Positions 1 through 64,000 of a stretch of DNA of 64,000 nucleotides are shown here, piece after piece. Source of the DNA: a virus (taxonomy: Duplodnaviria > Caudoviricetes); IMG/VR virus record IMGVR_UViG_2671180868_000001, positions 2,117 through 66,116 of that record; one strand, written 5' to 3'. The notes beneath the pieces are model-generated. The model was not told where the DNA came from and ran no database searches. It was given only the letters and a program-made list of their open reading frames with translations. The position numbers were made by a program, and so were the translations under genes. The number at the start of each line of letters is the position of its first letter. Position 1 is the first letter of the stretch.

Positions 1-153
1 ATGATTATATATTCTATAAAAAAGATATAAATCATTATGTTAGGTTATTTATAGATATTAATGTGAATAGGGTGTTCTTATTTTGTTTTTATCTTGGCAT
101 AATACCCCAAGTTAACCGTTGCTTACCTGCATTATAAAAATTAGGGAATTATT

Positions 154-663
154 ATGTTGAAAACAGAAATGGCACAGAAGCTTAATGAGCAGCTGAATCT
201 GGAGTTTTACTCGGCCAATCTTTATTTGCAGATGAGTGCCTGGTGTAGTGATAAAGGCTTTGAAGGGGCTGCTGCATTTTTAAAGGAGCATTCTCAAGAA
301 GAGATGCAGCATATGCAGCGTTTGTTTGAATACCTGAGTGGGACAGGCTCCATGCCGATATTAGGCACTATCAGTGCACCGCCGGTTGATTTTGCATCAC
401 TGGCTGATGTATTCAAACTGACCTACGAACACGAGCAACTCATTACGACTCAAATTAATGAACTCGCCCATGTTGCAATGACCACACACGATTACTCCAC
501 ATTCAATTTCCTGCAATGGTATGTGGCTGAACAGCATGAAGAAGAAAAGCTGTTCAAATCTATCTTGGATAAACTGGCATTGGTGGGTAATAGCGGCAAT
601 TCATTGTTCTTCGTCGATAAAGATTTAAAAACAATGGCAGCACAGAACCACGTTCAGGCTTAA
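154..663 (+). CDS. ftnA: Non-heme ferritin
   Basis: [23 protein letters not shown] and [13 protein letters not shown] ferroxidase motifs. Confidence 0.97.
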
Positions 664-685
664 TATTTGGGCTTGATTTGAACTT

Positions 686-735
686 GCCGCAGTTTCTATC
701 CACTGCTTAGTGGAACCGGAAACTGCGGTTTTTTA
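686..735 (+). terminator. Rho-independent terminator after ftnA
   Basis: GCCGCAGTTT...AAACTGCGG stem followed by a T run. Confidence 0.7.
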
Positions 736-1053
736 TTGTATATACGCCATGCTCACCGCTGCTGTTTCCTCTTAATTTTATTGTTTTGTGCTAATAACAT
801 ATTGTTTAGCTATGGTTTCTTGTCTTGCTATATTCAAATCGTTATCATTTATGATAAAAGGTGACGGGTAGGATGAGATTAATTGCCGCTCAATTATTGG
901 TTATATTTCAACCGCTGCTCATAATTTGGCGTTTTATTTTGTGCCCTACCTCACAGGTAGTGCAATTGACTGGAAGTGATAGGGGTTCGCGCTGCCAATA
1001 TAGGATATGGTTGGTAGCAGATTGATTATTCTCCCCATCGATTAAGGGATATT

Positions 1054-1440
1054 ATGTTTATTCACAAAGTACGTTCTTCTTGCCGCATGCTTTCGGCACT
1101 GATTGTGTTATTTGTTGGGTTATCTAGTCAGCAAGCTCTGGCCCACGCACATCTGAAAATTGAATCTCCTGCTGCTGATGCCACTATCGGTTCAGCGCCA
1201 GAAGCCGTGACACTGGGCTTCTCTGAAGGCATTGAGTTGAATTTCAGTGGCGTGAAAGTGACAGGCCCAGATAACGATGTGGTGAAAACTGGCGAACTGA
1301 AATTGGATCCAGCCAACAATACGCAATTAATTTTGCCGATCGATAGTGCATTGAAAGCAGGTAAATATAATGTTTCATGGCATGTTGTGTCTGTTGATGG
1401 TCATAAAACCAAAGGCACATACAGCTTCACAGTGAAATAA
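1054..1440 (+). CDS. yobA: CopC-family periplasmic copper-binding protein
   Basis: Signal peptide, mature N-terminus HAHL, WHVVSVDGH motif. Confidence 0.93.
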   Translation: MFIHKVRSSCRMLSALIVLFVGLSSQQALAHAHLKIESPAADATIGSAPEAVTLGFSEGIELNFSGVKVTGPDNDVVKTGELKLDPANNTQLILPIDSALKAGKYNVSWHVVSVDGHKTKGTYSFTVK

Positions 1441-1441
1441 T

Positions 1442-2326
1442 ATGTCACTGGCGACTCTATTCGTTCTGTGTCGCTTTCTGCATTTTTTGGCGGTGATGCT
1501 GATGTTTGGTATCAGTATTTTCACCGCCGTACTCGCCCCAGACCGTTTTTCTTCGATACTCAAAAACCGCTTATCGCCACTCCTTATATTCAGCACCTTT
1601 CTGGGGCTAGCCTCAGCGATCGGGCTTTTAGCCATTCAAGCTGGCATGATGGGCGATGGCTGGTCTGATACCTACAGACTGAGTGTATGGTGGGCGGTGT
1701 TGGGGACTCGTTTTGGCGAGATATGGCAATGGCATCTCGGCTTATCCATATTGAGTATGTGGGTAGTATTACTCGGCACAACCCGTTTTTACTATCAGTT
1801 GATGGTGGCTTGCTCAACCTTGCTACTGGCTAGTTTGGCATTTACCGGGCACGCTGCAATGCACGATGGCGTACTGGGATGGGTTCATCAGACTAACCAA
1901 ATCATACATCTGCTCAGTGCGGGCTATTGGTTGGGATGCTTGCCCGTGTTGCTTGTTTGCCTTGCATATACACGTCGGGATGATGTGAAACGTGAAGCCA
2001 TCACGACGTTGATTCGGTTTTCAAGTTGGGGACATTTGGCAGTCGCGTTGGTATTGGTCACTGGTATGATTAACAGCATTATTATATTGCGTGAGACCTC
2101 TTTAGCGCTGACATCCGTCTATCAGATGCTATTACTCAGTAAGGCAATATTGGTACTGTTTATGGTTGTTGTAGCGATCATTAACCGCTATCTGATTGTT
2201 CCCATGCTGCGTAAATTGCCAGTAAAAGCCCACTATTGGTTAGTGGTAAACAGCTGTGCTGAAATCGTCCTTGGCGCTGCGGTATTACTTTTAGTGAGTA
2301 TTTTTGCCACAATGGCACCGGTATAG
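1442..2326 (+). CDS. yebZ: CopD-family inner-membrane protein
   Basis: Multi-TM protein with GHAAM and RFS motifs; follows the copC-like gene. Confidence 0.92.
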   Translation: MSLATLFVLCRFLHFLAVMLMFGISIFTAVLAPDRFSSILKNRLSPLLIFSTFLGLASAIGLLAIQAGMMGDGWSDTYRLSVWWAVLGTRFGEIWQWHLGLSILSMWVVLLGTTRFYYQLMVACSTLLLASLAFTGHAAMHDGVLGWVHQTNQIIHLLSAGYWLGCLPVLLVCLAYTRRDDVKREAITTLIRFSSWGHLAVALVLVTGMINSIIILRETSLALTSVYQMLLLSKAILVLFMVVVAIINRYLIVPMLRKLPVKAHYWLVVNSCAEIVLGAAVLLLVSIFATMAPV

Positions 2327-2407
2327 TGAAAAACTATACATGATAGTTATTGCCGTTAAGCTTGCATCGCCTCCTCTTTATGCGAGAAAATCAAAACAAT
2401 CAGTTAA

Positions 2408-2764
2408 TTGAGGATGATTGAAATGAAAGGTTTGGTGCTGACGTTATCGTTACTGATGCTATCCGTGAATGCTTTTGCCGCTGGGAAAATAGTGACTGTC
2501 AGTAAGTTTGAATTTGGCAAACAATGGGCATTTACCCGAGAAGAGGTGATGTTGGAATGCCGTTCAGGCGGTGCTTTGTTTGTGATAAATCCCAGTACAT
2601 TAGCGCAATATCCACTTAATGATGTTGCATCAGAACAAATGAAAGCAGGTCATGTCCTCGCGAAACCGCTAGATATTTTATTATTAGATGATAGCGAGAA
2701 TCCTGGCCAAAAGATGAGTTTGCTACCTTTCCAGCAGCGTGCGATGACTTTATGCGAAAAGTAA
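2408..2764 (+). CDS. yebY: YebY family periplasmic protein (start may be 2423)
   Basis: [21 protein letters not shown]; third gene of the yobA-yebZ-yebY operon. Confidence 0.92.
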
Positions 2765-2928
2765 GCACGACAACCTGAGCGTCGCTACGGCCTTTATTTT
2801 CTATTTAACAGATAATTACCTTTCTTAACTGGTGGGCTAATTTGTATCATTTAAATTAGTTTGCAACCGTTATTAATTACTTCTGTTACTAAGTTGGCGA
2901 AACACATGACCTCGACTACTCTTAAAGA

Positions 2929-3032
2929 GTATGGCTGAACAAGCCTACGTTAATGCCAACTTTTAGCGCACGGCTCTCTCCCAAGAGCCATTTCCCTAGA
3001 CCGAATATAGGAATCGTATTCGGTCTTTTTTT
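2929..3032 (+). ncRNA. sdsR: SdsR (RyeB) small RNA; RyeA/SraC normally overlaps antisense
   Basis: TAATGCCAACTTTTAGCGCACGGCTCTCTCCCAAGAGCCATTTCCC plus terminator GACCGAATA...TATTCGGTC-T7; sigmaS-type CTACTCT at 2916-2922; 5' end approximate. Confidence 0.9.
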
Positions 3033-3034
3033 AT
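3008..3034 (+). repeat. att core, left junction
   Basis: TAGGAATCGTATTCGGTCTTTTTTTAT, identical to 59794-59820. Confidence 0.95.
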
Positions 3035-3056
3035 CTTATTGATTTTAAAAGAATTA

Positions 3057-3095
3057 TTTCACGAAAAACGAAAATAAACGAAATTTCCACGAAAT
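3057..3095 (+). promoter_or_regulatory. Putative integrase arm-type binding sites
   Basis: Four ACGAAA repeats between the att core and the int stop; related TCGAA repeats near 59650-59680. Confidence 0.5.
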
Positions 3096-3107
3096 CCTAT
3101 ACTCGGC

Positions 3108-4217
3108 CTAAATCTCAACCCACTCATTTTTACGTGAATCTAGGTATACATTCGTCATTTTCATCGATTTGTGTCCAAGCAATTTTTGTGCAAATTCCTT
3201 ACCGTATTCTGCTTCATATAGCCGCGATGCCAGGCTGCGGATCTCGTGAAAGCTGGGAGGGGATATTTCATAAATCAGATCGGTTGCTTTCAGTGCTTTA
3301 ACAAATGCTTTAGTGAGTGAGTCGGCATTTAATGCCCCCGGTTCTCTGCCTGAATTTTTACTTGGCGAGCTGATGAGATATTCACTTTTACTGTTATTCA
3401 GGCACTTTTCTATAATTTCCCCAACCGTGGTATTCATTATTTCCAGCCGTAATGATAGCGATATCGCAATCTGCATCTTGGTTTTACTCTGGACTATCCA
3501 AAGTTTGCCGTCATGAACATCGCTTCTTTTTAATTGCCGCACATCGTCACGGCGTTGGCCGGTAATCAGTGCCAGAGCCAGGCTGAGTTGAACCCAGTTC
3601 CGTTGTTGGCCAGCAGCCTCATAAATTTTGCAAAAGGCGGCATAGTCAAGTCGCTCCCGCTTAACTTTTGGTGATGGCGTGCGTGTTGCTTCCACTGGAT
3701 TGCTGCTAATTAAACCATCAGCTATTGCTTCGCGAAAAACATCAGACAAAACAGAACGTAGATTTACCGCCATCGAACTTTTACCATTATCGACATAGGT
3801 ATTGATAAAGTCAGCAATATGCTTGGTGGTCACAGTCTCGATCGGCCTCTCTCCAAATTCTTGCTTAATATATCCGATTTGCAGGACTCTCATTTTCATG
3901 GTGTTCTCAGCCAGTTCGCGACGCTTTAATAGTTCTGAATAGCGCTTTAGCCAACTCGCTACGGTATTAATCTCGGCTTTAGCCGCAGGAGTTGGGGCAG
4001 GGGCTTGTAATCGTTCAAGCAGGGCTACTGGCTGAAAATTTGATTCAATATAGTTGTTAGCCTGAATGGCCTGAGAGATGGCATCCCTCCGGGCTATTTG
4101 TCCCAGAGGGATCTCTTTTCCAGTAAGTGGATTTCGCCAGTAATAAGATTTGTAATATCGCCGATATGTCAGATTTTTGGGTAAGTTGGCATCATATCGT
4201 TTTGGCCTTGATGCCAT
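3108..4217 (-). CDS. int: Lambda-type tyrosine integrase
   Basis: Arm-binding N-terminus; TGQRRDD, FHEIR, LLGH and catalytic Y. Confidence 0.97.
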   Translation of the reverse strand: MASRPKRYDANLPKNLTYRRYYKSYYWRNPLTGKEIPLGQIARRDAISQAIQANNYIESNFQPVALLERLQAPAPTPAAKAEINTVASWLKRYSELLKRRELAENTMKMRVLQIGYIKQEFGERPIETVTTKHIADFINTYVDNGKSSMAVNLRSVLSDVFREAIADGLISSNPVEATRTPSPKVKRERLDYAAFCKIYEAAGQQRNWVQLSLALALITGQRRDDVRQLKRSDVHDGKLWIVQSKTKMQIAISLSLRLEIMNTTVGEIIEKCLNNSKSEYLISSPSKNSGREPGALNADSLTKAFVKALKATDLIYEISPPSFHEIRSLASRLYEAEYGKEFAQKLLGHKSMKMTNVYLDSRKNEWVEI

Positions 4218-4461
4218 GATTAATTTTCTCTATCAGTGATGAACTTGTACTGGGGGATGTTTTAAGTATTTCTTTTGCTAGCCGATAACTTTTAGGCTGA
4301 ATATAAATCGCACCTGGCTGCACACGATATTCTCGCCCATGTTTTTCAGGGGCCGGGTAAATATTACCGCCTCGCGCCCAGCGCTGAAGTGTCTGGGGCG
4401 TTGGTTGCTTACTGCGGTAGGTTTCTTCCGCCCATTCTTCTAATGTCAGTAATTTGGTCAT
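4192..4461 (-). CDS. xis: Excisionase
   Basis: LTLEEW...TLQRWARGGNIYPAPEKHGREYRV, lambda Xis-like; overlaps int. Confidence 0.92.
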   Translation of the reverse strand: MTKLLTLEEWAEETYRSKQPTPQTLQRWARGGNIYPAPEKHGREYRVQPGAIYIQPKSYRLAKEILKTSPSTSSSLIEKINHGIKAKTI

Positions 4462-5191
4462 TGGTCTTTCCTCAGTAGGAAAGGGCGCAACGATTCTGCG
4501 CCCTATTATGGTCGTTTGGTCTGGGGTGGTAAGGGGCTATGTTTTTAAGTCGCAATATTTATCCCGTCTCACGATGGGATAAATACTATATATTTTCGTT
4601 TCACACAGATAAAAACGCGAGCAGATTACCTCTATTTTTTGGCTTAAGAACTAGAGTTTGCTGACGTTCTCGATCCATTGATTTAGGGGACGGTCACATG
4701 ATTAATGTAACCAACGTCGTCGAGCATCGATAATCAATTCGCGAGTAGAAGCAGTGGCAGAAAATGATATGTTTAAGCCAATGCAGATTATCGCGGCGTT
4801 TGAAGGGATGGCTAATAGTTGGTCTTAATGGAAGACATCAGCAACAGGGTCCCCGAAAGTTAAGGAGCATGGTTTATCTGCCACGCAACCTAAGCACGGA
4901 TACCTCTATAGATGTTGGCAACTACAAAGTGTCATACGTTCATATGCAAAGCTCCTTCATAGAATTATCTCGTTGTGAATATCTCCGAACAGTACTATCA
5001 TTCTGCTTGCTGGATTTTTGCATCGTAGAAGTAGTCTAAATATGTAGTAATGTTGTGACATTACTAAATGATATTTTCTGCAGCCTTGTATATCGTATTT
5101 TCCTTCTATGTTTATAGGGTTGAGCATAAGTGTTGTTTTTTAATCTAAGTTAAAAAATTACAAACACAGTTAAATTCAAAAAGGAGTACAC

Positions 5192-5725
5192 ATGAACGAT
5201 GAAAAAGAACAAACCTTCCAGATAGATTTAATGCAGAAAATAATAACACGAACAGATGGGTTTCATAATTATGCTAATACAAAATCGACTATAATAATCA
5301 CCTTTATAACTGCTATTATTGCTGCAGTCTGCGCAAATGCACCCTCAGCAATCAAGTTTCTTATTGATAGTAATCATGCAGATCTGGCAGTTGGATTCAA
5401 GGTGCTTACTTTTTTAATTATAACTGCATTGTTAATAGCATTTTTCTTTGTAGGTAAAACTGTAATGCCCTATGTCAAAAAAAGTGAAAATTGTAATATT
5501 TATTCTTTTATAGACATAGTCGGTTATTTTAATTCGGAGGGTGAGTATCGTGAGCGTTTTTATACAACATCCAAAGAAGAATTATTGAATTCGATGTCGT
5601 CCTTGCAGTTTAATTTGGCTCAGGGACTTGTGGCAAAATACTATAATCATAGAATAGCTATATTCTTCATTGCAGGAGCAGTTTTTTTTATTTTTCTGGC
5701 TCTGCTTACTTTGTTAGTTGTATAG
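5192..5725 (+). CDS. pycTM: Pycsar transmembrane effector
   Basis: 3 TM segments, ANTKS motif and C-terminal AKY..HR; directly upstream of the cyclase. Confidence 0.85.
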   Translation: MNDEKEQTFQIDLMQKIITRTDGFHNYANTKSTIIITFITAIIAAVCANAPSAIKFLIDSNHADLAVGFKVLTFLIITALLIAFFFVGKTVMPYVKKSENCNIYSFIDIVGYFNSEGEYRERFYTTSKEELLNSMSSLQFNLAQGLVAKYYNHRIAIFFIAGAVFFIFLALLTLLVV

Positions 5726-5733
5726 GTGAATAA

Positions 5734-7095
5734 ATGCAGTCTAAATTTAAAGATATGTTCCTAGAAGCTTCTCTTGATGTTTCAAGAGAATTGAATAAGT
5801 CTTCAGAGAAAAAATCAAGAGTCTTTGCAAATGAAGGCAACAGAACACTCAGGAAATCTATAAATACGCAAGTTGGCACTGAAAGTCTGCTCGAATCCAT
5901 ATTAACTGATGAGTCTGCATTTGCCCTGAGTATAACTGAGTCTAATGTGAAATCTCAACTAAGACCTGCCTTTGGTAAATCTGGTCCAGTAAATGAGGGT
6001 ATAGGAACGCATCCTGATTTTCAACATCTAAGTGGTACTGCCGAGCTAGAAAATGGGTATGCAGTCACTATGTTCTTTGATATTGCAGGTTCTACTAAGC
6101 TTGGTAAAACCTATCCGCCTGAAATTGTATTTAATATTAAAAACACGATCATAAAATATGTCATCGAGATAATTCAAGCATTTGATGGGCATGTTCACCG
6201 GATAATGGGCGACGCTGTTATGGCGTTTTTCCGAAGTAAAAATAAAGTCCCTGAAGGCAGGGAGATAGATAGTGCCATAGATTCTCTAAATGCAGGTGTA
6301 TACATTATTGAGTTTATGAAACAAGTAATTACACCAGCCCTTGGTGATATAACCGCAGAAAAACCAATTGGAATTCGTCTTGGCATTGATTATGCAAAGG
6401 ATAAAGATATCATCTGGGGTAACTACGGGGCTTCAGGAGCATTTGAGGTAACAGCAACATCTTATCACGTTGATGTTGCAGCTAAATTACAGCAAGCAGC
6501 AAAAACGAATAAAATCATGGTTGGAGAGAACTTTAAGAATTTGATTGGGCTTGGTAATGAATATTTATCTATTCCTTTTAAAGAAATAACTCGTGATGAT
6601 AGGGTTGAAAAAATAGATCGTAAGTATGTAACGCCCAATTATCGTGTAAAGGGTGAGTTAATTAATTATCGGCAGTATGAGCTAGATAATAGTAAATATT
6701 TTGGCTTTCTACCTTATGGTTTGAATAATACCGATATAGAGGTCGAATTAGTTGTTAGTAACCAACATACCACTTTGACACATCGTAATCCGTGTGCATT
6801 GAGTCTTGATAGGGGGATGTCACTGATATTCAAGGTTAAATATCATAAAATTGCTAGTAAAATATTTACCCTTGTTTCTGAAAAACAAAATACTGGTGAT
6901 GAAGCTCTAAGCCACAACGCTCTTGATTTGCAAATTAAGAGTAGTTCCATGGTCTATCAAAATGGGTATTACTATGGTGAAGTTAGTGAATCAACAAGCT
7001 ACCATGGACTTCATCATATGAGACTGAAAATCAAAGACTCCGATCAACGTACTGTCGATGAAACTACATTCAGTATTTTTATAAAACCCCGATAA
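5734..7095 (+). CDS. pycC: Pycsar pyrimidine cyclase with probable C-terminal AGS-C domain
   Basis: Class III cyclase motifs FFDIAGST, RIMGDAVMAFF, IRLGID, VDVAAKLQ; C-terminal NTGDEA...ESTSYHGLH. Confidence 0.88.
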   Translation: MQSKFKDMFLEASLDVSRELNKSSEKKSRVFANEGNRTLRKSINTQVGTESLLESILTDESAFALSITESNVKSQLRPAFGKSGPVNEGIGTHPDFQHLSGTAELENGYAVTMFFDIAGSTKLGKTYPPEIVFNIKNTIIKYVIEIIQAFDGHVHRIMGDAVMAFFRSKNKVPEGREIDSAIDSLNAGVYIIEFMKQVITPALGDITAEKPIGIRLGIDYAKDKDIIWGNYGASGAFEVTATSYHVDVAAKLQQAAKTNKIMVGENFKNLIGLGNEYLSIPFKEITRDDRVEKIDRKYVTPNYRVKGELINYRQYELDNSKYFGFLPYGLNNTDIEVELVVSNQHTTLTHRNPCALSLDRGMSLIFKVKYHKIASKIFTLVSEKQNTGDEALSHNALDLQIKSSSMVYQNGYYYGEVSESTSYHGLHHMRLKIKDSDQRTVDETTFSIFIKPR

Positions 7096-7289
7096 TTCGG
7101 GGTGTTATAGCGATCTTTTTTCTGCTTTTTACTCAGTCTCTACATTTTTATTCTAATTTAAGCCGAACCTTTTCAAGGTTTTTCGTCGTTGCTAGTATCA
7201 TCAAGTGGCACCAGACTAGAAATAATATTTTTGCATTTGCCTAAAAGATATCAATTGAGTGCGTTCAGTGACTGTAACTCCCGCCAGTT

Positions 7290-7499
7290 TCATCTGTGAA
7301 AATAAAATTTCTTTATTTTCAATATATACGGGTAGTCTGATGCTTTTTGGTGCAGGGGATTTGAACGGAACTTTCCACGCTTTAACCTTGCCATATTTAG
7401 AAATAAGTTGATAATTTTCAGCACCTCTTCCGTCGGAAGTATGCCCAGTAGTTGCTCTGGATCTGCGGTGCTAAATTTCAAAGCCAGTTCCTGAGACAT
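7290..7499 (-). pseudogene. Probable truncated early phage gene at the Pycsar insertion boundary
   Basis: Good SD (GGAG/GAGG); about 30 phage-like codons, then an abrupt shift into AT-rich DNA. Confidence 0.4.
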
Positions 7500-7512
7500 A
7501 CCTCGCTCCTGA

Positions 7513-8337
7513 TTAATCGTTGCCAGGGTAATAAAGGTCGTCTGGTGCCGAATCCCACACTAAGAGACTCCCACCGTGATATAGCGCAAGTACAAGCTTT
7601 TCGAAGCGGCTATATGCTTTGATGATTCTTTTGCCAAGTATCTTGTTGTGTTCCAAACTGCCTGAAAACAGTTCATAGACTGGGTGTTCGTCATGTAGGA
7701 TTTGCGCGCCTCTCCATCCATCTACACGCTCAGCGCGAAAACCTAAATAAACATCGCAGTTGTATGCCTTGCTAACTTCCGTTTTATAGCCGCCAGCCGG
7801 TTCAGCGTGCAATCCGACATAAATAAAACCGTCACGGTCATCCTCAATAAGGGATTGAGGACAATCCCAACGTTCTTCGCTGGCTCTCTCACTGTTATCT
7901 TCTACAAACGCCGCCCAGAGATCAGATGCTTTAATGAATTTTGGTATCACTCCCTCTGAAGTGAACTCAGTTATCATTTCATCCATCTTTTTGACTATGC
8001 CGCTTTCGATACCAGCCGTTTCCCATTTTTCACGCATTAATCGGGTTATAAGGCTGTTATAGCGTTCCAGCTCGATGATGTTCTCGACGTTGGTAGGCAG
8101 CGCGGCTTTCATCGCGTTTTTCATGACCTTGCCGAAGTCGCTATATGAGCCGAAAGCGTCATCGATCAGATTCCCGAAGAGTTTTTCAATGCCCTTGTCG
8201 ATAATTTCGAAGGCTTTCGGGCTGTTGGAAAACTCGACGCAACGCTGAGTGAGTAAGGCCGAAAGGGGTAACTCAGTAGGTTGCTGGGATACAGAAAATG
8301 TTGGTGCATCAATCTGGTGAGTTTTATCGTTGGTCAT
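7513..8337 (-). CDS. Hypothetical early phage protein
   Basis: 274-aa ORF in the pL operon; starts in the shared RBS motif. Confidence 0.8.
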   Translation of the reverse strand: MTNDKTHQIDAPTFSVSQQPTELPLSALLTQRCVEFSNSPKAFEIIDKGIEKLFGNLIDDAFGSYSDFGKVMKNAMKAALPTNVENIIELERYNSLITRLMREKWETAGIESGIVKKMDEMITEFTSEGVIPKFIKASDLWAAFVEDNSERASEERWDCPQSLIEDDRDGFIYVGLHAEPAGGYKTEVSKAYNCDVYLGFRAERVDGWRGAQILHDEHPVYELFSGSLEHNKILGKRIIKAYSRFEKLVLALYHGGSLLVWDSAPDDLYYPGND

Positions 8338-8401
8338 TGGTCAGTCCTCAGTCTATTTTTTCGAAATAAATTACCCATACTCATGGGTTTTTCCTCTACA
8401 A

Positions 8402-8830
8402 CTAAATCTCCCGTATTAACCGGTTGATAATGTCTCTCTTGGAGGGGATGCGGAGCTGGTGCGCCAATTGCCATGCTTTGCGCTGGCTCTGGGTTTTATG
8501 CTCCAACATTTTGCGGATAGTGGTCACCGGAATACCGGTATCACTGGCAATCAAGTTTTCATTGTGGCCAGCGCGGTGAAACTGATAGATAGCCAGCAAA
8601 ACTTCCAATGAGTAGCGCTTACGAATACCGATATCGACCGTATTCACCTGAGATAAGCCACGCCATTGCTCATTACCGGGATAAATTGGTTTTGGCATCG
8701 GTCGATAGGGATTACCACTGCGGATCTCTGCGCGACAGCGCATTAGCCAGATGATACGAGCGGTATAGTCTCCCCGGTCATCTTCTTTAAAGTAGTTACC
8801 GGTACTCTGGTTCAGTTCCTCATCCATCAT
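8402..8830 (-). CDS. Hypothetical protein with HTH-like C-terminus
   Basis: ATG overlaps the upstream stop; ENLIASDTGIPVTTIRKML resembles an HTH. Confidence 0.65.
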   Translation of the reverse strand: MMDEELNQSTGNYFKEDDRGDYTARIIWLMRCRAEIRSGNPYRPMPKPIYPGNEQWRGLSQVNTVDIGIRKRYSLEVLLAIYQFHRAGHNENLIASDTGIPVTTIRKMLEHKTQSQRKAWQLAHQLRIPSKRDIINRLIREI

Positions 8831-9966
8831 GCGGCTTCCTTCTGTTTCTGCTCTAATTCCCACTCTTTTACGATTCGGGTACATTGAGCATGTACCTGGC
8901 GGGCGCTGGCGATCCCAAAGCCTTTGACGGCATTAGCCAACATATCCGGCGTTCGACGGACAACATCAAATAACGAATGGATCCCAGAGCGGGCCAGCAG
9001 CTCTAAATGCTGATCTTTCAACGGCAGGGTTTCGGTAAGCACGGTTTCTGCCCACTCAGCCCGCTTAACTAAGTGTGGGTGAGTAGGCTCAAGCAGATCT
9101 CGAATACGCTGGGTAACCGCTGGGGTTAGGCCATCCGGCCAGTTCTGTTTGAAATCATCAACCATGGGATAGACGGGTAATGCCCACTCATTGACCGAGA
9201 CGATCAGGCCAATGCCGCTGGTGGAGCGAATTTCAATATGCCAGTCAATATCGTTAATGAGCTGCATATCGTAATCACCTGAGCGTAGTTTCAGCCCCCA
9301 CTGGAAGGTATAAAAGTAAAATTCAGTGCCATCATTGCCACGATAGTAGGTTGGCTCGACGTCACCATCCATACGCTGGATCCGGTTGGTGAGGTCAGAA
9401 ACGGCATTATTTAATTGGTCATTAACATTGACCATGACAGCCAGTTTGCTGGTTTTTTCTGCCACCTCTTTTTTGTATCGCCGGATCTCTGTTAGTTGCT
9501 GGTTTAACAGCGTGCGCTTGCTATCCAAATCATCTTTGAGGCGAACGATCTGGATTTTCATTTTTTCAGGATTCAGTGACTTCAACCGATTCACCTCAGT
9601 AGCCAACACGCGTTGGTCTGAAAGTGAAAGATTGTATTTGGCTGAAATACTGTCTCGCTGCGCATTAGCTTCAGCGACTAACAGGTCTGCATTTTCTATG
9701 CGTTCCTGCACTTGTGTTAACGCCAAGGATTTCGTGGTTAGGTCGTTTTCAGTTTTTTCTAAACGGTCGAATAAAAGGTTGTACTCGTCAGTCTCGATGT
9801 TGAGTTGTTCAATACATAGGGACTGTGCTTGGTTGAGTAAAACAGTCGCGCTCTCTATAGAGCGCTGTGCGGTGCCGGTAGTCTGCTCGATGGCAAGGTC
9901 TAACTGCGCCCGAACTGGACGCAGAGATGACTCCAGCACACTGGCAGTTGTGGCCTGTGTGGTCAT
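8827..9966 (-). CDS. Coiled-coil protein with C-terminal HhH / RNAP alpha-CTD-like domain
   Basis: Long heptad region, then LELLARSGIHSLFDVVRRTPDMLANAVKGFGIASARQV. Confidence 0.7.
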   Translation of the reverse strand: MTTQATTASVLESSLRPVRAQLDLAIEQTTGTAQRSIESATVLLNQAQSLCIEQLNIETDEYNLLFDRLEKTENDLTTKSLALTQVQERIENADLLVAEANAQRDSISAKYNLSLSDQRVLATEVNRLKSLNPEKMKIQIVRLKDDLDSKRTLLNQQLTEIRRYKKEVAEKTSKLAVMVNVNDQLNNAVSDLTNRIQRMDGDVEPTYYRGNDGTEFYFYTFQWGLKLRSGDYDMQLINDIDWHIEIRSTSGIGLIVSVNEWALPVYPMVDDFKQNWPDGLTPAVTQRIRDLLEPTHPHLVKRAEWAETVLTETLPLKDQHLELLARSGIHSLFDVVRRTPDMLANAVKGFGIASARQVHAQCTRIVKEWELEQKQKEAA

Positions 9967-10010
9967 GATGGGTTACCTGTGGAATGCCTGCCGTGGCAAG
10001 TTATGAAAGG

Positions 10011-11615
10011 TTACTGCGTGATAGAGAAATAGCGGATCCGGCCAGCTTTTACCGCGTTGTACAGGCGGTTAACTGTTTCAGTAGTAAGCTCAATTCCTGC
10101 CGCCACTAAATCAGCATCAATTTGGGCAATCCAATTAGCTGGCTTGTCTGTTAGTGGCGTATTTACCGACCCGCCCAGTTGCTTAGGAAAGTTAACCGAT
10201 CCCGCAGGGTGTAACGACTGATGTACTGTTGCATCCGTACTTGCGGCGACTGTTTCTGTAGTGGCCACTGGCGCTGCCTGTTGTTGTTTTTTCAATTCAT
10301 CAAGCCGCAATGCTTCCTGCTGTCTGTGCTGTTCCTCAATCTGTTTTTGCCTGGTAATGCGTTGATCAATCATCAGCGCCAGATGTTCGTGCTCAAGGGC
10401 AATTATCTGGTTGATGTCAGCGAACAGATTTTTATAAGCCGGTTCAATATCAGCAAATAGCACTAAGTTGGACTGATATTTCTCACCTAATTGGTTAGCA
10501 GCTATCTTGGCGCGGGCCAGTTCATCGTTGGCTGCACTCTGCAAAGAGGTGAGGGTTTTCTTGCCTTTGATAGCAGTGGCAAAATCAGCCGGGATAGTAG
10601 GTAGAGTGACAATAGCCAACTGTTTATTGATACCGGCAATGTGCTCAGCAAGAGCGGCTTTTACCTTATTCAGTATTTCAAGGCGAATAGCTTCTTTGCG
10701 CAACTTAACGAGTTTTGACAGGTCTAGCCGTTTGTTTCGCATTTCATCGCGCAAGGTATCAATGGTGCGGAAAAGTAGATCAATCTGCTCAGTCTTAGAC
10801 AGTGCCTGCTGTTTAATCAGATCCAGCTCTTTCTCTGCTTTTTCACAAAACTTAACGGTTTCTTCTGCGTCAGCGAAGTCCTGATCGGTCACCAGATTAG
10901 TGTTGATAGATTGAATAAAGGCCAACGCTTGATTCTGGTAAACAGTCAGGTTTGATTCTTTTACCGCGCCCTCTATCTCCACCAATAGGGCAGGGAGGCG
11001 CATTAAGGCTTTACCTTGCGGTATGTCTTTTATCTCAGGGGCTGTGTAACCGTTCAAATCCTGTTCAAATTGCTGCCAACCCGCCATCAAAGCTTCACGG
11101 CGACCAGGTACCGGTAAATACTCCATCCACACAAAGTTATCCTCAGTGCCATCTGATACCACAAAAATGACCTTTTCGGACTCACTCACTAAAAGTTGCT
11201 GTTCTAACTGCCAGTAATACTCTGGCGGCAAGTCTTTATTTTTCACCGCCAGCGCCAGTGTGGCATTCCACATTTTGTGTTCAAACAACACATCTTCCAT
11301 CATGGTCATGCCATCAAAGGAAGCCAACAAATAGCCATCATCATCGATGGCGGTTGCTGGGAATAATTCGGTACCGATCATGGATTCTACGATGACCCGC
11401 GCTGTGGCTTCTTGCGCGTGGCCTTTATCGAACAAGTTGGTTTGTACCCAATCGCTGATTTCCCGTTCCGAGCCGGTGGCCTTCATATTCAGCAATTCAT
11501 CGCGGCGCATTTTACTGGAGGCTGCCATCATTACCGGGGCTTCGCTGGCAGTGAAATGGCGACTGCGCAAGGCGTGCCATTCCGGCGTACCTTGCTGGAC
11601 ATTAATGATTTGCAT
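10011..11615 (-). CDS. YqaJ / lambda-exonuclease family nuclease with long helical tail
   Basis: QGTPEWHALR..FTASE, LLASFDG, FEHK, YYWQLEQQL. Confidence 0.9.
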   Translation of the reverse strand: MQIINVQQGTPEWHALRSRHFTASEAPVMMAASSKMRRDELLNMKATGSEREISDWVQTNLFDKGHAQEATARVIVESMIGTELFPATAIDDDGYLLASFDGMTMMEDVLFEHKMWNATLALAVKNKDLPPEYYWQLEQQLLVSESEKVIFVVSDGTEDNFVWMEYLPVPGRREALMAGWQQFEQDLNGYTAPEIKDIPQGKALMRLPALLVEIEGAVKESNLTVYQNQALAFIQSINTNLVTDQDFADAEETVKFCEKAEKELDLIKQQALSKTEQIDLLFRTIDTLRDEMRNKRLDLSKLVKLRKEAIRLEILNKVKAALAEHIAGINKQLAIVTLPTIPADFATAIKGKKTLTSLQSAANDELARAKIAANQLGEKYQSNLVLFADIEPAYKNLFADINQIIALEHEHLALMIDQRITRQKQIEEQHRQQEALRLDELKKQQQAAPVATTETVAASTDATVHQSLHPAGSVNFPKQLGGSVNTPLTDKPANWIAQIDADLVAAGIELTTETVNRLYNAVKAGRIRYFSITQ

Positions 11616-12447
11616 CTTCTGCCTCCAGATGTTCGATAGTTTTGATTTGTGCCGAGGTGAGGGTGTATTTACTTTCGATGGTGTTAATGATTTGCGCGGC
11701 GGTTTTCTTGCCCTTGTTGATCAGCGTTGTCCAGTCAGCAAGCGCGCGTTGAAATTGTTCCGCGCTGTATTCTGGTAGTGCCTGCGGCTGGCTTGGTTGC
11801 TGGCTGCCTTGGCTGTGTTCTTTACCTTCATTCACATCAAGACTTTTACCTTCCATTTCCTCTGCTGTTGGCTGCTGACCAATTTCCGGCCAACCTTTAC
11901 GCAGTGCCTGCGCTTCGGCGCACTTGGCTAATTGCCCATAAGGCCGCTTTTTCCACATGGCATTGGGTGCTTGGGTATCGCGGCCAGCGGTCGCATAGTT
12001 CTCCAGCCAATATTCCTTCGCACTGAACTCCACGATAGTGCCGTTAGGCATGAGTTTGCTCAGGGTGTATTTGCACCACTGAGGGAAAGTAATTTCTACT
12101 CCGTTAAAAACTTGTGTGAGGTCAGGGCCAAATTCGGGTTCCTGTGCACCTGCATAGTTACCAGAGCGGTCTGCCTGTATGCGATAGAGCCCAACACCTG
12201 GCATCACCACATCACGCATTTCATATTTACCACTTACCGCATCTTTCACGCTCATAGGAACTAAATGAACGGGTTTCATCAGCGGATCTAACTGGCGGGC
12301 GCGGCAATAACTCACCGCCATGATGACTGAATCATCTTTAGCGCCAGGGTAAATACTGTTTTTCAGCGCGTTCCACGTTGGTTCGTCAATATTCAACCCA
12401 ACCACGGCGGGCGGGAGATTACTGGTTGTTACTGCTTGGGTGGTCAT
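11602..12447 (-). CDS. bet: Bet/RecT single-strand annealing protein
   Basis: YCRARQLDP, YRIQADRSG, MWKKRPYGQLAKCAEAQALRK. Confidence 0.92.
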   Translation of the reverse strand: MTTQAVTTSNLPPAVVGLNIDEPTWNALKNSIYPGAKDDSVIMAVSYCRARQLDPLMKPVHLVPMSVKDAVSGKYEMRDVVMPGVGLYRIQADRSGNYAGAQEPEFGPDLTQVFNGVEITFPQWCKYTLSKLMPNGTIVEFSAKEYWLENYATAGRDTQAPNAMWKKRPYGQLAKCAEAQALRKGWPEIGQQPTAEEMEGKSLDVNEGKEHSQGSQQPSQPQALPEYSAEQFQRALADWTTLINKGKKTAAQIINTIESKYTLTSAQIKTIEHLEAEDANH

Positions 12448-12457
12448 TGGTCAGCCC

Positions 12458-12607
12458 TCAGATTTTGACAGCGATAGCCAGAAACATGAACGCGCCTAAA
12501 ACACAGGCGAAGAAGAATTTCAGGCCAGATTGGCGGGGATACAGGTTGAAGTCGTCGCCGGTAACGCGGTGGCGGTATTGGAGTTTCTTGATGAATTCAA
12601 TAGTCAT
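12458..12607 (-). CDS. 49-aa small membrane protein (not in ORF track)
   Basis: MTIEFIKKLQYRHRVTGDDFNLYPRQSGLKFFFACVLGAFMFLAIAVKI; stop lies within the bet RBS motif. Confidence 0.65.
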   Translation of the reverse strand: MTIEFIKKLQYRHRVTGDDFNLYPRQSGLKFFFACVLGAFMFLAIAVKI

Positions 12608-12615
12608 GGTATGCT
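12588..12615 (+). promoter_or_regulatory. Sigma70 promoter with extended -10, convergent with pL
   Basis: TTGATG-16 nt-TATGCT with TG in the extended -10 position. Confidence 0.65.
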
Positions 12616-12620
12616 TTCCC

Positions 12621-12750
12621 ATGGTTGGGTTTGGTCACTCAACCACGCTGATAATAATCCTCGTGGTTATTGTTCAGTCCTCAGTAGGTTTGCGGTTGGT
12701 CCCGCACTCCTGGGATAGCCCCGGCTTAATCGCTGGGGCTTTTCTCTTTT
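12621..12750 (+). ncRNA. Candidate multi-target antisense sRNA against the early-gene RBS motif
   Basis: Promoter, two hairpins with TTGGTC loops, antisense GTGGTTATTGTTCAGTCCTCAG and an intrinsic terminator; G:U pairs favour the + strand. Confidence 0.65.
12717..12750 (+). terminator. Intrinsic terminator of the candidate sRNA
   Basis: AGCCCCGGC-TTAATC-GCTGGGGCT followed by TTTCTCTTTT. Confidence 0.75.
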
Positions 12751-12775
12751 AGGATATGGATAAGTAAGAAAAGGT

Positions 12776-13426
12776 ATGAAAAGACAACTTGTAGTTTTAT
12801 TAGCATCAATTCTTAGTATCCCATCAGCATTTGCTGTAGATATTCCAGCCATGGAAAAGGTAATGCGTGAAGGCATGCAGAACCCGAAAACAGTGGAATA
12901 TCGGTCAATCACTGAAGTAACCAACGCTACCGGCGAAACGTTTGTTTGTGGTGAGGTCCGTATTACAGGGGAAAATAGTCAAGAGGCTGATTTCATTCCC
13001 TTTGCTTATACTCAACACAAAACTATCTACGTGAGTTCAGATCTTTCTAAGAATGAGAAAAGTGAGTATCGTCTGACTGGATGTGAAAGCAAAGAATCAG
13101 AGGCATCTTGGTATAAGACTCTAACGATATTAGATACAAACTGCCTTGCCGGTTTTCAAACACTAAAAGCTTATTTCAGTGAAGGAAAATCAGACGAGCT
13201 TGCTATCGCCGCAGGCGTTAGCGTTTGGGATGATTTCAATAAAAAAATAGGAAAATCTGCTGATGCTGAATTTAATAAATCGGCTTATTACTATTTAAGA
13301 TCGATATTGAATCAGGCTAAGGCTAACCCAGAAATGGGGGCTGAGATTAAAGCAGATCCAATAGCAACAAAGAATGAATTCCTTGCTAATTGCAGAGCAA
13401 TTTTTATTGAAAAGGCTATCAAATAA
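12776..13426 (+). CDS. Exported protein (moron) of unknown function
   Basis: Signal peptide ending AFA; opposite strand to the pL operon; AT-rich. Confidence 0.75.
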   Translation: MKRQLVVLLASILSIPSAFAVDIPAMEKVMREGMQNPKTVEYRSITEVTNATGETFVCGEVRITGENSQEADFIPFAYTQHKTIYVSSDLSKNEKSEYRLTGCESKESEASWYKTLTILDTNCLAGFQTLKAYFSEGKSDELAIAAGVSVWDDFNKKIGKSADAEFNKSAYYYLRSILNQAKANPEMGAEIKADPIATKNEFLANCRAIFIEKAIK

Positions 13427-13444
13427 TTATCGCGATTATTATTC

Positions 13445-13771
13445 CTAGTCTATGAAGGTGCTTTGTGTTGCATCTAACTCCATGGCTCTTTCTGCTTTGG
13501 CAACACGGAGAAATATTTCCTCCTGCACCTCATCCAGATAGAGTTCCATAGCGGTTGTTTCGGTAAGTGCTGCAAGGTAATGGGTACTTGCACCCGCAAT
13601 AAAGCAGCCATTTTTGACAGCGGTTTTAAAAGCGCCGAGCATTTTTGAATGACGGCGTAAAAACTCAATCCTCTTGCCTAATTCCTCTTGCTCATCAGGA
13701 TCCGAAATTAATAGGCGGTCATACTGTTCCAGCGATTGCTCAACCATTCGCTGATAGTTGTATTCATTCAC
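13445..13771 (-). CDS. Possible Gam-like host-nuclease inhibitor (GTG start)
   Basis: GAGGT SD; MNEYNYQ...EQEELG...GAS...EVQEEI resembles lambda Gam by eye; upstream of bet/exo. Confidence 0.5.
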   Translation of the reverse strand: MNEYNYQRMVEQSLEQYDRLLISDPDEQEELGKRIEFLRRHSKMLGAFKTAVKNGCFIAGASTHYLAALTETTAMELYLDEVQEEIFLRVAKAERAMELDATQSTFID

Positions 13772-13834
13772 GATGCACCTCACGGTAAGGAGTGTTGCCG
13801 AAGCCCCTGCGAACAGAGGCAGCGGTAAAGCCAC

Positions 13835-14104
13835 TTATTCGCCGTCTTTCTTTTCGTTAATGCGTTGGAATGGGTAGCGATCTGTATCTGGCTTGATATT
13901 GCGGTAGAAGTGAGAGCCAATTGATTCAGCGCCGGAGAATGCCGCGTAATCATCAGCGGACACGTTTTTGTAGTGATACAGGGCCGCCGGTTCACCTTTC
14001 GACTTAAAACGAATCGCCAGAATGTTGTTAACTGGGTCATGGCCGATGCTGTGGATCTGGGAAGATTCAATCTGCTTCATACTAATTGCTGGTAAATTGC
14101 TCAT
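13835..14104 (-). CDS. KTSC domain protein
   Basis: ESSQIHSIGHD...LYHYKNVS...AESIGSHFYRNIK. Confidence 0.85.
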   Translation of the reverse strand: MSNLPAISMKQIESSQIHSIGHDPVNNILAIRFKSKGEPAALYHYKNVSADDYAAFSGAESIGSHFYRNIKPDTDRYPFQRINEKKDGE

Positions 14105-14122
14105 ATTGGTTCCTTTTAGGTG

Positions 14123-14154
14123 AAAAAAAAGAGCCACAGCCTAAGCTGTAGCTC
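14123..14154 (-). terminator. tL1-like terminator after N
   Basis: GAGCTACAGC-TTAG-GCTGTGGCTC then T8 on the minus strand. Confidence 0.8.
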
Positions 14155-14188
14155 CGATGGTTTATTTTGCTTTCCTGCTAATTAATGC

Positions 14189-14434
14189 TTAACGCACGCC
14201 GCGAGGTAACTTACTGCAACCACGCATCTTTTGGCGGGCAACTGCTGCAATCCGTTTCTCTGGATCTGCTGAAGTTCTGGGCTTGCTGGGTACTGCTGGC
14301 ATATCTGGCATCGGTTTACACCGCACCAAAACTAATACTGCTTTTTCAACTCGGTTACTTTCACGCTTTGCCAGTGCCTGGATATGGGCATTGCGTTTTT
14401 TTGCCATACGCTTTTGACGAGATGTTGTGGCCAT
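14189..14434 (-). CDS. N: N-like early antiterminator
   Basis: Basic N-terminal motif; RVEKAV and RQKMRGCS match lambda N RVESAL and RQKIKGKS. Confidence 0.75.
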   Translation of the reverse strand: MATTSRQKRMAKKRNAHIQALAKRESNRVEKAVLVLVRCKPMPDMPAVPSKPRTSADPEKRIAAVARQKMRGCSKLPRGVR

Positions 14435-14525
14435 TGGTCAGTCCTCAGTTGGTTTTTGCCGGGATATTTATCCACGCCCGGCGCGTGCTATCCTTGCTGT
14501 CACCACAACAAGTAAGGATATCTGT

Positions 14526-14804
14526 ATGAAAGAAAGATTTGAATCTACTTGCCCGCTATGTGATAGCGCTGGAAGCTATGTGTTCACCGATTCTTCTAAC
14601 TACAAAGCTTATAAATGTGTCGAGTGCGGGATATTTGAAATCAGTACGCATGCAGAAAAACTAGTAAGAAATATGCCACTAGAGAGAAGAGCATTTTATG
14701 CATCGCTGGCAAACACTACTCCAGAAGAACCATTATTGGAGATTGCTTTTGAGGTTCTTCCGACAGGGAGCCGAGTTACTCATCGTTATATCAGCACCCG
14801 TTAG
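14526..14804 (+). CDS. Small Zn-ribbon protein
   Basis: AAGGA SD; CPLC and CVEC pairs. Confidence 0.6.
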   Translation: MKERFESTCPLCDSAGSYVFTDSSNYKAYKCVECGIFEISTHAEKLVRNMPLERRAFYASLANTTPEEPLLEIAFEVLPTGSRVTHRYISTR

Positions 14805-14948
14805 TTTTTTACTTTCTTCAATAGTACGAATTGACAGCATAAGACCGTCTTTATTCAGCCAATTATTGAGTTGCTGGAAAACAAAACTCGGATATTTTTC
14901 CAGTAGCTCCTTTATTTGTAGTTGTATATCGAGGCTAGGTTTATTCAT
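14733..14948 (-). CDS. Small hypothetical protein in the pL operon
   Basis: AAGGTG SD; 3' end overlaps the convergent ORF. Confidence 0.45.
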   Translation of the reverse strand: MNKPSLDIQLQIKELLEKYPSFVFQQLNNWLNKDGLMLSIRTIEESKKLTGADITMSNSAPCRKNLKSNLQ

Positions 14949-15275
14949 CTAAACACCTTTATCAGTGGTCTTATACCTACCGCCGCATACAAACAGCGAC
15001 AGGGTAAATCCACTCGTCATTTTAAGCTGCTTGTGCGTTAACCGGGCGCGAACCGGTTACTCAGTGATGCTTCACGCCTCCTTTCCCTCACTACGCCGCT
15101 GTGGGAACCCGACCTGTAACTCCGTCGTCGCGTGCCTGAATCTAATCAGGCAGTGGGGGGCGGCCTATCCGCGTTTTTACTTCATGATTTTTCCTCCATT
15201 GTGGGTACTGCGTGGTTTAGCTGAGCTGAACCGTGACCGGTACACGCGGACCGTTTTGATGTCACTTAACCGATT

Positions 15276-15287
15276 TGTTAAAGAGCA
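15276..15287 (-). promoter_or_regulatory. nutL boxA
   Basis: Consensus TGCTCTTTAACA just downstream of pL. Confidence 0.85.
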
Positions 15288-15306
15288 TATCCTTGCGGGA
15301 TGCCTA

Positions 15307-15337
15307 AAAGGTATAACTATACCGGTACTTTTGCAAC
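15307..15337 (-). promoter_or_regulatory. pL promoter with operator
   Basis: TTGCAA-17-TACCTT overlapped by the palindrome GGTATAACTATACC (15310-15323). Confidence 0.7.
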
Positions 15338-15387
15338 CAAAAGATCGATAAGTTTCGGTAATTAATGTATTGGATTGAATTTGAAAC

Positions 15388-15411
15388 AAAAAAAACCGGC
15401 ATTTGCCGGTT
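15388..15411 (-). terminator. Immunity-operon terminator
   Basis: AACCGGCAAATGCCGG followed by a T run on the minus strand. Confidence 0.75.
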
Positions 15412-15432
15412 GGGTGGTTTGAACTCTGGGGG

Positions 15433-15798
15433 TTACGGCTGAAGCTGAAGATATAGAAGTACGAGGTTAGCCGCTCTTATAAAAGCGGATATACCGCAGA
15501 AATAAGCGAATACAGACACACACTTAGTCAAGATCCTGAAGGCTTTGTTATTAAGGATTTTAGATGAGCGCCATAGACCTTGACCGACATTCAATATATA
15601 AATTGCATAAAGCACTATCGCCAGAACAATGACCCAGAAATTCCAGTCAGCAAACACTGCAAAGAAAGTAACCGCAGAGATAAAAATAATAGCGAGGAGG
15701 AAGTGGAGATAAGTCTTAGCAACACCAAGTTGCCCACTACCTAATTTTGCCAACCAGCTTAATTTATCCTCTTTCGAAATAGGATGATTAACAATCAT
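15433..15798 (-). CDS. Membrane protein co-transcribed with cI (rex position)
   Basis: About 3 hydrophobic segments; 9 nt downstream of cI. Confidence 0.75.
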   Translation of the reverse strand: MIVNHPISKEDKLSWLAKLGSGQLGVAKTYLHFLLAIIFISAVTFFAVFADWNFWVIVLAIVLYAIYILNVGQGLWRSSKILNNKAFRILTKCVSVFAYFCGISAFIRAANLVLLYLQLQP

Positions 15799-15807
15799 TT
15801 CATATCC

Positions 15808-16479
15808 TTATACTGGTTTTACGTGGCACACCACTGTGCCGATAATCTCACAATTACCGTTTACTTTTAAAAATCTAGCATCAGACGGATAGTCTGGATT
15901 CAATGCTTTAAGATAGCGTTGGTTATCAAGGATTTGTAGCTGTTTAAATGTGGCTTCAGCACTGCCTTCCATACGAGCAATAACATATTTTCCGCTCGGT
16001 GGATCGATTAATTCTGGGTCAACATAAATAATGTCGTCCGGCTCAAATCGAGGCAGCATCGATTCGCCTTCTATGCGTAAAGCGAAACTTTCGGGGCTAC
16101 ATACAACGGGGCAGGGATAATAAACATACTCATCCCGTGGCAGCAGAGTTACTTCAGTAAATGCTCCAGCTTGTACCCAGCTAATCAATGGAACCTCTCT
16201 GGTGAGTATGTCAATCGGCGAGGCGTTATCGATTTTCATAGCGGCCTGATTACTAGCCTCTTTTTCTCCTTTTCCTGAAACCAACCAGTTTGGATTTAAC
16301 TGTAAGGCTTTAGCTAACGCAAACAGATTATCCGCCCGGGGTTTCTGTGTCATCCCAAGCTCAATTTTGCTTATTGCCATACGAGTGATTCCAGCCTTTG
16401 CCGCAAGATCTTCCTGCGTCATGCCTAGTTCCTCGCGCCTTGCCAAAAGGCGTTCACCGAAAGTGCTATATGTATTCAT
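15808..16479 (-). CDS. cI: CI repressor (HTH plus S24 peptidase)
   Basis: N-terminal HTH, VQAG cleavage site, GESM catalytic Ser, TFK Lys. Confidence 0.96.
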   Translation of the reverse strand: MNTYSTFGERLLARREELGMTQEDLAAKAGITRMAISKIELGMTQKPRADNLFALAKALQLNPNWLVSGKGEKEASNQAAMKIDNASPIDILTREVPLISWVQAGAFTEVTLLPRDEYVYYPCPVVCSPESFALRIEGESMLPRFEPDDIIYVDPELIDPPSGKYVIARMEGSAEATFKQLQILDNQRYLKALNPDYPSDARFLKVNGNCEIIGTVVCHVKPV

Positions 16480-16480
16480 A

Positions 16481-16563
16481 GGTATAAAAGTAACTCAACT
16501 TTAGTAAACTTTGCGCTCGGTAAAGTTTCGGTATATATTCACCTTTATGGGTATAATTCTACC
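16481..16563. promoter_or_regulatory. oR / pR / pRM region
   Basis: 14-bp sites GGTATATATTCACC (16530) and GGTATAATTCTACC (16550) resemble oL; TATAAT at 16552. Confidence 0.7.
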
Positions 16564-16589
16564 CTTGAATTTAGAGGTGAGAATCTGCG

Positions 16590-16856
16590 ATGAATTGCAC
16601 TAAGACCAATTCGCTAAATGAACGCATTAAAGCTGCTGAACAGGTAATTAACCATTTCAGTAGCCCTTATCAGGCGGCGAAAGCCCTTGAGTGCTCATAT
16701 GAAGCAATTAAAACCTATCGTAAACGTGGGCTACCTGAAAAGGTTGCTTTGCTTTGTCATATGTCTACGGACATCCCATACACCTATAACCCGGCCGACT
16801 ATGGCCGTAATCCGGAAAATCTCAGCCTGGTTCTGACCAAACCAGCTCATCAGTAA
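16590..16856 (+). CDS. cro: Cro-like repressor
   Basis: Divergent from cI; HTH YQAAKALECSYEAIKTYRKRGLP. Confidence 0.8.
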   Translation: MNCTKTNSLNERIKAAEQVINHFSSPYQAAKALECSYEAIKTYRKRGLPEKVALLCHMSTDIPYTYNPADYGRNPENLSLVLTKPAHQ

Positions 16857-16873
16857 AGATAGAGGACTGACCA

Positions 16874-17236
16874 ATGACCACAATTTATCAACCTGCCGCT
16901 ATAACGGCAGGGGCTAGGATAGCCTCTGACGTTCGGCGGGAATTGCTATCCCGTAAAAAAGTGGGAAAGAACGGTTTACCGATCCATACCGTGCGTGAAG
17001 ATCAGATTAAGACTCGTTGGACCGAAAGTGAGGCAGTGGCCATAAAAAGCACCGCCAACGCGCTGGAATCAAACCCCGCAGTAGAAACCAATGTGGCCGC
17101 CATTCGTGGTTTTTTGGCGATGTTTGCCGAGGCTCCCGAAATGCTGGCTCACGTTCATGCCGAATTAAAACTAGCCGGGCTGCCGGTACCCGAATGGTTG
17201 CCTGAGCTTCCCATCAACCAGGAGAAATCCCAATGA
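16874..17236 (+). CDS. Regulator in the cII position
   Basis: Position between cro and O; starts in the shared RBS motif. Confidence 0.55.
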   Translation: MTTIYQPAAITAGARIASDVRRELLSRKKVGKNGLPIHTVREDQIKTRWTESEAVAIKSTANALESNPAVETNVAAIRGFLAMFAEAPEMLAHVHAELKLAGLPVPEWLPELPINQEKSQ

Positions 17237-17412
17237 CTAACATCACGCCAACCACCACACAATCGGTAGAACTGATTGCCGATATTGTGGCTAAAAAACT
17301 GGCTATTGACGGGCAGGAGGCCCGCCGTATGGCGATCACAGGGGCTTTGTCTAGGGTGACTCAGGCGTTTTATTCCCGTCAACATAGTCCCTCAGATGCA
17401 AAGCAGCCGTAG
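17233..17412 (+). CDS. 59-aa hypothetical protein (not in ORF track)
   Basis: AGGAG SD, ATGA overlap; MTNITPTTTQSVELIADIVAKKL... Confidence 0.6.
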   Translation: MTNITPTTTQSVELIADIVAKKLAIDGQEARRMAITGALSRVTQAFYSRQHSPSDAKQP

Positions 17413-17420
17413 GGGGAACT

Positions 17421-18266
17421 ATGACGGCATCTGAACTCATATACCAATTTGGCCGGCCAATTGCCTACTACCCTGGCTTGGTTCCATATCTTGGGAGCGT
17501 AAACGCAGTCATTTTGTTCTGCCAGTTCTTCTATTGGACGGGCAAAGAAACTTCAGAGTTTGGCATTTTTAAAACTACGGAAGAGATTGAATATGAAACA
17601 GGATTGACCTACGAGGAACAACTGACAGCCCGTAAAAAACTCAAGCAAGCGGGGGTTTTGAAAGAAACAAATAAGCGGTTAGAACACCGTATTTACTATC
17701 AGATTGATACCGACCGGTTGGATGGAATGCTATCGCAACCTATTGATAAATCCCCAAATGGGGAAAGCCCATTTCGGGAAACGGGAAAACACCAATTGGC
17801 GAACGAGGAAAAGCCCAAGCCGCCAGCAAGGGATTCCCTAACTGGCGGGCAAGGGATTCCCCATTTCGATCATACAGAGATTACTACAGAGACTACTTCA
17901 GAGAAGCGCACACGTAAGGCGGTTAAAAATTCGGTATTTGATTTTTCGTCTTTCCCGATGGCTGTTAGCCCTGAAATTTGGGATGACTACCTAAAACACC
18001 GAAAAGCAAAACGAGCGCCAATGACGCAGACGGTGGTGAACATGTTGGGTAAGGAATTGAGTAAAGCGGCTGCTGTTGGATGGTCTGTGGATGATGCGTT
18101 GTCTGAAGCCATGGCCGCCGGTTGGCAGGGGTTGAAATTTGAATGGTTGCAGAATCGTAGTCGGCTACAGAATCAGCACACCCCTAACACCGGTATGAGC
18201 CGTCAGGAAGCACTGGAGGCGCACAATGCACGGGTTGCGGATGATTTTGTCAATGGTGGGCGGTGA
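17421..18266 (+). CDS. Replication initiator (O-like)
   Basis: GRPIAYYP wHTH N-terminus; C-terminal WDDYLKHRKAK...GWQG. Confidence 0.85.
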   Translation: MTASELIYQFGRPIAYYPGLVPYLGSVNAVILFCQFFYWTGKETSEFGIFKTTEEIEYETGLTYEEQLTARKKLKQAGVLKETNKRLEHRIYYQIDTDRLDGMLSQPIDKSPNGESPFRETGKHQLANEEKPKPPARDSLTGGQGIPHFDHTEITTETTSEKRTRKAVKNSVFDFSSFPMAVSPEIWDDYLKHRKAKRAPMTQTVVNMLGKELSKAAAVGWSVDDALSEAMAAGWQGLKFEWLQNRSRLQNQHTPNTGMSRQEALEAHNARVADDFVNGGR

Positions 18267-19042
18267 GTATGCAGGGTTTAGATGATAAACGTGAATTTGC
18301 AGAAATCATGAAAGCCACTCTGGCGATATACGGCAAAGATGCATCGAAAGCTGTGCTGGAACTCTATTGGAATGCGTTGCTGCCCAACGATATCGACACA
18401 GTACGCCAGGCATTCAGCAATTGGTTGACCGATCCGGATCAGGGCCGTTTCTCACCAAAACCTGCCGATATTATCCGCAATATTCAACATATTGCCGGTA
18501 AACCCGATTGGCTGTCAGCGAATGAGGCGTGGGCATTGGCATTACCGGCGCAAGATGAGGCTAACACTGTGGTCTGGACGAATGAAATTGCCCAAGCCTG
18601 GAATATTGCTCAGCCAATTATGCAGGAAGGTGACAAAGTTGGGGCGCGTATGGCTTTCATCGCAGCCTATGAGCGGCTGACTAAGGCAGCACAAGGGGCA
18701 GGCCGATTACCGGAGTGGTCAGTATCAGAGGGATGGAACAAAGAAACGGTAAAACGCACGGTTGAGCAGGCGGTAACAACAGGACTCCTGCCCAAACCTA
18801 AAGCTGAGAAATATCAGTTATTGCTACCAGACAAAAACAAGCTCGGGGAAGGAGTTCCAACAAAAATTCGTCATTTTTTAGACGAACTGAAAGACAAAAT
18901 TAAACAGGATCAGGAGGAACGAGCAAGGAAATGGCGCGATGAAAGTATCAGGTTACAAGAGTCTCTGGACAGTAAACACCGAGAGTCATTGCAGCAGGCC
19001 GCCGACCACGGTTTGCAAAATAATCAAATTACTGAGGACTGA
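18263..19042 (+). CDS. Replication protein in the P position (helicase loader/inhibitor-like)
   Basis: FSPKPADII, ANEAW, GARMAFIAAYERL motifs; follows O. Confidence 0.65.
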   Translation: MSMQGLDDKREFAEIMKATLAIYGKDASKAVLELYWNALLPNDIDTVRQAFSNWLTDPDQGRFSPKPADIIRNIQHIAGKPDWLSANEAWALALPAQDEANTVVWTNEIAQAWNIAQPIMQEGDKVGARMAFIAAYERLTKAAQGAGRLPEWSVSEGWNKETVKRTVEQAVTTGLLPKPKAEKYQLLLPDKNKLGEGVPTKIRHFLDELKDKIKQDQEERARKWRDESIRLQESLDSKHRESLQQAADHGLQNNQITED

Positions 19043-19045
19043 CCA

Positions 19046-20182
19046 ATGAGCATTAATTTCAAGAACGTGTTGATTTACAAACTATCCCGCGATGTCTCTT
19101 TCGCTGATTTGGAACAGCAACTGGCGCAATTCGCATTCACACCCTGCGGTAGCCAGGATAGGGCAAAAACCGGTTGGATATCGCCCATGGGTAACGAAAG
19201 CGCCGCGCTAGCGCATGTGGCTAACCAGCAAATCCTGATCACATTGCAGTGTGAAAAAAAGGATTTGCCTGCGCCGGTTATCGCCCGTGAGCTGGCGAGT
19301 AAAGTTGAGCGTTTGGAGCAAGAGCAACACCGTAAACTGAAAAAAACAGAAAAAGACTCGCTGAAAGATGAAGTTATCCAGACTCTGCTGCCACGGGCCT
19401 TTAGCAAATACTCTACAACATCCCTCTGGATTAACGCAGGGGCTGGGTTAATCATCATCGATGCCGCTAGCGCGCGAAAAGCTGAAAATGCATTGTCATT
19501 ACTGCGCAAAACCATGGGCTCTCTGCCAGTTATCCCTCTGACACTCAATACCCCGATTGAACTGACGTTAACCGAGTGGTTGCGCTCAGATGCAGCGCCT
19601 GCTGGGTTTGTGCTTCAGGAAGAAGCTGAGCTAAAAGCCGTTTTGGAGCAGGGTGGCATTCTGCGCAGTAAGCACCAAGATTTGGTCACTGACGAGATCC
19701 GTGGGCATATCGCCGCCGGTAAACTGGTGACCAAACTGGCGCTGGAGTGGCAGGGCCGCATTAGCTTCATGTTGTACGACGATGGCAGCCTGAAGAAAGT
19801 GAAATACAGTGCCACGCTGTTGGAGCAAAACGACGATATTGATCGGGAAGATTACGCTCAGCGTTTTGATGCGGACTTTATTCTGATGACGGGTGAACTG
19901 GCAGCGCTCATTGCCCATTTGGTTGATGCGCTGGGTGGCGAGGCAACCAGTAGTTCATGGGTCGATTTGGACGGCGTAGAGCGAGACGATGATGATCGCT
20001 ATCCTGAAGCAGTGGAGTTCATCAAGACGAGGGGGAAAGCTTCAATCTCTGGGCTACAGCGTGAACTCCGCATTGGTTATAACCGTGCTGCCTGGCTGCT
20101 GGAAAGAATGCAGGTGGAAGGCATTGTGTCACAACCCACGCCAGACGGAACCCGCCAAGTGCTGGTCGGGGAGGGCGCGTAA
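19046..20182 (+). CDS. rdgC: RdgC fused to a C-terminal FtsK-gamma domain
   Basis: FKNVLIYKL...FDADFILM, then [31 protein letters not shown]. Confidence 0.9.
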
Positions 20183-20529
20183 TGGTGATCAAGCCACAGG
20201 TACCCAATGCCGAAAGGGATGGCATTAACCACGATATCAGGTCGATGCGTCTGGCTGGCCGGTTAAACGAGGCCAACAGCCAGTTAAATCGGGTGATCGC
20301 CGCTGCCAGTGGGGCTGACTGGCGAACCCTGCGCGATCTCGAAAAATTATTATCCCAGATGTTCCCCGGTGAAGGTGATACCCAGACCGCGATAAGCGCA
20401 CGTCTGCGCGAGATCAATCCTGTCCGTCATGGGCTGGTGAAACAGGTCAGAACTGTCCGAAATGAAGATAGCGGTAAGCGGGTTTGGTTTTATCGGCTGG
20501 TTCCTACCACGCAAGGAGGCATGCAATGA
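20182..20529 (+). CDS. Hypothetical wHTH protein
   Basis: WRTLRDL...AISARLRE...WFYRL. Confidence 0.65.
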   Translation: MVIKPQVPNAERDGINHDIRSMRLAGRLNEANSQLNRVIAAASGADWRTLRDLEKLLSQMFPGEGDTQTAISARLREINPVRHGLVKQVRTVRNEDSGKRVWFYRLVPTTQGGMQ

Positions 20530-21452
20530 GTTACCAGATTTTTATCGGTGATTGCATAGACTCAATGCGCAAAATGGCAGATCAATCCGTTCATAGCTGC
20601 ATTACCAGCCCGCCGTATTATGGGCTGCGTGATTATGGTGTTGAAGGGCAGATTGGTTTAGAGGAAAGCCCAGAGGCGTTTATTCAACGGCTTGTTGGGG
20701 TATTTAGTGAAGTTCGCCGTGTTCTTCGTGACGATGGGACATTATGGGTAAACATGGGGGATAGTTGGGGCAAAGGGAAGCAACTGAATGGAATACCGTG
20801 GCGTTTCGCCTTTGCGTTACAAAATGACGGCTGGATCCTCCGCCAAGATATTATTTGGCACAAATCTAATCCTATGCCAGAGAGCGTACGTGACCGCTGT
20901 ACCAAAGCCCACGAATATATTTTCTTGTTGAGTAAGTCGAAAAGCTATTACTTCGATCATGAAGCAATTAGGGAGCCATCTGTCTACAACGGTAAAAATA
21001 GCGGTGTCGGCTTTGGGCATGGCATGGATAAGAGTGACAGAAATCGAGGGAGGATATCAGCCCGCGATAACTTCAAACGGGAAGGTAGTAAGCGTGCGGT
21101 AGTTATACCGGGGCAAAATGTGGGTACTCATCGTGCCGATCGTAAATATACCGTCTCAGACGGTATGCGTGCAAAACGCAACGTTTGGACTGTGGCCACT
21201 CGGGGCTACAAAGAAGCCCATTTCGCTACTTTCCCGCCAGCACTTATTGAACCTTGTGTTTTGGCTGGTTGTCCGGCTGGCGGTGTGATCATGGATCCAT
21301 TCGGCGGTAGTGGTACTACTGCTGGCGTAGCTATAGGCAATGGTCGTAAAGCTATTCTTTGCGAATTGAACCCAGCGTACGCTGATTTGGTTCCTGCTCG
21401 TATCGAAAGCATTTTATCTGCGTACCCAGTTAAGAAGGGGTGTGCAGCATGA
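20526..21452 (+). CDS. Beta-class amino-methyltransferase (likely m4C)
   Basis: TSPPY near the N-terminus; DPFGGSGTT near the C-terminus. Confidence 0.9.
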   Translation: MSYQIFIGDCIDSMRKMADQSVHSCITSPPYYGLRDYGVEGQIGLEESPEAFIQRLVGVFSEVRRVLRDDGTLWVNMGDSWGKGKQLNGIPWRFAFALQNDGWILRQDIIWHKSNPMPESVRDRCTKAHEYIFLLSKSKSYYFDHEAIREPSVYNGKNSGVGFGHGMDKSDRNRGRISARDNFKREGSKRAVVIPGQNVGTHRADRKYTVSDGMRAKRNVWTVATRGYKEAHFATFPPALIEPCVLAGCPAGGVIMDPFGGSGTTAGVAIGNGRKAILCELNPAYADLVPARIESILSAYPVKKGCAA

Positions 21453-23509
21453 GATATGGATCAGTGTGCAGTGGTATTGAAGCCGCAAGCCTTGCGTGGG
21501 AACCCCTTGGCTGGTCAGCGGCATGGTTTAGTGAAATAGAACCATTCCCTTCAGCCGTTTTGGCTCACCACTGGCCAGCTATTACTAATCTGGGCGATAT
21601 GACCAAGATTGCTGAATTTGTACGTTCCGGAAAAAAAGTAGAAGCCCCAGACATTCTAGTTGGTGGTACCCCTTGCCAGGCGTTCAGCGTTGCTGGCCTG
21701 CGCAATGGTCTGGCAGATACCCGTGGCCAGTTAACTCTTTCATATGTGGAATTAGCCGATGCAATCGACGACACGCGCCGCCAACGTGGCGAAAAAGAAT
21801 CAATCATCGTCTGGGAAAACGTGCCGGGCGTTCTCAGCAGCAAAGACAACGCATTCGGGTGTTTCCTTGCAGCACTTGCCGGAGAAGATGAGCCACTTGT
21901 CCCATCAGGGAAAAAATGGACGAACGCTGGTTATGTGTCTGGACCCAAAAGAGCAATCGCATGGATCATCAAAGACGCCCAATATTTCGGAGTGGCCCAA
22001 CGCCGCCGCCGTGTGTTCGTTGTCGCAAGTGCTCGAGATGACATTAATCCCGCAGAAATATTATTTGAGTTCGACGGCCTGCGCCGGGATTCTGCGCCGA
22101 GCAGAGAATCGGGGAAAGCGGTTGCCGCCCTTACTGCAAACGGCGTTGGAACATGTGGTGCAGACGACAACCAAGCAACAGCAGGCCATTTAGTCTTAAG
22201 TAAAGCATTCAGAATGACTGCGCTGGGCGAATATGCCGACGATGATACAGCCTCTACATGCAAAGCAAGAGATTACAAAGATGCAACCGATCTGGCTATA
22301 GCATTCAATTGGCAGGCTGGCGGCAATACCTCGTCAACGCTTGGATTTAGAGAAATTAGCGGAGCACTACAATGTAATAATATTCCTGCGGTTCTTTTCC
22401 AGAAAGAGCAGCAGAGCACATGTATCGATATTCCTCTCTATGCATTCAGCTATAAAGATTATGGCGGTGATACCTCAGTTGATATATCCCCGACATTACG
22501 AGCGGGAAATAGTTGTGAAAGTAATGCAAATGGTGGTCAGCCTCCAGCGGTAGCTTATTGCCTCCAACATGCTCAAATCGGTAGGGTTGACACCGCAGGC
22601 CCGCAGGGCAAAGTCTGGCAAGAAGAGGTAGGGTTTACACTGGATTCACGCAGCACCGCCGACGCGGTAGTTGTGCAGATGGCAGTTCGTCGCCTAACTC
22701 CACGAGAGTGTGAACGATTACAGGGCATGCCAGATGATCACACGCTCATTCCCTATGGTCGTGCCATTCGCCCTGAAAAAATGGCAGAAGACTATGCAAG
22801 GTATCTGATGCGTGGTGGTCGGACGAAGAGCTTTGAGGATTGCTGTCGTGCTGCGGCTGATGGTCCAAGATATAAAACGATCGGCAACAGCATGGCTGTC
22901 AATGTCATGCAATGGCTCGGTCAGCGAATTGCTGCTGCGTTACCACCCCCGCTCTACGATGTTATTTACGCCGATCCGCCTTGGCAGTATGGAAGTAAGC
23001 CCAATCGTGGTGTGAGTCTGGAATATTCCACTATGTCTTTAACAGAGCTTTGCACAATGCAGGTTCGTGGGATAGCCAGTCAAAATGCTGCGTTGTTCAT
23101 GTGGGTAACGGGCGCCATGGTGTCGGAGGCACTAACTGTTGGCGCTGCTTGGGGCTTTAAATTCATCCGTATCGATAAAGTATGGGAGAAGAAGAAACAT
23201 ACCGGCAGTCGTCATGGTGTGGTCGGCCCTTGGGGTATGAATGACGCTGAATTTCTGCTGCTATTTACCCGTGGCAAAGTTTGTGGCAACCAGACTGAGC
23301 GAAACCAATACACCGTGTATGAAGAAAAATATACCGGTACCCACTCGGGGAAACCTCATTTCTTTCGTGAACAGATCGAGCGCCGATTTAAAAATGCTCG
23401 ACGCATAGAACTGTTTGCGCGCACTTCATCGCCCGGCTGGGACGTTTGGGGTGATCAGGCACCAAATGCCACCAGACTATCCCTCATAGAACCGGAGGGG
23501 GTTTTATGA
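21449..23509 (+). CDS. C5-cytosine MTase fused to an MT-A70-family MTase
   Basis: CSGIEA, GTPCQ, WENV, QRRRR, IGNS; then YADPPW...HSGKP...IELFAR...WGDQ. Confidence 0.88.
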   Translation: MRYGSVCSGIEAASLAWEPLGWSAAWFSEIEPFPSAVLAHHWPAITNLGDMTKIAEFVRSGKKVEAPDILVGGTPCQAFSVAGLRNGLADTRGQLTLSYVELADAIDDTRRQRGEKESIIVWENVPGVLSSKDNAFGCFLAALAGEDEPLVPSGKKWTNAGYVSGPKRAIAWIIKDAQYFGVAQRRRRVFVVASARDDINPAEILFEFDGLRRDSAPSRESGKAVAALTANGVGTCGADDNQATAGHLVLSKAFRMTALGEYADDDTASTCKARDYKDATDLAIAFNWQAGGNTSSTLGFREISGALQCNNIPAVLFQKEQQSTCIDIPLYAFSYKDYGGDTSVDISPTLRAGNSCESNANGGQPPAVAYCLQHAQIGRVDTAGPQGKVWQEEVGFTLDSRSTADAVVVQMAVRRLTPRECERLQGMPDDHTLIPYGRAIRPEKMAEDYARYLMRGGRTKSFEDCCRAAADGPRYKTIGNSMAVNVMQWLGQRIAAALPPPLYDVIYADPPWQYGSKPNRGVSLEYSTMSLTELCTMQVRGIASQNAALFMWVTGAMVSEALTVGAAWGFKFIRIDKVWEKKKHTGSRHGVVGPWGMNDAEFLLLFTRGKVCGNQTERNQYTVYEEKYTGTHSGKPHFFREQIERRFKNARRIELFARTSSPGWDVWGDQAPNATRLSLIEPEGVL

Positions 23510-24153
23510 CAACAGCGCAGCGAACTAAGTCCCCGAGAAAGAAAAAGACTGAGGTGCTGGGCGTCCTGTTACCTGGTGGTGGAATCAAGTACGCCACTGA
23601 TCATGATCGGGAAACTATGAAGGGGGTGCCTGCGGGCACTCCAATCTCAATGAGTCCAATTGGCGACCGGCGCAACCTGAAGCATCACCGTAAATTCTGG
23701 AAATTGTTGGAGCTGGGTTTCTCATATTGGGTACCGGATTGGACCTTTGTTAGTGCGCCAGAGGAATGGATAGCCCATGAGGTGGCTAAAGCTGTGGGTA
23801 GTGCCGCTGGAGATCCAGAACTCTATGAGAATGTTACAAAGTCTATTGCTCAAGCAGTATTAGACAGGGTAATCAGGCAGCGCCAGAAGAGGTTTGATGG
23901 GGAGGCTGTAAAGACTGATGCAGCCTACTTCAACCACGTTATGATCAAGGCCGGATTCTATGACCTGATGCCCAACCCCGAGGGTGGCACATTGAAGCAG
24001 CGCTGGAGTATCGCATTCGTGAATATGGATCAGGGGGCTTTTGACCGTATTTATAAAGGCGTGGCCGGTGTTATCTGGAATGAGACATTAGGCCAGCACT
24101 TTGATAACGAGTATGAAATGGAACAGGCAGTTAACCGACTGCTGGAATACTGA
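23506..24153 (+). CDS. DUF1367-like nin-region protein
   Basis: RNLKHHRKFWKLLELGF.YW and SIAFVNMD. Confidence 0.75.
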   Translation: MTTAQRTKSPRKKKTEVLGVLLPGGGIKYATDHDRETMKGVPAGTPISMSPIGDRRNLKHHRKFWKLLELGFSYWVPDWTFVSAPEEWIAHEVAKAVGSAAGDPELYENVTKSIAQAVLDRVIRQRQKRFDGEAVKTDAAYFNHVMIKAGFYDLMPNPEGGTLKQRWSIAFVNMDQGAFDRIYKGVAGVIWNETLGQHFDNEYEMEQAVNRLLEY

Positions 24154-24163
24154 GGACTGACCA

Positions 24164-24598
24164 ATGAGCGATAATAACGATATTCATGATGATCAAAGTG
24201 ACAATGTATTGGCATTCACCAAGCGATTTAACGAGAACGCTGATATCAAAGAAATGCTGAATTTTGTTAAGGCTGAGCCAGCAGCAAGCCAAAGCCGACG
24301 CTGTACTCATAGTAAAATTTTAGTTGATGATCATCTGCGTCAACTTACTTGCCGCCTGTGTGGTGCTGTAGTGGAAGCATTCGACTGGATTAACTCAGTA
24401 ACGAAAAATGAAACAAAAGTCGATTGGGAACTTAAAGGACTGCGTGGGGAAATTAAGCAACATCGTGAAGGTTTAGAAAAGCTGAAACGTGAAGAGGTTA
24501 ATTGCCGGGCAAGGATTAAGAATGCCGCATTCAAGTTGAATGATATCAATCTCCAGATCAGCAAAGCAGAGAGCGATCTAAGGGATAAAAGTGAGTAA
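24164..24598 (+). CDS. Zn-binding coiled-coil hypothetical protein
   Basis: CTH...CRLC followed by a coiled coil; shared RBS motif. Confidence 0.7.
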   Translation: MSDNNDIHDDQSDNVLAFTKRFNENADIKEMLNFVKAEPAASQSRRCTHSKILVDDHLRQLTCRLCGAVVEAFDWINSVTKNETKVDWELKGLRGEIKQHREGLEKLKREEVNCRARIKNAAFKLNDINLQISKAESDLRDKSE

Positions 24599-24923
24599 GT
24601 CCCCGGCATTTAGAAGCAAAGCCCTGCGCGATTCTGCGAGGGGCCAATTCTGTACGCTCCAGATCCCCGGTATTTGTAACAGTAACCCGGAAACAACGGT
24701 ACTGTGTCATTTGCCCAGTTCCACCCACGGCATGGGATATAAGTCAGATGATTACTGGGCCGTATTTGGGTGCAACTGCTGCCATGATGTTATTGATGGG
24801 CGGGTACCATATGAATGGCAGCCCGGCGAGCTTGAGGAAACGATATTACTGGCATTGCATGCAACTCTTAGGATTTGGCTGGAGGAATCGCTGGTAATCG
24901 CTAAAGGGGGCCAGTTTGCTTAA
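24591..24923 (+). CDS. DUF1364-like putative nuclease
   Basis: SARGQFCTLQIPGIC...TTVLCH...GCNCCHDVIDGR. Confidence 0.8.
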   Translation: MSKSPAFRSKALRDSARGQFCTLQIPGICNSNPETTVLCHLPSSTHGMGYKSDDYWAVFGCNCCHDVIDGRVPYEWQPGELEETILLALHATLRIWLEESLVIAKGGQFA

Positions 24924-25356
24924 TAGCATAGATGCCATTGGCATCATCGGAACAGCAGCAAAGCTGGAAGTGCGTAACGGGAAAGTTCGTAAAGTTTACC
25001 ACCAGGCGGAAACCGAGGAACAGGCTGCGCTGATTGAGTGGGCAGATAAAACTGTTATTGATGGTATTTGTATCGGGGATTATCTGATCCATATCCCCAA
25101 TGAGGGTAAACGCGGGCCAAAGTCTGCGAGGGATGCTAAGCGGCTTGGATTGAGGAAGGGGGTGCCGGATTTGTTTCTGGCTTTGCCGCGTGGTGGGTAT
25201 GCAGGGTTGTGGATAGAGATGAAATCAGAGAAAGGTAAAGCATCAGTCGAACAAAATCAGTGGATTGCGAAATTATGTGATGTAGGTTATCAAGTGGAAA
25301 TTTGCTTTTGTTATGATAGTGCGAAGGAAATGATAGAGCGCTATTTTAGAAATTAA
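24916..25356 (+). CDS. VRR-NUC nuclease
   Basis: HIPNEG, GVPDL, IEMK, EQNQW. Confidence 0.88.
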   Translation: MLNSIDAIGIIGTAAKLEVRNGKVRKVYHQAETEEQAALIEWADKTVIDGICIGDYLIHIPNEGKRGPKSARDAKRLGLRKGVPDLFLALPRGGYAGLWIEMKSEKGKASVEQNQWIAKLCDVGYQVEICFCYDSAKEMIERYFRN

Positions 25357-25427
25357 GCTTTCTTTCTACTGGAGTTTGAGTTTGCATAGTGTATTGGTGA
25401 TTTATTGATGATTAAAGGTGCTCAATA

Positions 25428-26222
25428 ATGTCTGGAAGTAGAAACTTGATAAATGTGTGTTATGAGGGAAGCGGTGGTGACAGTCCTAATAATATAAGAA
25501 CTTGCTATATTGATGGCATTCTCCATTTTTCGTTGCGGGATATTTTTATTGTTTTAAGTAAGGAGAATAGAGAGTTAGGTGTTGCTAACCCTACTCGATA
25601 TATTCCTACACTGATAAAAAACCAAATAAAAGAATTAGATCAAGACGAATACACATTGTTACCTGTGCCTAACGAGGGTTTTGTGGGGGAAAAAGAAGTA
25701 TTCATTACCCAGCCTGGTTTAAATAGAGTTATGGGGACTGACAAGTCAAAAGCAGGGAGAAAGTTTCAGCGCTGGATATATCATGAAGTTGTACCATCAC
25801 TAACAAAACATGGTGAATATCCGCCACCAATGACATTGCAAGGTTCAGCCTTAGCTCAAATGGCTGAAATTGTTGCTCAGACATCACGTATGGTTGCTGA
25901 CACCATCATCCGTCAGGAGCAGTTGGCACAAGAAGTGACTGCTGTTAAAGGCGAAGTGGAAGGGGTTTCTAATCGTTTATCTAAACTCGAAAACAACACA
26001 TTATCAGATGAATTTATACTTTCAGTCAGAGAGTGGTTTGATAAATCAGAGTTGGTTTTAAGTACCCAAAAAGAATTAGAAATTGTCACATGGTGTGAAA
26101 ACCTAAGCTTAACGAATAATCGACCTCGGCAACCATGCCCTTCTGGTGAAAGATTGAGAGCGCGTTTCTATAAAGAAATAATCGAGCAAGCTAAAAACTT
26201 GGTAGAAGATGCTCGTAATTAA
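25428..26222 (+). CDS. BRO-N domain protein (antirepressor-like)
   Basis: FITQPGLNRV...KFQRWIYHEVVPSLTKHGEY. Confidence 0.8.
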   Translation: MSGSRNLINVCYEGSGGDSPNNIRTCYIDGILHFSLRDIFIVLSKENRELGVANPTRYIPTLIKNQIKELDQDEYTLLPVPNEGFVGEKEVFITQPGLNRVMGTDKSKAGRKFQRWIYHEVVPSLTKHGEYPPPMTLQGSALAQMAEIVAQTSRMVADTIIRQEQLAQEVTAVKGEVEGVSNRLSKLENNTLSDEFILSVREWFDKSELVLSTQKELEIVTWCENLSLTNNRPRQPCPSGERLRARFYKEIIEQAKNLVEDARN

Positions 26223-26316
26223 ACGTTCCATAATTTGCAATTGATTTATTTATTGTTGCGAATTATGGGATGAGCTATAGAATCAGTCTTGTGAATTTAA
26301 AGCACAGGACTGACCA

Positions 26317-27126
26317 ATGACCACTGCAATTGAACAACTTATCAAAATGCACGATCCGCGCTGCGTCAGCATAGAATCGCTGAACATTGGCAGAGGTCGT
26401 GCAGTTCTGACCAAAGACCAGATATTAGGTACTTTTGCTACCTGCCAGCATATACACCCTGTCGGATTCGATATTTTGATGACCAAATACCGTAATGACT
26501 GCAAAGCCGAGCAACGCTTACGAGCTGCAATTAGTGTGTGGCTACATAAGCGATCGCATCCACCTCGAGCCATTGCTGCCTGCCAGTTAGCGCTGAATAT
26601 GGTATTGGATAGAAATCTCCCGGCGCAGGTAGAGCAAATTGCAACTTTACTGCGGCGTTACGGATCTCGGACTGGAATGACCAGAAAAGTCGTTGATGGT
26701 CTACAGCAGCAAATCAAATTGCTGGAAAGAGATAAAGCCCAGGCACTTGATGATGGCACTATCGTATTACTGGCAGACGAAATAAAAGCCCTTCAGTCTA
26801 AAATCAAAACAGAACGCGGAGCATTGCGGGCATGGGCTAATCAGCAGGCATCTATAACGCAGGTATGCCCACGTTGCCATGGTGCCGGTAAAATTCTGCG
26901 ACCTCATCCAGAAACATGCAACGAATGCGGTGGTGGTGGCCGTATACCGCCGACAATGGAACATCTGCGCAAATCCATGGGCATCATAGGGACTGAGATA
27001 CCCGCCGGGGAGTGGGCTGCGCAATATGCGCCGGTGGTTAAAGAATGCATGCAATGGCTATATGTAGAAGAGTCCGAAGCTGCTGATATTCTCAAGCAAC
27101 GAATGAGTGAAGAAATCGGGGATTGA
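26317..27126 (+). CDS. Q: Late antiterminator Q (Zn-finger type)
   Basis: CPRCHGAG...CNECGGGG; position before the late promoter and lysis genes. Confidence 0.75.
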   Translation: MTTAIEQLIKMHDPRCVSIESLNIGRGRAVLTKDQILGTFATCQHIHPVGFDILMTKYRNDCKAEQRLRAAISVWLHKRSHPPRAIAACQLALNMVLDRNLPAQVEQIATLLRRYGSRTGMTRKVVDGLQQQIKLLERDKAQALDDGTIVLLADEIKALQSKIKTERGALRAWANQQASITQVCPRCHGAGKILRPHPETCNECGGGGRIPPTMEHLRKSMGIIGTEIPAGEWAAQYAPVVKECMQWLYVEESEAADILKQRMSEEIGD

Positions 27127-27127
27127 T

Positions 27128-27541
27128 ATGGGAATATATGGTGATACAGCAATAGAGGTGGTGAAGCATTATATTCGCGGTCAAGATTTAGAAGAGTCAT
27201 GGTTGCGGCAGATAACTTTTTTTACGACAAGTGAAGTTAGCCGTGAAAAAGGATGCCCTAGATCTGCATTTCTCGGCTTATGTGAGGACGGCTGGGTAAA
27301 GGGAATAAAACGAGGTAATTATATTTTACGTCGAAGAAAATATCCTAATAACAAAGATTATGCCGTCGAGGGAGCAAAAATAGTCTTAGCTAATCCCAGT
27401 AAAGAATATTTAGCGTCTCAACTGTGGGCTGAGGTTAAAAGAGCATTGCTTGGTGGGGCGGAGAATCACAATCAGCAGATGACGGTGGTTATTGCGTTGA
27501 TGAATAATGACCTTTTGCAATACCCTCCATTGACTGAATGA
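27128..27541 (+). CDS. Hypothetical moron protein (DUF6979-like)
   Basis: KGCPRSAFLGLCEDG, NKDYA, HNQQM. Confidence 0.65.
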   Translation: MGIYGDTAIEVVKHYIRGQDLEESWLRQITFFTTSEVSREKGCPRSAFLGLCEDGWVKGIKRGNYILRRRKYPNNKDYAVEGAKIVLANPSKEYLASQLWAEVKRALLGGAENHNQQMTVVIALMNNDLLQYPPLTE

Positions 27542-27602
27542 TTAATACGCGCTAAATTTCCGAAAGATGCCGGAGTATGCTTAAAAGCTGCTCCGGTTTT
27601 TT
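27530..27602 (+). promoter_or_regulatory. pR'-like late promoter 1 with terminator
   Basis: TTGACT-17-TAAATT-4-AAAGATGC; hairpin CCGGAG...CTCCGG then a T run. Confidence 0.85.
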
Positions 27603-27634
27603 ATTGGTCAGTTCCGGTCAGTTCTGACTATCTC

Positions 27635-27666
27635 AAAGCCTGCATGGTTCGCCCAGCAGGCTTTTT
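27635..27666 (+). terminator. Second late-leader terminator
   Basis: AAAGCCTGC...GCAGGCTTTTTT. Confidence 0.75.
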
Positions 27667-27693
27667 TATTTCCCCAAACCGGGGAGGTGGAGC

Positions 27694-27930
27694 ATGAAAA
27701 TGCCTGAAAAAACATCCTTGGCTTCGTACATTACTGGGGTGGTGATGGTGATTATTGGCAAGTTAGGGAGGCTGTTAAATGATTTAACCCTCAATGATTG
27801 GGCCATTGTTATCGGCATCATTATCTGCGTCGCCACGTTCTTCTTAAATGCCTATTGGCAACGTCGTCAAACCAAAGCCATAGAGAAAGCCGCCCGCGAA
27901 GGATACGCCATCATTCGAGGAATTAAATAA
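27694..27930 (+). CDS. Class II (pin)holin with dual start
   Basis: MKM dual start, 2 TMDs, basic C-terminus. Confidence 0.85.
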   Translation: MKMPEKTSLASYITGVVMVIIGKLGRLLNDLTLNDWAIVIGIIICVATFFLNAYWQRRQTKAIEKAAREGYAIIRGIK

Positions 27931-28418
27931 TGACTATATCCAAACGCTTAATGACAAAAATTGCCGGTGTTGTCGCTGGTGGGGCTATGGCGATCGCTAT
28001 AGTGTTACTTGGCGGCAGTGAGGGTCTGGAAGGGCGGGAGTATCTGCCTTATCGTGATGTAGTTGGCGTGCTAACGGTCTGCGATGGTCACACCGGCAAA
28101 GATATCATCCCCAGCAAACGTTATAGCGATGCTGAATGTGATGCTTTGCTGCACCAAGACTTGATCCCGGTATTTGCCGCCATTGACCGCATTGTTAACG
28201 TTCCCATGTCTGATTTCCGCAAGGCTGCCCTGGCATCATTTGGCTACAACGTCGGTATTACTGCCATGACCAACTCCACCATGGTGAAAAAGCTCAACCG
28301 TGGCGACACTTCTGGCGCGTGCGATGAGTTGCGCAGGTGGATTAAGGCCGGTGGCAAGGTCTGGAAAGGGTTAGTCAATCGCCGTGAAGTCGAGCGCGAA
28401 TTATGTCTGATGCCATAA
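27930..28418 (+). CDS. SAR endolysin (GH24)
   Basis: Gly/Ala-rich N-terminal anchor; E-8x-D-5x-T triad in EGREYLPYRDVVGVLT. Confidence 0.93.
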   Translation: MTISKRLMTKIAGVVAGGAMAIAIVLLGGSEGLEGREYLPYRDVVGVLTVCDGHTGKDIIPSKRYSDAECDALLHQDLIPVFAAIDRIVNVPMSDFRKAALASFGYNVGITAMTNSTMVKKLNRGDTSGACDELRRWIKAGGKVWKGLVNRREVERELCLMP

Positions 28419-28549
28419 AACCATTATGAATTAGCGAATAACACCCATTTACATGCTGTTTTGGTAACGCTACGTGAAATCTGAATCACTGGTGTATGCC
28501 ATTACCCCTGCTTTTTTCATAGTAAACGGCATTAAGCCTGGATCCTGAT

Positions 28550-29086
28550 ATGTCCACAAAACTGCTTATCGCGATTGCCAGCGTTCTGCTGGTGGTGATC
28601 CTGTGCCTTGGCGCTGCCGCTTTCTATTTCCACCAAGTTGCGGTTGAAAAGGCCGGGCAATTATCACAGTTGCAAAGTGAGCTGGATGAATCACAAGCCA
28701 CCCAGGCATTACAGGCTTTTCAGTTCCAGCGTGCCAATGAGATAGCGGCGCAAGCCGGTAGCTATAACGTCACCATTTCTGCCAAAAGCGAGGAAAGGCA
28801 AATTGAAAACCGCAAAGACCTCAAAGTTGAGGAATGCGCTGATCGGTATCTCCCTGATGCTACTGCTCAGCGGATGTACGACTATACGGACGGTCTACGT
28901 GCCAGGGCAATGCGCCATTCCGGCCAATCTGACGGAACCACTACTGGTGCCACTTCCCCCCGCAGAATGACTTACCGCCAAGCGGTGCTGTGGCTTGACC
29001 CGTTGCTGACCCTGTTAGACCGGGCCAATAACGATAGAGAGTTGATCCGCAGTTTGCCATCACAACAATCCACGGGAAATAAATGA
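28550..29086 (+). CDS. i-spanin (Rz-like), apparently extended by frameshift into the o-spanin C-terminus
   Basis: N-terminal TMD and coiled coil; the tail MTYRQAVLW...RANND looks like o-spanin. Confidence 0.75.
   Translation: MSTKLLIAIASVLLVVILCLGAAAFYFHQVAVEKAGQLSQLQSELDESQATQALQAFQFQRANEIAAQAGSYNVTISAKSEERQIENRKDLKVEECADRYLPDATAQRMYDYTDGLRARAMRHSGQSDGTTTGATSPRRMTYRQAVLWLDPLLTLLDRANNDRELIRSLPSQQSTGNK
28803..28970 (+). CDS. o-spanin (Rz1-like) lipoprotein, prematurely ended
   Basis: +1-frame ORF MKTAKTSKLRNALIGISLMLLLSGC...PLPPAE* with lipobox LSGC. Confidence 0.75.
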   Translation: MKTAKTSKLRNALIGISLMLLLSGCTTIRTVYVPGQCAIPANLTEPLLVPLPPAE

Positions 29087-29161
29087 GCTGGAGTCAGTCA
29101 TTACAGAGTCACTTCCCAAGAGGTGGCTCAATAATGGCCCACAACAGACTAATAGAACACT

Positions 29162-30019
29162 ATGGCAAAGCATGATTGGGAGGCGTTACAAACTGCCTTT
29201 CTGGCTGATAACGCGGATACTGGGATTACCGCTCAGCAATGGTGTGAACAGCATGGACTTAATTACCAATCTGCACGCCGCTATATCAAACCTCGTGCTG
29301 CGCAGTCTGCGCAAAAGAAACCCCGTAGAACTGCGCACAATGCGCAATCCGATGCTACTGCGCAACAGTGCGCAAACAGTGATGACGTGGAAGAGGAAGA
29401 ACAGAAATTATCATCGGACGCAGACGATGACCGCGATTCCGAGTCAGAGCCAGCCGAGAAACCGAACTCCGGCCGATCGGGCAACGGGCAATTCACCAAA
29501 GGCAACCGTCATTCAGAAGGTAATGCAGGTAATCCCAATCCGGTTGGCGCTTTTACTCCCGGCAATCAGGCAGCCAGAAAGCATGGTGCTTATGCGCGCT
29601 ATCTGAATGCAGATGATTTGTTTGAGGCAGCGGCTGATTCAGATCTTCATGACGAACTGATATTCACCCGAGCGCGGGCATTATCAGTGACCAAGACCAT
29701 GCGGAAAATCCATGAGGATTTAGTTGCAGCGGAGTCTGTTGAAGCGCGAATAGAACTGTATGACAAGCTGCTCAAGGCTGAATCAGCGCTGGATAGAAAC
29801 ATTGGACGTATTGAATCCATAGAGAACAGTTTGAGTAAATTGAAGTTGGATGCCATCAACGGACCTCGTTTAAAGGCTGATACCTACCGCATTAAAGCAG
29901 CCACTTCTAAGTTGGAGGCTGAGACTCAAAAATTAACGTCAGAAGGCAAGGGAGTTACAACACCACTCAGCGAAGCAGTGAAGGAAGTTAGGGACTCAGG
30001 ACAGGACGGTTTGCTGTGA
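29162..30019 (+). CDS. Terminase small subunit
   Basis: N-terminal DW...HTH, GNQAARKHG; precedes terL. Confidence 0.8.
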   Translation: MAKHDWEALQTAFLADNADTGITAQQWCEQHGLNYQSARRYIKPRAAQSAQKKPRRTAHNAQSDATAQQCANSDDVEEEEQKLSSDADDDRDSESEPAEKPNSGRSGNGQFTKGNRHSEGNAGNPNPVGAFTPGNQAARKHGAYARYLNADDLFEAAADSDLHDELIFTRARALSVTKTMRKIHEDLVAAESVEARIELYDKLLKAESALDRNIGRIESIENSLSKLKLDAINGPRLKADTYRIKAATSKLEAETQKLTSEGKGVTTPLSEAVKEVRDSGQDGLL

Positions 30020-31722
30020 AACAAGACGATAGACTTAACGATGCAGATATTGCCGTAATGACTGAGGCAGAACAGATAGCCTATATCAAAGTTCATTTAT
30101 CTGATGTTTGGTGGCGGTTGAATAACCTATACAAGATAGTCAATGAAGATGGCGAGCTAGTGACTTTTCGTATGCGCCCGGCACAGCGAGAGTTGTTCCA
30201 GAATATGCACTATCGAAATATCATTCTAAAAGCTCGCCAATTGGGCTTCTCAACAGGGATAGATATCTACCTTCTCGATCAGGCGCTTTTTAACAAGAAT
30301 CTCTCCTGTGGGATCATCGCTCAGGATTTACCGGCGGCAGGGGAAATATTCAGTACCAAAATATCTGTTCCATTCGATAACTTGCCTGTTTGGTTACGCA
30401 CCACCTTTCCGGTGAGCACCCGACGTGAAGGTGCCAATGGTGGGCATATCGAGTTTGCTCATGGTTCCAAGATCCGCGTATCAACCTCATTTCGCTCAGG
30501 GACGGTGCAACGGCTACATATTTCAGAGCATGGAAAAATTTGCGCCAAGTATCCGGCCAAGGCGAAAGAGGTCAGAACGGGAACGCTCAACGCCATCAAA
30601 GACGGCTGCATTGTATTTATTGAAAGCACTGCTGAAGGCGTAGGCGGCGATTTCCACACCATGAGCACGCGAGCCATGGATTTAGGCCAATTAAAGCTAC
30701 CGCTCACATCACAAGATTATAAATTCCATTTCTTTGCCTGGTGGCAAGATCCTAAATATCAAACTTCAGTGCCAACTGGCGGTCTGCGTTTAAGTAAATA
30801 CCATCAGGAGTATTTTGCTGCTGTTGAGCAAACGATGGGTATCACTTTGCTCGATGAACAAAAGCAGTGGTATATCCGCAAAGAGATTGAGCAGCAGGAG
30901 GAAATGAAACAGGAATTTCCCAGCACGCCGTCTGAGGCATTTCTAACATCTGGCCGCCGCGTATTCGCCGCCATCAATGTCATGCAGGCCGAAGGTCAGT
31001 GTAAGTCTCCGTTGCTGGTATATGACATTGAGCCCGTCACTGGCAAACGAACCAAAGTTCAGGCGTTACGTGCAGGTAATGCAGAAGAACTTCAACGCAC
31101 ATTGCTGAATCACTTATTAGTTTGGGAGTTGCCAGACCCTGATGAAGATTACGCCATTGGTGGGGATGTGGCTGAGGGCTTGGAAAATCGCGACCGATCA
31201 TCATTTGATGTGGTGAAAAAGTCTACTGGGGAACAGGTCGCCCACTGGTTCGGCTATCTGGATGCTGAATTGTTCGCTCAACTTCTAGCCCATGTTGGTA
31301 AATGGTACAACACTGCATTTATCGGTCCAGAACGAAACAACCACGGTCACGCAGTCATACAGAAGTTACGTGAAGTTTACCCACACCGTTCTATCTACTC
31401 AGAGCAATACCTCGACCGTGATCATGATGATGAAACACCAAAGCTTGGCTGGCTAACTACAGCACAAAGCAAGCCGGTCATTATTGAAGGACTTAAGTCG
31501 CTGCTTCGTGAGAATGCTTCTGGAGTCCGCTGGATTGGCACCATCAATGAATTGAATACCTACGTTTATGACGCAAGAGGTCGCATGAATGCCCAAACGG
31601 GGTGTTTTGATGACCAGGTGATGAGCTATGCCATTGCACAAGAAATGCGTGCGCGAATGCCTGCACGTCCGAAACACCAACCTATTGACCGTTCTAAACC
31701 TAAACACTGGATGGCTATCTGA
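30016..31722 (+). CDS. Terminase large subunit
   Basis: LKARQLGFST, LHISE, ESTAEG, GGDVAEG, FDDQVMS. Confidence 0.95.
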   Translation: MKQDDRLNDADIAVMTEAEQIAYIKVHLSDVWWRLNNLYKIVNEDGELVTFRMRPAQRELFQNMHYRNIILKARQLGFSTGIDIYLLDQALFNKNLSCGIIAQDLPAAGEIFSTKISVPFDNLPVWLRTTFPVSTRREGANGGHIEFAHGSKIRVSTSFRSGTVQRLHISEHGKICAKYPAKAKEVRTGTLNAIKDGCIVFIESTAEGVGGDFHTMSTRAMDLGQLKLPLTSQDYKFHFFAWWQDPKYQTSVPTGGLRLSKYHQEYFAAVEQTMGITLLDEQKQWYIRKEIEQQEEMKQEFPSTPSEAFLTSGRRVFAAINVMQAEGQCKSPLLVYDIEPVTGKRTKVQALRAGNAEELQRTLLNHLLVWELPDPDEDYAIGGDVAEGLENRDRSSFDVVKKSTGEQVAHWFGYLDAELFAQLLAHVGKWYNTAFIGPERNNHGHAVIQKLREVYPHRSIYSEQYLDRDHDDETPKLGWLTTAQSKPVIIEGLKSLLRENASGVRWIGTINELNTYVYDARGRMNAQTGCFDDQVMSYAIAQEMRARMPARPKHQPIDRSKPKHWMAI

Positions 31723-33848
31723 TGAATATCCCAACTAATGAATCTGAGGTTCCTCAATCTCAGTCAGCAAACCGTGACCGCTTTACACTTGAGCGATTGA
31801 TGGATATCTCTTCGGATATTGACCATCAGCCAGACTGGCGAACTAATGCCAACACCGCCTGCGCCTATTACGATGGTGACCAGCTTGCACCGGAAGTGGT
31901 AGCAAAGCTACGAGAACGCGGACAACCATTAACGCAACATAACCTTATCGCTCCGACTATTGACGGTGTGCTGGGCATGGAGGCTAAGACCCGCACCGAT
32001 CTAATGGTGATTGCTGATGATCCTAATGAAGAAATGGAAGTAATGGCCGAAGCAGTCAATGCTGAGTTTGCTGATGCCTGCCGACTAAGTGGTTTGAATA
32101 AGGCCCGCAGTGATGCTTATGCCGAGCAAATTAAAGCCGGGCTATCGTGGGTTGAGGTGCGCCGCAACAGTGACCCATTCGATAATAAATTTAAAGTGTC
32201 TACCGTTCATCGTAATGAAGTGTTCTGGGATTGGTTCAGCCGCGAGGCGGATCTGAGTGATTGCCGTTGGTTGATGCGTAAGCGCTGGCTGGATGTAGAC
32301 GAGGTGAAAGGGACATTCCCCGATAAAGCACAAATCATCGATTATTCCCTCAATGAATGGAAAGGCTTTGTTGATACAGTTCTGGCTGACGGGCAAGAAT
32401 CGGATCTGATGAGTGCCTATGAAGAATATCAATCGTGGAGCCGTGAAAGCACCGAGTGGGTCACCTCCAACCGTAAGCGCGTGCTACTTCAGGTTATCTA
32501 TTATCGCACTTTCCAACGCCTGCCTATTCTGCAACTGAGTAATGGCCGCGTGGTGGAATATGACAAGAACAACGTGATGCATGCTGTGGCGGTGGCCACT
32601 GACCGGGTTCAGGTCACCATGGCACGAGTCAGCCGGATCCGCGAATCGTGGTTTGTCGGCCCTCACTTTATCATTGACCGCCCCTGTACCGCGCCGCAAG
32701 GCATGTTTCCACTGATCCCGTTCTGGGGCTATCGCAAAGATAAGACCGGAGCACCGTATGGTTTGGCCTGCCGTGCCATTCCGGCACAGGATGAAGTCAA
32801 TTTCCGCCGCATTAAACTGACCTGGCTATTACAGGCCAAGCGAGTGATTAAGGATGCGGACGCGACCAATATGACCGATAAACAATTAGCTGAAGAAATT
32901 GAACGTCCCGACGGGGTGATTAACCTCAATCCCAACCGCGCCAATAAAACCACTGCCGCAGATGCATTAAATATCCAGCAGGACTTCCAAGTTGCCCAGC
33001 AGCAGTTTCAAGTGATGCAGGAATCCATGGAGTTGATTCAGGATGGTCTGGGTGTTTACTCCGCGTTCCTCGGGCAAGACTCCAATGCATCCAGTGGTGT
33101 GGCCATCAGTAACCTGGTAGAGCAGGGGGCGACTACCTTGGCGGAGATCAACGATAACTATCAGTTTGCTTGCCAACAAGTGGGCCAGTTATTGTTGTGC
33201 TATTTGCTGGAAGAATTAACTAAACGTCGAAACTATCCGGTAGTGATTAATCGCGATGATCCACGCAAGCGCAAAGAGGTGGTATTGAATGCCGCCGAAG
33301 AGGCTGGCCGGAGGAATAACGATGTATCACGGCTACGTGCGCATATCGCTCTGGCACCGATTCAACAGACGCCAGCCTATAAATCGCAACTGGCACAACG
33401 GTTGTCTGAAGTTATTGTCGGGCTGCCACCGCAGATTCAGGTTAGCGTGTTGGATATGTGGGTAGAACTGTTAGACCTGCCAAATAAACAAGAATTTGTT
33501 GAGCGGATCCGTGGCGCATTGGGTACACCGAAATCGCCGGATGAAATGACGCCAGAAGAGCAGCAGGCCGCACAACAGGAGCAACAGTTACAGCAACAGC
33601 AACAAGAACTGGCAATGCGCGAGATTGCCGGTAAGGTTGCCAAATTGGAGGCTGAAGCCCAACGTATTAATGCCCAAGCGGAACGTGAGGCAACATTAGC
33701 CAATGGTCAGCGCTTCAATGATGCTTATACTCAGGCGAAAACGGGGCAGGTGCTGCAAGATATGCAGAATGTGACCGAAGAGATTGGCGCTTTACACGAA
33801 CAGATGATGCAGACTATTCAAGGTCAAATTGACCAAATACCACTCTAG
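31722..33848 (+). CDS. Portal protein (933W-type)
   Basis: YYDGDQL, NLIAPTIDGVLG; 708 aa directly after terL. Confidence 0.9.
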   Translation: MNIPTNESEVPQSQSANRDRFTLERLMDISSDIDHQPDWRTNANTACAYYDGDQLAPEVVAKLRERGQPLTQHNLIAPTIDGVLGMEAKTRTDLMVIADDPNEEMEVMAEAVNAEFADACRLSGLNKARSDAYAEQIKAGLSWVEVRRNSDPFDNKFKVSTVHRNEVFWDWFSREADLSDCRWLMRKRWLDVDEVKGTFPDKAQIIDYSLNEWKGFVDTVLADGQESDLMSAYEEYQSWSRESTEWVTSNRKRVLLQVIYYRTFQRLPILQLSNGRVVEYDKNNVMHAVAVATDRVQVTMARVSRIRESWFVGPHFIIDRPCTAPQGMFPLIPFWGYRKDKTGAPYGLACRAIPAQDEVNFRRIKLTWLLQAKRVIKDADATNMTDKQLAEEIERPDGVINLNPNRANKTTAADALNIQQDFQVAQQQFQVMQESMELIQDGLGVYSAFLGQDSNASSGVAISNLVEQGATTLAEINDNYQFACQQVGQLLLCYLLEELTKRRNYPVVINRDDPRKRKEVVLNAAEEAGRRNNDVSRLRAHIALAPIQQTPAYKSQLAQRLSEVIVGLPPQIQVSVLDMWVELLDLPNKQEFVERIRGALGTPKSPDEMTPEEQQAAQQEQQLQQQQQELAMREIAGKVAKLEAEAQRINAQAEREATLANGQRFNDAYTQAKTGQVLQDMQNVTEEIGALHEQMMQTIQGQIDQIPL

Positions 33849-33851
33849 CTA

Positions 33852-33937
33852 TTGCATGCTTGCAAAATACGCGCTAGATTTCCGAAAGATGCACTACATT
33901 GCACTGAATTAAGCCTCGCCTAATCGCGGGGCTTTTT
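33852..33937 (+). promoter_or_regulatory. pR'-like late promoter 2 with terminator
   Basis: TTGCAT-17-TAGATT-4-AAAGATGC; hairpin AAGCCTCGC...GCGGGGCTTTTT. Confidence 0.75.
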
Positions 33938-34117
33938 GCTTTCTGGCATCTGTTATTTTCATCTGAATCACTCGCCCACCATTCGTGGGCTTTTCTTTTT
34001 CTACTATCAAGGTTCATGCCGCTAAGCGTTCTTATCCAAGAGTGCTTATTCGCATGGGCAGCGATACGCCTTTCTCATTCGGATCTATCCGGTAAATAGT
34101 CATGCAGGAGTCATAAC

Positions 34118-35188
34118 GTGGGCATTGAATTAACAGGTAATGAAACGCCAGAAGAGTTGGAAGCGCTGATCGATGGATTTGGTGATGTGAATATTTCTGA
34201 TGTAACACAGACAGCCGCGGTAACGACTACCCCAGTTGTTGCTGTTACTGAAGATACCAATGCGGTAGTAAATACGGGCGATAAGAAAGACGAGCTGCCG
34301 CCGGGCGCGACTACAGCACAAACCACGGAAGTGCCAATCGCTAAAACGACAGCAACCACGCCAGCGGCAACCACTGAAGGCACTGAGAAGCCAAAAGGTA
34401 TTCTCAGCAAAGATGGTCAGCATGTTATTCCTTACGACGTGCTGGTGGCCGAGCGGGCGGAAAAACAGCGTTTGGTAGGCTCCAATCAGCAAACGGCAAC
34501 GGAGTTAGCTGAAGCCCGGCGTCAACTGGCAGCGTTAACGCGACAAATCAACTCTGCCGGTATGCAGCCCGTTCCTTTACCTGAGAAAGCACAGGTTACC
34601 CCTGAGCAAATTAATGTTATCCGTGAAAACTTTCCGGAGATGGCGGCAGTGCTGGACACCGTGGTGCAGAAAATCGATTACCTGCAACAAGGTCAGCCAG
34701 CAGAGCCCGTCCATCAGTCGAGTGGTAACCCGGTTGCAGATGCCATCAATGCGGTACCTGATTTGAAGTCATGGCAGGATCAAGACCCTGACCGCTTCAC
34801 ACTGGCGGTACACATCGATACAACTCTGCAAAATGACCCTGCATGGAAAGACAAGTCTTTAACTGAGCGCTTTGCGGAAGTCGCGAAACGCACCAAGGCT
34901 GCCTACGGTGAATCGGTCGAACCGGTTCAACAAGAGCAGGCTACGACCATCACCACCCCTGCGGCCACACAGACCACTGCAGATGTGCAACGTATTGCCG
35001 CCGAGAAACTGGCCGCTGCAACTGCGGCGACTCAAGTACCTGGCTCACCGTCAGATCTCGGGGTAACAACGACTCATACAGCTTCGCCATTGGAGCAGGC
35101 TGCTAACGCTTCTCCAGATCAGTTACAGGCAATGTTTGCCGGTATGACTGATGCCCAAATTGAGGCGTTGTTAGAGCAGGCAATCTAA
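34118..35188 (+). CDS. Probable scaffolding protein
   Basis: Acidic, Thr/Ala-rich, IPYDVL motif; between portal and capsid. Confidence 0.7.
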   Translation: MGIELTGNETPEELEALIDGFGDVNISDVTQTAAVTTTPVVAVTEDTNAVVNTGDKKDELPPGATTAQTTEVPIAKTTATTPAATTEGTEKPKGILSKDGQHVIPYDVLVAERAEKQRLVGSNQQTATELAEARRQLAALTRQINSAGMQPVPLPEKAQVTPEQINVIRENFPEMAAVLDTVVQKIDYLQQGQPAEPVHQSSGNPVADAINAVPDLKSWQDQDPDRFTLAVHIDTTLQNDPAWKDKSLTERFAEVAKRTKAAYGESVEPVQQEQATTITTPAATQTTADVQRIAAEKLAAATAATQVPGSPSDLGVTTTHTASPLEQAANASPDQLQAMFAGMTDAQIEALLEQAI

Positions 35189-35227
35189 ACACCTCACTGA
35201 CTTAAACCTCAACTCGCTACGGCGAGT

Positions 35228-35351
35228 CAGACTGATGACAAAGTTAAATGAAGGGGAATCGTGCCGTTGGGGTCGTAACGGCGTGAGCCGTCGGAGTGCC
35301 CCGAGGTGCGGTAAACCCTTCACTCACTAAACTCTCAACCACTTTGCCATT
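35228..35351. mobile_element. MITE-like repeat copy A (YPAL-like)
   Basis: ~95-bp core nearly identical to copy B; imperfect TIRs; flanked by a duplicated hairpin. Confidence 0.65.
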
Positions 35352-35394
35352 AACCTCAACCCGCTTTGGCGGGTTTTTTATTTATGGAGTATCT

Positions 35395-36618
35395 ATGACC
35401 ACTATCACCTCTGCCCAGGCGAATAAGCTAATGCAGGTAGCGCTGTTTACGGCGGCAAACCGTAACCGCTCATTTGTTAACGTGTTAACCGAACAACAGG
35501 AAGCGCCGAAGTCGGTCAATCCTGATAAGAAAGGTACTACCCAGACCAGCCACAATGCACCGGTTGTTCGTATCACTGATCTGCAAAAGCAGAAGGGTGA
35601 TGAAGTAGATATGCAGATCGTACACAAACTGTCTAAGCGTCCAACTATGGGCGATGAGAAATTGGCTGGTCGCGGTGAAAATCTGGCATTTGCGGATTTC
35701 TCACTGAAGATTAACCAAGGCCGCCATCTGGTTGATGCTGGTGGGAAGATGTCTGAGCAGCGTTTCAAACACAACCTGAATAAGACCGCCCGCACTCTGC
35801 TGGGGACTTACTTCAATGATGTGCAGGACCAGTCTGCAACCTTCCATCTGGCGGGGGCGCGTGGTGATTACATGGCAGATGACACCATTGTGCCGCTGGC
35901 TGATCACGGTGAGTTTGGCAAGATCATGATTAACGATGTGTTGCCGCCAACCTATGACCGCCATTTCTATTCTGGTGATGCAACTTCAATGGAAACATTG
36001 GATGCAGCGGACCTGTTCACGCTGGCCACTGTCGATAACATTGCATTGTTCCTTGATGAAATGGCTCATCCATTACAGCCTATCCGTATGTCTAAAGATG
36101 AGTTGGCTAATGAGGATCCGTACTTTGTGCTGTACGTGACACCGCGCCAGTGGAATGACTGGTATACCTCCACGTCCGGTAAAGACTGGCAAGCAATGAT
36201 GACCCGAGCAGTGCAGCGTTCTAAGGGCTTCGATCACCCGCTGTTCAAGGGCGAATGTGCCATGTGGCGCAATGTGTTGGTGCGTAAATATGGCGGAACC
36301 CCCGTTCGCTTCAACGCGGGTTCTAAAGTGCTGGTATCCAATAATGACTTGGCGGCATCAACCAAGATCATCACCACCGGCACCACTATTGACCGCGCTA
36401 TGCTGTTGGGCGGCCAGGCACTGGCTAACGCTTACGGTACTGGCGATGGTGGCGGTTTCTTCGGTTACAACGAAGAGAAAGTGGACCATGGCAACGGTAC
36501 TGAAGTCTCTATCCGCTGGATCAACGGTTTGAAGAAGATACGCTTCAAACAGAAAGATGGCCGAGTCAATGACCACGGCGTCATGGTCGTGGACTCAGCG
36601 GTCACTCTGGGCAAGTAA
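35395..36618 (+). CDS. Major capsid protein (N4-gp56 family)
   Basis: GGAG SD; PVVRITDLQKQKGDEV...DHGVMVVDSAV. Confidence 0.9.
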   Translation: MTTITSAQANKLMQVALFTAANRNRSFVNVLTEQQEAPKSVNPDKKGTTQTSHNAPVVRITDLQKQKGDEVDMQIVHKLSKRPTMGDEKLAGRGENLAFADFSLKINQGRHLVDAGGKMSEQRFKHNLNKTARTLLGTYFNDVQDQSATFHLAGARGDYMADDTIVPLADHGEFGKIMINDVLPPTYDRHFYSGDATSMETLDAADLFTLATVDNIALFLDEMAHPLQPIRMSKDELANEDPYFVLYVTPRQWNDWYTSTSGKDWQAMMTRAVQRSKGFDHPLFKGECAMWRNVLVRKYGGTPVRFNAGSKVLVSNNDLAASTKIITTGTTIDRAMLLGGQALANAYGTGDGGGFFGYNEEKVDHGNGTEVSIRWINGLKKIRFKQKDGRVNDHGVMVVDSAVTLGK

Positions 36619-36694
36619 TCTCTCAGTAATTCAATACGCTAATACCCCAAGGGCAGGCTTCGGTCTGCTCTCTTTTTGTCTGGAGAAAAATGTT

Positions 36695-37078
36695 ATGACA
36701 ATTATTAAAGCGCCTTCTATGGGCGATGCAGTATATCAAGGCCCGCAAGGAAACCTGTCGCTGGCTGAAGGGCAGATTATTTTGAAAGATGCTGCTGCCG
36801 GTGATGTGATTGAGTTTTTGGAATTGCCTATCGGCATGCGTATTTACGGTGTGAGTGTGGTCAGTGAAGCACTGGGTGCGGGTGTTACCGTAGAGGTTAA
36901 GAGCGGAACCACCTCATTAGTGGCCGCCGCCAGCCATGCCGCTGCTGTCGCAAAAAATGTGCCAATTGTTCCTTACAGCACGCAAGCAGCAGGTGAGAAA
37001 GTGACTGCGGTGATTGCCGGTGGCGCGGCAAATGGCCGTCTGGTGGTGAATATCCTGTACGTGGCTGTCGGTTACTAA
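36695..37078 (+). CDS. Capsid decoration-like protein
   Basis: Small beta-rich protein after the capsid gene, as in 933W-like phages. Confidence 0.65.
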   Translation: MTIIKAPSMGDAVYQGPQGNLSLAEGQIILKDAAAGDVIEFLELPIGMRIYGVSVVSEALGAGVTVEVKSGTTSLVAAASHAAAVAKNVPIVPYSTQAAGEKVTAVIAGGAANGRLVVNILYVAVGY

Positions 37079-37107
37079 TTTCACACAAGCCTGCTTAGGT
37101 GGGCTTG

Positions 37108-37233
37108 AAACTGCTGACAAAGTTAAATGAAGGGGAATTTGTGCCGTTGGGGTCGTAACGGCGTGAGCCGTCGGAGTGCCCCGAGGTGCGGTAAACCTTT
37201 CACTCACTAAGTGACTAATAGCTTTGTCATTAA
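37108..37233. mobile_element. MITE-like repeat copy B (YPAL-like)
   Basis: CTGCTGACAAAG...CTTTGTCATTAA, inserted just after a hairpin. Confidence 0.65.
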
Positions 37234-37264
37234 CCACTTTACTACCCGCAATCTGGAGTTTCCC

Positions 37265-37717
37265 ATGCCTAACAAAATCGCCGTGGTCTATATCGGCCTA
37301 AAAGAAAAAAAACGCGACACCATTACCGGTAGCCGCCTGGTATTCCCGCGCCATAAACCGGTCGAGGTTGAAAGTGCCATTGCCCATCAGTTGTTGGATT
37401 TCCCAACAGTATTTATTCGACACGATGAATTGGAAAGTACGCTCAATCTGCAACAAGCCTCAGAGCAAGAACATGCAGAGCTGGCTGCGCAACTTATAGA
37501 ACAAGCCAAACTTGAGGCGGCAAAAAATAGTTTTGTCCTGAAGATCGGTGGTGATGATGTTGATATTGCCAAACTGACTTCTGTTCAACTGGCAACGTTA
37601 GTCGAATCTGAAGATCTGGATATCAAGCAGGGTGCCCAGGAAAAGGTTGATGATTTCCGCGCTCGTGTTCGTGAAGCCATTCAGGCCAAGAACGTGGCTA
37701 GCACTGAGGCTGAATAA
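37265..37717 (+). CDS. Virion-associated hypothetical protein
   Basis: GGAG SD; conserved position in the morphogenesis module. Confidence 0.7.
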   Translation: MPNKIAVVYIGLKEKKRDTITGSRLVFPRHKPVEVESAIAHQLLDFPTVFIRHDELESTLNLQQASEQEHAELAAQLIEQAKLEAAKNSFVLKIGGDDVDIAKLTSVQLATLVESEDLDIKQGAQEKVDDFRARVREAIQAKNVASTEAE

Positions 37718-37719
37718 CG

Positions 37720-38316
37720 ATGGCAACACTTGACGCATTTCTACCAACCATACGAAAGCATATCAGCGGCCCGCTAGATATCATGATGAAGCAGGCCGCA
37801 TTAGATGCAGCGATCACTTTTTGTCGTGAGTCATTGCTCTGCCGTGACGCTGTCACTTTTAATGATGTTGCTCTGGGTACGACTTATATCCTGACGGACA
37901 GTGATCTGGTGAAATGCGTCAAACGTCTACGGGTATTAGACCTCACTGATCAGGTCAGTAATGCCAGTGCGCTGGGTGTTCCGTTGACGGCTGGCATTGA
38001 ATTTACCGTAAAGTCTGCCAATCAAATCATTTTCAATCAGCAGTTTACCAAAGTGACTGTGGATTTTGCCATTGAACCAAGGCGTGATGTTACTGAGGTG
38101 CCGGATGTACTGGCAGACGACTATGCAGACGTAATCGCTATTGGCGCACTTGAAGATTTATTTATCATGTCAGGCAAACCGTGGACGGATCCGCAGCGCT
38201 CACAATACTTCGGGGTGCGCTTTGTCGATGGCTATCGTCGGGCATTCCGTGAGGCGCTGGATAACTCCCCGATCACCGCCTTCAATAACCCTGTTCGTAA
38301 ACACGAGTTCTTCTAA
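37720..38316 (+). CDS. Head-tail adaptor-like protein
   Basis: AAITFCRES...GKPWTDP; synteny. Confidence 0.65.
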   Translation: MATLDAFLPTIRKHISGPLDIMMKQAALDAAITFCRESLLCRDAVTFNDVALGTTYILTDSDLVKCVKRLRVLDLTDQVSNASALGVPLTAGIEFTVKSANQIIFNQQFTKVTVDFAIEPRRDVTEVPDVLADDYADVIAIGALEDLFIMSGKPWTDPQRSQYFGVRFVDGYRRAFREALDNSPITAFNNPVRKHEFF

Positions 38317-38969
38317 TGATCACCATTGCCGAGATTATTGGGCGGGTTAACACCCAGCTCAAAGATACTGCATGGCTACGCTGGCCGTTGGCGGAGCTAT
38401 GTGATTATTACAATGATGCTGTCCGGGCAGTCATTCTGGCGCGGCCAGATGCGGGAGCCACGACTGAAGTGATGGCCACTGAAGTTGGGACTAAACAGAC
38501 GTTGCCGGAGGGCGCGATCCGCTTAATTGAAATGATTCGTTTAGTAGACGGCAGGGCGTTAAGGCCGGTACCGCGCGATGTGCTGGATAGCCAATATCCT
38601 GACTGGCATCAAATGACGGGCTCAGTCGAGCGTTACACCTATAACGAATTAACTCCCAAAGTGTATTACCTCTTTCCGGGCGCTGCTCAGCCTACGGATA
38701 TCGAGGCGGTCGTTGCCAGAGTTCCGGTAGCCGTCGCTATCAATGATCTAGAAGATAAAACGCCGGTACCGATTGATGAGCTCTATGTGAATCCGTTGGT
38801 AGATTGGATGTTGTATCGTTCATTTAGTAAAGATGGTGACGCGGGGGCCAATCTCAATTTAGCTATGCAGCATTACCAGGCATTCAGCGACCAGTTGGGG
38901 GTTAAACAGAATTCTGAGAGTTTCGCCCAGCAATTGAAAGAAGCGCAGTATCAGGGAGGTGGACAGTGA
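38316..38969 (+). CDS. Tail adaptor (DUF6682-like)
   Basis: RWPLAELCDYYNDA...LYRSFSKD. Confidence 0.7.
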   Translation: MITIAEIIGRVNTQLKDTAWLRWPLAELCDYYNDAVRAVILARPDAGATTEVMATEVGTKQTLPEGAIRLIEMIRLVDGRALRPVPRDVLDSQYPDWHQMTGSVERYTYNELTPKVYYLFPGAAQPTDIEAVVARVPVAVAINDLEDKTPVPIDELYVNPLVDWMLYRSFSKDGDAGANLNLAMQHYQAFSDQLGVKQNSESFAQQLKEAQYQGGGQ

Positions 38970-40420
38970 GCGTAACAGTTTCCGGCATTATGATTAATCC
39001 GGTCGGTGAGCCGGTAATCAATGCACAAATCACCCTCACTGCGGTTGCTAATAGCCTCACTGTCCTAAATGCCTTTTCAGCCACGGTAAGAACAGACAGT
39101 ACCGGCGCATACGCCATCCAGTTGGAGGAAGGTAGCTACGCGATCACGGTGGCGGCGAATGGTCGCAGTTTCGTCTATGGTGCGGTCACACTGGATAACA
39201 CAACTGGCCCCAGTACACTTAATCAGTTGCTAAAGCAGCAGATTATGGAGTCTGAACTAACACCTGATGTGATCCTGTACTTCCGACAGATTCAACAGCA
39301 GATGGCCAATGCTCTGGCAACGATAAGAACATTAGAAATCCGGGCAACGAACGCAGAAGAAAATGCACTAGCTTACCGTAATGAAGTGCAGTTAGCGGTC
39401 AAGGATCTGGGTGCAGCCAAAGCGTTAGTAGCAAGAGCTCACGAGTTAGCGGTAAGCGCTGATAACTTCTGGAATGAAGCCCAACGGGCTGCAAGTGACC
39501 TATCCCAGGCATGGGCTGACGCGAAAATAGATGCAGCTCACGCGGAGGCGGCATGTGAAGTCAGTAAACAGGTAAAAATCACAGTAGTCGATACTGCCAA
39601 ATTAGTGGTTCAGCAGCATAGTGAGATAACACAAGCTGCCAGAGCAGCCGCTGCTTCTCAGCACGAAGCTAATAAAAGTAAAACCCAAGCCAAAGCTAGC
39701 GAAGAGGCGGCACTACTGTCAGCAGAAAACACCCTGGCTTACCGTAATGAAGCACAGTTAGCGGTCAAGGATCTGGGTACAGCCAAAGCGTTAGTAGCAA
39801 GAGCTCGCGAGTCAGCGATGAGCGCCGATAACTTCTGGAATGAAGTCCAACGGGCTGTAAAAGACGCGAGCAGGGATGCGGATCGTGCCGAAGAGGTCAA
39901 AATATTTGTAGACAATACTGCCCAATTAGTGGCTCAGCAGCATAGTGAGATAGTACGGGCTGCCAGCACCGTACAGGACAGTAAAACTCAAGCCAAAGCC
40001 AGCGAAGAGGCGGCACTACTGTCAGCAGAAAACACCCTGGCTTACCGTAATGAAGCACAGTTAGCGGTCAAGGATCTGGGTACAGCCAAAGCGTTAGTAG
40101 CAAGAGCTATCGAGTCAGCGACGAATGCCGATAACTACTGTTATGAAGCGAAACAGGCTGCAAGTGACCTATCCCAGGCATTGGCTGACGCGAAAATGGA
40201 TGCAGCTCACGCGGAGGGATGGGCCAGAGCAGCCGCTGATTCTCAGCACGAAGCTAATAAAAGTAAAACCCAAGCCAAAGCTAGCGAAGAGGCGGCACTA
40301 CTGTCAGCAGAAAATGCATCTGATTATTGTGATAGCGCATGGGCTTACCGTAATGAGGCGCAGTCAGCAGTTGCAACTATCCAGCAGATTGCAGAAAAAA
40401 TAGATAAAACAGGTATCTAA
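38966..40420 (+). CDS. Tail fibre with N-terminal attachment domain and Ala-rich repeats; no evident tip domain
   Basis: MSVTVSGIMINPVGEP...STLN N-terminal domain; repeat anchors at 39371, 39737, 40040, 40343. Confidence 0.8.
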   Translation: MSVTVSGIMINPVGEPVINAQITLTAVANSLTVLNAFSATVRTDSTGAYAIQLEEGSYAITVAANGRSFVYGAVTLDNTTGPSTLNQLLKQQIMESELTPDVILYFRQIQQQMANALATIRTLEIRATNAEENALAYRNEVQLAVKDLGAAKALVARAHELAVSADNFWNEAQRAASDLSQAWADAKIDAAHAEAACEVSKQVKITVVDTAKLVVQQHSEITQAARAAAASQHEANKSKTQAKASEEAALLSAENTLAYRNEAQLAVKDLGTAKALVARARESAMSADNFWNEVQRAVKDASRDADRAEEVKIFVDNTAQLVAQQHSEIVRAASTVQDSKTQAKASEEAALLSAENTLAYRNEAQLAVKDLGTAKALVARAIESATNADNYCYEAKQAASDLSQALADAKMDAAHAEGWARAAADSQHEANKSKTQAKASEEAALLSAENASDYCDSAWAYRNEAQSAVATIQQIAEKIDKTGI

Positions 40421-40662
40421 TGTGTCATTGTTTTCGCGTTATGTATCATTTTTGAGAACTTGATGATTTTGAGAGTAATCATGCATCAGAAATTTAAATT
40501 TTGTGATTATCAAGTGACAGTCGATGCTATCGAAGAGAAAACAAGCCCCAAATTAAATATCTGGTCAGACTTGCCTGATGACGTTACAAATACGATTAAG
40601 TCTCAGAAGGGAACCTTGGCCAAGGAAATGGGATGTGAATAGGCCGGTGTACATAATACCTG

Positions 40663-40733
40663 TTGAAGAGTGCTAATTCACACGCTAAATAACCCAAAGA
40701 TGCCAAGCCTCACTTTTAAGTGGGGCTTTTTTT
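40663..40733 (+). promoter_or_regulatory. pR'-like late promoter 3 with terminator
   Basis: TTGAAG-17-TAAATA-4-AAAGATGC; AAGCCTCAC...GTGGGGC-T7. Confidence 0.7.
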
Positions 40734-40756
40734 ATGCCTTCCGGAAACCTCTCACT

Positions 40757-42385
40757 ATGTCAGCTATCGATATCACCACCATGCGCGGCGAAATGCCTCG
40801 GGCGGTTCCACATCTATTGCCTGAGCAAGCGGCCACTGTAGCTAAAAATTGTCATTTTCGTCACGGAGTTATTACACCGATCATGGCTGATGTGGATGGT
40901 GTGAAAACCTTTAGCCTCAAACCAACAACTATTTTTCGGTACCGCGATGATTACTGGTTTGCATGGTCCGATATTGTTGACGCTATTCGCAGTCCTGTGG
41001 CGCAGGATAAATATGAGCGGGTATATTTCACTGATGGCAAATATCCCAAGGTCACCAGCAATGAAATAGCGACTCAAGGAAAGGGTAATTTCCCAGCGGT
41101 GAGTTTTCGGCTGGGCATTCCAGCTCCAGTTAATCCTATTGAGGTCACTGCAATTACGCCGCCAGCTGATCATGGTGATGATGATCCAACCGATGACGAT
41201 ACCCGTTTTTATGTTGAAACCTATGTCACGGGCTATGGGGAAGAGGGGCCGCCGGGGCCAGTTTCGCAGGAAGTGACCATTGTGTACCCCGGCAGTAGCG
41301 TAGACCTCGCCCTGCAACCACCTGGCAGCCAGAATTCAAATATCACCCGCCGCCGCATTTATCGCTCTGCATCTGGCGGTGGGGTTGCTGATTATCTACT
41401 GTTGGTCGAGTTGGACGTTGGTGTGCTTGTGTATCAGGACACTTTGCTTGATAAAGAACTTGGGCCGGTATTGGAAACCGAAAACTTCCTGATGCCGCCA
41501 GATGAAATGATTGGTTTGTGTCTGATGGCAAACGGTATAGCCGCAGGTTTTGCTGGTAACCAAGTCATGTTCTCTGAGGCGTTTCTCCCCTATGCCTGGC
41601 CGGAAAATTACAAGCAAAGCACCGAGCACGATATTGTGGCTATTGCCCCTATCGGTGCTGGTCTGGTGGTCGGTACAAAAGGGCGGCCCTATCTGTTTAG
41701 TGGGATCACTCCATCCAATATTACCAACGCCAAGTTACCGGTGATGCAAGCCTGTGTCAGCCGCCGCAGCATGGTGAGTATGGACAGCTTTGCGTTATAC
41801 GCCTCGCCCAATGGATTGGTATCGGTTGATGGTGCTGGCAATGCATTAGTTGCCACTGAGCAGATTATCGAGCCGCGCCAGTGGCGTAAAAACTTCAACC
41901 CGGAAAGCATCAAAGCATGGCAGGTAGAAGGTGAATATCTGGCGATTTACCAGACGGCGAAAGGAACCAGCGCCGGATTTATTTTCGATCCACAAGCGAT
42001 GGATATCCGTCACCTGACCACCGTTTTTGATACGGCCTTTAACGATCTGGAGTCGGATACGCTCTATACCATTAAAGGCGACAAACTAACTATCTCGCAA
42101 GTGAGTACCACACCTTTACCTATTACGTGGCGTAGCAAGCCGTTTCTCGCCCCACCGGGTACATCGTTTTCATGTCTGCGGATTATGAGCGAGAGTGCAA
42201 TACGCGTGGGCGTCAATTTGATTGTTGATGGTTCACCGGTCTTGTCTTTGCCTCCGGGAACCTTAATTGATGGGCTCCTGAAACTGCCTCCAATCACTGG
42301 CCGTAAATGGATCATTGAGGTCTGGGGCTACGCGCAAGTTGACCGTATCACTCTGAGTACATCAATGGCGGAGATGCCAGCATGA
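40757..42385 (+). CDS. Tail nozzle/tube protein
   Basis: GEMPRAVPHLLP, GEEGPP, FSEAFLPYAWP; 933W synteny. Confidence 0.75.
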   Translation: MSAIDITTMRGEMPRAVPHLLPEQAATVAKNCHFRHGVITPIMADVDGVKTFSLKPTTIFRYRDDYWFAWSDIVDAIRSPVAQDKYERVYFTDGKYPKVTSNEIATQGKGNFPAVSFRLGIPAPVNPIEVTAITPPADHGDDDPTDDDTRFYVETYVTGYGEEGPPGPVSQEVTIVYPGSSVDLALQPPGSQNSNITRRRIYRSASGGGVADYLLLVELDVGVLVYQDTLLDKELGPVLETENFLMPPDEMIGLCLMANGIAAGFAGNQVMFSEAFLPYAWPENYKQSTEHDIVAIAPIGAGLVVGTKGRPYLFSGITPSNITNAKLPVMQACVSRRSMVSMDSFALYASPNGLVSVDGAGNALVATEQIIEPRQWRKNFNPESIKAWQVEGEYLAIYQTAKGTSAGFIFDPQAMDIRHLTTVFDTAFNDLESDTLYTIKGDKLTISQVSTTPLPITWRSKPFLAPPGTSFSCLRIMSESAIRVGVNLIVDGSPVLSLPPGTLIDGLLKLPPITGRKWIIEVWGYAQVDRITLSTSMAEMPA

Positions 42386-43488
42386 CCAAAGGTTTTCGCG
42401 CAGGTCGTGATGCGGCTGCTCTCTCGGAAAATATAGAGGTGTTGACCGGTCAGCGTGGGGACGGTCGTCATCGTGCCGTCACTTATGCCGAGTTGGCTGA
42501 TTTGGATTTAGCCAAGTTACGTGCAGGGGCGGGCGGTAAATTACAGCTCAAACCTCATCCCAATGATAATACTGGCCCAGCCCCCTCTTTTCCCACTCAA
42601 CCACGAAACTTTAAAGCCAACGGCGGTTTTGGCGCGGTACTGCTGGAATGGGAGATGCCGAATTACCGTGGGCATTCGCTGACGGAAATCTATCGCAGCA
42701 CTGAAGATAACCTGGCTAATGCGGTGATGGTAGCCAGCTCGGCGGCGGCGGTTTATGGCGACCCGGTTGATCCGGGTTGGCAAGGTTATTACTGGATCCG
42801 CTTTATTAACTCCGCAGGTGTGGCGGGGCCATTTAATGCCAGTGAGGGAACTCCGGCCAAAACCGCTGCTGATATTGATGAAATCATTGACCTGATTAAT
42901 AAGGAAATTAATGAATCGCCATTAATCGGTGAACTCGCCAATAGCGTCAATGAGCTTGACCAGAATGGCGGCCAGGCATTTCAGAAAATGTGGAGCACCA
43001 AAGTTGATGCCAGCGGCATCACCGCCGGGATCGGGATTGTCGCTGGCAGGGATGCTGAGGGCAAACCCATTGCTCAGGTCGCCATATCGGCCAGTCAGTT
43101 TTTTGTCTTTGACCCAAACAATCCTACTGATAGCGGTTCTTATGCTATTCCGTTTTCTATTTCTGACGGGCGAGTAGTTATTGATGAAGCTGCTATCCGT
43201 GAAGCCACCATCAAAATTCTGAATGCTCAAACCATTATCGCTGATGAAGTTAAAGCGGGGATCAGCATTTCAACGCCCACGCTTAATAGTGCCACGATAA
43301 ATAACGGTAAGTTCACAGTTGATGCCGCCGGTAATCTGAAGATTGGCGACCTATTCAGTGTTTCAAATACGGGAAGAATCACTATTAGACAAGGTGCGGG
43401 CAGCATCGGCCTGGTTATCACTAACGAAAGAATAGAGGTATACAATGAAAATGGTGCGCTTATGGTTCGTCTTGGCAAGCTTAATTAG
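42382..43488 (+). CDS. Tail tip/spike protein (FN3 plus DUF1983-like)
   Basis: EIYRS...YYWIRFIN; AGIGI...ISASQF...VVIDEAAIREATI. Confidence 0.75.
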   Translation: MTKGFRAGRDAAALSENIEVLTGQRGDGRHRAVTYAELADLDLAKLRAGAGGKLQLKPHPNDNTGPAPSFPTQPRNFKANGGFGAVLLEWEMPNYRGHSLTEIYRSTEDNLANAVMVASSAAAVYGDPVDPGWQGYYWIRFINSAGVAGPFNASEGTPAKTAADIDEIIDLINKEINESPLIGELANSVNELDQNGGQAFQKMWSTKVDASGITAGIGIVAGRDAEGKPIAQVAISASQFFVFDPNNPTDSGSYAIPFSISDGRVVIDEAAIREATIKILNAQTIIADEVKAGISISTPTLNSATINNGKFTVDAAGNLKIGDLFSVSNTGRITIRQGAGSIGLVITNERIEVYNENGALMVRLGKLN

Positions 43489-43554
43489 TTTAACAGCGTG
43501 TATGTCCGTGGGTAAGAATCCTCCACCTGAGTTTAATTTTAATGGTGTCTGGCA

Positions 43555-44553
43555 GTGTCGCGTTACGGTTTAGAAATATTCCGGCCGGATGGCACATCGG
43601 TGGTGATGGATAACAAAACCACAGTGACTAAAATTGCCGGTATGGGCAGTAAGGGGCTCACATATGGTGAGTGGTATACAGGGATAGTTATTCCGCCGGA
43701 CTATGATTATTTTCTATGGATGTCCTCATATGCATGGATTAACTACAGTGTCAGTGGTAGTCAATGGGTGCCGGGTGGGTTTGCCTATAACCAACCTTAT
43801 TTAGATGCCAATCGTGTTCTACGGGTTAATTCAGTTAATTATAGTGGTGCAATTCCTGCTTCATATTATGGTGCTTATATTTGGCCTAGCTCAGGTACAC
43901 TCAGTGGTTATGGTATCCAATTTATGGGTGTTAATAACTTCACGGGTATTAGCAATATTAGCCAATTCACTTGCCTGTTATTTAAAGGCGAGGTGGATAT
44001 CTATGACGGTTGGCTTCCCAGTTATATTAATCCGGCCTTCGCGGCGGATCAGGTGATGTGTTATTTCTACACCGAAGATACCAGCAAAACCATTTGTATG
44101 TCGCCTGATCCCACTGACCGCCGATATCGCGTTTTTTATATCAATGGTGGCGGCGGCGCGACCATTAGAGCTAAGGTTTGTATTTTTGGTAATGGTGCGT
44201 TGAATCGAAGCAAATATGGCTTGGAAATCTATTCGAAACAAAATGGCTCAGTGGTTTATAACTCGGGCTACGATATTCTGGCCCGCCCTAAATTGATTCC
44301 TTTAACCGGTGCGGCCTTAGGCTCAATGCGGAGTGTTGAGGGGATCGCCAGACCAATGTATGCGCCGTGCAATATTGGTGCGATGTACAGTTACCCGTGG
44401 CAGGTTTATGTCTGGGTGAACAGCAATGGCACGCAAATTGGCCCTGCTTGGGGATGGGCCAGAAATCAACCGGCATCCCATGGCCCATTAACCTATTACG
44501 TTTCAAGTATTCCTATTATGGTGCTGGATGCTGCAAACTACTTTCACTTCTAA
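43555..44553 (+). CDS. Tail protein with duplicated YGLEI modules
   Basis: YGLEIFRPDG and YGLEIYSKQNG repeats; aromatic-rich. Confidence 0.7.
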   Translation: MSRYGLEIFRPDGTSVVMDNKTTVTKIAGMGSKGLTYGEWYTGIVIPPDYDYFLWMSSYAWINYSVSGSQWVPGGFAYNQPYLDANRVLRVNSVNYSGAIPASYYGAYIWPSSGTLSGYGIQFMGVNNFTGISNISQFTCLLFKGEVDIYDGWLPSYINPAFAADQVMCYFYTEDTSKTICMSPDPTDRRYRVFYINGGGGATIRAKVCIFGNGALNRSKYGLEIYSKQNGSVVYNSGYDILARPKLIPLTGAALGSMRSVEGIARPMYAPCNIGAMYSYPWQVYVWVNSNGTQIGPAWGWARNQPASHGPLTYYVSSIPIMVLDAANYFHF

Positions 44554-44902
44554 ACTGGCACGAATAGCCAGAGATGCTGGGGATCCGGAACTTCTCATTC
44601 ATGTCCAAGACACCTGCCGTAACAAGCAGGCGTTTTGCTTTTCAGCGGACGATGCAGTGATAGTCCTGCGCCCGCGAATGAAAGAAGGCATTCCTTATGT
44701 GGTGGTTTGGCTGGGTATCAGTAGCGGGCCGCAAGGTTTGGTTAAGTACACGCCGGAGGTTCAGCAACTGACTCGCATGATAGGTGGGCGTTGGGCGGAG
44801 TTTTATACTGCACGTAAAGGTTTCATCCGCATTGCGCGACAACTCGGTTTCGAGCGTTTGGCGAATGAAGATGGACTGATGAAATTCAAAATACCGGTAT
44901 GA
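44528..44902 (+). CDS. Hypothetical virion assembly protein (GNAT-like)
   Basis: Ends FYTARKGFIRIARQLGF; start uncertain. Confidence 0.6.
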   Translation: MLQTTFTSKLARIARDAGDPELLIHVQDTCRNKQAFCFSADDAVIVLRPRMKEGIPYVVVWLGISSGPQGLVKYTPEVQQLTRMIGGRWAEFYTARKGFIRIARQLGFERLANEDGLMKFKIPV

Positions 44903-44909
44903 GGTCATT

Positions 44910-45545
44910 ATGGGCAAAGGTGGCGGTAGCACCGAGGTTAAAGAAACCTCTCAGGAACTGGCAGCGGCTGAAATTGCCGGTAAACAATGGGCGCTGTACC
45001 AGAACGAACTTAAGCCAATGGAAAATCTGTTTATTAGCAAAGTAGACAGTATGAATAACGAGTCGAAATATGACGATGCCGCCGGGACCGTCAACTTAGG
45101 TTATCAACAGGAGTTTGGTAAGGCACGCCAACAGGCGGCTACTGAATTGGCTGCGAGTGGTGTTGATCCGAGTAGCGGTAAATTTCAGGGAACACTACAA
45201 ACATTGCAAAGTGATCAGGTGGCCGGGCAAATCGACACCACCAACCGGGCGCAAACCTCACAACAGGATAAATATGTCGCCGGGTTACAGGATGTTGTCG
45301 CTATGGGTTCAGGGCAAAAAGCGGATGCACTGTCTGGTTATAGCAACATTGCCAGCCAGAGTTTGAGTAAAGCAACCAGCGATGCACAGAAATCACTTAG
45401 TGACCGGCAGGCAGTAGGGCAATTAGTTGGTGCTGCTGGTGGTATGGCCGCTCGTAATTATGGGGTCAAGGATGTTAGCAGCAAATCGACTTATGGTCTC
45501 AAAGACGTGAGTAGTAAATCCACTGGCATCTTTGGCGGCAGCTAA
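44910..45545 (+). CDS. Internal virion/ejection protein
   Basis: MGKGGGS start, GVDPSSG; 11-aa tandem duplication near the C-terminus. Confidence 0.7.
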   Translation: MGKGGGSTEVKETSQELAAAEIAGKQWALYQNELKPMENLFISKVDSMNNESKYDDAAGTVNLGYQQEFGKARQQAATELAASGVDPSSGKFQGTLQTLQSDQVAGQIDTTNRAQTSQQDKYVAGLQDVVAMGSGQKADALSGYSNIASQSLSKATSDAQKSLSDRQAVGQLVGAAGGMAARNYGVKDVSSKSTYGLKDVSSKSTGIFGGS

Positions 45546-45560
45546 TGATAGGAGGTAGTT

Positions 45561-45944
45561 ATGGGACAAGCATCTGATACCTATGCCAATCTTATTCGTG
45601 ATCAGTATAACGATTGGCTCACTCGTTTTTATCCAAAGCAAAAAGAGCTGATGGGTTTGGCTACCAGCGGCGAACTAATGAATCAGCAATTAACCCGCGT
45701 CAGTGATAGTTCTGCTAACAGTTTGCGTTCTGCTCAGTTGGGTACTCAAAATCAGTTGGCGCGTTATGGCACTACTCAGACGGCAAACCCGAACGATAAC
45801 AGTTTAGGCTTGCGCTCAGCACTGGCCACTGCCGGGGCGAAGAATGGTATCCGGGAAGCTGAGCAAGATCGGCAGATGAATATTTTAACCGGTGGCAGTG
45901 CAAGTCTACGCGAGCAAATGAGTATTGGCGGGGGGAGTAACTAA
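45561..45944 (+). CDS. Internal virion protein
   Basis: Strong AGGAGG SD; synteny. Confidence 0.7.
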   Translation: MGQASDTYANLIRDQYNDWLTRFYPKQKELMGLATSGELMNQQLTRVSDSSANSLRSAQLGTQNQLARYGTTQTANPNDNSLGLRSALATAGAKNGIREAEQDRQMNILTGGSASLREQMSIGGGSN

Positions 45945-46204
45945 TGGGATACGGACTGATTGATGTTGCACGGGATACTCGGCAGCAGGCCATGCAAGGG
46001 CTAGGTGATGCTTCTAACCGTGAGATACAGCGCAAATCTGCCAATGAGCAGCTCAAATCCCAACAGAAACAGAGCCAAATGAGCATGATTGGCGTGGGGG
46101 CCGGTACTGGCATGGCGGTGGGTGCCACCTATGGCGCTGCGGGTGGGCCGATTGGTGCAGGCATTGGTGCCGCAGTAGGTTTGCTGGCCAGTAGTTTCTT
46201 CTAA
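45944..46204 (+). CDS. Glycine-zipper ejection protein
   Basis: GAAGGPIGAGIGAAVG. Confidence 0.7.
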   Translation: MGYGLIDVARDTRQQAMQGLGDASNREIQRKSANEQLKSQQKQSQMSMIGVGAGTGMAVGATYGAAGGPIGAGIGAAVGLLASSFF

Positions 46205-46216
46205 AGGATCATTATT

Positions 46217-47587
46217 ATGGGCGTACAGGGTTTAGCAGACGGCTTCTTGGCAGGCTTCAATACTGCGGATCAGGCTATCAGCCGTAACCGTGAACTGGGT
46301 TTGCGGGATGCGGCACAACAGCAACAGGTTAAGGACTCTGACCGTAACTATGGTCTGGCGCAGGATCAGGTTAACTGGCGCAAAGAGACTGATAATCGAG
46401 ATTACCAATATAAATCACAGCGAGATAGCGTGGGTGATGAGCAGTGGAATAAGAACTATGGCTTAGCACAAGCCAACCAGCGCACGGCAAATGCCAGTTT
46501 GGGCATGCGGGCGCAGGAACTCAATATGCGTAAGAACGAGTTTAATTTCCAACGTTCTCACGCTGAGCGGCAGCAGCGCATGCAAGAAGAAATGCCGGTT
46601 GTTCAGGCGCTGTATAAGCAAATTGAAACCACCGGTCAGGTTGACCCTCAATTGTATGGGCAAATTTCAAAGGATAATCCGCTTCACCCTTCGCGTTTCT
46701 TTGGTCAGGGAGCAATTGATAATGTGATGGAGATTAACCAGATTATGCCGAAGGTGCTTTCCGGGGAAATGAACTATAACGACCCGAAAGTATTAAAAAC
46801 GATGAATACTGCGCTGGCCCCCTATATTGAACGCAATATTGATGAAGTCGATCCAGAGTCAGGGAAGAAAATTAAGAGTAAAGAACTGGCCCATATTGGT
46901 ATCAGTGAAGATGGCAAGTTTGTAATTCCCGGTCTGAAAGTCACTTATAGTGATGGTTCAACCGCCAACAAACCTATGACTCAATTTGGTTCCGCTGATG
47001 TGAATGATAACCAGGTAGCGAAAATCCCTATCGATGAGTTTATGAATAAAGTCAGAGGTTACAGCCAGATGGTGGGTCAGCTTAACCAACCAGATAGAGC
47101 CAAGTTTATTGGCAGCATGGTTAATCCGCCAGATAAAGCTGCTATGCGCCAAGAACGCGAAGGCTATCGCAAAGAATTACTTGATATCGGTAAAGACGAA
47201 GCTAAACACTTGGCTATATTAAATAAAAACGCTACCTTGCTGGACGAGAAACAACTGGCAGCAGCAAGGGAGGATATTAAATCCAATACTGAAAAACGCC
47301 GCCGACTGGCTACCCAGCTTTATGGCAGCAGAGAGGCAGAACCTTCAGCCGAGGAACAGGCAGAATTACAGGCGTTTATCGAAGAGTACAGTCAGAACGC
47401 TGGAATATCGCCTGATATGAATAACCCACAAGATCAACAATTCTTTATGCAGTGGAAGCAGCGACGACAACAGCAAGGAAAGGAGACTGAGCAGGTTGCT
47501 ACGGTCAAACCGGTTCAGAGTGAACCCGCATCAGACAGTCGGACTGCACAGCAGTTGAGGGATATTTATAACCAAGTGGTGAAATAA
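46217..47587 (+). CDS. Internal virion/ejection protein
   Basis: GLADGFLAGF N-terminus; Q/R-rich helical body. Confidence 0.7.
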   Translation: MGVQGLADGFLAGFNTADQAISRNRELGLRDAAQQQQVKDSDRNYGLAQDQVNWRKETDNRDYQYKSQRDSVGDEQWNKNYGLAQANQRTANASLGMRAQELNMRKNEFNFQRSHAERQQRMQEEMPVVQALYKQIETTGQVDPQLYGQISKDNPLHPSRFFGQGAIDNVMEINQIMPKVLSGEMNYNDPKVLKTMNTALAPYIERNIDEVDPESGKKIKSKELAHIGISEDGKFVIPGLKVTYSDGSTANKPMTQFGSADVNDNQVAKIPIDEFMNKVRGYSQMVGQLNQPDRAKFIGSMVNPPDKAAMRQEREGYRKELLDIGKDEAKHLAILNKNATLLDEKQLAAAREDIKSNTEKRRRLATQLYGSREAEPSAEEQAELQAFIEEYSQNAGISPDMNNPQDQQFFMQWKQRRQQQGKETEQVATVKPVQSEPASDSRTAQQLRDIYNQVVK

Positions 47588-47809
47588 TATCTCTTCATCG
47601 ACAAAAACTTTGGTTTTGTGGCATTAAAATTCGTCGCTGCACCTGCCGTAATGAGCCCTATCAAGAAAAGATCACAGCCGATTTATTGGATGTCAAACTG
47701 GGGCGCTGGGAGCATCGTGAGCACGGTATACAACAATCAGTAAACGCATTAGTGACAGGCTACGTTCTGACACGGCTTCAGCGTTTTCTGAAACATGGAG
47801 AAATTACTA

Positions 47810-47983
47810 ATGGACTTAGGAAATGAAGATAAACTGGAGTGCATTATGGCACTTCTGGATTTATTAACCTGCTGCGATGAGAACACCAATATTCAAAGTG
47901 TAAATAATACGGCCCTATTAGCATTGTGTTTGATTAAAGATTTAAAACCAACGATATTACAGGATTACTCTGTGGCAGAGTAA
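47810..47983 (+). CDS. Small hypothetical protein
   Basis: GGAG SD before the ATG at 47810. Confidence 0.45.
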   Translation: MDLGNEDKLECIMALLDLLTCCDENTNIQSVNNTALLALCLIKDLKPTILQDYSVAE

Positions 47984-48041
47984 TGCTCACGTCTTTTAGT
48001 AAAACAGACGGGGTGGTAATAAAACACTCTGTTTGCTACGT

Positions 48042-48087
48042 GTTGCATGTAACACGAAAGTACCCTATATTATTCGTTACATGAAAC
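48042..48087. promoter_or_regulatory. TA operator palindromes
   Basis: GTTGCATGTAAC and GTTACATGAAAC upstream of the antitoxin. Confidence 0.6.
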
Positions 48088-48107
48088 AATGCCAGAGGGT
48101 TAAAATC

Positions 48108-48326
48108 ATGGCAAGTATCGCACAACGAGTCCAAAAACATCGTGACGAGCTTCGTAAGGCAGGGCTGAGGCCTGTGCAAATTTGGGTGCCTGATAGTCGG
48201 AACCCAAATTTTAAGGCTGAATGTCTGCGTCAGAGTCGGCTGGCTGCAAAAGGTAAAAGCGAAAGTATGGATAGCTTGATGGAGTCAGTATTAACTGATT
48301 TTATTGACTCAGGAGAATGGGAATAG
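48108..48326 (+). CDS. MazE-like antitoxin (DUF3018 type)
   Basis: RVQKHRDELRKAGLRPVQIWVPD. Confidence 0.88.
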   Translation: MASIAQRVQKHRDELRKAGLRPVQIWVPDSRNPNFKAECLRQSRLAAKGKSESMDSLMESVLTDFIDSGEWE

Positions 48327-48652
48327 TGAAACGAGGCGATTTAATCACTATCGCGTTACAGGGGGCTTATGGAAAACCTCGTCCGGCACTGGTGATTCAG
48401 TCTGACAATTTTGATGGACTGGACAGTGTGACCATTCTTCCCATTTCGTCCACGCTGGTTGATGCGCCATTATTCAGGGTGACAATCCAGGATGGACTTG
48501 AGGCAGGGCTGACAAAACCTTCACAAATCATGGTGGATAAAGCGATGACAGTATCGAAAGAAAAAACCGGTGCTGTGTTTGGTTCAGTGGGTTATACCAC
48601 GATGCAGGAAGTTGAACGTTGCCTGGCACTATTTTTGGGTATCGCAAAGTAA
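48326..48652 (+). CDS. PemK/MazF-family toxin
   Basis: KRGD...GKPRPALVIQSD...SQIMVDK. Confidence 0.92.
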   Translation: MKRGDLITIALQGAYGKPRPALVIQSDNFDGLDSVTILPISSTLVDAPLFRVTIQDGLEAGLTKPSQIMVDKAMTVSKEKTGAVFGSVGYTTMQEVERCLALFLGIAK

Positions 48653-48730
48653 GGATTAAAGTTTTTTAATTTTTTGTCGATGTCATGGTAACCACTTAAT
48701 AAGTGCGGATACTATTACAACGGAATCTAA

Positions 48731-49201
48731 ATGAAAAAACTATTAATTCTACTCTTGGCTACAATGATTTTGGCTGGATGTGCAACTCAGTCAAAGAAAG
48801 TCATTTTCAATGCAAAGTACACATCTCCTAACCTTCTACCTCATTCAAATTCTTATTCAATCGAGTACGAAGGTAGCTATTCTGAAACACGATTAATGAC
48901 AATAAATCCTGCCAGTTTCAACAAGGTGAGAGGAACACATTTGGCCTATCGGCCTAAAGTGACACTTAAATATACTATTTCACCAGAAAGTAAAGATACA
49001 TATAAACTCCAATATTCTGGAGAAGTTGATTATCTTTCCACTATAAATATTCGTGTATTCAACGGTGTTCAAACCATCGATGGCACAGTTGAGAAACATG
49101 TGGCGATCCCAACTGCGCAAATCACCGCTCACTATGGGCAACCTGTGTCACTCCAATGGCCTGATGACCTCAAAATAAAAGTGCAGGTAGACAAACAGTA
49201 A
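48731..49201 (+). CDS. Lipoprotein moron
   Basis: Lipobox LAGC; AT-rich. Confidence 0.8.
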   Translation: MKKLLILLLATMILAGCATQSKKVIFNAKYTSPNLLPHSNSYSIEYEGSYSETRLMTINPASFNKVRGTHLAYRPKVTLKYTISPESKDTYKLQYSGEVDYLSTINIRVFNGVQTIDGTVEKHVAIPTAQITAHYGQPVSLQWPDDLKIKVQVDKQ

Positions 49202-49217
49202 CTGGCAGAGCAAACGT

Positions 49218-49291
49218 TTTACTTTTTAAAACTGGCGCGCTAAATTCCAGAAAGATGCCGAAGTGAGCTTTAAAAAGCCCTTCGGTTTTTT
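49218..49291 (+). promoter_or_regulatory. pR'-like late promoter 4 with terminator
   Basis: TTTACT-17-TAAATT-4-AAAGATGC; CCGAAG...CTTCGG then a T run. Confidence 0.75.
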
Positions 49292-49482
49292 ATGCACGAA
49301 ATCTAGCCTCGACAGGTTCGCCTGCCGGTTTTTTTTTATTCCAGTTTCCCCAGCACAACGCATGTGCTTCAAACCATCGAACCTGATTAGAAATGAGCTT
49401 TTGAGGAGCCAGTACGGTTGGTACGCCTCGGTGGGCTGGTTTCCTATGCACCAAAGGTTCATTTCTAATAAAGGAGTACCAA

Positions 49483-52400
49483 GTGGCTTACGATCCGCAA
49501 CAACAACGCCCAGAAGAACAAACTACTAACAGCAATCGCGAGACGCTCAATATCCGGCAGCCAGGTGAAAATGCGAATACTGGTTTCGACTGGGGGGCCG
49601 TCAGGGCTGCGCGTGAGGCAGCAGGGCGACAGTCAAAAGCTCCGCAGGCCAATGACCCTGGCATAGGTTTAAAAGATGTACTTCTTTCCGCTGCGACGGC
49701 ACCAACAGATATCATTAGTGGCAATGCTCAGTTATTTAAGGCGGGTAATCAGCGTTTAGATGATAAAGCATCAGAATATCGAAGTGGTGAAAAGAAACCG
49801 CTGATTGATATTCCGGTTAGTCCTGAAATGTTGAGGGTGATGCAAGCGAACAGCGGCAATCTGTTATCACGTGCTGGTAATGCAGTGATTGGTGGGGTGG
49901 GTGATCTTGCTCAAAGCGCTTCGAAAGAAATCAAAAGCAATTATAGCGAGGGCGCAAAAGAAGCTGCTGCGATGGATTTTATAACTTTTGAACGTGACAA
50001 AAATAAAAATGTTACTGGGATTAAAGCTGGTGCTGGCCTATTCGATAAAGATGCATGGATGATTAATGCAATCCCATCAATATCGCAAATGTTTTTAACG
50101 GCAAGTGGGGCAAAGCTAGGGGCTAATGCGGTTGAAAGGATGGCTGAAAAGGGAGCCTACAATCGTTTAATTAAGGTGCTTCCTGAAGAGGCGGCAAGGG
50201 CCACAGCAAAAGAAACTGCTCAGATGGCAAAAAGGAGAGCCCAAGTCACGGGGTTTGTTGGCGTATCGACGGGTACCGCTCAAGGTCAAGGCGGTATTGA
50301 TATGCGTGAAGAGACTAATTCCATCCCCTTTGATCAATTACTCGAAAGCACAACATTCCAAAAAGCGTTTGCTGATATTGATAGCGACCCCTCTAATTCC
50401 TCATTAACTGACACACAAAAATTAACTTTGGCTCGAAGCCAGGTTGCAGAACAAGCTGCTAATAGTGTTACTGCTGATCCTCGGATGCTGGCTATTAATA
50501 TTGCCGCTTCTACATTGGGGGATCATACCCTAGCAAAATTGCTTACTAAAAAGATGGCAACTAAAAGTGTTATTTCTAGTGCAGCGACGGGAACCTTCGC
50601 GGAAGGCAGTACTGAGTTTGCTCAAGGTGCCTCCCAGCGATATGTCCAGAATCAGCAATTAATTAACACCGCAGGCCAAAAAATTGACCCGATGAAAGAT
50701 GTTTTTGAAACAGGGGCCAACAATGCAATTGTTGGGGGTGGGATTGGTATGGGGGCCGGTACTATCGGTGGGATTCGCGGTCGCAGATCAGCAGCAGAAA
50801 CCACGCCAGAGACCCCCGTTGATATCGAGGGTTCGCCAGTATCTGAAAATATCGATCTCTCCCAACAGCAGGAAGTTACACCGCAGCCTGAAAATCAGAC
50901 TTCCCCTGAAGTGGCAGTACAGCAAAACTCAGTTAGTGAAAATGGTGTACCCAATTCTCAGATTGATGATTTCCGCGATACCCCAGCTTACTTACGTCAG
51001 GATCCTCGGGTGCAAGGCTTTGCTGATGATAGCGATGTTCAGCGTTCACTTGCCGAACCTGTGACACAACCGACCGCACAAGATCTTATTCAGCAGCAAA
51101 TAGAGTCAGGAGAGCAAGGTTTTACACCTGATGAGTTAGCGATACTTCAGCAAGCCGACCAGATTCGAGCGCAGCGAACGGCACGCCTGCCAGCGCCCGG
51201 TAATATTCATCCGGGCGAAGGTTTCCTCATGCCGGGGCCAATTCAAGGTGATGAAACCCAAGCCGGTGCCGCGCCGCAATTTACTGCCGGGGAACAGACT
51301 CGCGGGCAAGTGTATTTGCCGAGGGAGCAGGCAGAGCAGCAAGGCGCGGTCAGAGAAACCCATACCTACGATGGGCAAACAGATCCGCAGGCTATTACCG
51401 ATAAAAACATCATCTTTGCCGAGGGGCCAGCCACTAACCCGGATGAGGTTCAGTCAGGGAAAGCGCCGCAGTTTGAGGGAGGGCAGCGTAAAGATGTGCG
51501 CCGCTTTACTGAGGCGATGGGAGCGCAGTCTGAAACAGCGATTACCGATCAGCGTCAGCGTGCGGGTGGTGTCCCTATAGATGCACGTACCGAAGCTTAT
51601 GCAAAAGGTGAAACTCTTGGCGAGTTGAGATTGCACCACGGCAAGCCATTCCCTAATGAGAAAGTGGCCAGATTCACTAAGTGGGCAAAAATGCCAGGTG
51701 CTGTTATTGAGCCAGTAGGCGACGGTTTTGGCGTGCGATTACCTGCAAAATCAACTGATAGCGGTATTGCATCAACCAAAGAGGGGCATATTGAATCAGG
51801 AACTCCACAAGGCGAGTTGAGATTGCACCACGGCAAGCCATTCCCCAATGAAAAAGTAGCCAGATTCACGAAATGGGCCAAGATGCCGGGGGCGGTGATT
51901 GAACCGGTTGGTGATGGTTTTGGTGTGCGATTGCCACCTGAGCCAACAACGGCAAATACGAAAACAGCGCCCTCTAATGAGGGCGTTGTGGCGTCTGGTG
52001 AGCAGCAAGTCGGTGAATTAAGACTGCATCTCGGCAAACCCTTCAACAGTGAGAAAGTCGCTAAGTATTCCAAATGGGGCAAGGTGCCTGGTGCCACGAT
52101 TGAACCTGTAGGAAAGGGGTACGGTGTCCGCTTACCTGTACCTGAGCCAGTGGGGCAAGCCAAAAATAGGGACGCCAAAATTGATGATTTTGGTGAGGAA
52201 CTTAAGGGGGCGGCGAAGCATAAATGGGGCCAATTGGCAGAGTCACTGAAAGCCGATCATGATATTGAAGAAATTAAGAAACAGCCTCTTTCGAAACTAT
52301 TCCCGCACCCTGATTACACCAAAATGCATGAGAATGGCATTGAACCAGAGAAACTGGCATTGCTTGCGGCATTACGTTCGTTTATCCCCACCAAGCCGGG

Positions 52401-55400
52401 ATCCCCTTATAAGCTTAATCAGTGGGCTGAACAGGTTAAGGGGGTTCGTGATTTAGCGAGTTCCATTATCAATAGTCATGCGAGTGTTGACGATATAAAA
52501 ACCATTTTTCGCAGTAAGTCCTCCTTGCGTTCTGCCGCTGATACCATTGATCTGATCTCACAGTTCAAACCTGCGCAAATGGCAGAGGCGTCTAAATATA
52601 CGATCCATTCCGGTCATTACACCTATTTTGACGGCAAGAGCTATCCCGGCGGTAAAACACTGTATCAGCTGGTCGCGCCAAGGGGAGTGATAGCAAATAT
52701 TTCAGCGGGATCCATGGCGGAAATATTACCCAAAGCCAAGGCCTTTATCGAGACTCAGCTCAATAGTGATAAAGGGGAAGCAGCCCCTAAACAGGCTAAG
52801 TTAGAGATCTACACTCGGCGGGCAGATAAGAGCGTGTTTATTGGCTACAAAGGGGCTATGGGCGTTTTGCCGCTTAAAGCGGGCTTCAAAACACCCAACG
52901 AGGCAGGAGCTTATCTGGCAGAGAATCGCGCTGAAATTGAAGCCAAACTGGATAAATTACGCAAAGTCTCTCGCGAGGAACAACGCAAAGCGACTAATGA
53001 GCCACGTACTGGTATTGAGCGTCGTAAGGGTAATGTGACGCCTGAACAATTTAGTGATGCCTTCGGCTTCCGCGGGGTGCAGTTTGGTAACTATGTTGAG
53101 GGGCCACGCCGTCAATCTGAATTAAACGACGCCTATGACTCCCTGATCGATATGGCCGAATTACTGAGTGTGCCGACCAAAGCTCTCTCTCTCAATGGTG
53201 AATTGGGGCTGGCATTTGGCGCACGGGGTAAGGGCGGAACCAAAGCCCATTATGAGCCAGGGCAAGTGGTTATCAATCTCACCAAAGGTAATGGCGCAGG
53301 CTCGCTAGCGCATGAGTGGTTCCATGCACTGGATAACTATTTTGGCACCTATGATGTACATGGCGAGGCATCCGGTAAGCGTTCATCAGAATTTATTACC
53401 GATCGTAAACGTCCGCACTATGAATTTAGCGGTGGTAAAAGGCAAGAAATCATCCATCCAGTCCGGCAAGAAGTGCATGACGCCTTTAAACGTGCCGTCG
53501 ATAAAGTTACCCATAGTGGAATGAGGGAGCGGGCTGCATTGCTGGACGGTGGCCGAAGCAAAGCTTACTGGACGACTAAACTGGAAATGTCAGCGCGAGC
53601 CTTTGAACGTTATCTGCTGGATAAAGCACAGAGTAAAGGCATCACGAACGACTACTTGGTTAACCTGCGCAAAGCTGACGAACATGCAAACCCTGAAACT
53701 TATGCCTATCCAACTGAAGCTGAATTAAACGGCGGAGTGCGTCAGGCATTTGATCACCTATTCCAAACCCTCAATACCAAGCCAACCGATAAAGGTATCA
53801 CTTTCTATTCGCGTAAGGGGACTGACATTGGCAAAGGCAATGTGATTTCAGATACCGGTCACACCGCTGCGGGTGAAAAGCCTACTCAGGGGATACGTCA
53901 AGGGAGAGCCCAAGTCATCGCGGATGTGTGGGTGCGCAACTTGAATGGTGCAGCCAAAATCAAAGTTAAGGTAGTGCAAACCCAAGCTGAAGCGGCTGCC
54001 ATGATGCCGAGCGGGATCCCGCAAGAATTCGGCATTGTCCATGCCATATATCAACCGGAACTCAGCCGGGTGATTGTGGTAGCGGATAACATTACTTCTG
54101 ACCGCGAGCTTCGGGCTAAATTGCGTCATGAGGTCTTGGCGCACCACGGGCTAGCTTCCGTCATTGGCGATGTGGAATATGATCGTATCATGCGTGTGTT
54201 ACATCAAACGCGTGACAGCAAAAATAAAGAAATTCAGGATGTTTGGCGGGAAGTCGATAAATCATACCGCAATGAGTCTCTCGAAATGCAGGCTAATGAG
54301 TTTTTGGCTCACATGGCTGAGCGTTCAGAACTCACCGGCCTTGGAGCGATGTGGGACCGTTTTGTTTCTGTGCTGATCAATGCATTGAAGAAAGCCGGAA
54401 TAATGAACGCGAGTGATATTTCCCCAACGGAAATACGTAATATTCTGCGCACCGTCGCCGGGCGGTTTAAAAAGACGGCTATGTATGATGGCGAACAACC
54501 GGGGACGCGGGAGTTTGATAATACTTTCTCACGCTCTGATGCCCTCTATTCCCGCACCGCCAATCCAGCAATGGACACCGAAACCAACCGCAAAATGGGC
54601 TTTAACGTTGAGCCGGGGTGGTTTGATAAGGCCAAGACTTTCTACGGCACCGTGACCAGCAAAGATAAAACGGAACTGAAAGCCTGGCTAAAAGAAACCG
54701 GTCGTAAACTCAATACTAAAACCTTTGATGGCATGGCTCCGCTGAAGTATGCCGAGGATGCGGCTGGTATCAATGATGCACGAAGTTCTGCCTACATTGG
54801 AGCGCGTATGGCTGCCGGGGCAGGCTCTGTGACTGCTGCCACTTTAGAGCATGGCTTGCCGCGCTATAACAAAGCCGAAGGGATAGTAGAGCGACAATCC
54901 GGTACCGGTAAAGAGGACGCTCTTATGGGTATTCTCGACGGACTGGGAAACTATCGGGAAAACTTCTTTAAATGGATCGCCGGCCATCGCTCTGAACGAC
55001 TGATGAAAGAGGGCAAAGAGAACAACTTTAATGCCGACGAAATTGCTTATATGAAAACCCTTAACCGGGGTAATGAGGCTTTATTCGAAGGTCAGAAGAA
55101 AAAGTATGATGCCTTTATTAAATCGATTCTGGATCTGCAACAGGATATGGGATTGATTGATCCAGAAAGCCGCGCACAGTGGGAGGATGCCTGGTACTTG
55201 CCCTATTACCGTGAAGCAGAAAATGGCGAGGTGAAGGGGCCGTGGACCAGCAAAGGCATTGCTAACCAGAGCAGTACCGTGCGCAAGTTAAAAGGCAGCG
55301 ATTTGACCATTAAGGATCCTATCGAAAACCTGTTTAACTACGTGGCGAAATCGGTTGATGCTTCGATGAAAAATGAAGCAATGCGCAGGTCAGTGGTGAA

Positions 55401-57141
55401 CCTTGCTGATACTGGTGTGCTGGAGGTGATTGAATCACCGAACAAGATGGACTTTGAGCGCATCGGCAAAGATGTGGTGAAGGTGTTTGTTGATGGTCAG
55501 GAGAAACTGGTACGGGTTAATGATCCTGAACTGTATCGCGCTTTTACTATGATTGACCTTGAGCGCAGTAATTCCACCTTTATGAAAGCGGCCCGCCAGG
55601 CTAAAAAGGTGCTGACCGTCAGCACCACATCCATGCCTGACTTTATCATCCGTAACTTTATGCGTGACTCTATTCATTCATGGGCTATTAACAAAGATGG
55701 TTTTAAGCCTGTTACCGCTTCATGGGCCGGATTTAAAAAAGCATTACGCACTGATGATAGCCTGGTGGATATGATGTTTGCCGGTGCCACTTTTGGTGGT
55801 GGTTATTCGAATGTTTATGATCCGGCATCGACTGCTAAAACCATTCGTAGTGTTCTACGGCGTAAAGGTTACAACGATAGTCAGATACAAGAATTTGAGT
55901 CCTCAATTGCCCGCAACAGCAAAGAGGTAATGGGCAAGATTGAACAGGGTTTGCATAAATATAAAAATCTCAGCGAAGCGGCGGAGAATGCTAACCGACT
56001 GGCCACTTATGAGGCCGCCATTAAATCGGGGAAAAGTAAGGCTCAGGCAGCTTTTGAATCTCGCGACTTAATGGACTTCAGCATGATGGGGGCCAGTAAA
56101 ATCATGATAAACCTGAGTGATATGCTGCCGTTCTTCAACGCCCGCATGCAGGGGCTGAGTAAATTAGGCCGTGGTATCAAAGAGGACCCGCGTGAGGTAC
56201 TAAAGCGTGGAGGTATGATTACAGCGGCTTCTCTGGCACTGATGGCGCTGAATTGGGATGATAAACGTTATGAAGAGCTACAGGACTGGGATAAAGACAC
56301 TTATTGGCATGTATGGATTGGTGATCAACATATTCGCTTTCCAAAACCGTTCGAGTTTGGCGCGATATTTGGCACTTTACCTGAGCGATTTGTCCGCGCG
56401 CTGGGCGGTAAAGATACCGGGGCTAAATTTGGCAAGCTGGTGGCACATAACTTTATGGAAACGATGGCATTCAACCCTATCCCACAAGTCGCGATGCCGA
56501 TTGCCGAGGCTTATGTTAACTATGATTTCTTCAAAGGTGGGCCGATTGAGAACATGGCCGACAGCAATTTGATGGCCGGGGCCCGTTATAATGACCAGAC
56601 CAGCCTGTTAATGCGTGAAATAGGTGAGGCGACCAATATGTCACCGAAGATGCTGGATCATATTGTGATGGGTTACACCGGCAGCTTGGGCGGCTATGTG
56701 ATGGGGGCGACCAATCTTCTGATGCGTAACCTGAAAGACTACGGCGAAACCCCGGCCATGCGGTTGGATGAGTTACCGGTGATTAAATCATTCTTCAGAG
56801 GTTCAGATCCGGCCAAGTCTACCCAGTTCACTGAAGATTTTTACCGCATGATGACCGAAGCCAACCAGATCAACAGCACTATTAACAGCTTCCGTAAGCA
56901 GGGGCGTGGCGATGATGCTAATGAGTTGATAGAGGAAAATAGAGGGAAATTATCGCAGCGTCAGGGGCTAACAGCGACGCAAAAGCAAGTGAAAGCACTG
57001 AATGCCCAGATTGAAATGATGAGGCGGGATCGGATACTCACGGCGGATCAGAAAAGAGAAAAAATTGACCGGCTGATGGCGACCAGAAATAAACTGGTAC
57101 AGCAGGCGGTGGAAAGTGTGAATCCGTATTTTAATAAGTGA
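49483..57141 (+). CDS. Giant polyvalent internal virion/ejection protein (LPD1-like, zincin-like, LPD38-like)
   Basis: 2552 aa; GSLAHEWFHALD, LRHEVLAHHG, WDKDTYW..FPKPFE; last morphogenesis gene, as in 933W. Confidence 0.85.
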   Translation: MAYDPQQQRPEEQTTNSNRETLNIRQPGENANTGFDWGAVRAAREAAGRQSKAPQANDPGIGLKDVLLSAATAPTDIISGNAQLFKAGNQRLDDKASEYRSGEKKPLIDIPVSPEMLRVMQANSGNLLSRAGNAVIGGVGDLAQSASKEIKSNYSEGAKEAAAMDFITFERDKNKNVTGIKAGAGLFDKDAWMINAIPSISQMFLTASGAKLGANAVERMAEKGAYNRLIKVLPEEAARATAKETAQMAKRRAQVTGFVGVSTGTAQGQGGIDMREETNSIPFDQLLESTTFQKAFADIDSDPSNSSLTDTQKLTLARSQVAEQAANSVTADPRMLAINIAASTLGDHTLAKLLTKKMATKSVISSAATGTFAEGSTEFAQGASQRYVQNQQLINTAGQKIDPMKDVFETGANNAIVGGGIGMGAGTIGGIRGRRSAAETTPETPVDIEGSPVSENIDLSQQQEVTPQPENQTSPEVAVQQNSVSENGVPNSQIDDFRDTPAYLRQDPRVQGFADDSDVQRSLAEPVTQPTAQDLIQQQIESGEQGFTPDELAILQQADQIRAQRTARLPAPGNIHPGEGFLMPGPIQGDETQAGAAPQFTAGEQTRGQVYLPREQAEQQGAVRETHTYDGQTDPQAITDKNIIFAEGPATNPDEVQSGKAPQFEGGQRKDVRRFTEAMGAQSETAITDQRQRAGGVPIDARTEAYAKGETLGELRLHHGKPFPNEKVARFTKWAKMPGAVIEPVGDGFGVRLPAKSTDSGIASTKEGHIESGTPQGELRLHHGKPFPNEKVARFTKWAKMPGAVIEPVGDGFGVRLPPEPTTANTKTAPSNEGVVASGEQQVGELRLHLGKPFNSEKVAKYSKWGKVPGATIEPVGKGYGVRLPVPEPVGQAKNRDAKIDDFGEELKGAAKHKWGQLAESLKADHDIEEIKKQPLSKLFPHPDYTKMHENGIEPEKLALLAALRSFIPTKPGSPYKLNQWAEQVKGVRDLASSIINSHASVDDIKTIFRSKSSLRSAADTIDLISQFKPAQMAEASKYTIHSGHYTYFDGKSYPGGKTLYQLVAPRGVIANISAGSMAEILPKAKAFIETQLNSDKGEAAPKQAKLEIYTRRADKSVFIGYKGAMGVLPLKAGFKTPNEAGAYLAENRAEIEAKLDKLRKVSREEQRKATNEPRTGIERRKGNVTPEQFSDAFGFRGVQFGNYVEGPRRQSELNDAYDSLIDMAELLSVPTKALSLNGELGLAFGARGKGGTKAHYEPGQVVINLTKGNGAGSLAHEWFHALDNYFGTYDVHGEASGKRSSEFITDRKRPHYEFSGGKRQEIIHPVRQEVHDAFKRAVDKVTHSGMRERAALLDGGRSKAYWTTKLEMSARAFERYLLDKAQSKGITNDYLVNLRKADEHANPETYAYPTEAELNGGVRQAFDHLFQTLNTKPTDKGITFYSRKGTDIGKGNVISDTGHTAAGEKPTQGIRQGRAQVIADVWVRNLNGAAKIKVKVVQTQAEAAAMMPSGIPQEFGIVHAIYQPELSRVIVVADNITSDRELRAKLRHEVLAHHGLASVIGDVEYDRIMRVLHQTRDSKNKEIQDVWREVDKSYRNESLEMQANEFLAHMAERSELTGLGAMWDRFVSVLINALKKAGIMNASDISPTEIRNILRTVAGRFKKTAMYDGEQPGTREFDNTFSRSDALYSRTANPAMDTETNRKMGFNVEPGWFDKAKTFYGTVTSKDKTELKAWLKETGRKLNTKTFDGMAPLKYAEDAAGINDARSSAYIGARMAAGAGSVTAATLEHGLPRYNKAEGIVERQSGTGKEDALMGILDGLGNYRENFFKWIAGHRSERLMKEGKENNFNADEIAYMKTLNRGNEALFEGQKKKYDAFIKSILDLQQDMGLIDPESRAQWEDAWYLPYYREAENGEVKGPWTSKGIANQSSTVRKLKGSDLTIKDPIENLFNYVAKSVDASMKNEAMRRSVVNLADTGVLEVIESPNKMDFERIGKDVVKVFVDGQEKLVRVNDPELYRAFTMIDLERSNSTFMKAARQAKKVLTVSTTSMPDFIIRNFMRDSIHSWAINKDGFKPVTASWAGFKKALRTDDSLVDMMFAGATFGGGYSNVYDPASTAKTIRSVLRRKGYNDSQIQEFESSIARNSKEVMGKIEQGLHKYKNLSEAAENANRLATYEAAIKSGKSKAQAAFESRDLMDFSMMGASKIMINLSDMLPFFNARMQGLSKLGRGIKEDPREVLKRGGMITAASLALMALNWDDKRYEELQDWDKDTYWHVWIGDQHIRFPKPFEFGAIFGTLPERFVRALGGKDTGAKFGKLVAHNFMETMAFNPIPQVAMPIAEAYVNYDFFKGGPIENMADSNLMAGARYNDQTSLLMREIGEATNMSPKMLDHIVMGYTGSLGGYVMGATNLLMRNLKDYGETPAMRLDELPVIKSFFRGSDPAKSTQFTEDFYRMMTEANQINSTINSFRKQGRGDDANELIEENRGKLSQRQGLTATQKQVKALNAQIEMMRRDRILTADQKREKIDRLMATRNKLVQQAVESVNPYFNK

Positions 57142-57292
57142 ATTGAAGGGGAGTTTGGAAAGACTCCCTGATTTATTAGTTTTTGGGTAAAGTGATTTTG
57201 TTATGGTTACATATGGTTTGGCTTGCCAATTCGATAGCAATCTCAGCTAGGTGCAATAGTTCAGGCCATCGGCTAAATGCCAGAAGCAGGAA

Positions 57293-59002
57293 TTACATAA
57301 ATTCTGTAACTTCACTTGTCTTGACTACATAGAAGTCTCTCGCTTCTGATACAAGCCTATCAACCTTAATACCTACATTACCGCTGCTAACCTTTTCATA
57401 GGCTACTTTGTCTATCTCAATGCCTTCGATAGAAAGCAGGTGCCAATGGTTCTCATTGTCCTGAACTGCTATTTTGTCGGTCTTTGAGACTGAAAAAGAG
57501 CTACCTTCAGGAATGATGAGAGAGTAAACCAGTGCTTTACTGTAGCAGTGATTAAAATCCAGCTTGTGTAGGCTGTTTCTGAAGTCGATCAGGCCTTCTT
57601 GTTTGAAGGCTTCACGAACAGCTTCTTTGCTGATAACGCCAACTTCAATCATGTGGTAAATGTTAAACAGCTCATAGGTAAACGTCATACCCCGATTAGC
57701 GATCTCAGCATCAGTAATCTGGTTCTCGTTAAAAGGTATCTGTTCTCTTTCTTTAGGTGCTTTATATCGCTGATGGTTTACTACGTATACAGCTTTGTAT
57801 GTATTTCCCGGAAATGCTTTCTTTCTACGCAGTGCGATTTTAGAGATCTGAGCACACTGAGCATCAGTTGAGGTGCCTCCAATGCCTTTCACTTCAAGTA
57901 AAAAATGGATGCTGTTATACTCGAAGTTCAAATCCTCTTCAAAGACTTCTCCTGCATCAACATCGACATTTTTATCAGGATCGACAACGTCAGTAAAACC
58001 TATATATTCAAGGAACCATTTAACAGATGGTACGAGATTATCACCAGTTTCTTTTAGCATATTACGAAGTTTTACATTCTTATCTTTATTATGAATGTTT
58101 TCATATTCTTCTTTTAATGTGGCTAAATTTTTTTCATGCCGCTTAATCTCTTCGTCAATATCTATAGACTTATTTCTTTCTTCTATAGAGATATATGAAT
58201 AGTCTTTAACCCACCTAAAGCTACCATGGTTTGGGAATATATCTTTGAAAATAGACAAATCAGCTAAAACTTTATCAAATAGCTCTAAAAGGAAAGCGGC
58301 TTTATTATCTATTTTTGGCAGTAAAAATACTATTTTATCCCCCATAAACCTTATAAAAGATACTACTTCATCTGCTTCATTTAACAATAGCGGAATATCT
58401 TCGTATTGAGAGTCTCTGTATGTATGAAACATGAAGTTATAGCAAGAACCTGGCAAATACTTCTCAATACATTGTTTCATTGTTAAAGCTGTGTCACCCG
58501 GAGCAACTTTCATTCTACTACCAGAACGCTGGTGTAATATTATTCTATAATCATTAGGAAAACAGTATGTACTTGCTTGATACTGGTTTCTTCCTCCTGC
58601 TTCGTTTTCTACTGTATAAGTCTCATCATTGTAGCTTTCGCAAAAAACAACTAAGAGTTGCTTTTTTTTAGTCGAGAAAATGTTTTTTAATACGGCGGAC
58701 ATATCGAGAGGAAAGAGATCGACATAACTCGGTGTATGTCTATATCTTATATTTATTGGCGAATTGCGATTAGTTATTAATCCATTTCTTAAGGCAGTAT
58801 CAATAACCACAATTTCAGCCTCGTGCATATTTGAAGGAAGAACATGTGAGTATGGAACGGAAATGCTGGTAAAGCTTGAAGGCGTGTATGTTTGAAAACC
58901 ATTCATCCAATAGTGGCTAACATTAAAAGTGGGACTAAGTGCTTTTTCTACAGTTGTAGTGGTATTTAAAAGATAAATGAGGGGTCTACTATTAGGGTTC
59001 AT
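57293..59002 (-). CDS. AT-rich moron with coiled coil and PD-(D/E)xK-like nuclease
   Basis: EEDLNFEYNSIHFLLEVKG...CAQ...VYVVNHQR. Confidence 0.7.
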   Translation of the reverse strand: MNPNSRPLIYLLNTTTTVEKALSPTFNVSHYWMNGFQTYTPSSFTSISVPYSHVLPSNMHEAEIVVIDTALRNGLITNRNSPINIRYRHTPSYVDLFPLDMSAVLKNIFSTKKKQLLVVFCESYNDETYTVENEAGGRNQYQASTYCFPNDYRIILHQRSGSRMKVAPGDTALTMKQCIEKYLPGSCYNFMFHTYRDSQYEDIPLLLNEADEVVSFIRFMGDKIVFLLPKIDNKAAFLLELFDKVLADLSIFKDIFPNHGSFRWVKDYSYISIEERNKSIDIDEEIKRHEKNLATLKEEYENIHNKDKNVKLRNMLKETGDNLVPSVKWFLEYIGFTDVVDPDKNVDVDAGEVFEEDLNFEYNSIHFLLEVKGIGGTSTDAQCAQISKIALRRKKAFPGNTYKAVYVVNHQRYKAPKEREQIPFNENQITDAEIANRGMTFTYELFNIYHMIEVGVISKEAVREAFKQEGLIDFRNSLHKLDFNHCYSKALVYSLIIPEGSSFSVSKTDKIAVQDNENHWHLLSIEGIEIDKVAYEKVSSGNVGIKVDRLVSEARDFYVVKTSEVTEFM

Positions 59003-59417
59003 CGCAAATGGCCGTTTAATTTTTTACATAAAATAGCATTTTTTATAATAGATTACATCACCGGAGCAACAAGAAAAAGCTCATAGAGCACCGATTAGTA
59101 TAGACCATACAGCATGTTGAAAATCTGGCGGCTTGGTGGTAATGATTGGTATTCATCGATGATGATAAGGAATAGCTGGCTCATCCGGCATGTATGACAT
59201 ACTGTTTCAGCTAATTTCATGTCTGAGAAATCAGGTGTCTGGGTGCTTTATAAACCTGCTCTTGCTGATCGCTGTAGTCATAACAATCTACCATACTTTC
59301 GCTAGATATCTCGAAGACCATTATCGGGGAAATTAGCTTTAAGAACTATTGTTCGCTACTGCCTCATGGCCGACTGTCAGATCAAGTAGCAATTAACCTA
59401 CATTACAATATTAATAA

Positions 59418-59630
59418 TTATCTGAGGGCGTCATTCACAATGACGAACAGAACCAATAACAGAATAAATCCGATGATCCCTAAGATGATGCTGGTATTAC
59501 TGTCCATGTGCATATTGCCTTTACCTGCAAGCAAGTAAGCAGCGATAACGAAAGGAATGCAGAGAGCAGGGTGGATGGTGATCATTACGGCTGCCAGTAT
59601 TAGGCAGACTATAAACAGTGTCGAAGTCAT
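59418..59630 (-). CDS. Small membrane protein
   Basis: GAGGG SD; highly hydrophobic. Confidence 0.6.
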   Translation of the reverse strand: MTSTLFIVCLILAAVMITIHPALCIPFVIAAYLLAGKGNMHMDSNTSIILGIIGFILLLVLFVIVNDALR

Positions 59631-59793
59631 GTTTCCCTCATTTTAACGCTCGAATTTTTTCCGAGCTTTTTCGAAATATGTGGTAACTATATAATTACAT
59701 TGATCTTTTAAAGACGGTATTAAACGTAGGCTAAAGGTCATAACTCTGATTATCTTATTGTTTTATATAGATAAAATTAAGAATTCTCACCTT

Positions 59794-59820
59794 TAGGAAT
59801 CGTATTCGGTCTTTTTTTAT
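59794..59820 (+). repeat. att core, right junction (probably shared with the P2-like element)
   Basis: Identical to 3008-3034. Confidence 0.95.
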
Positions 59821-59875
59821 TCATCTTTTAAAATCAACTATATACATAAATATCAGTCAGTTACCTCCCATCCTG

Positions 59876-60961
59876 TTACTCTTCATTGCTCGCTATTTCA
59901 TCCGCTATCGCCACTTTGCAGCCACTCTCAAATCGGGCTAATGGGTTGAAGTGAATGGCGTCTTCCAGGTGGTCTGGCGCGAAGTGAGAGTAGCGCATGG
60001 TGACCCGAATATCTGAATGGCCGAGGATGCGTTGCAGCACGATGATATTGCCACCGGCCATCATAAAATGGCTGGCAAAAGTATGGCGGAGAACGTGGGT
60101 CATTTGCCCGACGGGCAGCTCAATCTGTGCTAACCGAATAACCCGATAGAACTGTTTATAACAAGGTTCGAACGGTTTGCCTTTGCGAGCTGCCAGCGCT
60201 TGATACATATCCCCTGATAGGGGAACAGTGCGGTTCTTTTTACCTTTAGTATTAATAAAGGTGATTTTATTGGGGGAAATCTGCGAGGCTTTTATTTTGG
60301 CAATTTCATTCCAGCGGGCACCGGTGGATAAACACAAACGCACGATGAGAGTTAATTCAGGATTGCCGTGCAAATCACAGGCGACTAATAGGCGATCAAT
60401 CTGATCGTCATTCAGCCACGCCATTTCCCGCTCGGGTTGATCGAACTCGCGTATATTGGTCAGTGGGTTAGGGAGGCTCCATTCGCCGAGCCGCGTTAAC
60501 TCGTTAAACACTGCGCGCAAATAAGCCTGTTCACTGTTTACCGTACCGGTGGTAACCATGCGGGTACGCAGGCTGGTGCTGTAGCCGTTATTTATTTCTC
60601 CTCTTAGCCGCTGATCACGATAGTGCGCCCAATCTTTCGGTGTAATATCGGCTGCAATGGGATTGCCCAAGCCCTTACAGATAATCTCCAGTTTAGCCAG
60701 CCGACCCTTTTTATCACTTAAAGAGCAGCCATGCAGTTGGTACCAAAGATCAATCAGCTCCAGCAGTTTGCGGCGATCTTCTTTCTCACCCAACCACGGT
60801 TTATGTCTGGCCTGTTCCATGGTGTAGCTTTCATACGATAGTGCTTCACCTTTGGTAGTGAACTGTTTTCTCACCCGTTTACCCTCGCGTCCTCTCGGGT
60901 AACACTCACATAGCCATTTCCCTGTCGGGAGTTTGCGCACGCTCATTAATCTGATATCCAT
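59876..60961 (-). CDS. int: P2/186-family integrase (start probably at MSVRKL)
   Basis: GKWLCECYP, TGARW, HVLRHTFASHF, ILGH, MRY. Confidence 0.93.
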   Translation of the reverse strand: MDIRLMSVRKLPTGKWLCECYPRGREGKRVRKQFTTKGEALSYESYTMEQARHKPWLGEKEDRRKLLELIDLWYQLHGCSLSDKKGRLAKLEIICKGLGNPIAADITPKDWAHYRDQRLRGEINNGYSTSLRTRMVTTGTVNSEQAYLRAVFNELTRLGEWSLPNPLTNIREFDQPEREMAWLNDDQIDRLLVACDLHGNPELTLIVRLCLSTGARWNEIAKIKASQISPNKITFINTKGKKNRTVPLSGDMYQALAARKGKPFEPCYKQFYRVIRLAQIELPVGQMTHVLRHTFASHFMMAGGNIIVLQRILGHSDIRVTMRYSHFAPDHLEDAIHFNPLARFESGCKVAIADEIASNEE

Positions 60962-61186
60962 ATAAGATTATGGCGCTGTTGTACGGTGTATATAAATTGC
61001 CTTCAACGTATGAGTTGTAAAGGTATAAACATTATAATCATCAATTAATTAAATTCATTTCCTTAGCCGAGGTAAACGGTTGTGGAAGTCTGGTTTTCTT
61101 CAATATTTAGTTTTTAAGTATAATTATTTGCTTTATCTAAGTATTGAAGTTTAATTAATCCACTATATTCTTAAGGAAATAGATAG

Positions 61187-62002
61187 ATGAGTAGTGATAT
61201 GGGATCATTTGGTAGTGCGGCAAGAGATTTATCTAAGAATCCATTGGGTATAATCGCTCTTTTCATTGTTTTAGTTTATGGTTTCGCTTGCCTACTTTTT
61301 GGTTTTTCTACAAAAACGTTACCAACGGAACAACAATGGCTTCTTGTTGGATTCGTTGTCTTTTTTCCCTTGATTGTGTTGATGCTTTTTGGGTGGCTTG
61401 TTTCAAAGCATCATGACAAGTTATATGGTCCTAGTGACTATCGTGATGATACTGCATTTTTAGAGATTTCTTCACGAGCTAAAATACAAGTCCAAGCTCA
61501 GCAAAAGGCAACGAAATTAGAATTTACTTCTTCAATTCATGATAAAAGTGCAGATGTAAGAGACTTACTTGCCTATGGCGAACAATTCAGTTCATCGGTG
61601 GAAAGTGCCACAGAGTCTATTATTGTAGATTTGAAAAAACGAACTCTTAATTATGATTCAGTAACTGAAACAGTGTTGATCAGACAACTTGCGGTTGCTA
61701 GAGTGTTAATATGGTTCGAACAAGTCTATAGAGTTATATTTGGCAGTCAGATATCTTTACTTTTAGAGCTCAAAGAAAAAAGTGAAGGGGAATCATATGA
61801 AAAAATAAAGAAAGTATTTGATGAAAATAAAAAATCATCCAATAACTTATTTGCGGATTGGAATTTCTCGCAATACATTAAATATCTAATCACCCAAGAA
61901 TTGATATTGGTTAAAGATGGTAGTGTGTTTATTACTTCGCGCGGAATAGACTTTCTTAAAATATTAGAGTTATCAAATTATACTACAGATAAATCACTGT
62001 AA
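61187..62002 (+). CDS. AT-rich moron with 2 TM segments and a C-terminal wHTH-like region
   Basis: NPLGIIALFI..., LYGPSDY, FEQVYRVIFGSQ, ITSRGIDFL. Confidence 0.75.
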   Translation: MSSDMGSFGSAARDLSKNPLGIIALFIVLVYGFACLLFGFSTKTLPTEQQWLLVGFVVFFPLIVLMLFGWLVSKHHDKLYGPSDYRDDTAFLEISSRAKIQVQAQQKATKLEFTSSIHDKSADVRDLLAYGEQFSSSVESATESIIVDLKKRTLNYDSVTETVLIRQLAVARVLIWFEQVYRVIFGSQISLLLELKEKSEGESYEKIKKVFDENKKSSNNLFADWNFSQYIKYLITQELILVKDGSVFITSRGIDFLKILELSNYTTDKSL

Positions 62003-62086
62003 CTTTATTAGAAATCACTATTCATCATGAACATAAGTAACTCACATTGAGACTAGTGAGTTACTTTAAAATGAGTATCATTACTC

Positions 62087-62308
62087 TCAATTCGAAAATA
62101 ATGAAGCTTGCTGATATTCATCAGGATGAGGTGGGACAGGTATGATATTACCTGGCGTCATAATAGAACGCTCAATTGTTTCCATTGTGACGAATGTATG
62201 GCCGCAGTTAATATTCTGGCACTGATGGTACCGCTCTTTGGTTCTCTCACTTAGGTAGCGGCTGGATCGGGTGTGGGCGGCGTTGCGGCAAAGTGGACAA
62301 TGCATCAT
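62087..62308 (-). CDS. ogr: Ogr/Delta zinc-finger late activator
   Basis: MMHCPLC...YHQCQNINCGHTF. Confidence 0.93.
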   Translation of the reverse strand: MMHCPLCRNAAHTRSSRYLSERTKERYHQCQNINCGHTFVTMETIERSIMTPGNIIPVPPHPDEYQQASLFSN

Positions 62309-62400
62309 AGATAATTCCTTTATCCCGATATGTTCAGTTTGCTGCATTCTACCAATAAATTCGACAATGCAAATGTTGGATTTGCAAATTCAACTATTTG

Positions 62401-63509
62401 TTACACTGTCACTTGATGGGCTGCGTCCGACAACAGCACCTCCAGCGCGAGCTGGGTGGTGTAGCCGCTGTTGTTCAGGTGGTGCGCTACCTTGCTGATA
62501 ATCCACTTTTGTTGGTCAATGACCGATTTAAAACCGCTGACTATGATAGGAGTTTCAGGGAATAAATCAGCGCGACCCATAACGAGAGTGATGGAAAACT
62601 CCGCCACACCACGTTGCAGCTTTTCCCATTTAGCTTGTGCGGCACGCATGGCGGCTTTTTGTGTGGCATAAACGGTGGTGATAACAAAGACGTTATCACC
62701 AGACCCCGCCAGATAACCCCCGTGTTTTTCTTCCACTGATTTAGTCTTCTGGGGCGCTTTTATTTTAGGATGTTGCAACGCGCGCAGGTGTTTAAACTGA
62801 GGCTTACGCTGCAATTTCACCTTGTTTGGTTTCGGGTTTTTGGTGTGCAGCCAACTGGCGCTGACGCCGGTATATGCGCCCCGATCAGCAATACTAAAGC
62901 TGTGCTGATCGCCATCTTGCCGGATGATGGTCATCTGCGGAATAGGTTTACCGCTGGCGGTAACAGCACCACCCGGTTTGATAAACAGCAGTCGACCCGC
63001 TTTTATGGCAGCTACCGCGCCATTGAGAGAGGCAAGACGGGTGATAAACTTGGCATCAGTTTCCTGAGTTTGGTCGATGTGAGGAATGGTGATATCTGCC
63101 AGCCCCTCGGCCAGCATGGCTTGCAAGTTATTGCGCTCCGCCACCTGTGCCACCACTTTACCCAATGTCGTGTCATGATATGAGACTTCCCGCTGGGCAT
63201 TGAACGAACCGCGAAAATCAGCACTGCGCGCACGAATGGTCAGCGTATCCGGCGCGCCATGGTGCTCGACCTCATCCACGATAAAATCACCTTTACCTAT
63301 CAGCGCCGAGCCTTTCCAGCCCAAGAATACTGACAACACTGCGCCTCGTTCCGGCATGGTAAGCTGGCCGTCAGCGTCATCCAGTTCGATATCAAGTTGG
63401 TCAGCTTCAAAGCCTCGGTTATCAGTCAGGCTCAGGGATAACAAATGGTCACGGATATTCTGGGTGATATCTTGCTGGTTCAGGGTCAGCATAAAGTCCG
63501 GGGCCAGAT
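62401..63509 (-). pseudogene. D: P2 gpD late-control/baseplate protein with its 5' end cut by an IS
   Basis: LTDNRGFEADQLDIELDD...; frame continues (NLAPDF) up to the IS end. Confidence 0.8.
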
Positions 63510-64000
63510 TGTAAGTATCCCAGCTTTAGTTCCACACACTTTTTGAGATTTCCAGTTTTTCACCCATCAGCCGGTACTCTTCCGGCGTCAGGTTATTCAG
63601 GGATTCATGAGGCCGCTCACTGTTATATTCATTCAGCCAGCGTTCCGTTATTTCCCGTGCTTCATTCAGCGTTCTGAACAGATAAAAATCCAGTATTTCG
63701 GTCCGATACGTTCGGTTAAACCGTTCGATAAATGCGTTTTGCGTCGGTTTGCCGAGCTTGATAAATTCCAGCATCACGCCATGGTCTTCAGCCCATTGTG
63801 CCAGCGCCAGTGATATTAGTTCTGGCCCGTTATCCATCCGCATTTTCAGCGGATATCCACGGTTTGCCACTATTCTGTCCAGCACCCGCACAACGCGCTG
63901 CGCCGGGATATTCAGGTCAATTTCGATAGCCAGAGCCTCGCGGTTAAAATCATCCACGACGTTGAAAGTCCGAAAACGTCGGCCACATGTCAGCGCGTCG
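63510..64000 (-). mobile_element. IS3-family element (IS407 group), right end and partial orfB
   Basis: DNGPE, KPTQNAFIERFN, YNSERPHESL; terminal TG at 63510. Confidence 0.9.

Follow-up and report, generated by a model that had tools for sequence, protein, structure and literature searches.

Why should early genes of different families, lying in two divergent operons of one phage, begin with nearly the same run of nucleotides? The question arises from a 64,000-nucleotide stretch of a Caudoviricetes virus record (IMG/VR IMGVR_UViG_2671180868_000001, positions 2,117 to 66,116; hereafter the window), in which an initial annotation had placed one 17-nt motif at the ribosome site and start codon of eight early genes and read it as an address tag for coordinated translational control. 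We recovered all eight copies, in the same places and on the same strands, when searching for CTGAGGACTGACCAATG with up to three changes, which gives nine matches in the window against 0.19 expected (the mean of 100 dinucleotide shuffles of the window, whose largest count was 1, with 0/100 reaching nine). In eight of the nine, the final ATG is the start of a listed open reading frame (ORF), always an early gene, with products of 89, 274, 281, 81, 120, 378, 144 and 269 amino acids.

On the minus strand, the tag opens xis (tag 4459-4475, CTGAGGAAAGACCAATG, variant ...GGAAAGACCAATG; ORF 4192-4461; PF07825), a 274-aa gene (tag 8335-8351, exact; ORF 7513-8337; PHROG 2600, without an assigned function), a RecT gene (tag 12445-12461, one change; ORF 11602-12447; PF03837) and an 81-aa gene (tag 14432-14448, exact; ORF 14189-14434). 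On the plus strand, it opens a 120-aa ‘cII-like’ gene 3 nt past the cro stop (tag 16860-16876, two changes; ORF 16874-17236), a gene whose product fuses an RdgC domain (PF04381) to an FtsK-gamma domain (tag 19032-19048, exact; ORF 19046-20182), a 144-aa gene (tag 24150-24166, exact; ORF 24164-24598) and a Q-like antiterminator (tag 26303-26319, two changes; ORF 26317-27126; PHROG 127, TIGR02642). Family searches thus bear out the names xis, rdgC and Q of the initial annotation and turn its ‘bet’ into a RecT-family gene, whereas its ‘N’ and ‘cII-like’ products have no family match; from its position and Arg/Lys-rich N-terminus, we infer that the 81-aa gene is N-like.

Among 60 likely genes chosen by hand from the ORF list of the window, these eight differ from the tag at 0-2 of 17 positions and the other 52 at 6-14, and no late gene, moron, cI, cro, int or O/P-like gene carries it, in line with the earlier impression that late and moron genes lack the motif. 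Five of the eight tags (xis, the 274-aa gene, RecT, the 120-aa gene and the Q-like gene) continue as ATGACC, and the xis leader has two extra GACCA copies, the first of them GACCAA, at 4509-4521 on the minus strand, both as first described. The ninth copy, at 12668-12684 on the minus strand, has no ORF and ends in ATA; it was absent from the initial list of sites.

The tag proper is roughly 21 nt long and extends past the ATG into ACC A, with the consensus (C/A)T(G/A)AGGACTGACCAATGACCA; it thereby comprises a Shine–Dalgarno sequence (SD), a spacer that sets the SD 7 nt from the ATG, the AUG itself and usually the second codon. Positions +4 to +7, whose letters played no part in finding the sites, carry 0.94-1.41 bits of information over 71 unique contexts. 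With the next A included, the tag also offers a TGA stop in every reading frame, and all three serve as ends of upstream genes (18, 17 and 5 of 99 sites, 40/99 in total). In the window, the TGA at tag positions 2-4 is the stop codon of a small ORF upstream of RecT and of the gene upstream of the 144-aa gene, and that inside the RdgC tag spacer (positions 9-11) is the stop of the gene before it.

Host genes do not share the motif at a similar frequency: in five whole host genomes, all 21 exact copies of the 13-nt core lie inside prophages, and one-mismatch matches elsewhere in them are as frequent as those of a reversed control. Two or more exact copies per contig occur in only 4 of 201 sampled genomes, and the tag marks 7 of 30 RecT loci, these from five genera. 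There are 7-9 copies in each of nine related proviruses (9/9) and 1-10 in each of 25 further ones (25/25). The same genes are tagged in prophages of Yersinia, Serratia, Pectobacterium, Brenneria and Symbiopectobacterium, where the proteins fall to 31-69% identity and the tag is kept; the N-like, cII-like, RdgC, Q-like and xis genes plus a few small ones form a fixed set, and RecT is tagged in some lineages. In a tblastn survey of orthologues that was blind to the tag (protein identity 47-100%), the 13-nt core has 0-1 change in 16/16 cII-like, 15/15 RdgC, 13/13 N-like and 6/6 144-aa orthologues, and int, cI, cro, O-like, P-like and four more early genes are never tagged, differing at 4-10 positions. 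Seventeen phage regions hold 99 sense copies, as well as 33 ORF-less copies, which divide into 17 at a small-RNA (sRNA) locus, 13 in the late leader and 3 strays. This phage family has no match in 50,697 phage records and is found as prophages only, which is why it has not been studied.

The ninth copy points to a possible partner. Its complement is the central anti-tag of a predicted sRNA unit (12588-12752, plus strand) situated inside the leftward early operon and antisense to it, a short way upstream of a small 54-aa ORF and RecT. The unit has a candidate promoter, TTGATG-16-TGgTATGCT (12588-12615, plus strand), whose -10 element TATNNT is present in 37/37 variants, and a predicted transcript of about 130 nt (about 12621-12749, plus strand). 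This would begin with hairpin 1 (12622-12645, plus strand; loop UUGGUC), followed by hairpin 2, whose 3' arm contains the AUG-proximal half of the anti-tag, a single-stranded UCCUCAG (anti-SD), hairpin 3, again with a UUGGUC loop, and a terminator (12717-12740, plus strand) with a U-run on the plus strand only, directly past which mosaic sequence begins. The tag complement thus appears three times, as two UUGGUC loops that match GACCAA and as the central 17-23 nt.

Covariation supports conservation of this fold, and the strand that is conserved is that of the predicted sRNA. Each folded variant forms the four hairpins (z = -4.5 to -6.9), and across 33 distinct sequences 95.4% of cells are paired compared to 86.1% after shuffling (0/500 shuffles reach this), with 18/42 pairs changed on both sides; the alignment behind these pair counts had itself been fitted to the structure of the model. 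Covariation scores 0.350, compared to 0.188 after shuffling and no more than 0.073 after sliding, and as the alignment contains 218 G.U cells, the opposite strand would pair just 80.5%. Whereas the stems vary, the UUGGUC loop is retained in hairpin 3 of 33/33 variants and in hairpin 1 of 24/33, the remaining 9/33, of Serratia type, having GUGGUU. A covariance model of the sRNA matches 65 of 93 sources, 7/7 tag-positive RecT loci and 0/23 tag-negative ones, and the 3' module of the sRNA occurs in 4 of 201 genomes, exactly the ones in which tags are clustered. No Rfam family reaches its gathering score over 12588-12752 or 27530-27670, and the best E value over 12300-13000 is 1.3, for a match upstream of the unit. 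Contigs of two RNA-library sets span 12250-12749 at flat depth, in which a separate sRNA or its strand is not discernible, and two raw-read RNA runs under the same species label yielded no reads.

The neighbouring ORF (12458-12622, minus strand; 54 aa, or 49 from its second ATG) has a hydrophobic C-terminus and no family match, and its differences between relatives are mostly synonymous. Its 5' untranslated region lies opposite the sRNA, whose promoter falls within the start region of the ORF. Type I toxin–antitoxin systems of the hok/sok kind have such a layout, a small hydrophobic ORF whose 5' untranslated region faces an antisense RNA that is structured and separately promoted, and in non-Yersinia relatives the tag copy at the sRNA locus retains a mini-ORF of 6-8 codons with its own ribosome site, ahead of the small hydrophobic ORF, which is again hok/sok-like. 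Unlike hok/sok, however, the 54-aa gene lies inside a phage early operon, and the complementarity of the predicted sRNA extends to many other genes.

A second complement lies ahead of the late operon. A candidate late promoter, TTGACT-17-TAAATT (27530-27558, plus strand), is conserved across genera and may be similar to lambda pR'. It is followed on the same strand by a terminator-like hairpin with a U-run (27569-27602), the anti-tag AUUGGUCAGUUC (27603-27624) with a second partial copy, CCGGUCAGUUC, and a second terminator hairpin with a U-run (27635-27670). The copy in the window matches the tag core at 11/13 positions, which alone is not beyond chance. The homologous spacer of Serratia, Pectobacterium, Brenneria and the genome labelled G002 reads UAUUGGUCAGUCCU, the complement of the tag core, then CA or A, and in Yersinia, Serratia, Pectobacterium and Brenneria the anti-tag is conserved in the interval that separates these two hairpins.

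Over 17 nt, the central anti-tag of the window's sRNA forms 15 Watson–Crick pairs, one G.U pair and one mismatch with the tag; those of the Yersinia and Serratia types have one internal mismatch to the tags, and the G002 type is a perfect complement over 23 nt. The half of the anti-tag nearer the AUG is paired within hairpin 2 in most variants. Tag position 3 is G when the facing sRNA nucleotide is C (6/7 in the window, 5/5 in Symbiopectobacterium), and mostly A when it is U (4/5 in Serratia, 6/7 in G002, 5/7 and 4/5 in two Pectobacterium). Predicted pairing energies, calculated for each start region as dimer minus monomers, are -11.8 to -26.8 kcal/mol (mean -20.2) between the sRNA and tagged starts, compared to a mean of -4.6 (s.d. 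3.1, lowest -14.0) for 51 untagged starts; for the late leader, the means are -14.9 and -3.5 (Mann–Whitney p = 4.5e-6 for the sRNA and 7e-6 for the leader). A single phage lineage has inherited the tags, the sRNA and the leader jointly, so that common descent may account both for their occurring together and for the matched G/A–C/U changes; homogenisation among tag copies is an alternative source, because the central anti-tag is the back of a tag copy.

We consider it probable, at roughly 60%, that the tag is an address at which anti-tag RNAs pair and block translation. The complementary RNAs and the shared tag suggest a single RNA switch that would silence all tagged genes together, a reading built on the sequences themselves. 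Tag, specificity, conservation and complementarity, as well as a conserved sRNA fold and its strand, are observed directly; we infer transcription of the two RNAs, their pairing in the cell, repression as the direction of the effect and its timing. The sRNA and the late-leader RNA would pair with the tag and cover both SD and AUG, turning off translation of all tagged genes at once. The sRNA would be active while leftward early transcription is off, as a fail-safe of lysogeny, and possibly also against related phages that enter with another repressor. The RNA of the late leader, either a read-through product of the first terminator or the 5' end of the Q-antiterminated late mRNA, would contribute early shut-off and feedback on Q. 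The UUGGUC loops might also dock at the two additional GACCA copies in the leader of xis. The address reading of the initial proposal is supported in part, and strongly at the level of sequence, the tag being phage-specific, set on the same genes in five genera and complemented in two RNA units; its translational effect is a prediction.

Lambda-type phages are the textbook genetic switch, and of their RNA controls, OOP, paQ and sib, each to our knowledge acts on one gene. In the phages described here, a single sequence address appears to connect an entire group of switch genes, and two complementary RNAs appear dedicated to it. Should the pairing prove real, this would be a compact joint gating of N, Q, Xis and recombination functions, with possible RNA-level cross-immunity among phages that have different repressors, and a natural portable and orthogonal pair of ribosome site and anti-RBS. 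A wider version, to which we give slightly less than even odds, is a phage-wide RNA address code. The 21-nt tag on the decision genes (N-like, Q-like, xis, cII-like and recombination genes) would be read by two anti-tag RNAs, a three-headed sRNA that gives a second, RNA-based immunity across repressor types when the early operons are silent, and a late leader that ends early translation once Q fires; the tag would double as a portable joint with three-frame stops.

That last property has a reading of its own, in which the tag is kept mainly as micro-homology for in-register swap or deletion of cassettes by the phage's RecT-type recombinase, with the three-frame stops, SD and ATG rendering any new joint functional. 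The initial annotation had named such a boundary as an alternative, and junctions in the 17 regions lend it direct support at the sequence level. In five of these regions, an 83-aa gene between cro and the 120-aa gene forms a 455-bp cassette flanked by 15-nt direct repeats of the tag core, other Yersinia regions that cover this junction having the single-tag form, and in the region labelled G005 there is an ectopic tag-to-tag joint, the stretch preceding the N-like tag being copied from the one that precedes the sRNA-locus tag. Three unrelated upstream contexts abut the tag at the N-like gene and three at the Q-like gene, all three in-tag stops are in use and RecT is encoded by the phage itself. 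Judging from these junctions, the tag has served as a recombination joint. As the reason for its conservation, this is nonetheless unlikely: the tag sits on the same genes in all genera and never on nine other early genes, many of which are also at module borders, and, since broken genes are lost to selection, mosaic joints would be expected at the starts of genes in any case. Nor does a linker predict conservation into the coding region, two conserved RNA-unit complements, UUGGUC kept over changing stems or strand-specific G.U pairs. Recombination fits better as a side effect.

A distinctly unlikely explanation, also among the alternatives of the initial annotation, is a protein operator on the mRNA, at which a phage or host RNA-binding protein would repress or activate, the complementary RNAs being incidental or otherwise used. 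The strict AUG register and the conserved non-SD letters suit a sequence-specific binder, several tagged or neighbouring genes are without an assigned function, and the leftward mRNA on the back of the sRNA shows GACCAA in two loops and one tag copy, which could act as a decoy. However, the sRNA strand folds better than this leftward strand (95.4% versus 80.5% paired), and the late leader cannot be a protein decoy, as it has the anti-tag and not the tag. No CsrA homologue was found in the record, and a search for the RegA family (PF01818), named for the T4 protein that acts on early T4 messages at the level of translation, had no match in the record and was equally silent in control genomes.

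Less probable again is that the tag is simply an efficient start-and-coupling cassette, a good ribosome site with built-in stops that spread by gene conversion and left decayed or inverted relics as the ORF-less copies. The SD at 7 nt and the upstream stop codons included in 40/99 tags agree with this, as does the ninth copy of the window, which resembles a tag minus its ATG where other genera have the mini-ORF. But ribosome binding needs no G+C-rich spacer fixed letter by letter over five genera, the N-like and Q-like tags have no upstream gene to couple to, and relics would not stay conserved, between conserved hairpins, with extra UUGGUC loops and covarying stems. Finally, an asymmetric DNA operator for an elongation-blocking repressor, like the 13-bp stoperators of Cluster A mycobacteriophages, would suit the many asymmetric copies aligned with transcription in both early operons and, being readable on either strand, the ORF-less copies too, but is highly improbable given that all sense copies keep an exact start-codon register and run into the second codon, that compensatory pairs, G.U pairs and loop display betray selection on RNA and that no second repressor candidate was identified.

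Pairing of anti-tag RNAs with the tag would have precedents among phage antisense RNAs, which include P22 sar and P4 CI RNA as well as C4, where recognition proceeds through hairpin loops. Like C4, OOP, paQ, sar and P4 CI RNA, the candidate anti-tag RNAs would pair with phage mRNA near ribosome sites and hold back lytic or anti-repressor functions; each of those RNAs, however, has one known target or two, located in cis or within a single operon, whereas the tag is one address for 7-10 genes in two divergent operons with two separate matching RNAs. One recognition sequence, many early genes and coordinated shut-off also describe the T4 RegA regulon, in which a protein acts on mRNA. They likewise describe the Cluster A stoperators, DNA repressor sites that the cited text names as a contrast case to the start-associated sequences discussed below (PMC3203893), whereas the evidence for the tag points to an RNA partner. 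Lambda OOP and paQ are named among phage antisense RNAs (PMC7547250), and P1 C4 RNA is described as needed for full repression of ant (PMC8198154).

By its described role, and not by sequence similarity, the late leader recalls StxS, the terminated pR' transcript of Stx phages, which the cited account presents as an Hfq-bound sRNA that represses in trans in lysogeny by pairing at the ribosome site of its target (PMC7547250). Both come from a constitutive late promoter upstream of lambdoid late genes, the leader transcript being predicted here. StxS differs in that it is described as processed by RNase E, with stx1B and rpoS as targets and no tag shared by the phage's own early genes (PMC7547250).

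The closest analogue, although not a fellow member, is the start-associated sequences (SAS) of Cluster K mycobacteriophages, which in the cited accounts are likewise short, asymmetric, endowed with an SD core and close to mostly ATG starts, and share one orientation, are confined to non-structural genes of different families and do not occur in the host genome (PMC3203893, PMC12699233). They number 7-19 per genome, and in four Cluster K phages a lone copy lies in the reverse orientation away from gene starts (PMC3203893, PMC12699233). The SAS consensus, GGGATAGGAGCCC, is unrelated to the tag and belongs to actinophages instead of enterobacterial lambdoid prophages; SAS lie a variable 3-7 bp from the start codon, whereas the tag takes in the ATG itself in a fixed register and extends four letters beyond it, and nothing at the tag resembles the extended inverted repeat (ESAS) of about half of them (PMC3203893, PMC12699233). 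These accounts describe no complementary RNA, leave host or phage RNA or protein as the possible binder and in 2025 still call the function unverified (PMC3203893, PMC12699233). If true, anti-tag pairing would provide the first concrete testable mechanism for SAS, known since 2011 and still lacking a function in 2025, and if the address code holds, SAS would share a parallel in their one orphan opposite-strand copy.

A shorter relative of the sRNA occurs at nine viral loci and consists of hairpin 3 and a terminator, with a UUUGGUC loop in both; as no tag accompanies it in the 2-15 kb of sequence covered at these loci, the UUGGUC loops may have another target.

Allowing up to three changes, the 17-nt motif that the initial annotation had described as the ribosome-binding site and start codon of eight early genes (hereafter the ‘tag’, a Shine–Dalgarno (SD) sequence, spacer and ATG) occurs nine times in the window, compared to 0.19 expected, and none of 100 shuffles gets to nine. 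Eight of these copies terminate in the ATG of an ORF, as had been claimed: those of xis, a 274-aa gene, RecT (previously called bet), an 81-aa N-like gene, a 120-aa gene after cro, an RdgC–FtsK-gamma fusion, a 144-aa gene and a Q-like gene. Across a set of 60 likely genes, hand-picked out of the ORF list, the distribution of the tag is all-or-none, with 0–2 mismatches per 17 positions at the eight tagged genes and 6–14 at the remaining 52. Within this set, no tag was found on any late gene, opposite-strand cargo gene, int, cI, cro or replication gene, so that the reported absence from late and moron genes holds. The window, 64 kb out of a 66-kb IMG/VR virus record, contains a lambda-like prophage with host flanks, and its RecT has its closest named relatives in Yersinia alsatica and Y. 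similis (95–96% identity).

The four letters 3′ of the ATG (ACC A), which played no part in site finding, are conserved at 0.94–1.41 bits in 71 unique contexts, drawn from 17 phage regions, and the flanks further out show no conservation in these contexts; the unit is thus about 21 nt long and includes GACCA twice. Positions 2–4 of the tag read TGA or TAA; with these, the spacer TGA and the overlap ATGA, each frame has a stop codon, and upstream ORFs use these stops at 18, 17 and 5 per 99 sense sites.

Nine related proviruses carry 7–9 copies of the tag apiece, and all 25 further proviruses with the same late leader are tagged (1–10 copies, the low counts being fragments). Among 30 RecT loci of named genomes, seven have 4–7 copies (two from Yersinia, one from Serratia, one from Symbiopectobacterium, two from Pectobacterium and one from Brenneria) and 23 have none. 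In an ortholog survey with tblastn, which is blind to the tag, its 13-nt core is kept with at most one change in 16/16 cII-like, 15/15 RdgC, 13/13 N-like and 6/6 144-aa orthologs, at protein identities that go down to 47–64%, and in xis-like orthologs with 0–2 changes down to 31% identity. RecT is tagged in Yersinia and Brenneria and untagged in four other lineages, and some Q-like genes have tags with a spacer 1–2 nt longer. Never tagged in this survey are int, cI, cro, the O-like and P-like genes and four more early genes (4–10 changes). This pattern of retention indicates purifying selection for the tag on a defined set of genes rather than repeat drift.

The refuting alternative, that late or host genes carry the tag just as often, does not hold: late genes are untagged and, in five whole host genomes (4.5–5.3 Mb), all 21 exact 13-mers lie inside prophage, with one-mismatch matches outside prophage as frequent as for a reversed control. 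In a wider sample of 201 genomes from the same GTDB family, 20 contain the exact 13-mer and 22 the reversed control; at least two exact copies share a contig in only four, a single copy is present in 15 and two copies on separate contigs in one. In a first viral scan, contigs with a single match were mostly probable chance matches, and one double match (locus L081), an internal repeat within a large ORF, was set aside as unrelated. Sequence evidence supports the reading of the motif as an address tag well, but does not prove it.

Tag-like copies without an ORF number 33 in the 17 phage regions, of which 17 lie at the locus of a predicted small RNA (sRNA), on the upstream side of a small ORF and RecT, 13 in the late-operon leader and three elsewhere. 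The three strays are not counted as anti-tags (complements of the tag): one, in the related provirus G002 (+24413), is a Q-like start whose spacer is longer by one nt, and those in provirus G003 (−4812) and phage region Pbe (−10873) look like chance.

The predicted sRNA unit (about 130 nt; 12588–12752, + strand) has a promoter with a −35/−10 pair and TGn (12588–12615), opposite the leftward operon, and an intrinsic terminator whose U-run is exclusive to the sRNA strand. The locus is near-identical among nine relatives and the neighbouring coding sequence drifts, with mosaic sequence beginning immediately 3′ of the terminator U-run. All variants that were folded yield one common set of four predicted hairpins (z = −4.5 to −6.9). 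Hairpin 1 is predicted to expose a UUGGUC loop, the 3′ arm of hairpin 2 would hold the part of the anti-tag nearest the AUG, a putatively single-stranded UCCUCAG or UCCUUAU between hairpins 2 and 3 forms the anti-SD, and the modelled hairpin 3, again with a UUGGUC loop, precedes the terminator. At its centre, the sRNA of the non-Yersinia types complements the tag perfectly over 23 nt, ACC A included.

A terminator scan yielded 63 viral stretches with 43 distinct variants, 37 of them full sRNAs that reduce to 33 distinct RNAs once trimmed. The −10 reads TATNNT in all 37 and, by loop-anchored counts, UUGGUC is the loop of hairpin 3 in 33/33 and of hairpin 1 in 24/33, the nine Serratia-type variants having GUGGUU in the latter; stems swap GC/CG and UA/AU among variants. 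Two MAFFT alignments (A1 and A2) misplace the 3′ arm of hairpin 1 by a single column between types; the RNAalifold consensus from A1 was consequently poor, and the loop-anchored counts and an alignment fitted to a covariance model were used instead. In this model alignment, whose pair counts are biased toward structure, 95.4% of cells are paired compared to 86.1 ± 0.5% in shuffles (0/500 as high), both sides have changed in 18 of 42 pairs, and the covariation score is 0.350 compared to 0.188 shuffled and at most 0.073 slid. The 218 G·U cells would leave the opposite strand paired at only 80.5%, and selection therefore acts on the sRNA strand. The covariance model matches 65 of 93 sources, including 7/7 tag-positive and 0/23 tag-negative RecT loci, and the 3′ module of the sRNA was found in exactly the four of 201 genomes with clustered tags.

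In a Yersinia-type sRNA (viral locus L245, 5743–5872; also L247), the terminator loop changes from CUUAAUCG to CUUGGUCG, a third UUGGUC loop. Immediately downstream of the sRNA terminator begins a 216-aa opposite-strand gene (12776–13426, +). G000, G001, G004, G006, G007 and Y. alsatica have this gene, and unrelated sequence takes its place in G003, G005, G008, G009 and Y. similis, with the exchange occurring where the terminator U-run ends. A possible 6-bp hairpin with CUGACCA in its loop lies at the 3′ end of cro (16827–16845, +), 15 nt upstream of the 120-aa gene's tag; relatives, G002 among them, retain it, and it might serve as a loop–loop partner of the sRNA UUGGUC loops. Of four RNA runs examined over 12300–13000, the two raw-read runs gave zero reads on the stretch, and the two contig sets gave one 2–2.7-kb contig each, covering 12250–12749 at a flat depth that is uninformative on a separate sRNA.

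The second locus, in the late-operon leader (about 27530–27670, +), follows a candidate late promoter (TTGACT-17-TAAATT, then AAAGAT; 27530–27580, +) in a region that we take to resemble the layout of lambda pR′, −10-like pause element included. Next come, in order, a terminator-like hairpin with its U-run, AUUGGUCAGUUC, a second partial copy and a second terminator, an arrangement kept in 9/9 relatives. The spacer that separates the leader hairpins in G002, Serratia, Pectobacterium and Brenneria holds UAUUGGUCAGUCCU, the tag-core complement, then CA or A, which is single-stranded in the predicted fold. A GTG-initiated 144-aa ORF (27107–27541, +) occupies the gap from the Q-like gene to the late promoter. 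We infer from their sequences that both the sRNA and the leader RNA are transcribed.

The simplest account of a conserved address with two conserved complements, and the probable one, is RNA–RNA pairing over the SD and AUG. Net pairing energies (cofold dimer minus monomers) average −20.2 for tagged and −4.6 for untagged starts against the sRNA (p = 4.5e-6), and −14.9 and −3.5 against the leader (p = 7e-6); duplex-only energies, which permitted unrealistic long duplexes, were dropped. Against pairing stand the central anti-tag, predicted to be partly buried in hairpin 2, and its internal mismatch in two lineages. Moreover, the co-occurrence of tag and complements and their matching G/A–C/U changes are weakened as evidence because they are co-inherited in one lineage. 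A further point against is that nine viral loci encode a short RNA with UUUGGUC in both loops but have no tag in the 2–15 kb of sequence examined. This short relative of the sRNA (L211, L214, L222, L229, L231, L238, L241, L248 and L249) comprises hairpin 3 and the terminator with a different 5′ part, and some genes at these loci begin ATGACCAA.

Such pairing would repress translation of the tagged genes. Because the sRNA faces the leftward operon, strong early transcription should disturb and titrate it, and it would matter during periods of low activity of that operon. Within a lysogen, it would prevent leaky synthesis of the N-like, Q-like and Xis proteins. It could act against incoming relatives too, since phages with three N-like upstream contexts share both tag and sRNA. 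The late-leader RNA might be the 5′ end of the late mRNA, with early-protein shut-off and Q feedback, or a read-through product. The latter has been shown for StxS, the terminated pR′ transcript of Stx phages (PMC7547250).

The initial annotation had also proposed a micro-homology boundary for module exchange, and the tag has indeed been used as a recombination joint: 5/17 regions have an 83-aa gene on a 455-bp cassette that is flanked by two tags, with 15-nt direct repeats at its borders, and in provirus G005 the sequence before the N-like tag is a copy of that before the sRNA-locus tag. We read such recombination as a consequence of 8–10 identical 15–21-mers in a RecT-encoding genome. Although useful to the phage, it leaves the RNA-level features unexplained. 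A CsrA site was dropped, as the GGA context covers the 5′ part only and the phage has no CsrA gene. Longer pairing between the tag and the 16S rRNA 3′ end would presumably require a 2-nt bulge. The G005 copy (L135, about 12190–12270) is a partial second sRNA region, with the hairpin 3 complement and a tag directly before the N-like start; its other strand reads anti-tag, hairpin 3 and a U-rich tail.

The closest described system, by analogy and not as a member of the same class, is that of the start-associated sequences (SAS) of Cluster K mycobacteriophages, whose function is given as unknown (PMC3203893; PMC12699233). SAS resemble the tag in placement, in restriction to non-structural genes, in absence from the host and in having a lone opposite-strand copy, whereas their sequence and phages are unrelated. 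The known phage antisense RNAs P1 C4 (PMC8198154), and OOP and paQ (named in PMC7547250), have one or two target sites each. No Rfam family fits the sRNA or the motif, and a phage collection held no similar DNA for 12000–20000, the sRNA or the late leader. Literature searches found neither the tag 13-mer, its complement nor the sRNA, the shorter-substring matches listed being unrelated, and for prophage sRNAs at early-gene ribosome sites gave known cases only among the matches listed.

The sRNA lies opposite the 5′ UTR of a 54-aa gene with a hydrophobic tail (12458–12622, −), in which changes among relatives are mostly synonymous. Type I toxin–antitoxin pairs have the same layout, and a cis pair of this kind may have been the origin of the trans-acting network.

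At the left end of the window, SraC/RyeA (−) and SdsR/RyeB (+) were identified at 2891–3036 by Rfam matches of 170 and 110 bits, some 70 nt away from the integrase gene (3108–4217); the prophage probably inserted beside this host sRNA locus.

What the first reader, a model, noticed from the sequence alone, without database searches (positions are those of the whole stretch)
12588..12750. Unannotated prophage sRNA built to pair with the start sites of many early genes
Seen: a + strand promoter (TTGATG-16-TATGCT with extended TG, 12588-12615) and a terminator (12717-12750) bracket a ~130-nt unit. Hairpin 12622-12645 and hairpin 12691-12706 both have the loop UUGGUC, the complement of GACCAA in the shared RBS motif. 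Between them, GUGGUUAUUGUUCAGUCCUCAG (12663-12684) complements CUGAGGACUGACCAAUGACCAC with one G:U and one mismatch; it is partly folded into a middle hairpin that exposes the anti-SD CCUC. G:U pairs in hairpin 1 and the terminator become A:C on the minus strand, which favours the + strand RNA. Inference: a lysogen-expressed trans-acting RNA that blocks translation of xis, bet, N, cII-like, rdgC and Q together, giving a second, RNA-based immunity layer. Known phage antisense RNAs (lambda OOP, P22 sar, P1 C4, P4 CI) act on one or a few linked targets; I know of no genome-wide RBS-barcode version.
Basis: partly seen in the sequence, partly recalled or inferred. Interest (0 to 1): 0.92.

Follow-up and report, generated by a model that had tools for sequence, protein, structure and literature searches.

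The report
Prophage antisense RNA matching shared start-sites
A Yersinia-type lambda-like prophage carries a conserved gene for a folded small RNA of about 128 bases, read backwards in front of its recombination genes; part of it mirrors a start-site tag shared by eight early phage genes, so it may switch those genes off together, but no experiment shows this yet.

Summary
Promoter-like site, three hairpins, two UUGGUC loops, the 22-nt anti-start-site stretch and the terminator lie at the stated coordinates. The start-site cassette occurs 9 times against 0.32 expected.

Comparative data support a real + strand RNA:
- 40 unique main-family versions exist in Yersinia, Serratia, Pectobacterium, Brenneria and Symbiopectobacterium prophages.
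- 12 base pairs show compensatory changes.
- 985 of 1000 pair cells are standard on the + strand against 777 on the minus strand.
- All 40 keep a TATNNT -10 box.

It matches no Rfam family. Bridging variants link it to Salmonella IsrB, an RNA seen on northern blots in the same position before recE/sbcA.

The "anti-RBS" stretch is the mirror of a cassette copy in that leader.

Action in trans on the other cassettes is plausible:
- For: strict co-occurrence, and a second conserved anti-cassette in the late leader.
- Against: mismatches in three clades, and UUGGUC loops in phages without the cassette.

Earlier agents of this scan reported the same idea on other DNA. No strand-resolved expression data were obtained.

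The parts
12588..12615 (+). Promoter-like site of the small RNA: TTGATG, 16 nt, TGnTATGCT. It overlaps the start codon and SD-to-ATG spacer of the minus-strand small ORF.
   Evidence: Sequence. -10 TATNNT in 40 of 40 unique main-family versions. TG at -15/-14 in 36 of 40; the other 4 have TATACT.
12622..12750 (+). Predicted small RNA, about 128 nt. The 5' end is inferred from the -10 box and the 3' end from the terminator.
   Evidence: Covariance model R1 scores 129.3 bits, E 2.7e-33, at 12619-12749. RNAalifold gives -39.2 on the + strand and -12.4 on the minus strand. 98.5% of pair cells are paired, 12 pairs have compensatory change, and 0 of 500 shuffles reach this.
12622..12645 (+). Stem-loop 1, loop UUGGUC (12631-12636).
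   Evidence: Four of 6 modelled pairs change on both sides. The loop is TTGGTC in 22 of 29 aligned versions and TGGTT in the 7 of the Serratia-type clade.
12647..12678 (+). Stem-loop 2. Its 3' arm holds the anti-AUG and anti-spacer part of the anti-cassette.
   Evidence: Minimum-free-energy fold. Consensus helix 2 has 9 pairs, 3 with compensatory change, 96.9% paired.
12663..12684 (+). Anti-cassette: complement of CUGAGGACUGACCAAUGACCAC (20 Watson-Crick pairs, 1 G:U, 1 mismatch). It is the mirror of a degenerate cassette copy on the minus strand (12668-12684, ATG changed to ATA). CCUCAGU at 12679-12685 is unpaired in the window's own fold.
   Evidence: Twelve of 29 aligned versions carry the exact complement of GGACTGACCAATG, 7 carry a one-base variant, and 10 carry 1-2 changes.
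12691..12706 (+). Stem-loop 3, loop UUGGUC (12696-12701), inside an outer stem 12686-12711.
   Evidence: Loop TTGGTC in 29 of 29 aligned versions. Helices 4 and 5 have 5 pairs with compensatory change. The same loop occurs in the divergent variants and in IsrB hits.
12717..12750 (+). Intrinsic terminator (9-bp stem, then TTTTCTCTTTT). Homology to related prophages ends at about 12750.
   Evidence: The G:U at the seventh pair is G-C in 10 of 29 versions.
12458..12607 (-). Small ORF of 49 aa with a hydrophobic C-terminal segment (judged by eye). It is the first gene downstream of the RNA's cis target and is followed by recT.
   Evidence: 49-aa hypothetical proteins of Yersinia at 82-94% identity. 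The family is conserved across clades, 46-55 aa, shared IQYQHR..SHNIH block. No Pfam, PHROG or Atlas family.
12445..12461 (-). Cassette copy at the recT start (recT 11602-12447).
14432..14448 (-). No family was found for it.
8335..8351 (-). Cassette copy at the start of ORF 7513-8337 (phrog_2600, unknown function).
4459..4475 (-). Cassette copy (2 mismatches) at the start of the 89-aa ORF 4192-4461, beside the integrase. The name 'xis-like' rests on position only.
16860..16876 (+). Cassette copy (2 mismatches) at the start of ORF 16874-17236, just after the cro-like gene.
19032..19048 (+). Cassette copy at the start of ORF 19046-20182 (recombination-associated exonuclease, phrog_724).
24150..24166 (+). 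Cassette copy at the start of ORF 24164-24598 (phrog_1621).
26303..26319 (+). Cassette copy (2 mismatches) at the start of the Q-like antiterminator gene 26317-27126.
27602..27626 (+). Second, independent anti-cassette in the late leader, between two + strand terminators and ahead of the holin-like ORF. It is the subject of another finding and is listed because it bears on the trans reading.
   Evidence: The equivalent spot in 5 of 5 diverged relatives reads TATTGGT[C/T]AGTCC. Three of them continue to a 15-nt complement of GAGGACUGACCAAUG with a closing G:U.

Best explanation
The region 12622-12750 encodes a structured + strand small RNA of about 128 nt. It has its own sigma-70 promoter with an extended -10 box, and an intrinsic terminator. 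It is a distant, uncatalogued branch of the IsrB-type RNAs of enterobacterial lambdoid prophages, which sit backwards in front of the recombination genes.

It is antisense to the leader of the small-ORF/recT/exonuclease part of the leftward early operon. In this phage lineage that leader holds one copy of a 17-22-nt start-site cassette: stop codon, GAGGA, CUGACCAA, AUG, ACCAC. The same cassette tags about eight early genes, from the excision-side ORF to Q.

Most likely mechanism (inferred):
- The RNA pairs with the cassette and occludes the Shine-Dalgarno sequence and the start codon.
- It first acts on its own leader. In most relatives that blocks a 6-8-codon mini-ORF whose translation would open the way to the small ORF.
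- With lower certainty it also acts in trans on the other cassette-bearing early mRNAs, and so damps the early programme.
- The UUGGUC (YUNR-type) loops could give fast first contact with GACCAA.

Shown here: the gene, its structure, its strand, its distribution, the complementarity and the co-occurrence.
Inferred: transcription in this host, pairing in vivo, repression and timing.

My odds: real RNA 0.9; cis regulation 0.6; multi-gene trans regulation 0.35-0.4.
For: Structure and strand:
- RNAalifold energy is -39.2 on the + strand and -12.4 on the minus strand.
- 985 of 1000 pair cells are standard on the + strand, 210 of them G:U. Mirrored on the minus strand the figure is 777 of 1000.
- All 29 sequences fold more stably on the + strand.
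- 12 of 35 pairs have compensatory change; 0 of 500 shuffles reach the observed score; slid controls give 29-51% paired against 98.5%.

Promoter and terminator:
- TATNNT in 40 of 40 unique versions and TG in 36 of 40.
- Homology to relatives stops at the end of the T-tract.

Distribution:
- 9 genome loci in 6 genera and 63 viral loci match the terminator pattern.
- The RNA is in 3 of 151 sampled genomes of the GTDB family.

Link to IsrB:
- Variants L263 and L265 score 46.9 and 42.4 bits with my model and 33.7 and 32.0 bits with Rfam isrB, whose gathering score is 35.
- IsrB hits share the UUUGGUC-loop hairpin, the terminator, and the antisense position ahead of a large ORF.
- IsrB-1 and IsrB-2 were detected by northern blot and primer extension, lie between sbcA and its neighbour in a '<- -> <-' arrangement, and are induced by starvation (PMC2330248, passages and Table 1 read).

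Trans reading:
- 5-8 exact cassette copies in each of 5 diverged relatives.
- Of the 80 recT loci, the 31 with the RNA hold 51 cassettes and the 49 without it hold none.
- 12 of 12 viral contigs with two or more exact hits in the listed rows carry the RNA.
- In 151 genomes the exact 14-mer is in all 3 RNA-positive genomes, next to the RNA. It is in 1 of 148 others as a single hit; the reversed control gives 6 single hits.
- In the window the cassette is confined to early genes.
- A second anti-cassette sits in the late leader of the window and of 5 of 5 relatives.

RNA libraries:
- Contigs of three RNA runs from three studies cover 12101 or 12270 to 12749 of a related prophage. This shows presence only, not strand.
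Against: - No strand-resolved transcript was seen. The one raw-read run laid 0 reads, and contigs cannot show strand or ends. RNA libraries can also contain DNA.
- In the window clade the anti-cassette has a mismatch and a G:U. In the Serratia-type clade and in L040 it has GGCC where the trans cassettes keep GACC. The targets did not change with the RNA.
- UUGGUC loops occur in relatives whose phages have no cassette. This holds for 5 of 5 Citrobacter-clade proviruses, which are at or below control level, and for the IsrB loci. The loops therefore predate the cassette.
- Stem-loop 1 lacks UUGGUC in 7 of 29 versions.
- The consensus fold pairs the anti-SD GUCCU with GGGAU, so access may be limited. 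That helix never varies, so it is untested.
- A whole-RNA duplex scan does not separate cassette sites (-46) from background (-45).
- Mosaic junctions fall inside the cassette in 4 of 4 compared pairs. Recombination could therefore also spread and keep the cassette.
- Co-occurrence is confounded by shared ancestry, because the RNA and the cassette travel in one phage lineage.
Confidence: 0.42

Rival explanations
1. A purely cis-acting antisense RNA. It controls only the leader opposite it, that is the small membrane protein and the recombination genes. It could do so by blocking the mini-ORF's ribosome site, by triggering duplex cleavage, or by convergent-transcription interference, in the manner of hok/mok/sok or a type I antitoxin. 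Its match to the other cassettes is then a by-product of one cassette copy lying in that leader.
For: - The anti-cassette is the mirror of a real cassette copy with an ATG that opens a 6-8-codon mini-ORF in 21 of 29 aligned versions. That ORF ends at the foot of hairpin 1, just before the small ORF's SD.
- The small ORF is conserved and ends in a hydrophobic segment.
- The RNA and the small ORF move together in front of different downstream genes.
- The anti-cassette drifts by 1-2 bases in three clades while the trans cassettes do not follow.
- The sharp RNA end at 12723 in run X10 could be a cleavage site in an RNA duplex, but its strand is unknown.
Against: - In the window clade the mini-ORF start is lost (ATA), yet the RNA is kept.
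- The predicted RNA stops short of the small ORF's own SD and AUG.
- IsrB relatives have no small ORF, so the RNA is not tied to a toxin-like partner.
- No separate promoter for the small ORF was found.
- This reading leaves unexplained why a 17-22-nt cassette is held exact at about eight early genes, and why a second anti-cassette sits in the late leader.
Confidence: 0.33
2. An IsrB-type Hfq- or ProQ-bound small RNA whose real targets are host mRNAs or other phage transcripts, recognised through the conserved UUGGUC loop. The complementarity to the cassette has no regulatory consequence.
For: - The UUGGUC loop and the terminator module are conserved in relatives without any cassette.
- Rfam names isrB an Hfq-binding RNA.
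- IsrB is induced by starvation in Salmonella lysogens (PMC2330248).
- Lambda PreS shows that early-left-operon small RNAs can act on host genes (bioRxiv 10.1101/2024.10.31.621285, section 8 and passages read).
Against: - No host target was sought or found here.
- After the terminator and the loops, the anti-cassette is the best-conserved part of the RNA (invariant columns).
- The RNA and the cassette co-occur strictly.
Confidence: 0.15
3. The hairpins work on the minus-strand operon transcript, as boxB-like antiterminator sites or other protein-binding sites with GACCAA loops.
For: - On the minus strand the loops read GACCAA, like the cassette spacer.
- A further GACCAA hairpin lies at the end of the cro-like gene (16826-16846), a position like that of nutR.
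Against: - 210 G:U pairs become A-C mismatches on the minus strand: 777 against 985 of 1000 cells paired. The consensus energy is -12.4 against -39.2.
- The T-tract and the -10 box are conserved on the + strand.
Confidence: 0.04
4. There is no regulatory RNA. The cassette is a recombination linker at module junctions, and the hairpins and terminator only insulate the recombination module from opposing transcription, for example from the + strand gene 12776-13426.
For: - Homology breakpoints lie inside the cassette in 4 of 4 compared pairs and at the end of the T-tract.
- The phage encodes RecT and a RecE-like exonuclease. That such enzymes can use short homologies is established knowledge, recalled.
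Against: - An insulator needs no conserved promoter, no three covarying hairpins and no invariant loops.
- Direct repeats of the cassette would favour deletions.
- The cassette is confined to early genes.
Confidence: 0.05

Closest known systems
IsrB-1 / IsrB-2 of Salmonella prophages (Rfam RF01386, 'isrB Hfq binding RNA'). This is not the E. coli IsrB/AzuCR, which is a different RNA (PMC12266141, passages read).
   Same: - Own promoter and an intrinsic terminator.
- Lies backwards ('<- -> <-') just ahead of the recE/sbcA-type recombination gene of a lambdoid prophage (Table 1 of PMC2330248).
- The penultimate hairpin has a UUUGGUC loop.
- Bridging variants score with both models.
   Different: - The Rfam model does not find the window's RNA at E up to 10.
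- This RNA is about 40 nt longer, with an extra 5' hairpin and the anti-cassette segment.
- IsrB loci show no cassette and no small ORF.
- No function for IsrB is given in the passages I read.
hok/mok/sok and other type I toxin-antitoxin pairs (features recalled from established literature)
   Same: A small hydrophobic protein gene is preceded by a short leader ORF. The ribosome site of that leader ORF is covered by a short, structured antisense RNA made from a promoter inside the leader or gene start.
   Different: - Toxicity is unknown.
- No own promoter for the protein gene was found.
- The gene sits inside the phage early operon.
- Relatives of the RNA exist without any small ORF.
- The leader ORF is lost in this window.
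P1/P7 c4 antisense RNA (review PMC12197685, passages read)
   Same: A phage RNA whose loop sequences pair with sites around a ribosome-binding site to block translation, and which contributes to immunity.
   Different: - c4 is cut from the same transcript as its targets and acts on linked sites of one operon (recalled).
- This RNA is on the opposite strand with its own promoter.
- Its possible targets are about eight dispersed genes in both early operons.
- There is no Rfam C4 match.
Start-associated sequences (SAS) of Cluster K mycobacteriophages (PMC3203893, abstract and section 15 passages read)
   Same: - A 13-bp repeat with 11-19 copies lies within a few bases of the start codons of a subset of non-structural genes. 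It contains the SD core and has conserved positions that cannot pair with 16S rRNA.
- Four of those phages each have a single copy in the opposite orientation.
- The authors left open an RNA or a protein partner.
   Different: - The sequence and the host are unrelated.
- No antisense RNA gene is described there.
- Here two candidate RNA partners can be named.
GcvB-type multi-target small RNAs (recalled; mentioned only in passing in the review read)
   Same: A G/U-rich RNA segment pairs with a C/A-rich element at or just upstream of many ribosome-binding sites, giving a regulon defined by a short shared mRNA motif.
   Different: - GcvB is a host core-genome RNA acting on transporter genes.
- Here the motif is a phage-private tag with much longer complementarity of 20-22 nt.
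P22 sas RNA and lambda OOP (titles in the reference list of PMC12197685 seen; mechanisms recalled)
   Same: Short antisense RNAs made inside or beside the early operons of lambdoid phages that alter translation or stability of the opposite mRNA.
   Different: Each acts on one overlapping gene, and no repeated target motif is involved.

Membership tests
Rfam RF01386 isrB | Scores at or above the gathering score (35 bits) with the Rfam covariance model | tested here: not met
   There is no isrB hit on the RNA at E up to 10. The only hit in the record lies elsewhere (E 0.34). The bridging variants L263 and L265 reach 33.7 and 32.0 bits.
Rfam RF01386 isrB | Lies on the opposite strand between a recE/sbcA-type recombination gene and its upstream neighbour in a lambdoid prophage | tested here: met
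   RecT and a RecE-like exonuclease lie downstream on the minus strand. The IsrB arrangement is '<- -> <-' with sbcA (PMC2330248 Table 1). IsrB hits lie ahead of a large ORF on the opposite strand.
Rfam RF01386 isrB | Hairpin with a UUUGGUC-type loop followed by an intrinsic terminator | tested here: met
   Loop TTGGTC in 29 of 29 aligned versions. The same loop is in the isrB consensus and in 5 of the 7 IsrB hits; 2 are variant.
Rfam RF01386 isrB | Detected transcript and Hfq binding | not testable with these tools
   Only contigs of RNA libraries were available, without strand.
Type I toxin-antitoxin (hok/sok-like) | Small hydrophobic protein under about 60 aa | tested here: met
   The ORF has 49 aa with a C-terminal run of about 20 mostly hydrophobic residues. 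This was judged by eye; no predictor was run.
Type I toxin-antitoxin (hok/sok-like) | Antisense RNA overlapping the leader or leader-ORF ribosome site of the protein's mRNA | tested here: met
   The RNA gene lies opposite positions -15 to about -143 of the small ORF and covers the mini-ORF start in 21 of 29 versions.
Type I toxin-antitoxin (hok/sok-like) | Own promoter for the protein's mRNA | tested here: inconclusive
   The consensus scan found 0 promoter-like sites in 11500-14500 on either strand. It also missed the RNA's own promoter.
Type I toxin-antitoxin (hok/sok-like) | The protein is toxic and the RNA neutralises it | not testable with these tools
   No family or annotation exists for the protein. 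IsrB relatives lack the ORF.
P1/P7 c4-type antisense RNA | Match to the Rfam C4 model | tested here: not met
   Not among the hits at gathering score or at E up to 10.
P1/P7 c4-type antisense RNA | Processed from the same transcript as its target sites | tested here: not met
   The RNA is on the strand opposite to the operon, with its own -10 box. The c4 feature itself is recalled.
Lambda N / nut boxB sites | Hairpins fold on the operon (minus) strand | tested here: not met
   777 against 985 of 1000 cells paired, and consensus energy -12.4 against -39.2.
Start-associated sequences (Cluster K type) | A conserved repeat of 13 bp or more, directly at the start codons of a subset of non-structural genes, going beyond what 16S pairing explains | tested here: met
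   Nine copies against 0.32 expected, all in the early region, and 5-8 exact copies in each of 5 relatives. This is a likeness in kind only; the sequence is unrelated to the SAS consensus.

The most novel reading that the evidence does not exclude
These prophages run a private translational code. About eight early genes, from excision through recombination and the first genes of both early operons to Q, carry one 17-22-nt start-site tag. The phage also makes two separate anti-tag RNAs.
- The first is the IsrB-like antisense RNA described here. It comes from a constitutive-looking promoter and would mute leaky or superinfecting early mRNAs.
- The second is a single-stranded anti-tag between the two terminators of the late leader. 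Its abundance would rise when Q acts, and it would then shut off early translation, Q's own included.

This would be a genome-wide, RNA-based temporal switch and a second immunity layer. It would also give a function to the orphan IsrB family.
Probability: 0.33. Interest if true: 0.88.

Novelty: new variant of a known kind. Interest (0 to 1): 0.72.

Why it matters
Temporal control in lambdoid phages is taught as transcriptional: repressors, antiterminators and a few single-target antisense RNAs. A phage-private start-site tag read by one or two small RNAs would add a translational layer acting on many early genes at once. It would also suggest a function for IsrB, a Salmonella prophage RNA detected in 2008 for which the passages I read give no role.

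It would offer a testable answer to what repeated start-associated motifs in phage genomes are for. That question was left open for Cluster K mycobacteriophages (PMC3203893). It could also explain some homo-immunity or exclusion between related prophages.

Even the conservative reading is useful for annotation. This is a widespread, structured RNA gene in prophages of at least six enterobacterial genera, and the current Rfam models miss it.

Tried and rejected
- Similarity searches of the region against cultured phages and complete E. coli genomes found nothing. I tried window 12400-12800 and the divergent variant L263. The plasmid collection was not searched.
- Rfam at gathering score gave only SraC/SdsR at 2891-3036. 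At E up to 10 it gave only chance-level hits with E above 1.
- RNA data:
  - The raw-read run X21 laid 0 reads, which is no test.
  - Runs X2, X6 and X10 are contigs and give no strand, start or level.
  - In X10 a depth-82 tip runs from 12723 into an Illumina adapter, against depth 11 for the path that continues. I could not assign this end to a strand or a mechanism. I do not count it for or against.
- A duplex-energy scan of the whole RNA against the window did not discriminate: cassette sites -46, best unrelated sites -45. No accessibility-aware prediction was run.
- The small protein has no Pfam or PHROG family, only hypothetical Yersinia proteins as relatives, and no Atlas hit of 0.9 or more. 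No structure was predicted and no complex job was sent.
I examined only one of those records (G010), which has no RNA. The rest may be chance, or may be cassette carriers without the RNA.
- Literature:
  - Six sequence strings gave 0 papers.
  - Concept searches gave no description of this RNA or of a phage RNA aimed at a repeated start-site tag.
  - The small-RNA lists of Y. enterocolitica (PMC6478967) are in supplements that I could not open and may already list this transcript.
- Considered and dropped:
  - A 5' leader or riboswitch of the + strand gene 12776-13426. Homology ends at the terminator and the right flank varies.
  - N-boxB sites, because of the strand test.
- The weak model hit at 4412-4513 was not pursued.
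Full report
**Setting.** The window is a lambdoid prophage held as a virus record.
- An integrase lies at 3108-4217 (minus strand), next to the host SraC/SdsR locus at 2891-3036.
- A CI-like repressor lies at 15808-16479 (minus) and a cro-like gene at 16590-16856 (plus).
- The leftward early operon on the minus strand runs as follows: the 81-aa ORF 14189-14434, a KTSC-domain ORF, ORF 13445-13834, then a + strand insert 12776-13426.
- After the insert comes the region in question, then a small ORF, recT (11602-12447), a RecE-like exonuclease (10011-11615) and a PmgS-like gene.

**Observation.** The cassette CTGAGGNCTGACCAATG has 9 matches at up to 3 mismatches against 0.32 expected, and 0 of 100 shuffles reach 9. 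Eight of them stand at the starts of early ORFs on the coding strand: 4459, 8335, 12445 and 14432 on the minus strand, and 16860, 19032, 24150 and 26303 on the plus strand. None lies beyond 26.3 kb, although the window runs to 64 kb. The ninth is the minus-strand copy inside the candidate RNA (12668-12684), with ATG changed to ATA and GACCAA changed to GAACAA. So the 'anti-RBS' stretch is the mirror image of one more, decayed, cassette copy.

**Relatives.**
- A search with RecT gave 80 viral loci. Thirty of them matched the region in blastn and 31 hold the terminator pattern.
- In the near relatives the whole region is 87-100% identical. In loci whose RecT is only 65-71% identical, the part 12664-12751 is still recognisable.
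- Homology ends at about 12750, the end of the T-tract. What lies to the right differs between phages.
- A pattern made from the terminator found 9 genome loci: Yersinia alsatica, Y. similis, Serratia quinivorans, Citrobacter sp., Pectobacterium betavasculorum, three Brenneria and a Symbiopectobacterium MAG. It also found 63 viral loci.
- Together with the window and the earlier loci this made 103 instances and 50 unique 190-nt versions. Forty are main family. Seven are a Citrobacter-type variant. Three are an unrelated use of a like terminator after a + strand ORF.

**Structure and strand.** I aligned 29 distinct versions. These are the 31 trimmed unique versions, with the window put in place of its identical copy L081 and two near-duplicates left out.
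- RNAalifold predicts stem-loop 1, stem-loop 2, a long-range helix GUCCU/GGGAU enclosing stem-loop 3, and the terminator. The energy is -39.2 kcal/mol.
- Pair counts: 98.5% of 1000 cells are paired, 12 of 35 pairs have changes on both sides, 0 of 500 shuffles reach the observed values, and slid controls give 29-51% paired.
- The long-range helix and most of the terminator never vary, so they are untested. The terminator was also part of the search pattern for most loci.
- The reverse complement folds far worse: consensus -12.4, and the mirrored structure gives 777 against 985 of 1000 standard cells. This is because 210 G:U cells become A-C. All 29 single sequences are more stable on the + strand. 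The structure was derived on the + strand, which favours it, but the minus strand's own best consensus is also poor.

**Promoter.** The -10 hexamer is TATNNT in 40 of 40 unique main-family versions. TG stands at -15/-14 in 36 of 40. The four without TG, where the small ORF starts with GTG, have TATACT, which is closer to consensus. This box overlaps the spacer between the SD and the start codon of the small ORF on the other strand. The seven Citrobacter-type versions have a TATATT box instead (read).

**What lies opposite.**
- On the minus strand the RNA gene is the leader of a small ORF. Sources annotate it as a 49-aa hypothetical protein of Yersinia, 82-94% identical.
- Its relatives across clades are 46-55 aa. 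They share an IQYQHR..SHNIH block and mostly end in a hydrophobic segment. No family is known.
- In 21 of 29 aligned versions the cassette copy in the leader has a true ATG. It opens a mini-ORF of 6-8 codons, of the MT..ISS type, that ends at the foot of hairpin 1. In L136 it runs in frame into the small ORF.
- In one relative (L141) the minimum-energy fold of the leader pairs the small ORF's SD with a stretch just before the mini-ORF's SD. This is a single fold and is only suggestive.
- This layout is like hok/mok/sok. But the eight window-clade versions have lost the mini-ORF start, and the predicted RNA ends about 15 nt before the small ORF's AUG.

**Kinship with IsrB.**
- Rfam finds nothing on the RNA.
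- My model R1 found divergent versions in two further proviruses, at 46.9 and 42.4 bits. They have new stems and a different terminator, but the same UUUGGUC loops and an anti-cassette (GUCAUUGGUUAGUCCUU).
- Rfam isrB scores these two at 33.7 and 32.0 bits (E 0.006 and 0.013), just under its gathering score of 35.
- True isrB hits occur in 6 of 151 sampled genomes. They share the hairpin with the UUUGGUC loop, the CCCGCUUCGGCGGG terminator and an extended -10 box. They lie antisense before a large ORF. R1 touches one of them weakly (12.9 bits, E 0.018).
- Padalon-Brauch et al. (PMC2330248, passages and Table 1 read) detected IsrB-1 and IsrB-2 (88 and 94 nt) by northern blot and primer extension. 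They placed them between sbcA and the neighbouring gene in a '<- -> <-' arrangement and found them strongly induced by starvation in minimal medium. They noted overlap with flanking genes as cis-antisense.
I tested it as described.
- I conclude that the window's RNA is a distant, longer branch of an IsrB-like group. It is not a member by Rfam's own threshold.

**Evidence for action in trans.**
- Each of five diverged relatives' records holds 5-8 exact AGG.CTG.CCAATG sites on the coding strands of both early arms.
- Among the 80 RecT loci, the 31 with the RNA hold 51 cassettes. The 49 without it hold none, although many of those encode RecT at 69-73% identity.
- All 12 viral contigs that show two or more exact 15-mer hits in the listed rows carry the RNA: 10 by pattern and 2 by model.
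- In 151 genomes of the GTDB family, the RNA is in 3. The exact 14-mer is in those 3 (3, 1 and 4 copies, beside the RNA) and once in one other genome. The reversed control gives 6 single hits.
- The cassette is conserved beyond what a ribosome site needs. It includes the upstream stop codon, the spacer and, in 5 of 8 window copies, ACCA after the ATG.
- A second anti-cassette, not opposite any gene start, lies between two terminators of the late leader. In the window it is at 27602-27626, in altered form. In 5 of 5 relatives the same spot reads TATTGGT[C/T]AGTCC, and in three of them the match runs on as a 15-nt complement of the cassette. This lead also came from a note on this window.

**Evidence against action in trans.**
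- The RNA's anti-cassette is exact in only 12 of 29 versions. In the Serratia-type clade and in L040 it reads GGCC while that phage's other cassettes keep GACC. The window clade has two deviations. The targets did not follow the RNA.
- The Citrobacter-type proviruses have no cassette: 5 of 5 are at or below control level, and the same holds for the loci. Their RNA lacks stem-loop 1 and the anti-cassette, yet it keeps UUGGUC in stem-loop 3 and even in the terminator loop. IsrB loci likewise lack the cassette. The loop is therefore older than the cassette.
- Loss of the anti-cassette where the cassette is absent fits co-evolution, but it is a single event.
- Mosaic junctions fall inside the cassette in 4 of 4 pairs compared. 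Recombination at the cassette is therefore real and could help to maintain it.
- All co-occurrence is within one phage lineage.

**Expression.** Contigs of three RNA libraries from three studies cover the region in a related prophage. They cannot show strand or ends, and the one raw-read run laid nothing. One sharp end at 12723 remains unexplained.

**Literature.** Literature searches found no paper describing this RNA or a phage RNA aimed at a repeated start-site tag. The nearest concepts are these:
- IsrB, whose function is not given in the passages I read.
- c4 of P1/P7.
- Lambda PreS, which is sense-oriented, lytic and has host targets.
- The start-associated sequences of Cluster K mycobacteriophages, whose partner was left open.

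**Verdict.**
- The + strand RNA is very probably real (0.9).
- It most likely represses translation by pairing with the cassette in its own leader (0.6).
- It may do so at the other tagged early genes as well (0.35-0.4).
- It is a new, longer variant of a known but functionally orphan prophage RNA type.
- The tag and anti-tag logic would be new if experiments confirm it.
- Earlier agents of this scan reached similar readings on other DNA.

Noticed in passing
window 27560-27680: The late leader has two tandem + strand terminators with a single-stranded anti-cassette between them (UAUUGGUCAGUUCCGGUCAGUUC). In 5 of 5 diverged relatives the same spot reads TATTGGT[C/T]AGTCC. In three of them it continues to a 15-nt complement of the early-gene cassette. 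Flanks are conserved from the putative late promoter to the second terminator.
   Followed up: partly
window 12723: In RNA run X10 a contig tip of depth 82 runs from 12723 straight into an Illumina adapter, while the path that continues has depth 11. This is a sharp RNA end inside the 5' arm of the terminator stem. Its strand and cause are unknown.
   Followed up: no
L083, L099, L102, L111, L119, L121, L128, L138, L139: These loci carry a Citrobacter-type variant of the RNA. Only stem-loop 3 and the terminator are shared, both with UUGGUC loops. The 5' half is different and lies opposite the leader of a 74-75-aa ORF with a hydrophobic C-terminus. That ORF is followed by another ORF (MQEP...), which I did not run through any family search. 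A conserved ..CCCCTGACCAAGG.. element lies about 1 kb away on the operon strand.
   Followed up: partly
window 12440-12470 and loci L085, L089, L090, L095, L096, L106, L113, L122: Related prophages are identical up to the cassette and diverge inside or right after it, with different genes downstream: recT, MTNKINF.., MTFHDSQ.. and MAKAKV... The cassette therefore marks mosaic junctions in 4 of 4 pairs.
   Followed up: partly
window 4412-4513 (+): A weak hit of the RNA model (19.9 bits, E 7e-4) lies opposite the cassette of the excision-side ORF. It consists of an anti-cassette followed by a G+C-rich hairpin. It may be chance, or a terminator of the minus strand.
   Followed up: no
window 16826-16846 (+): The hairpin CUGGUU-CUGACC-AACCAG contains GACCAA and lies at the end of the cro-like gene, just before the cassette of the next ORF. 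The position resembles that of nutR in lambda (the comparison is recalled).
   Followed up: no
window 12776-13426 (+): A 216-aa ORF (phrog_36625, unknown function) starts 25 nt after the RNA's terminator, on the same strand and against the early operon. There is hardly room for a promoter of its own, so it may depend on read-through from the RNA's promoter.
   Followed up: no
window 2891-3036 and 3108-4217: The host small-RNA pair SraC/RyeA and SdsR/RyeB (170 and 110 bits) lies directly beside the prophage integrase. The attachment site is therefore next to this locus.
   Followed up: no
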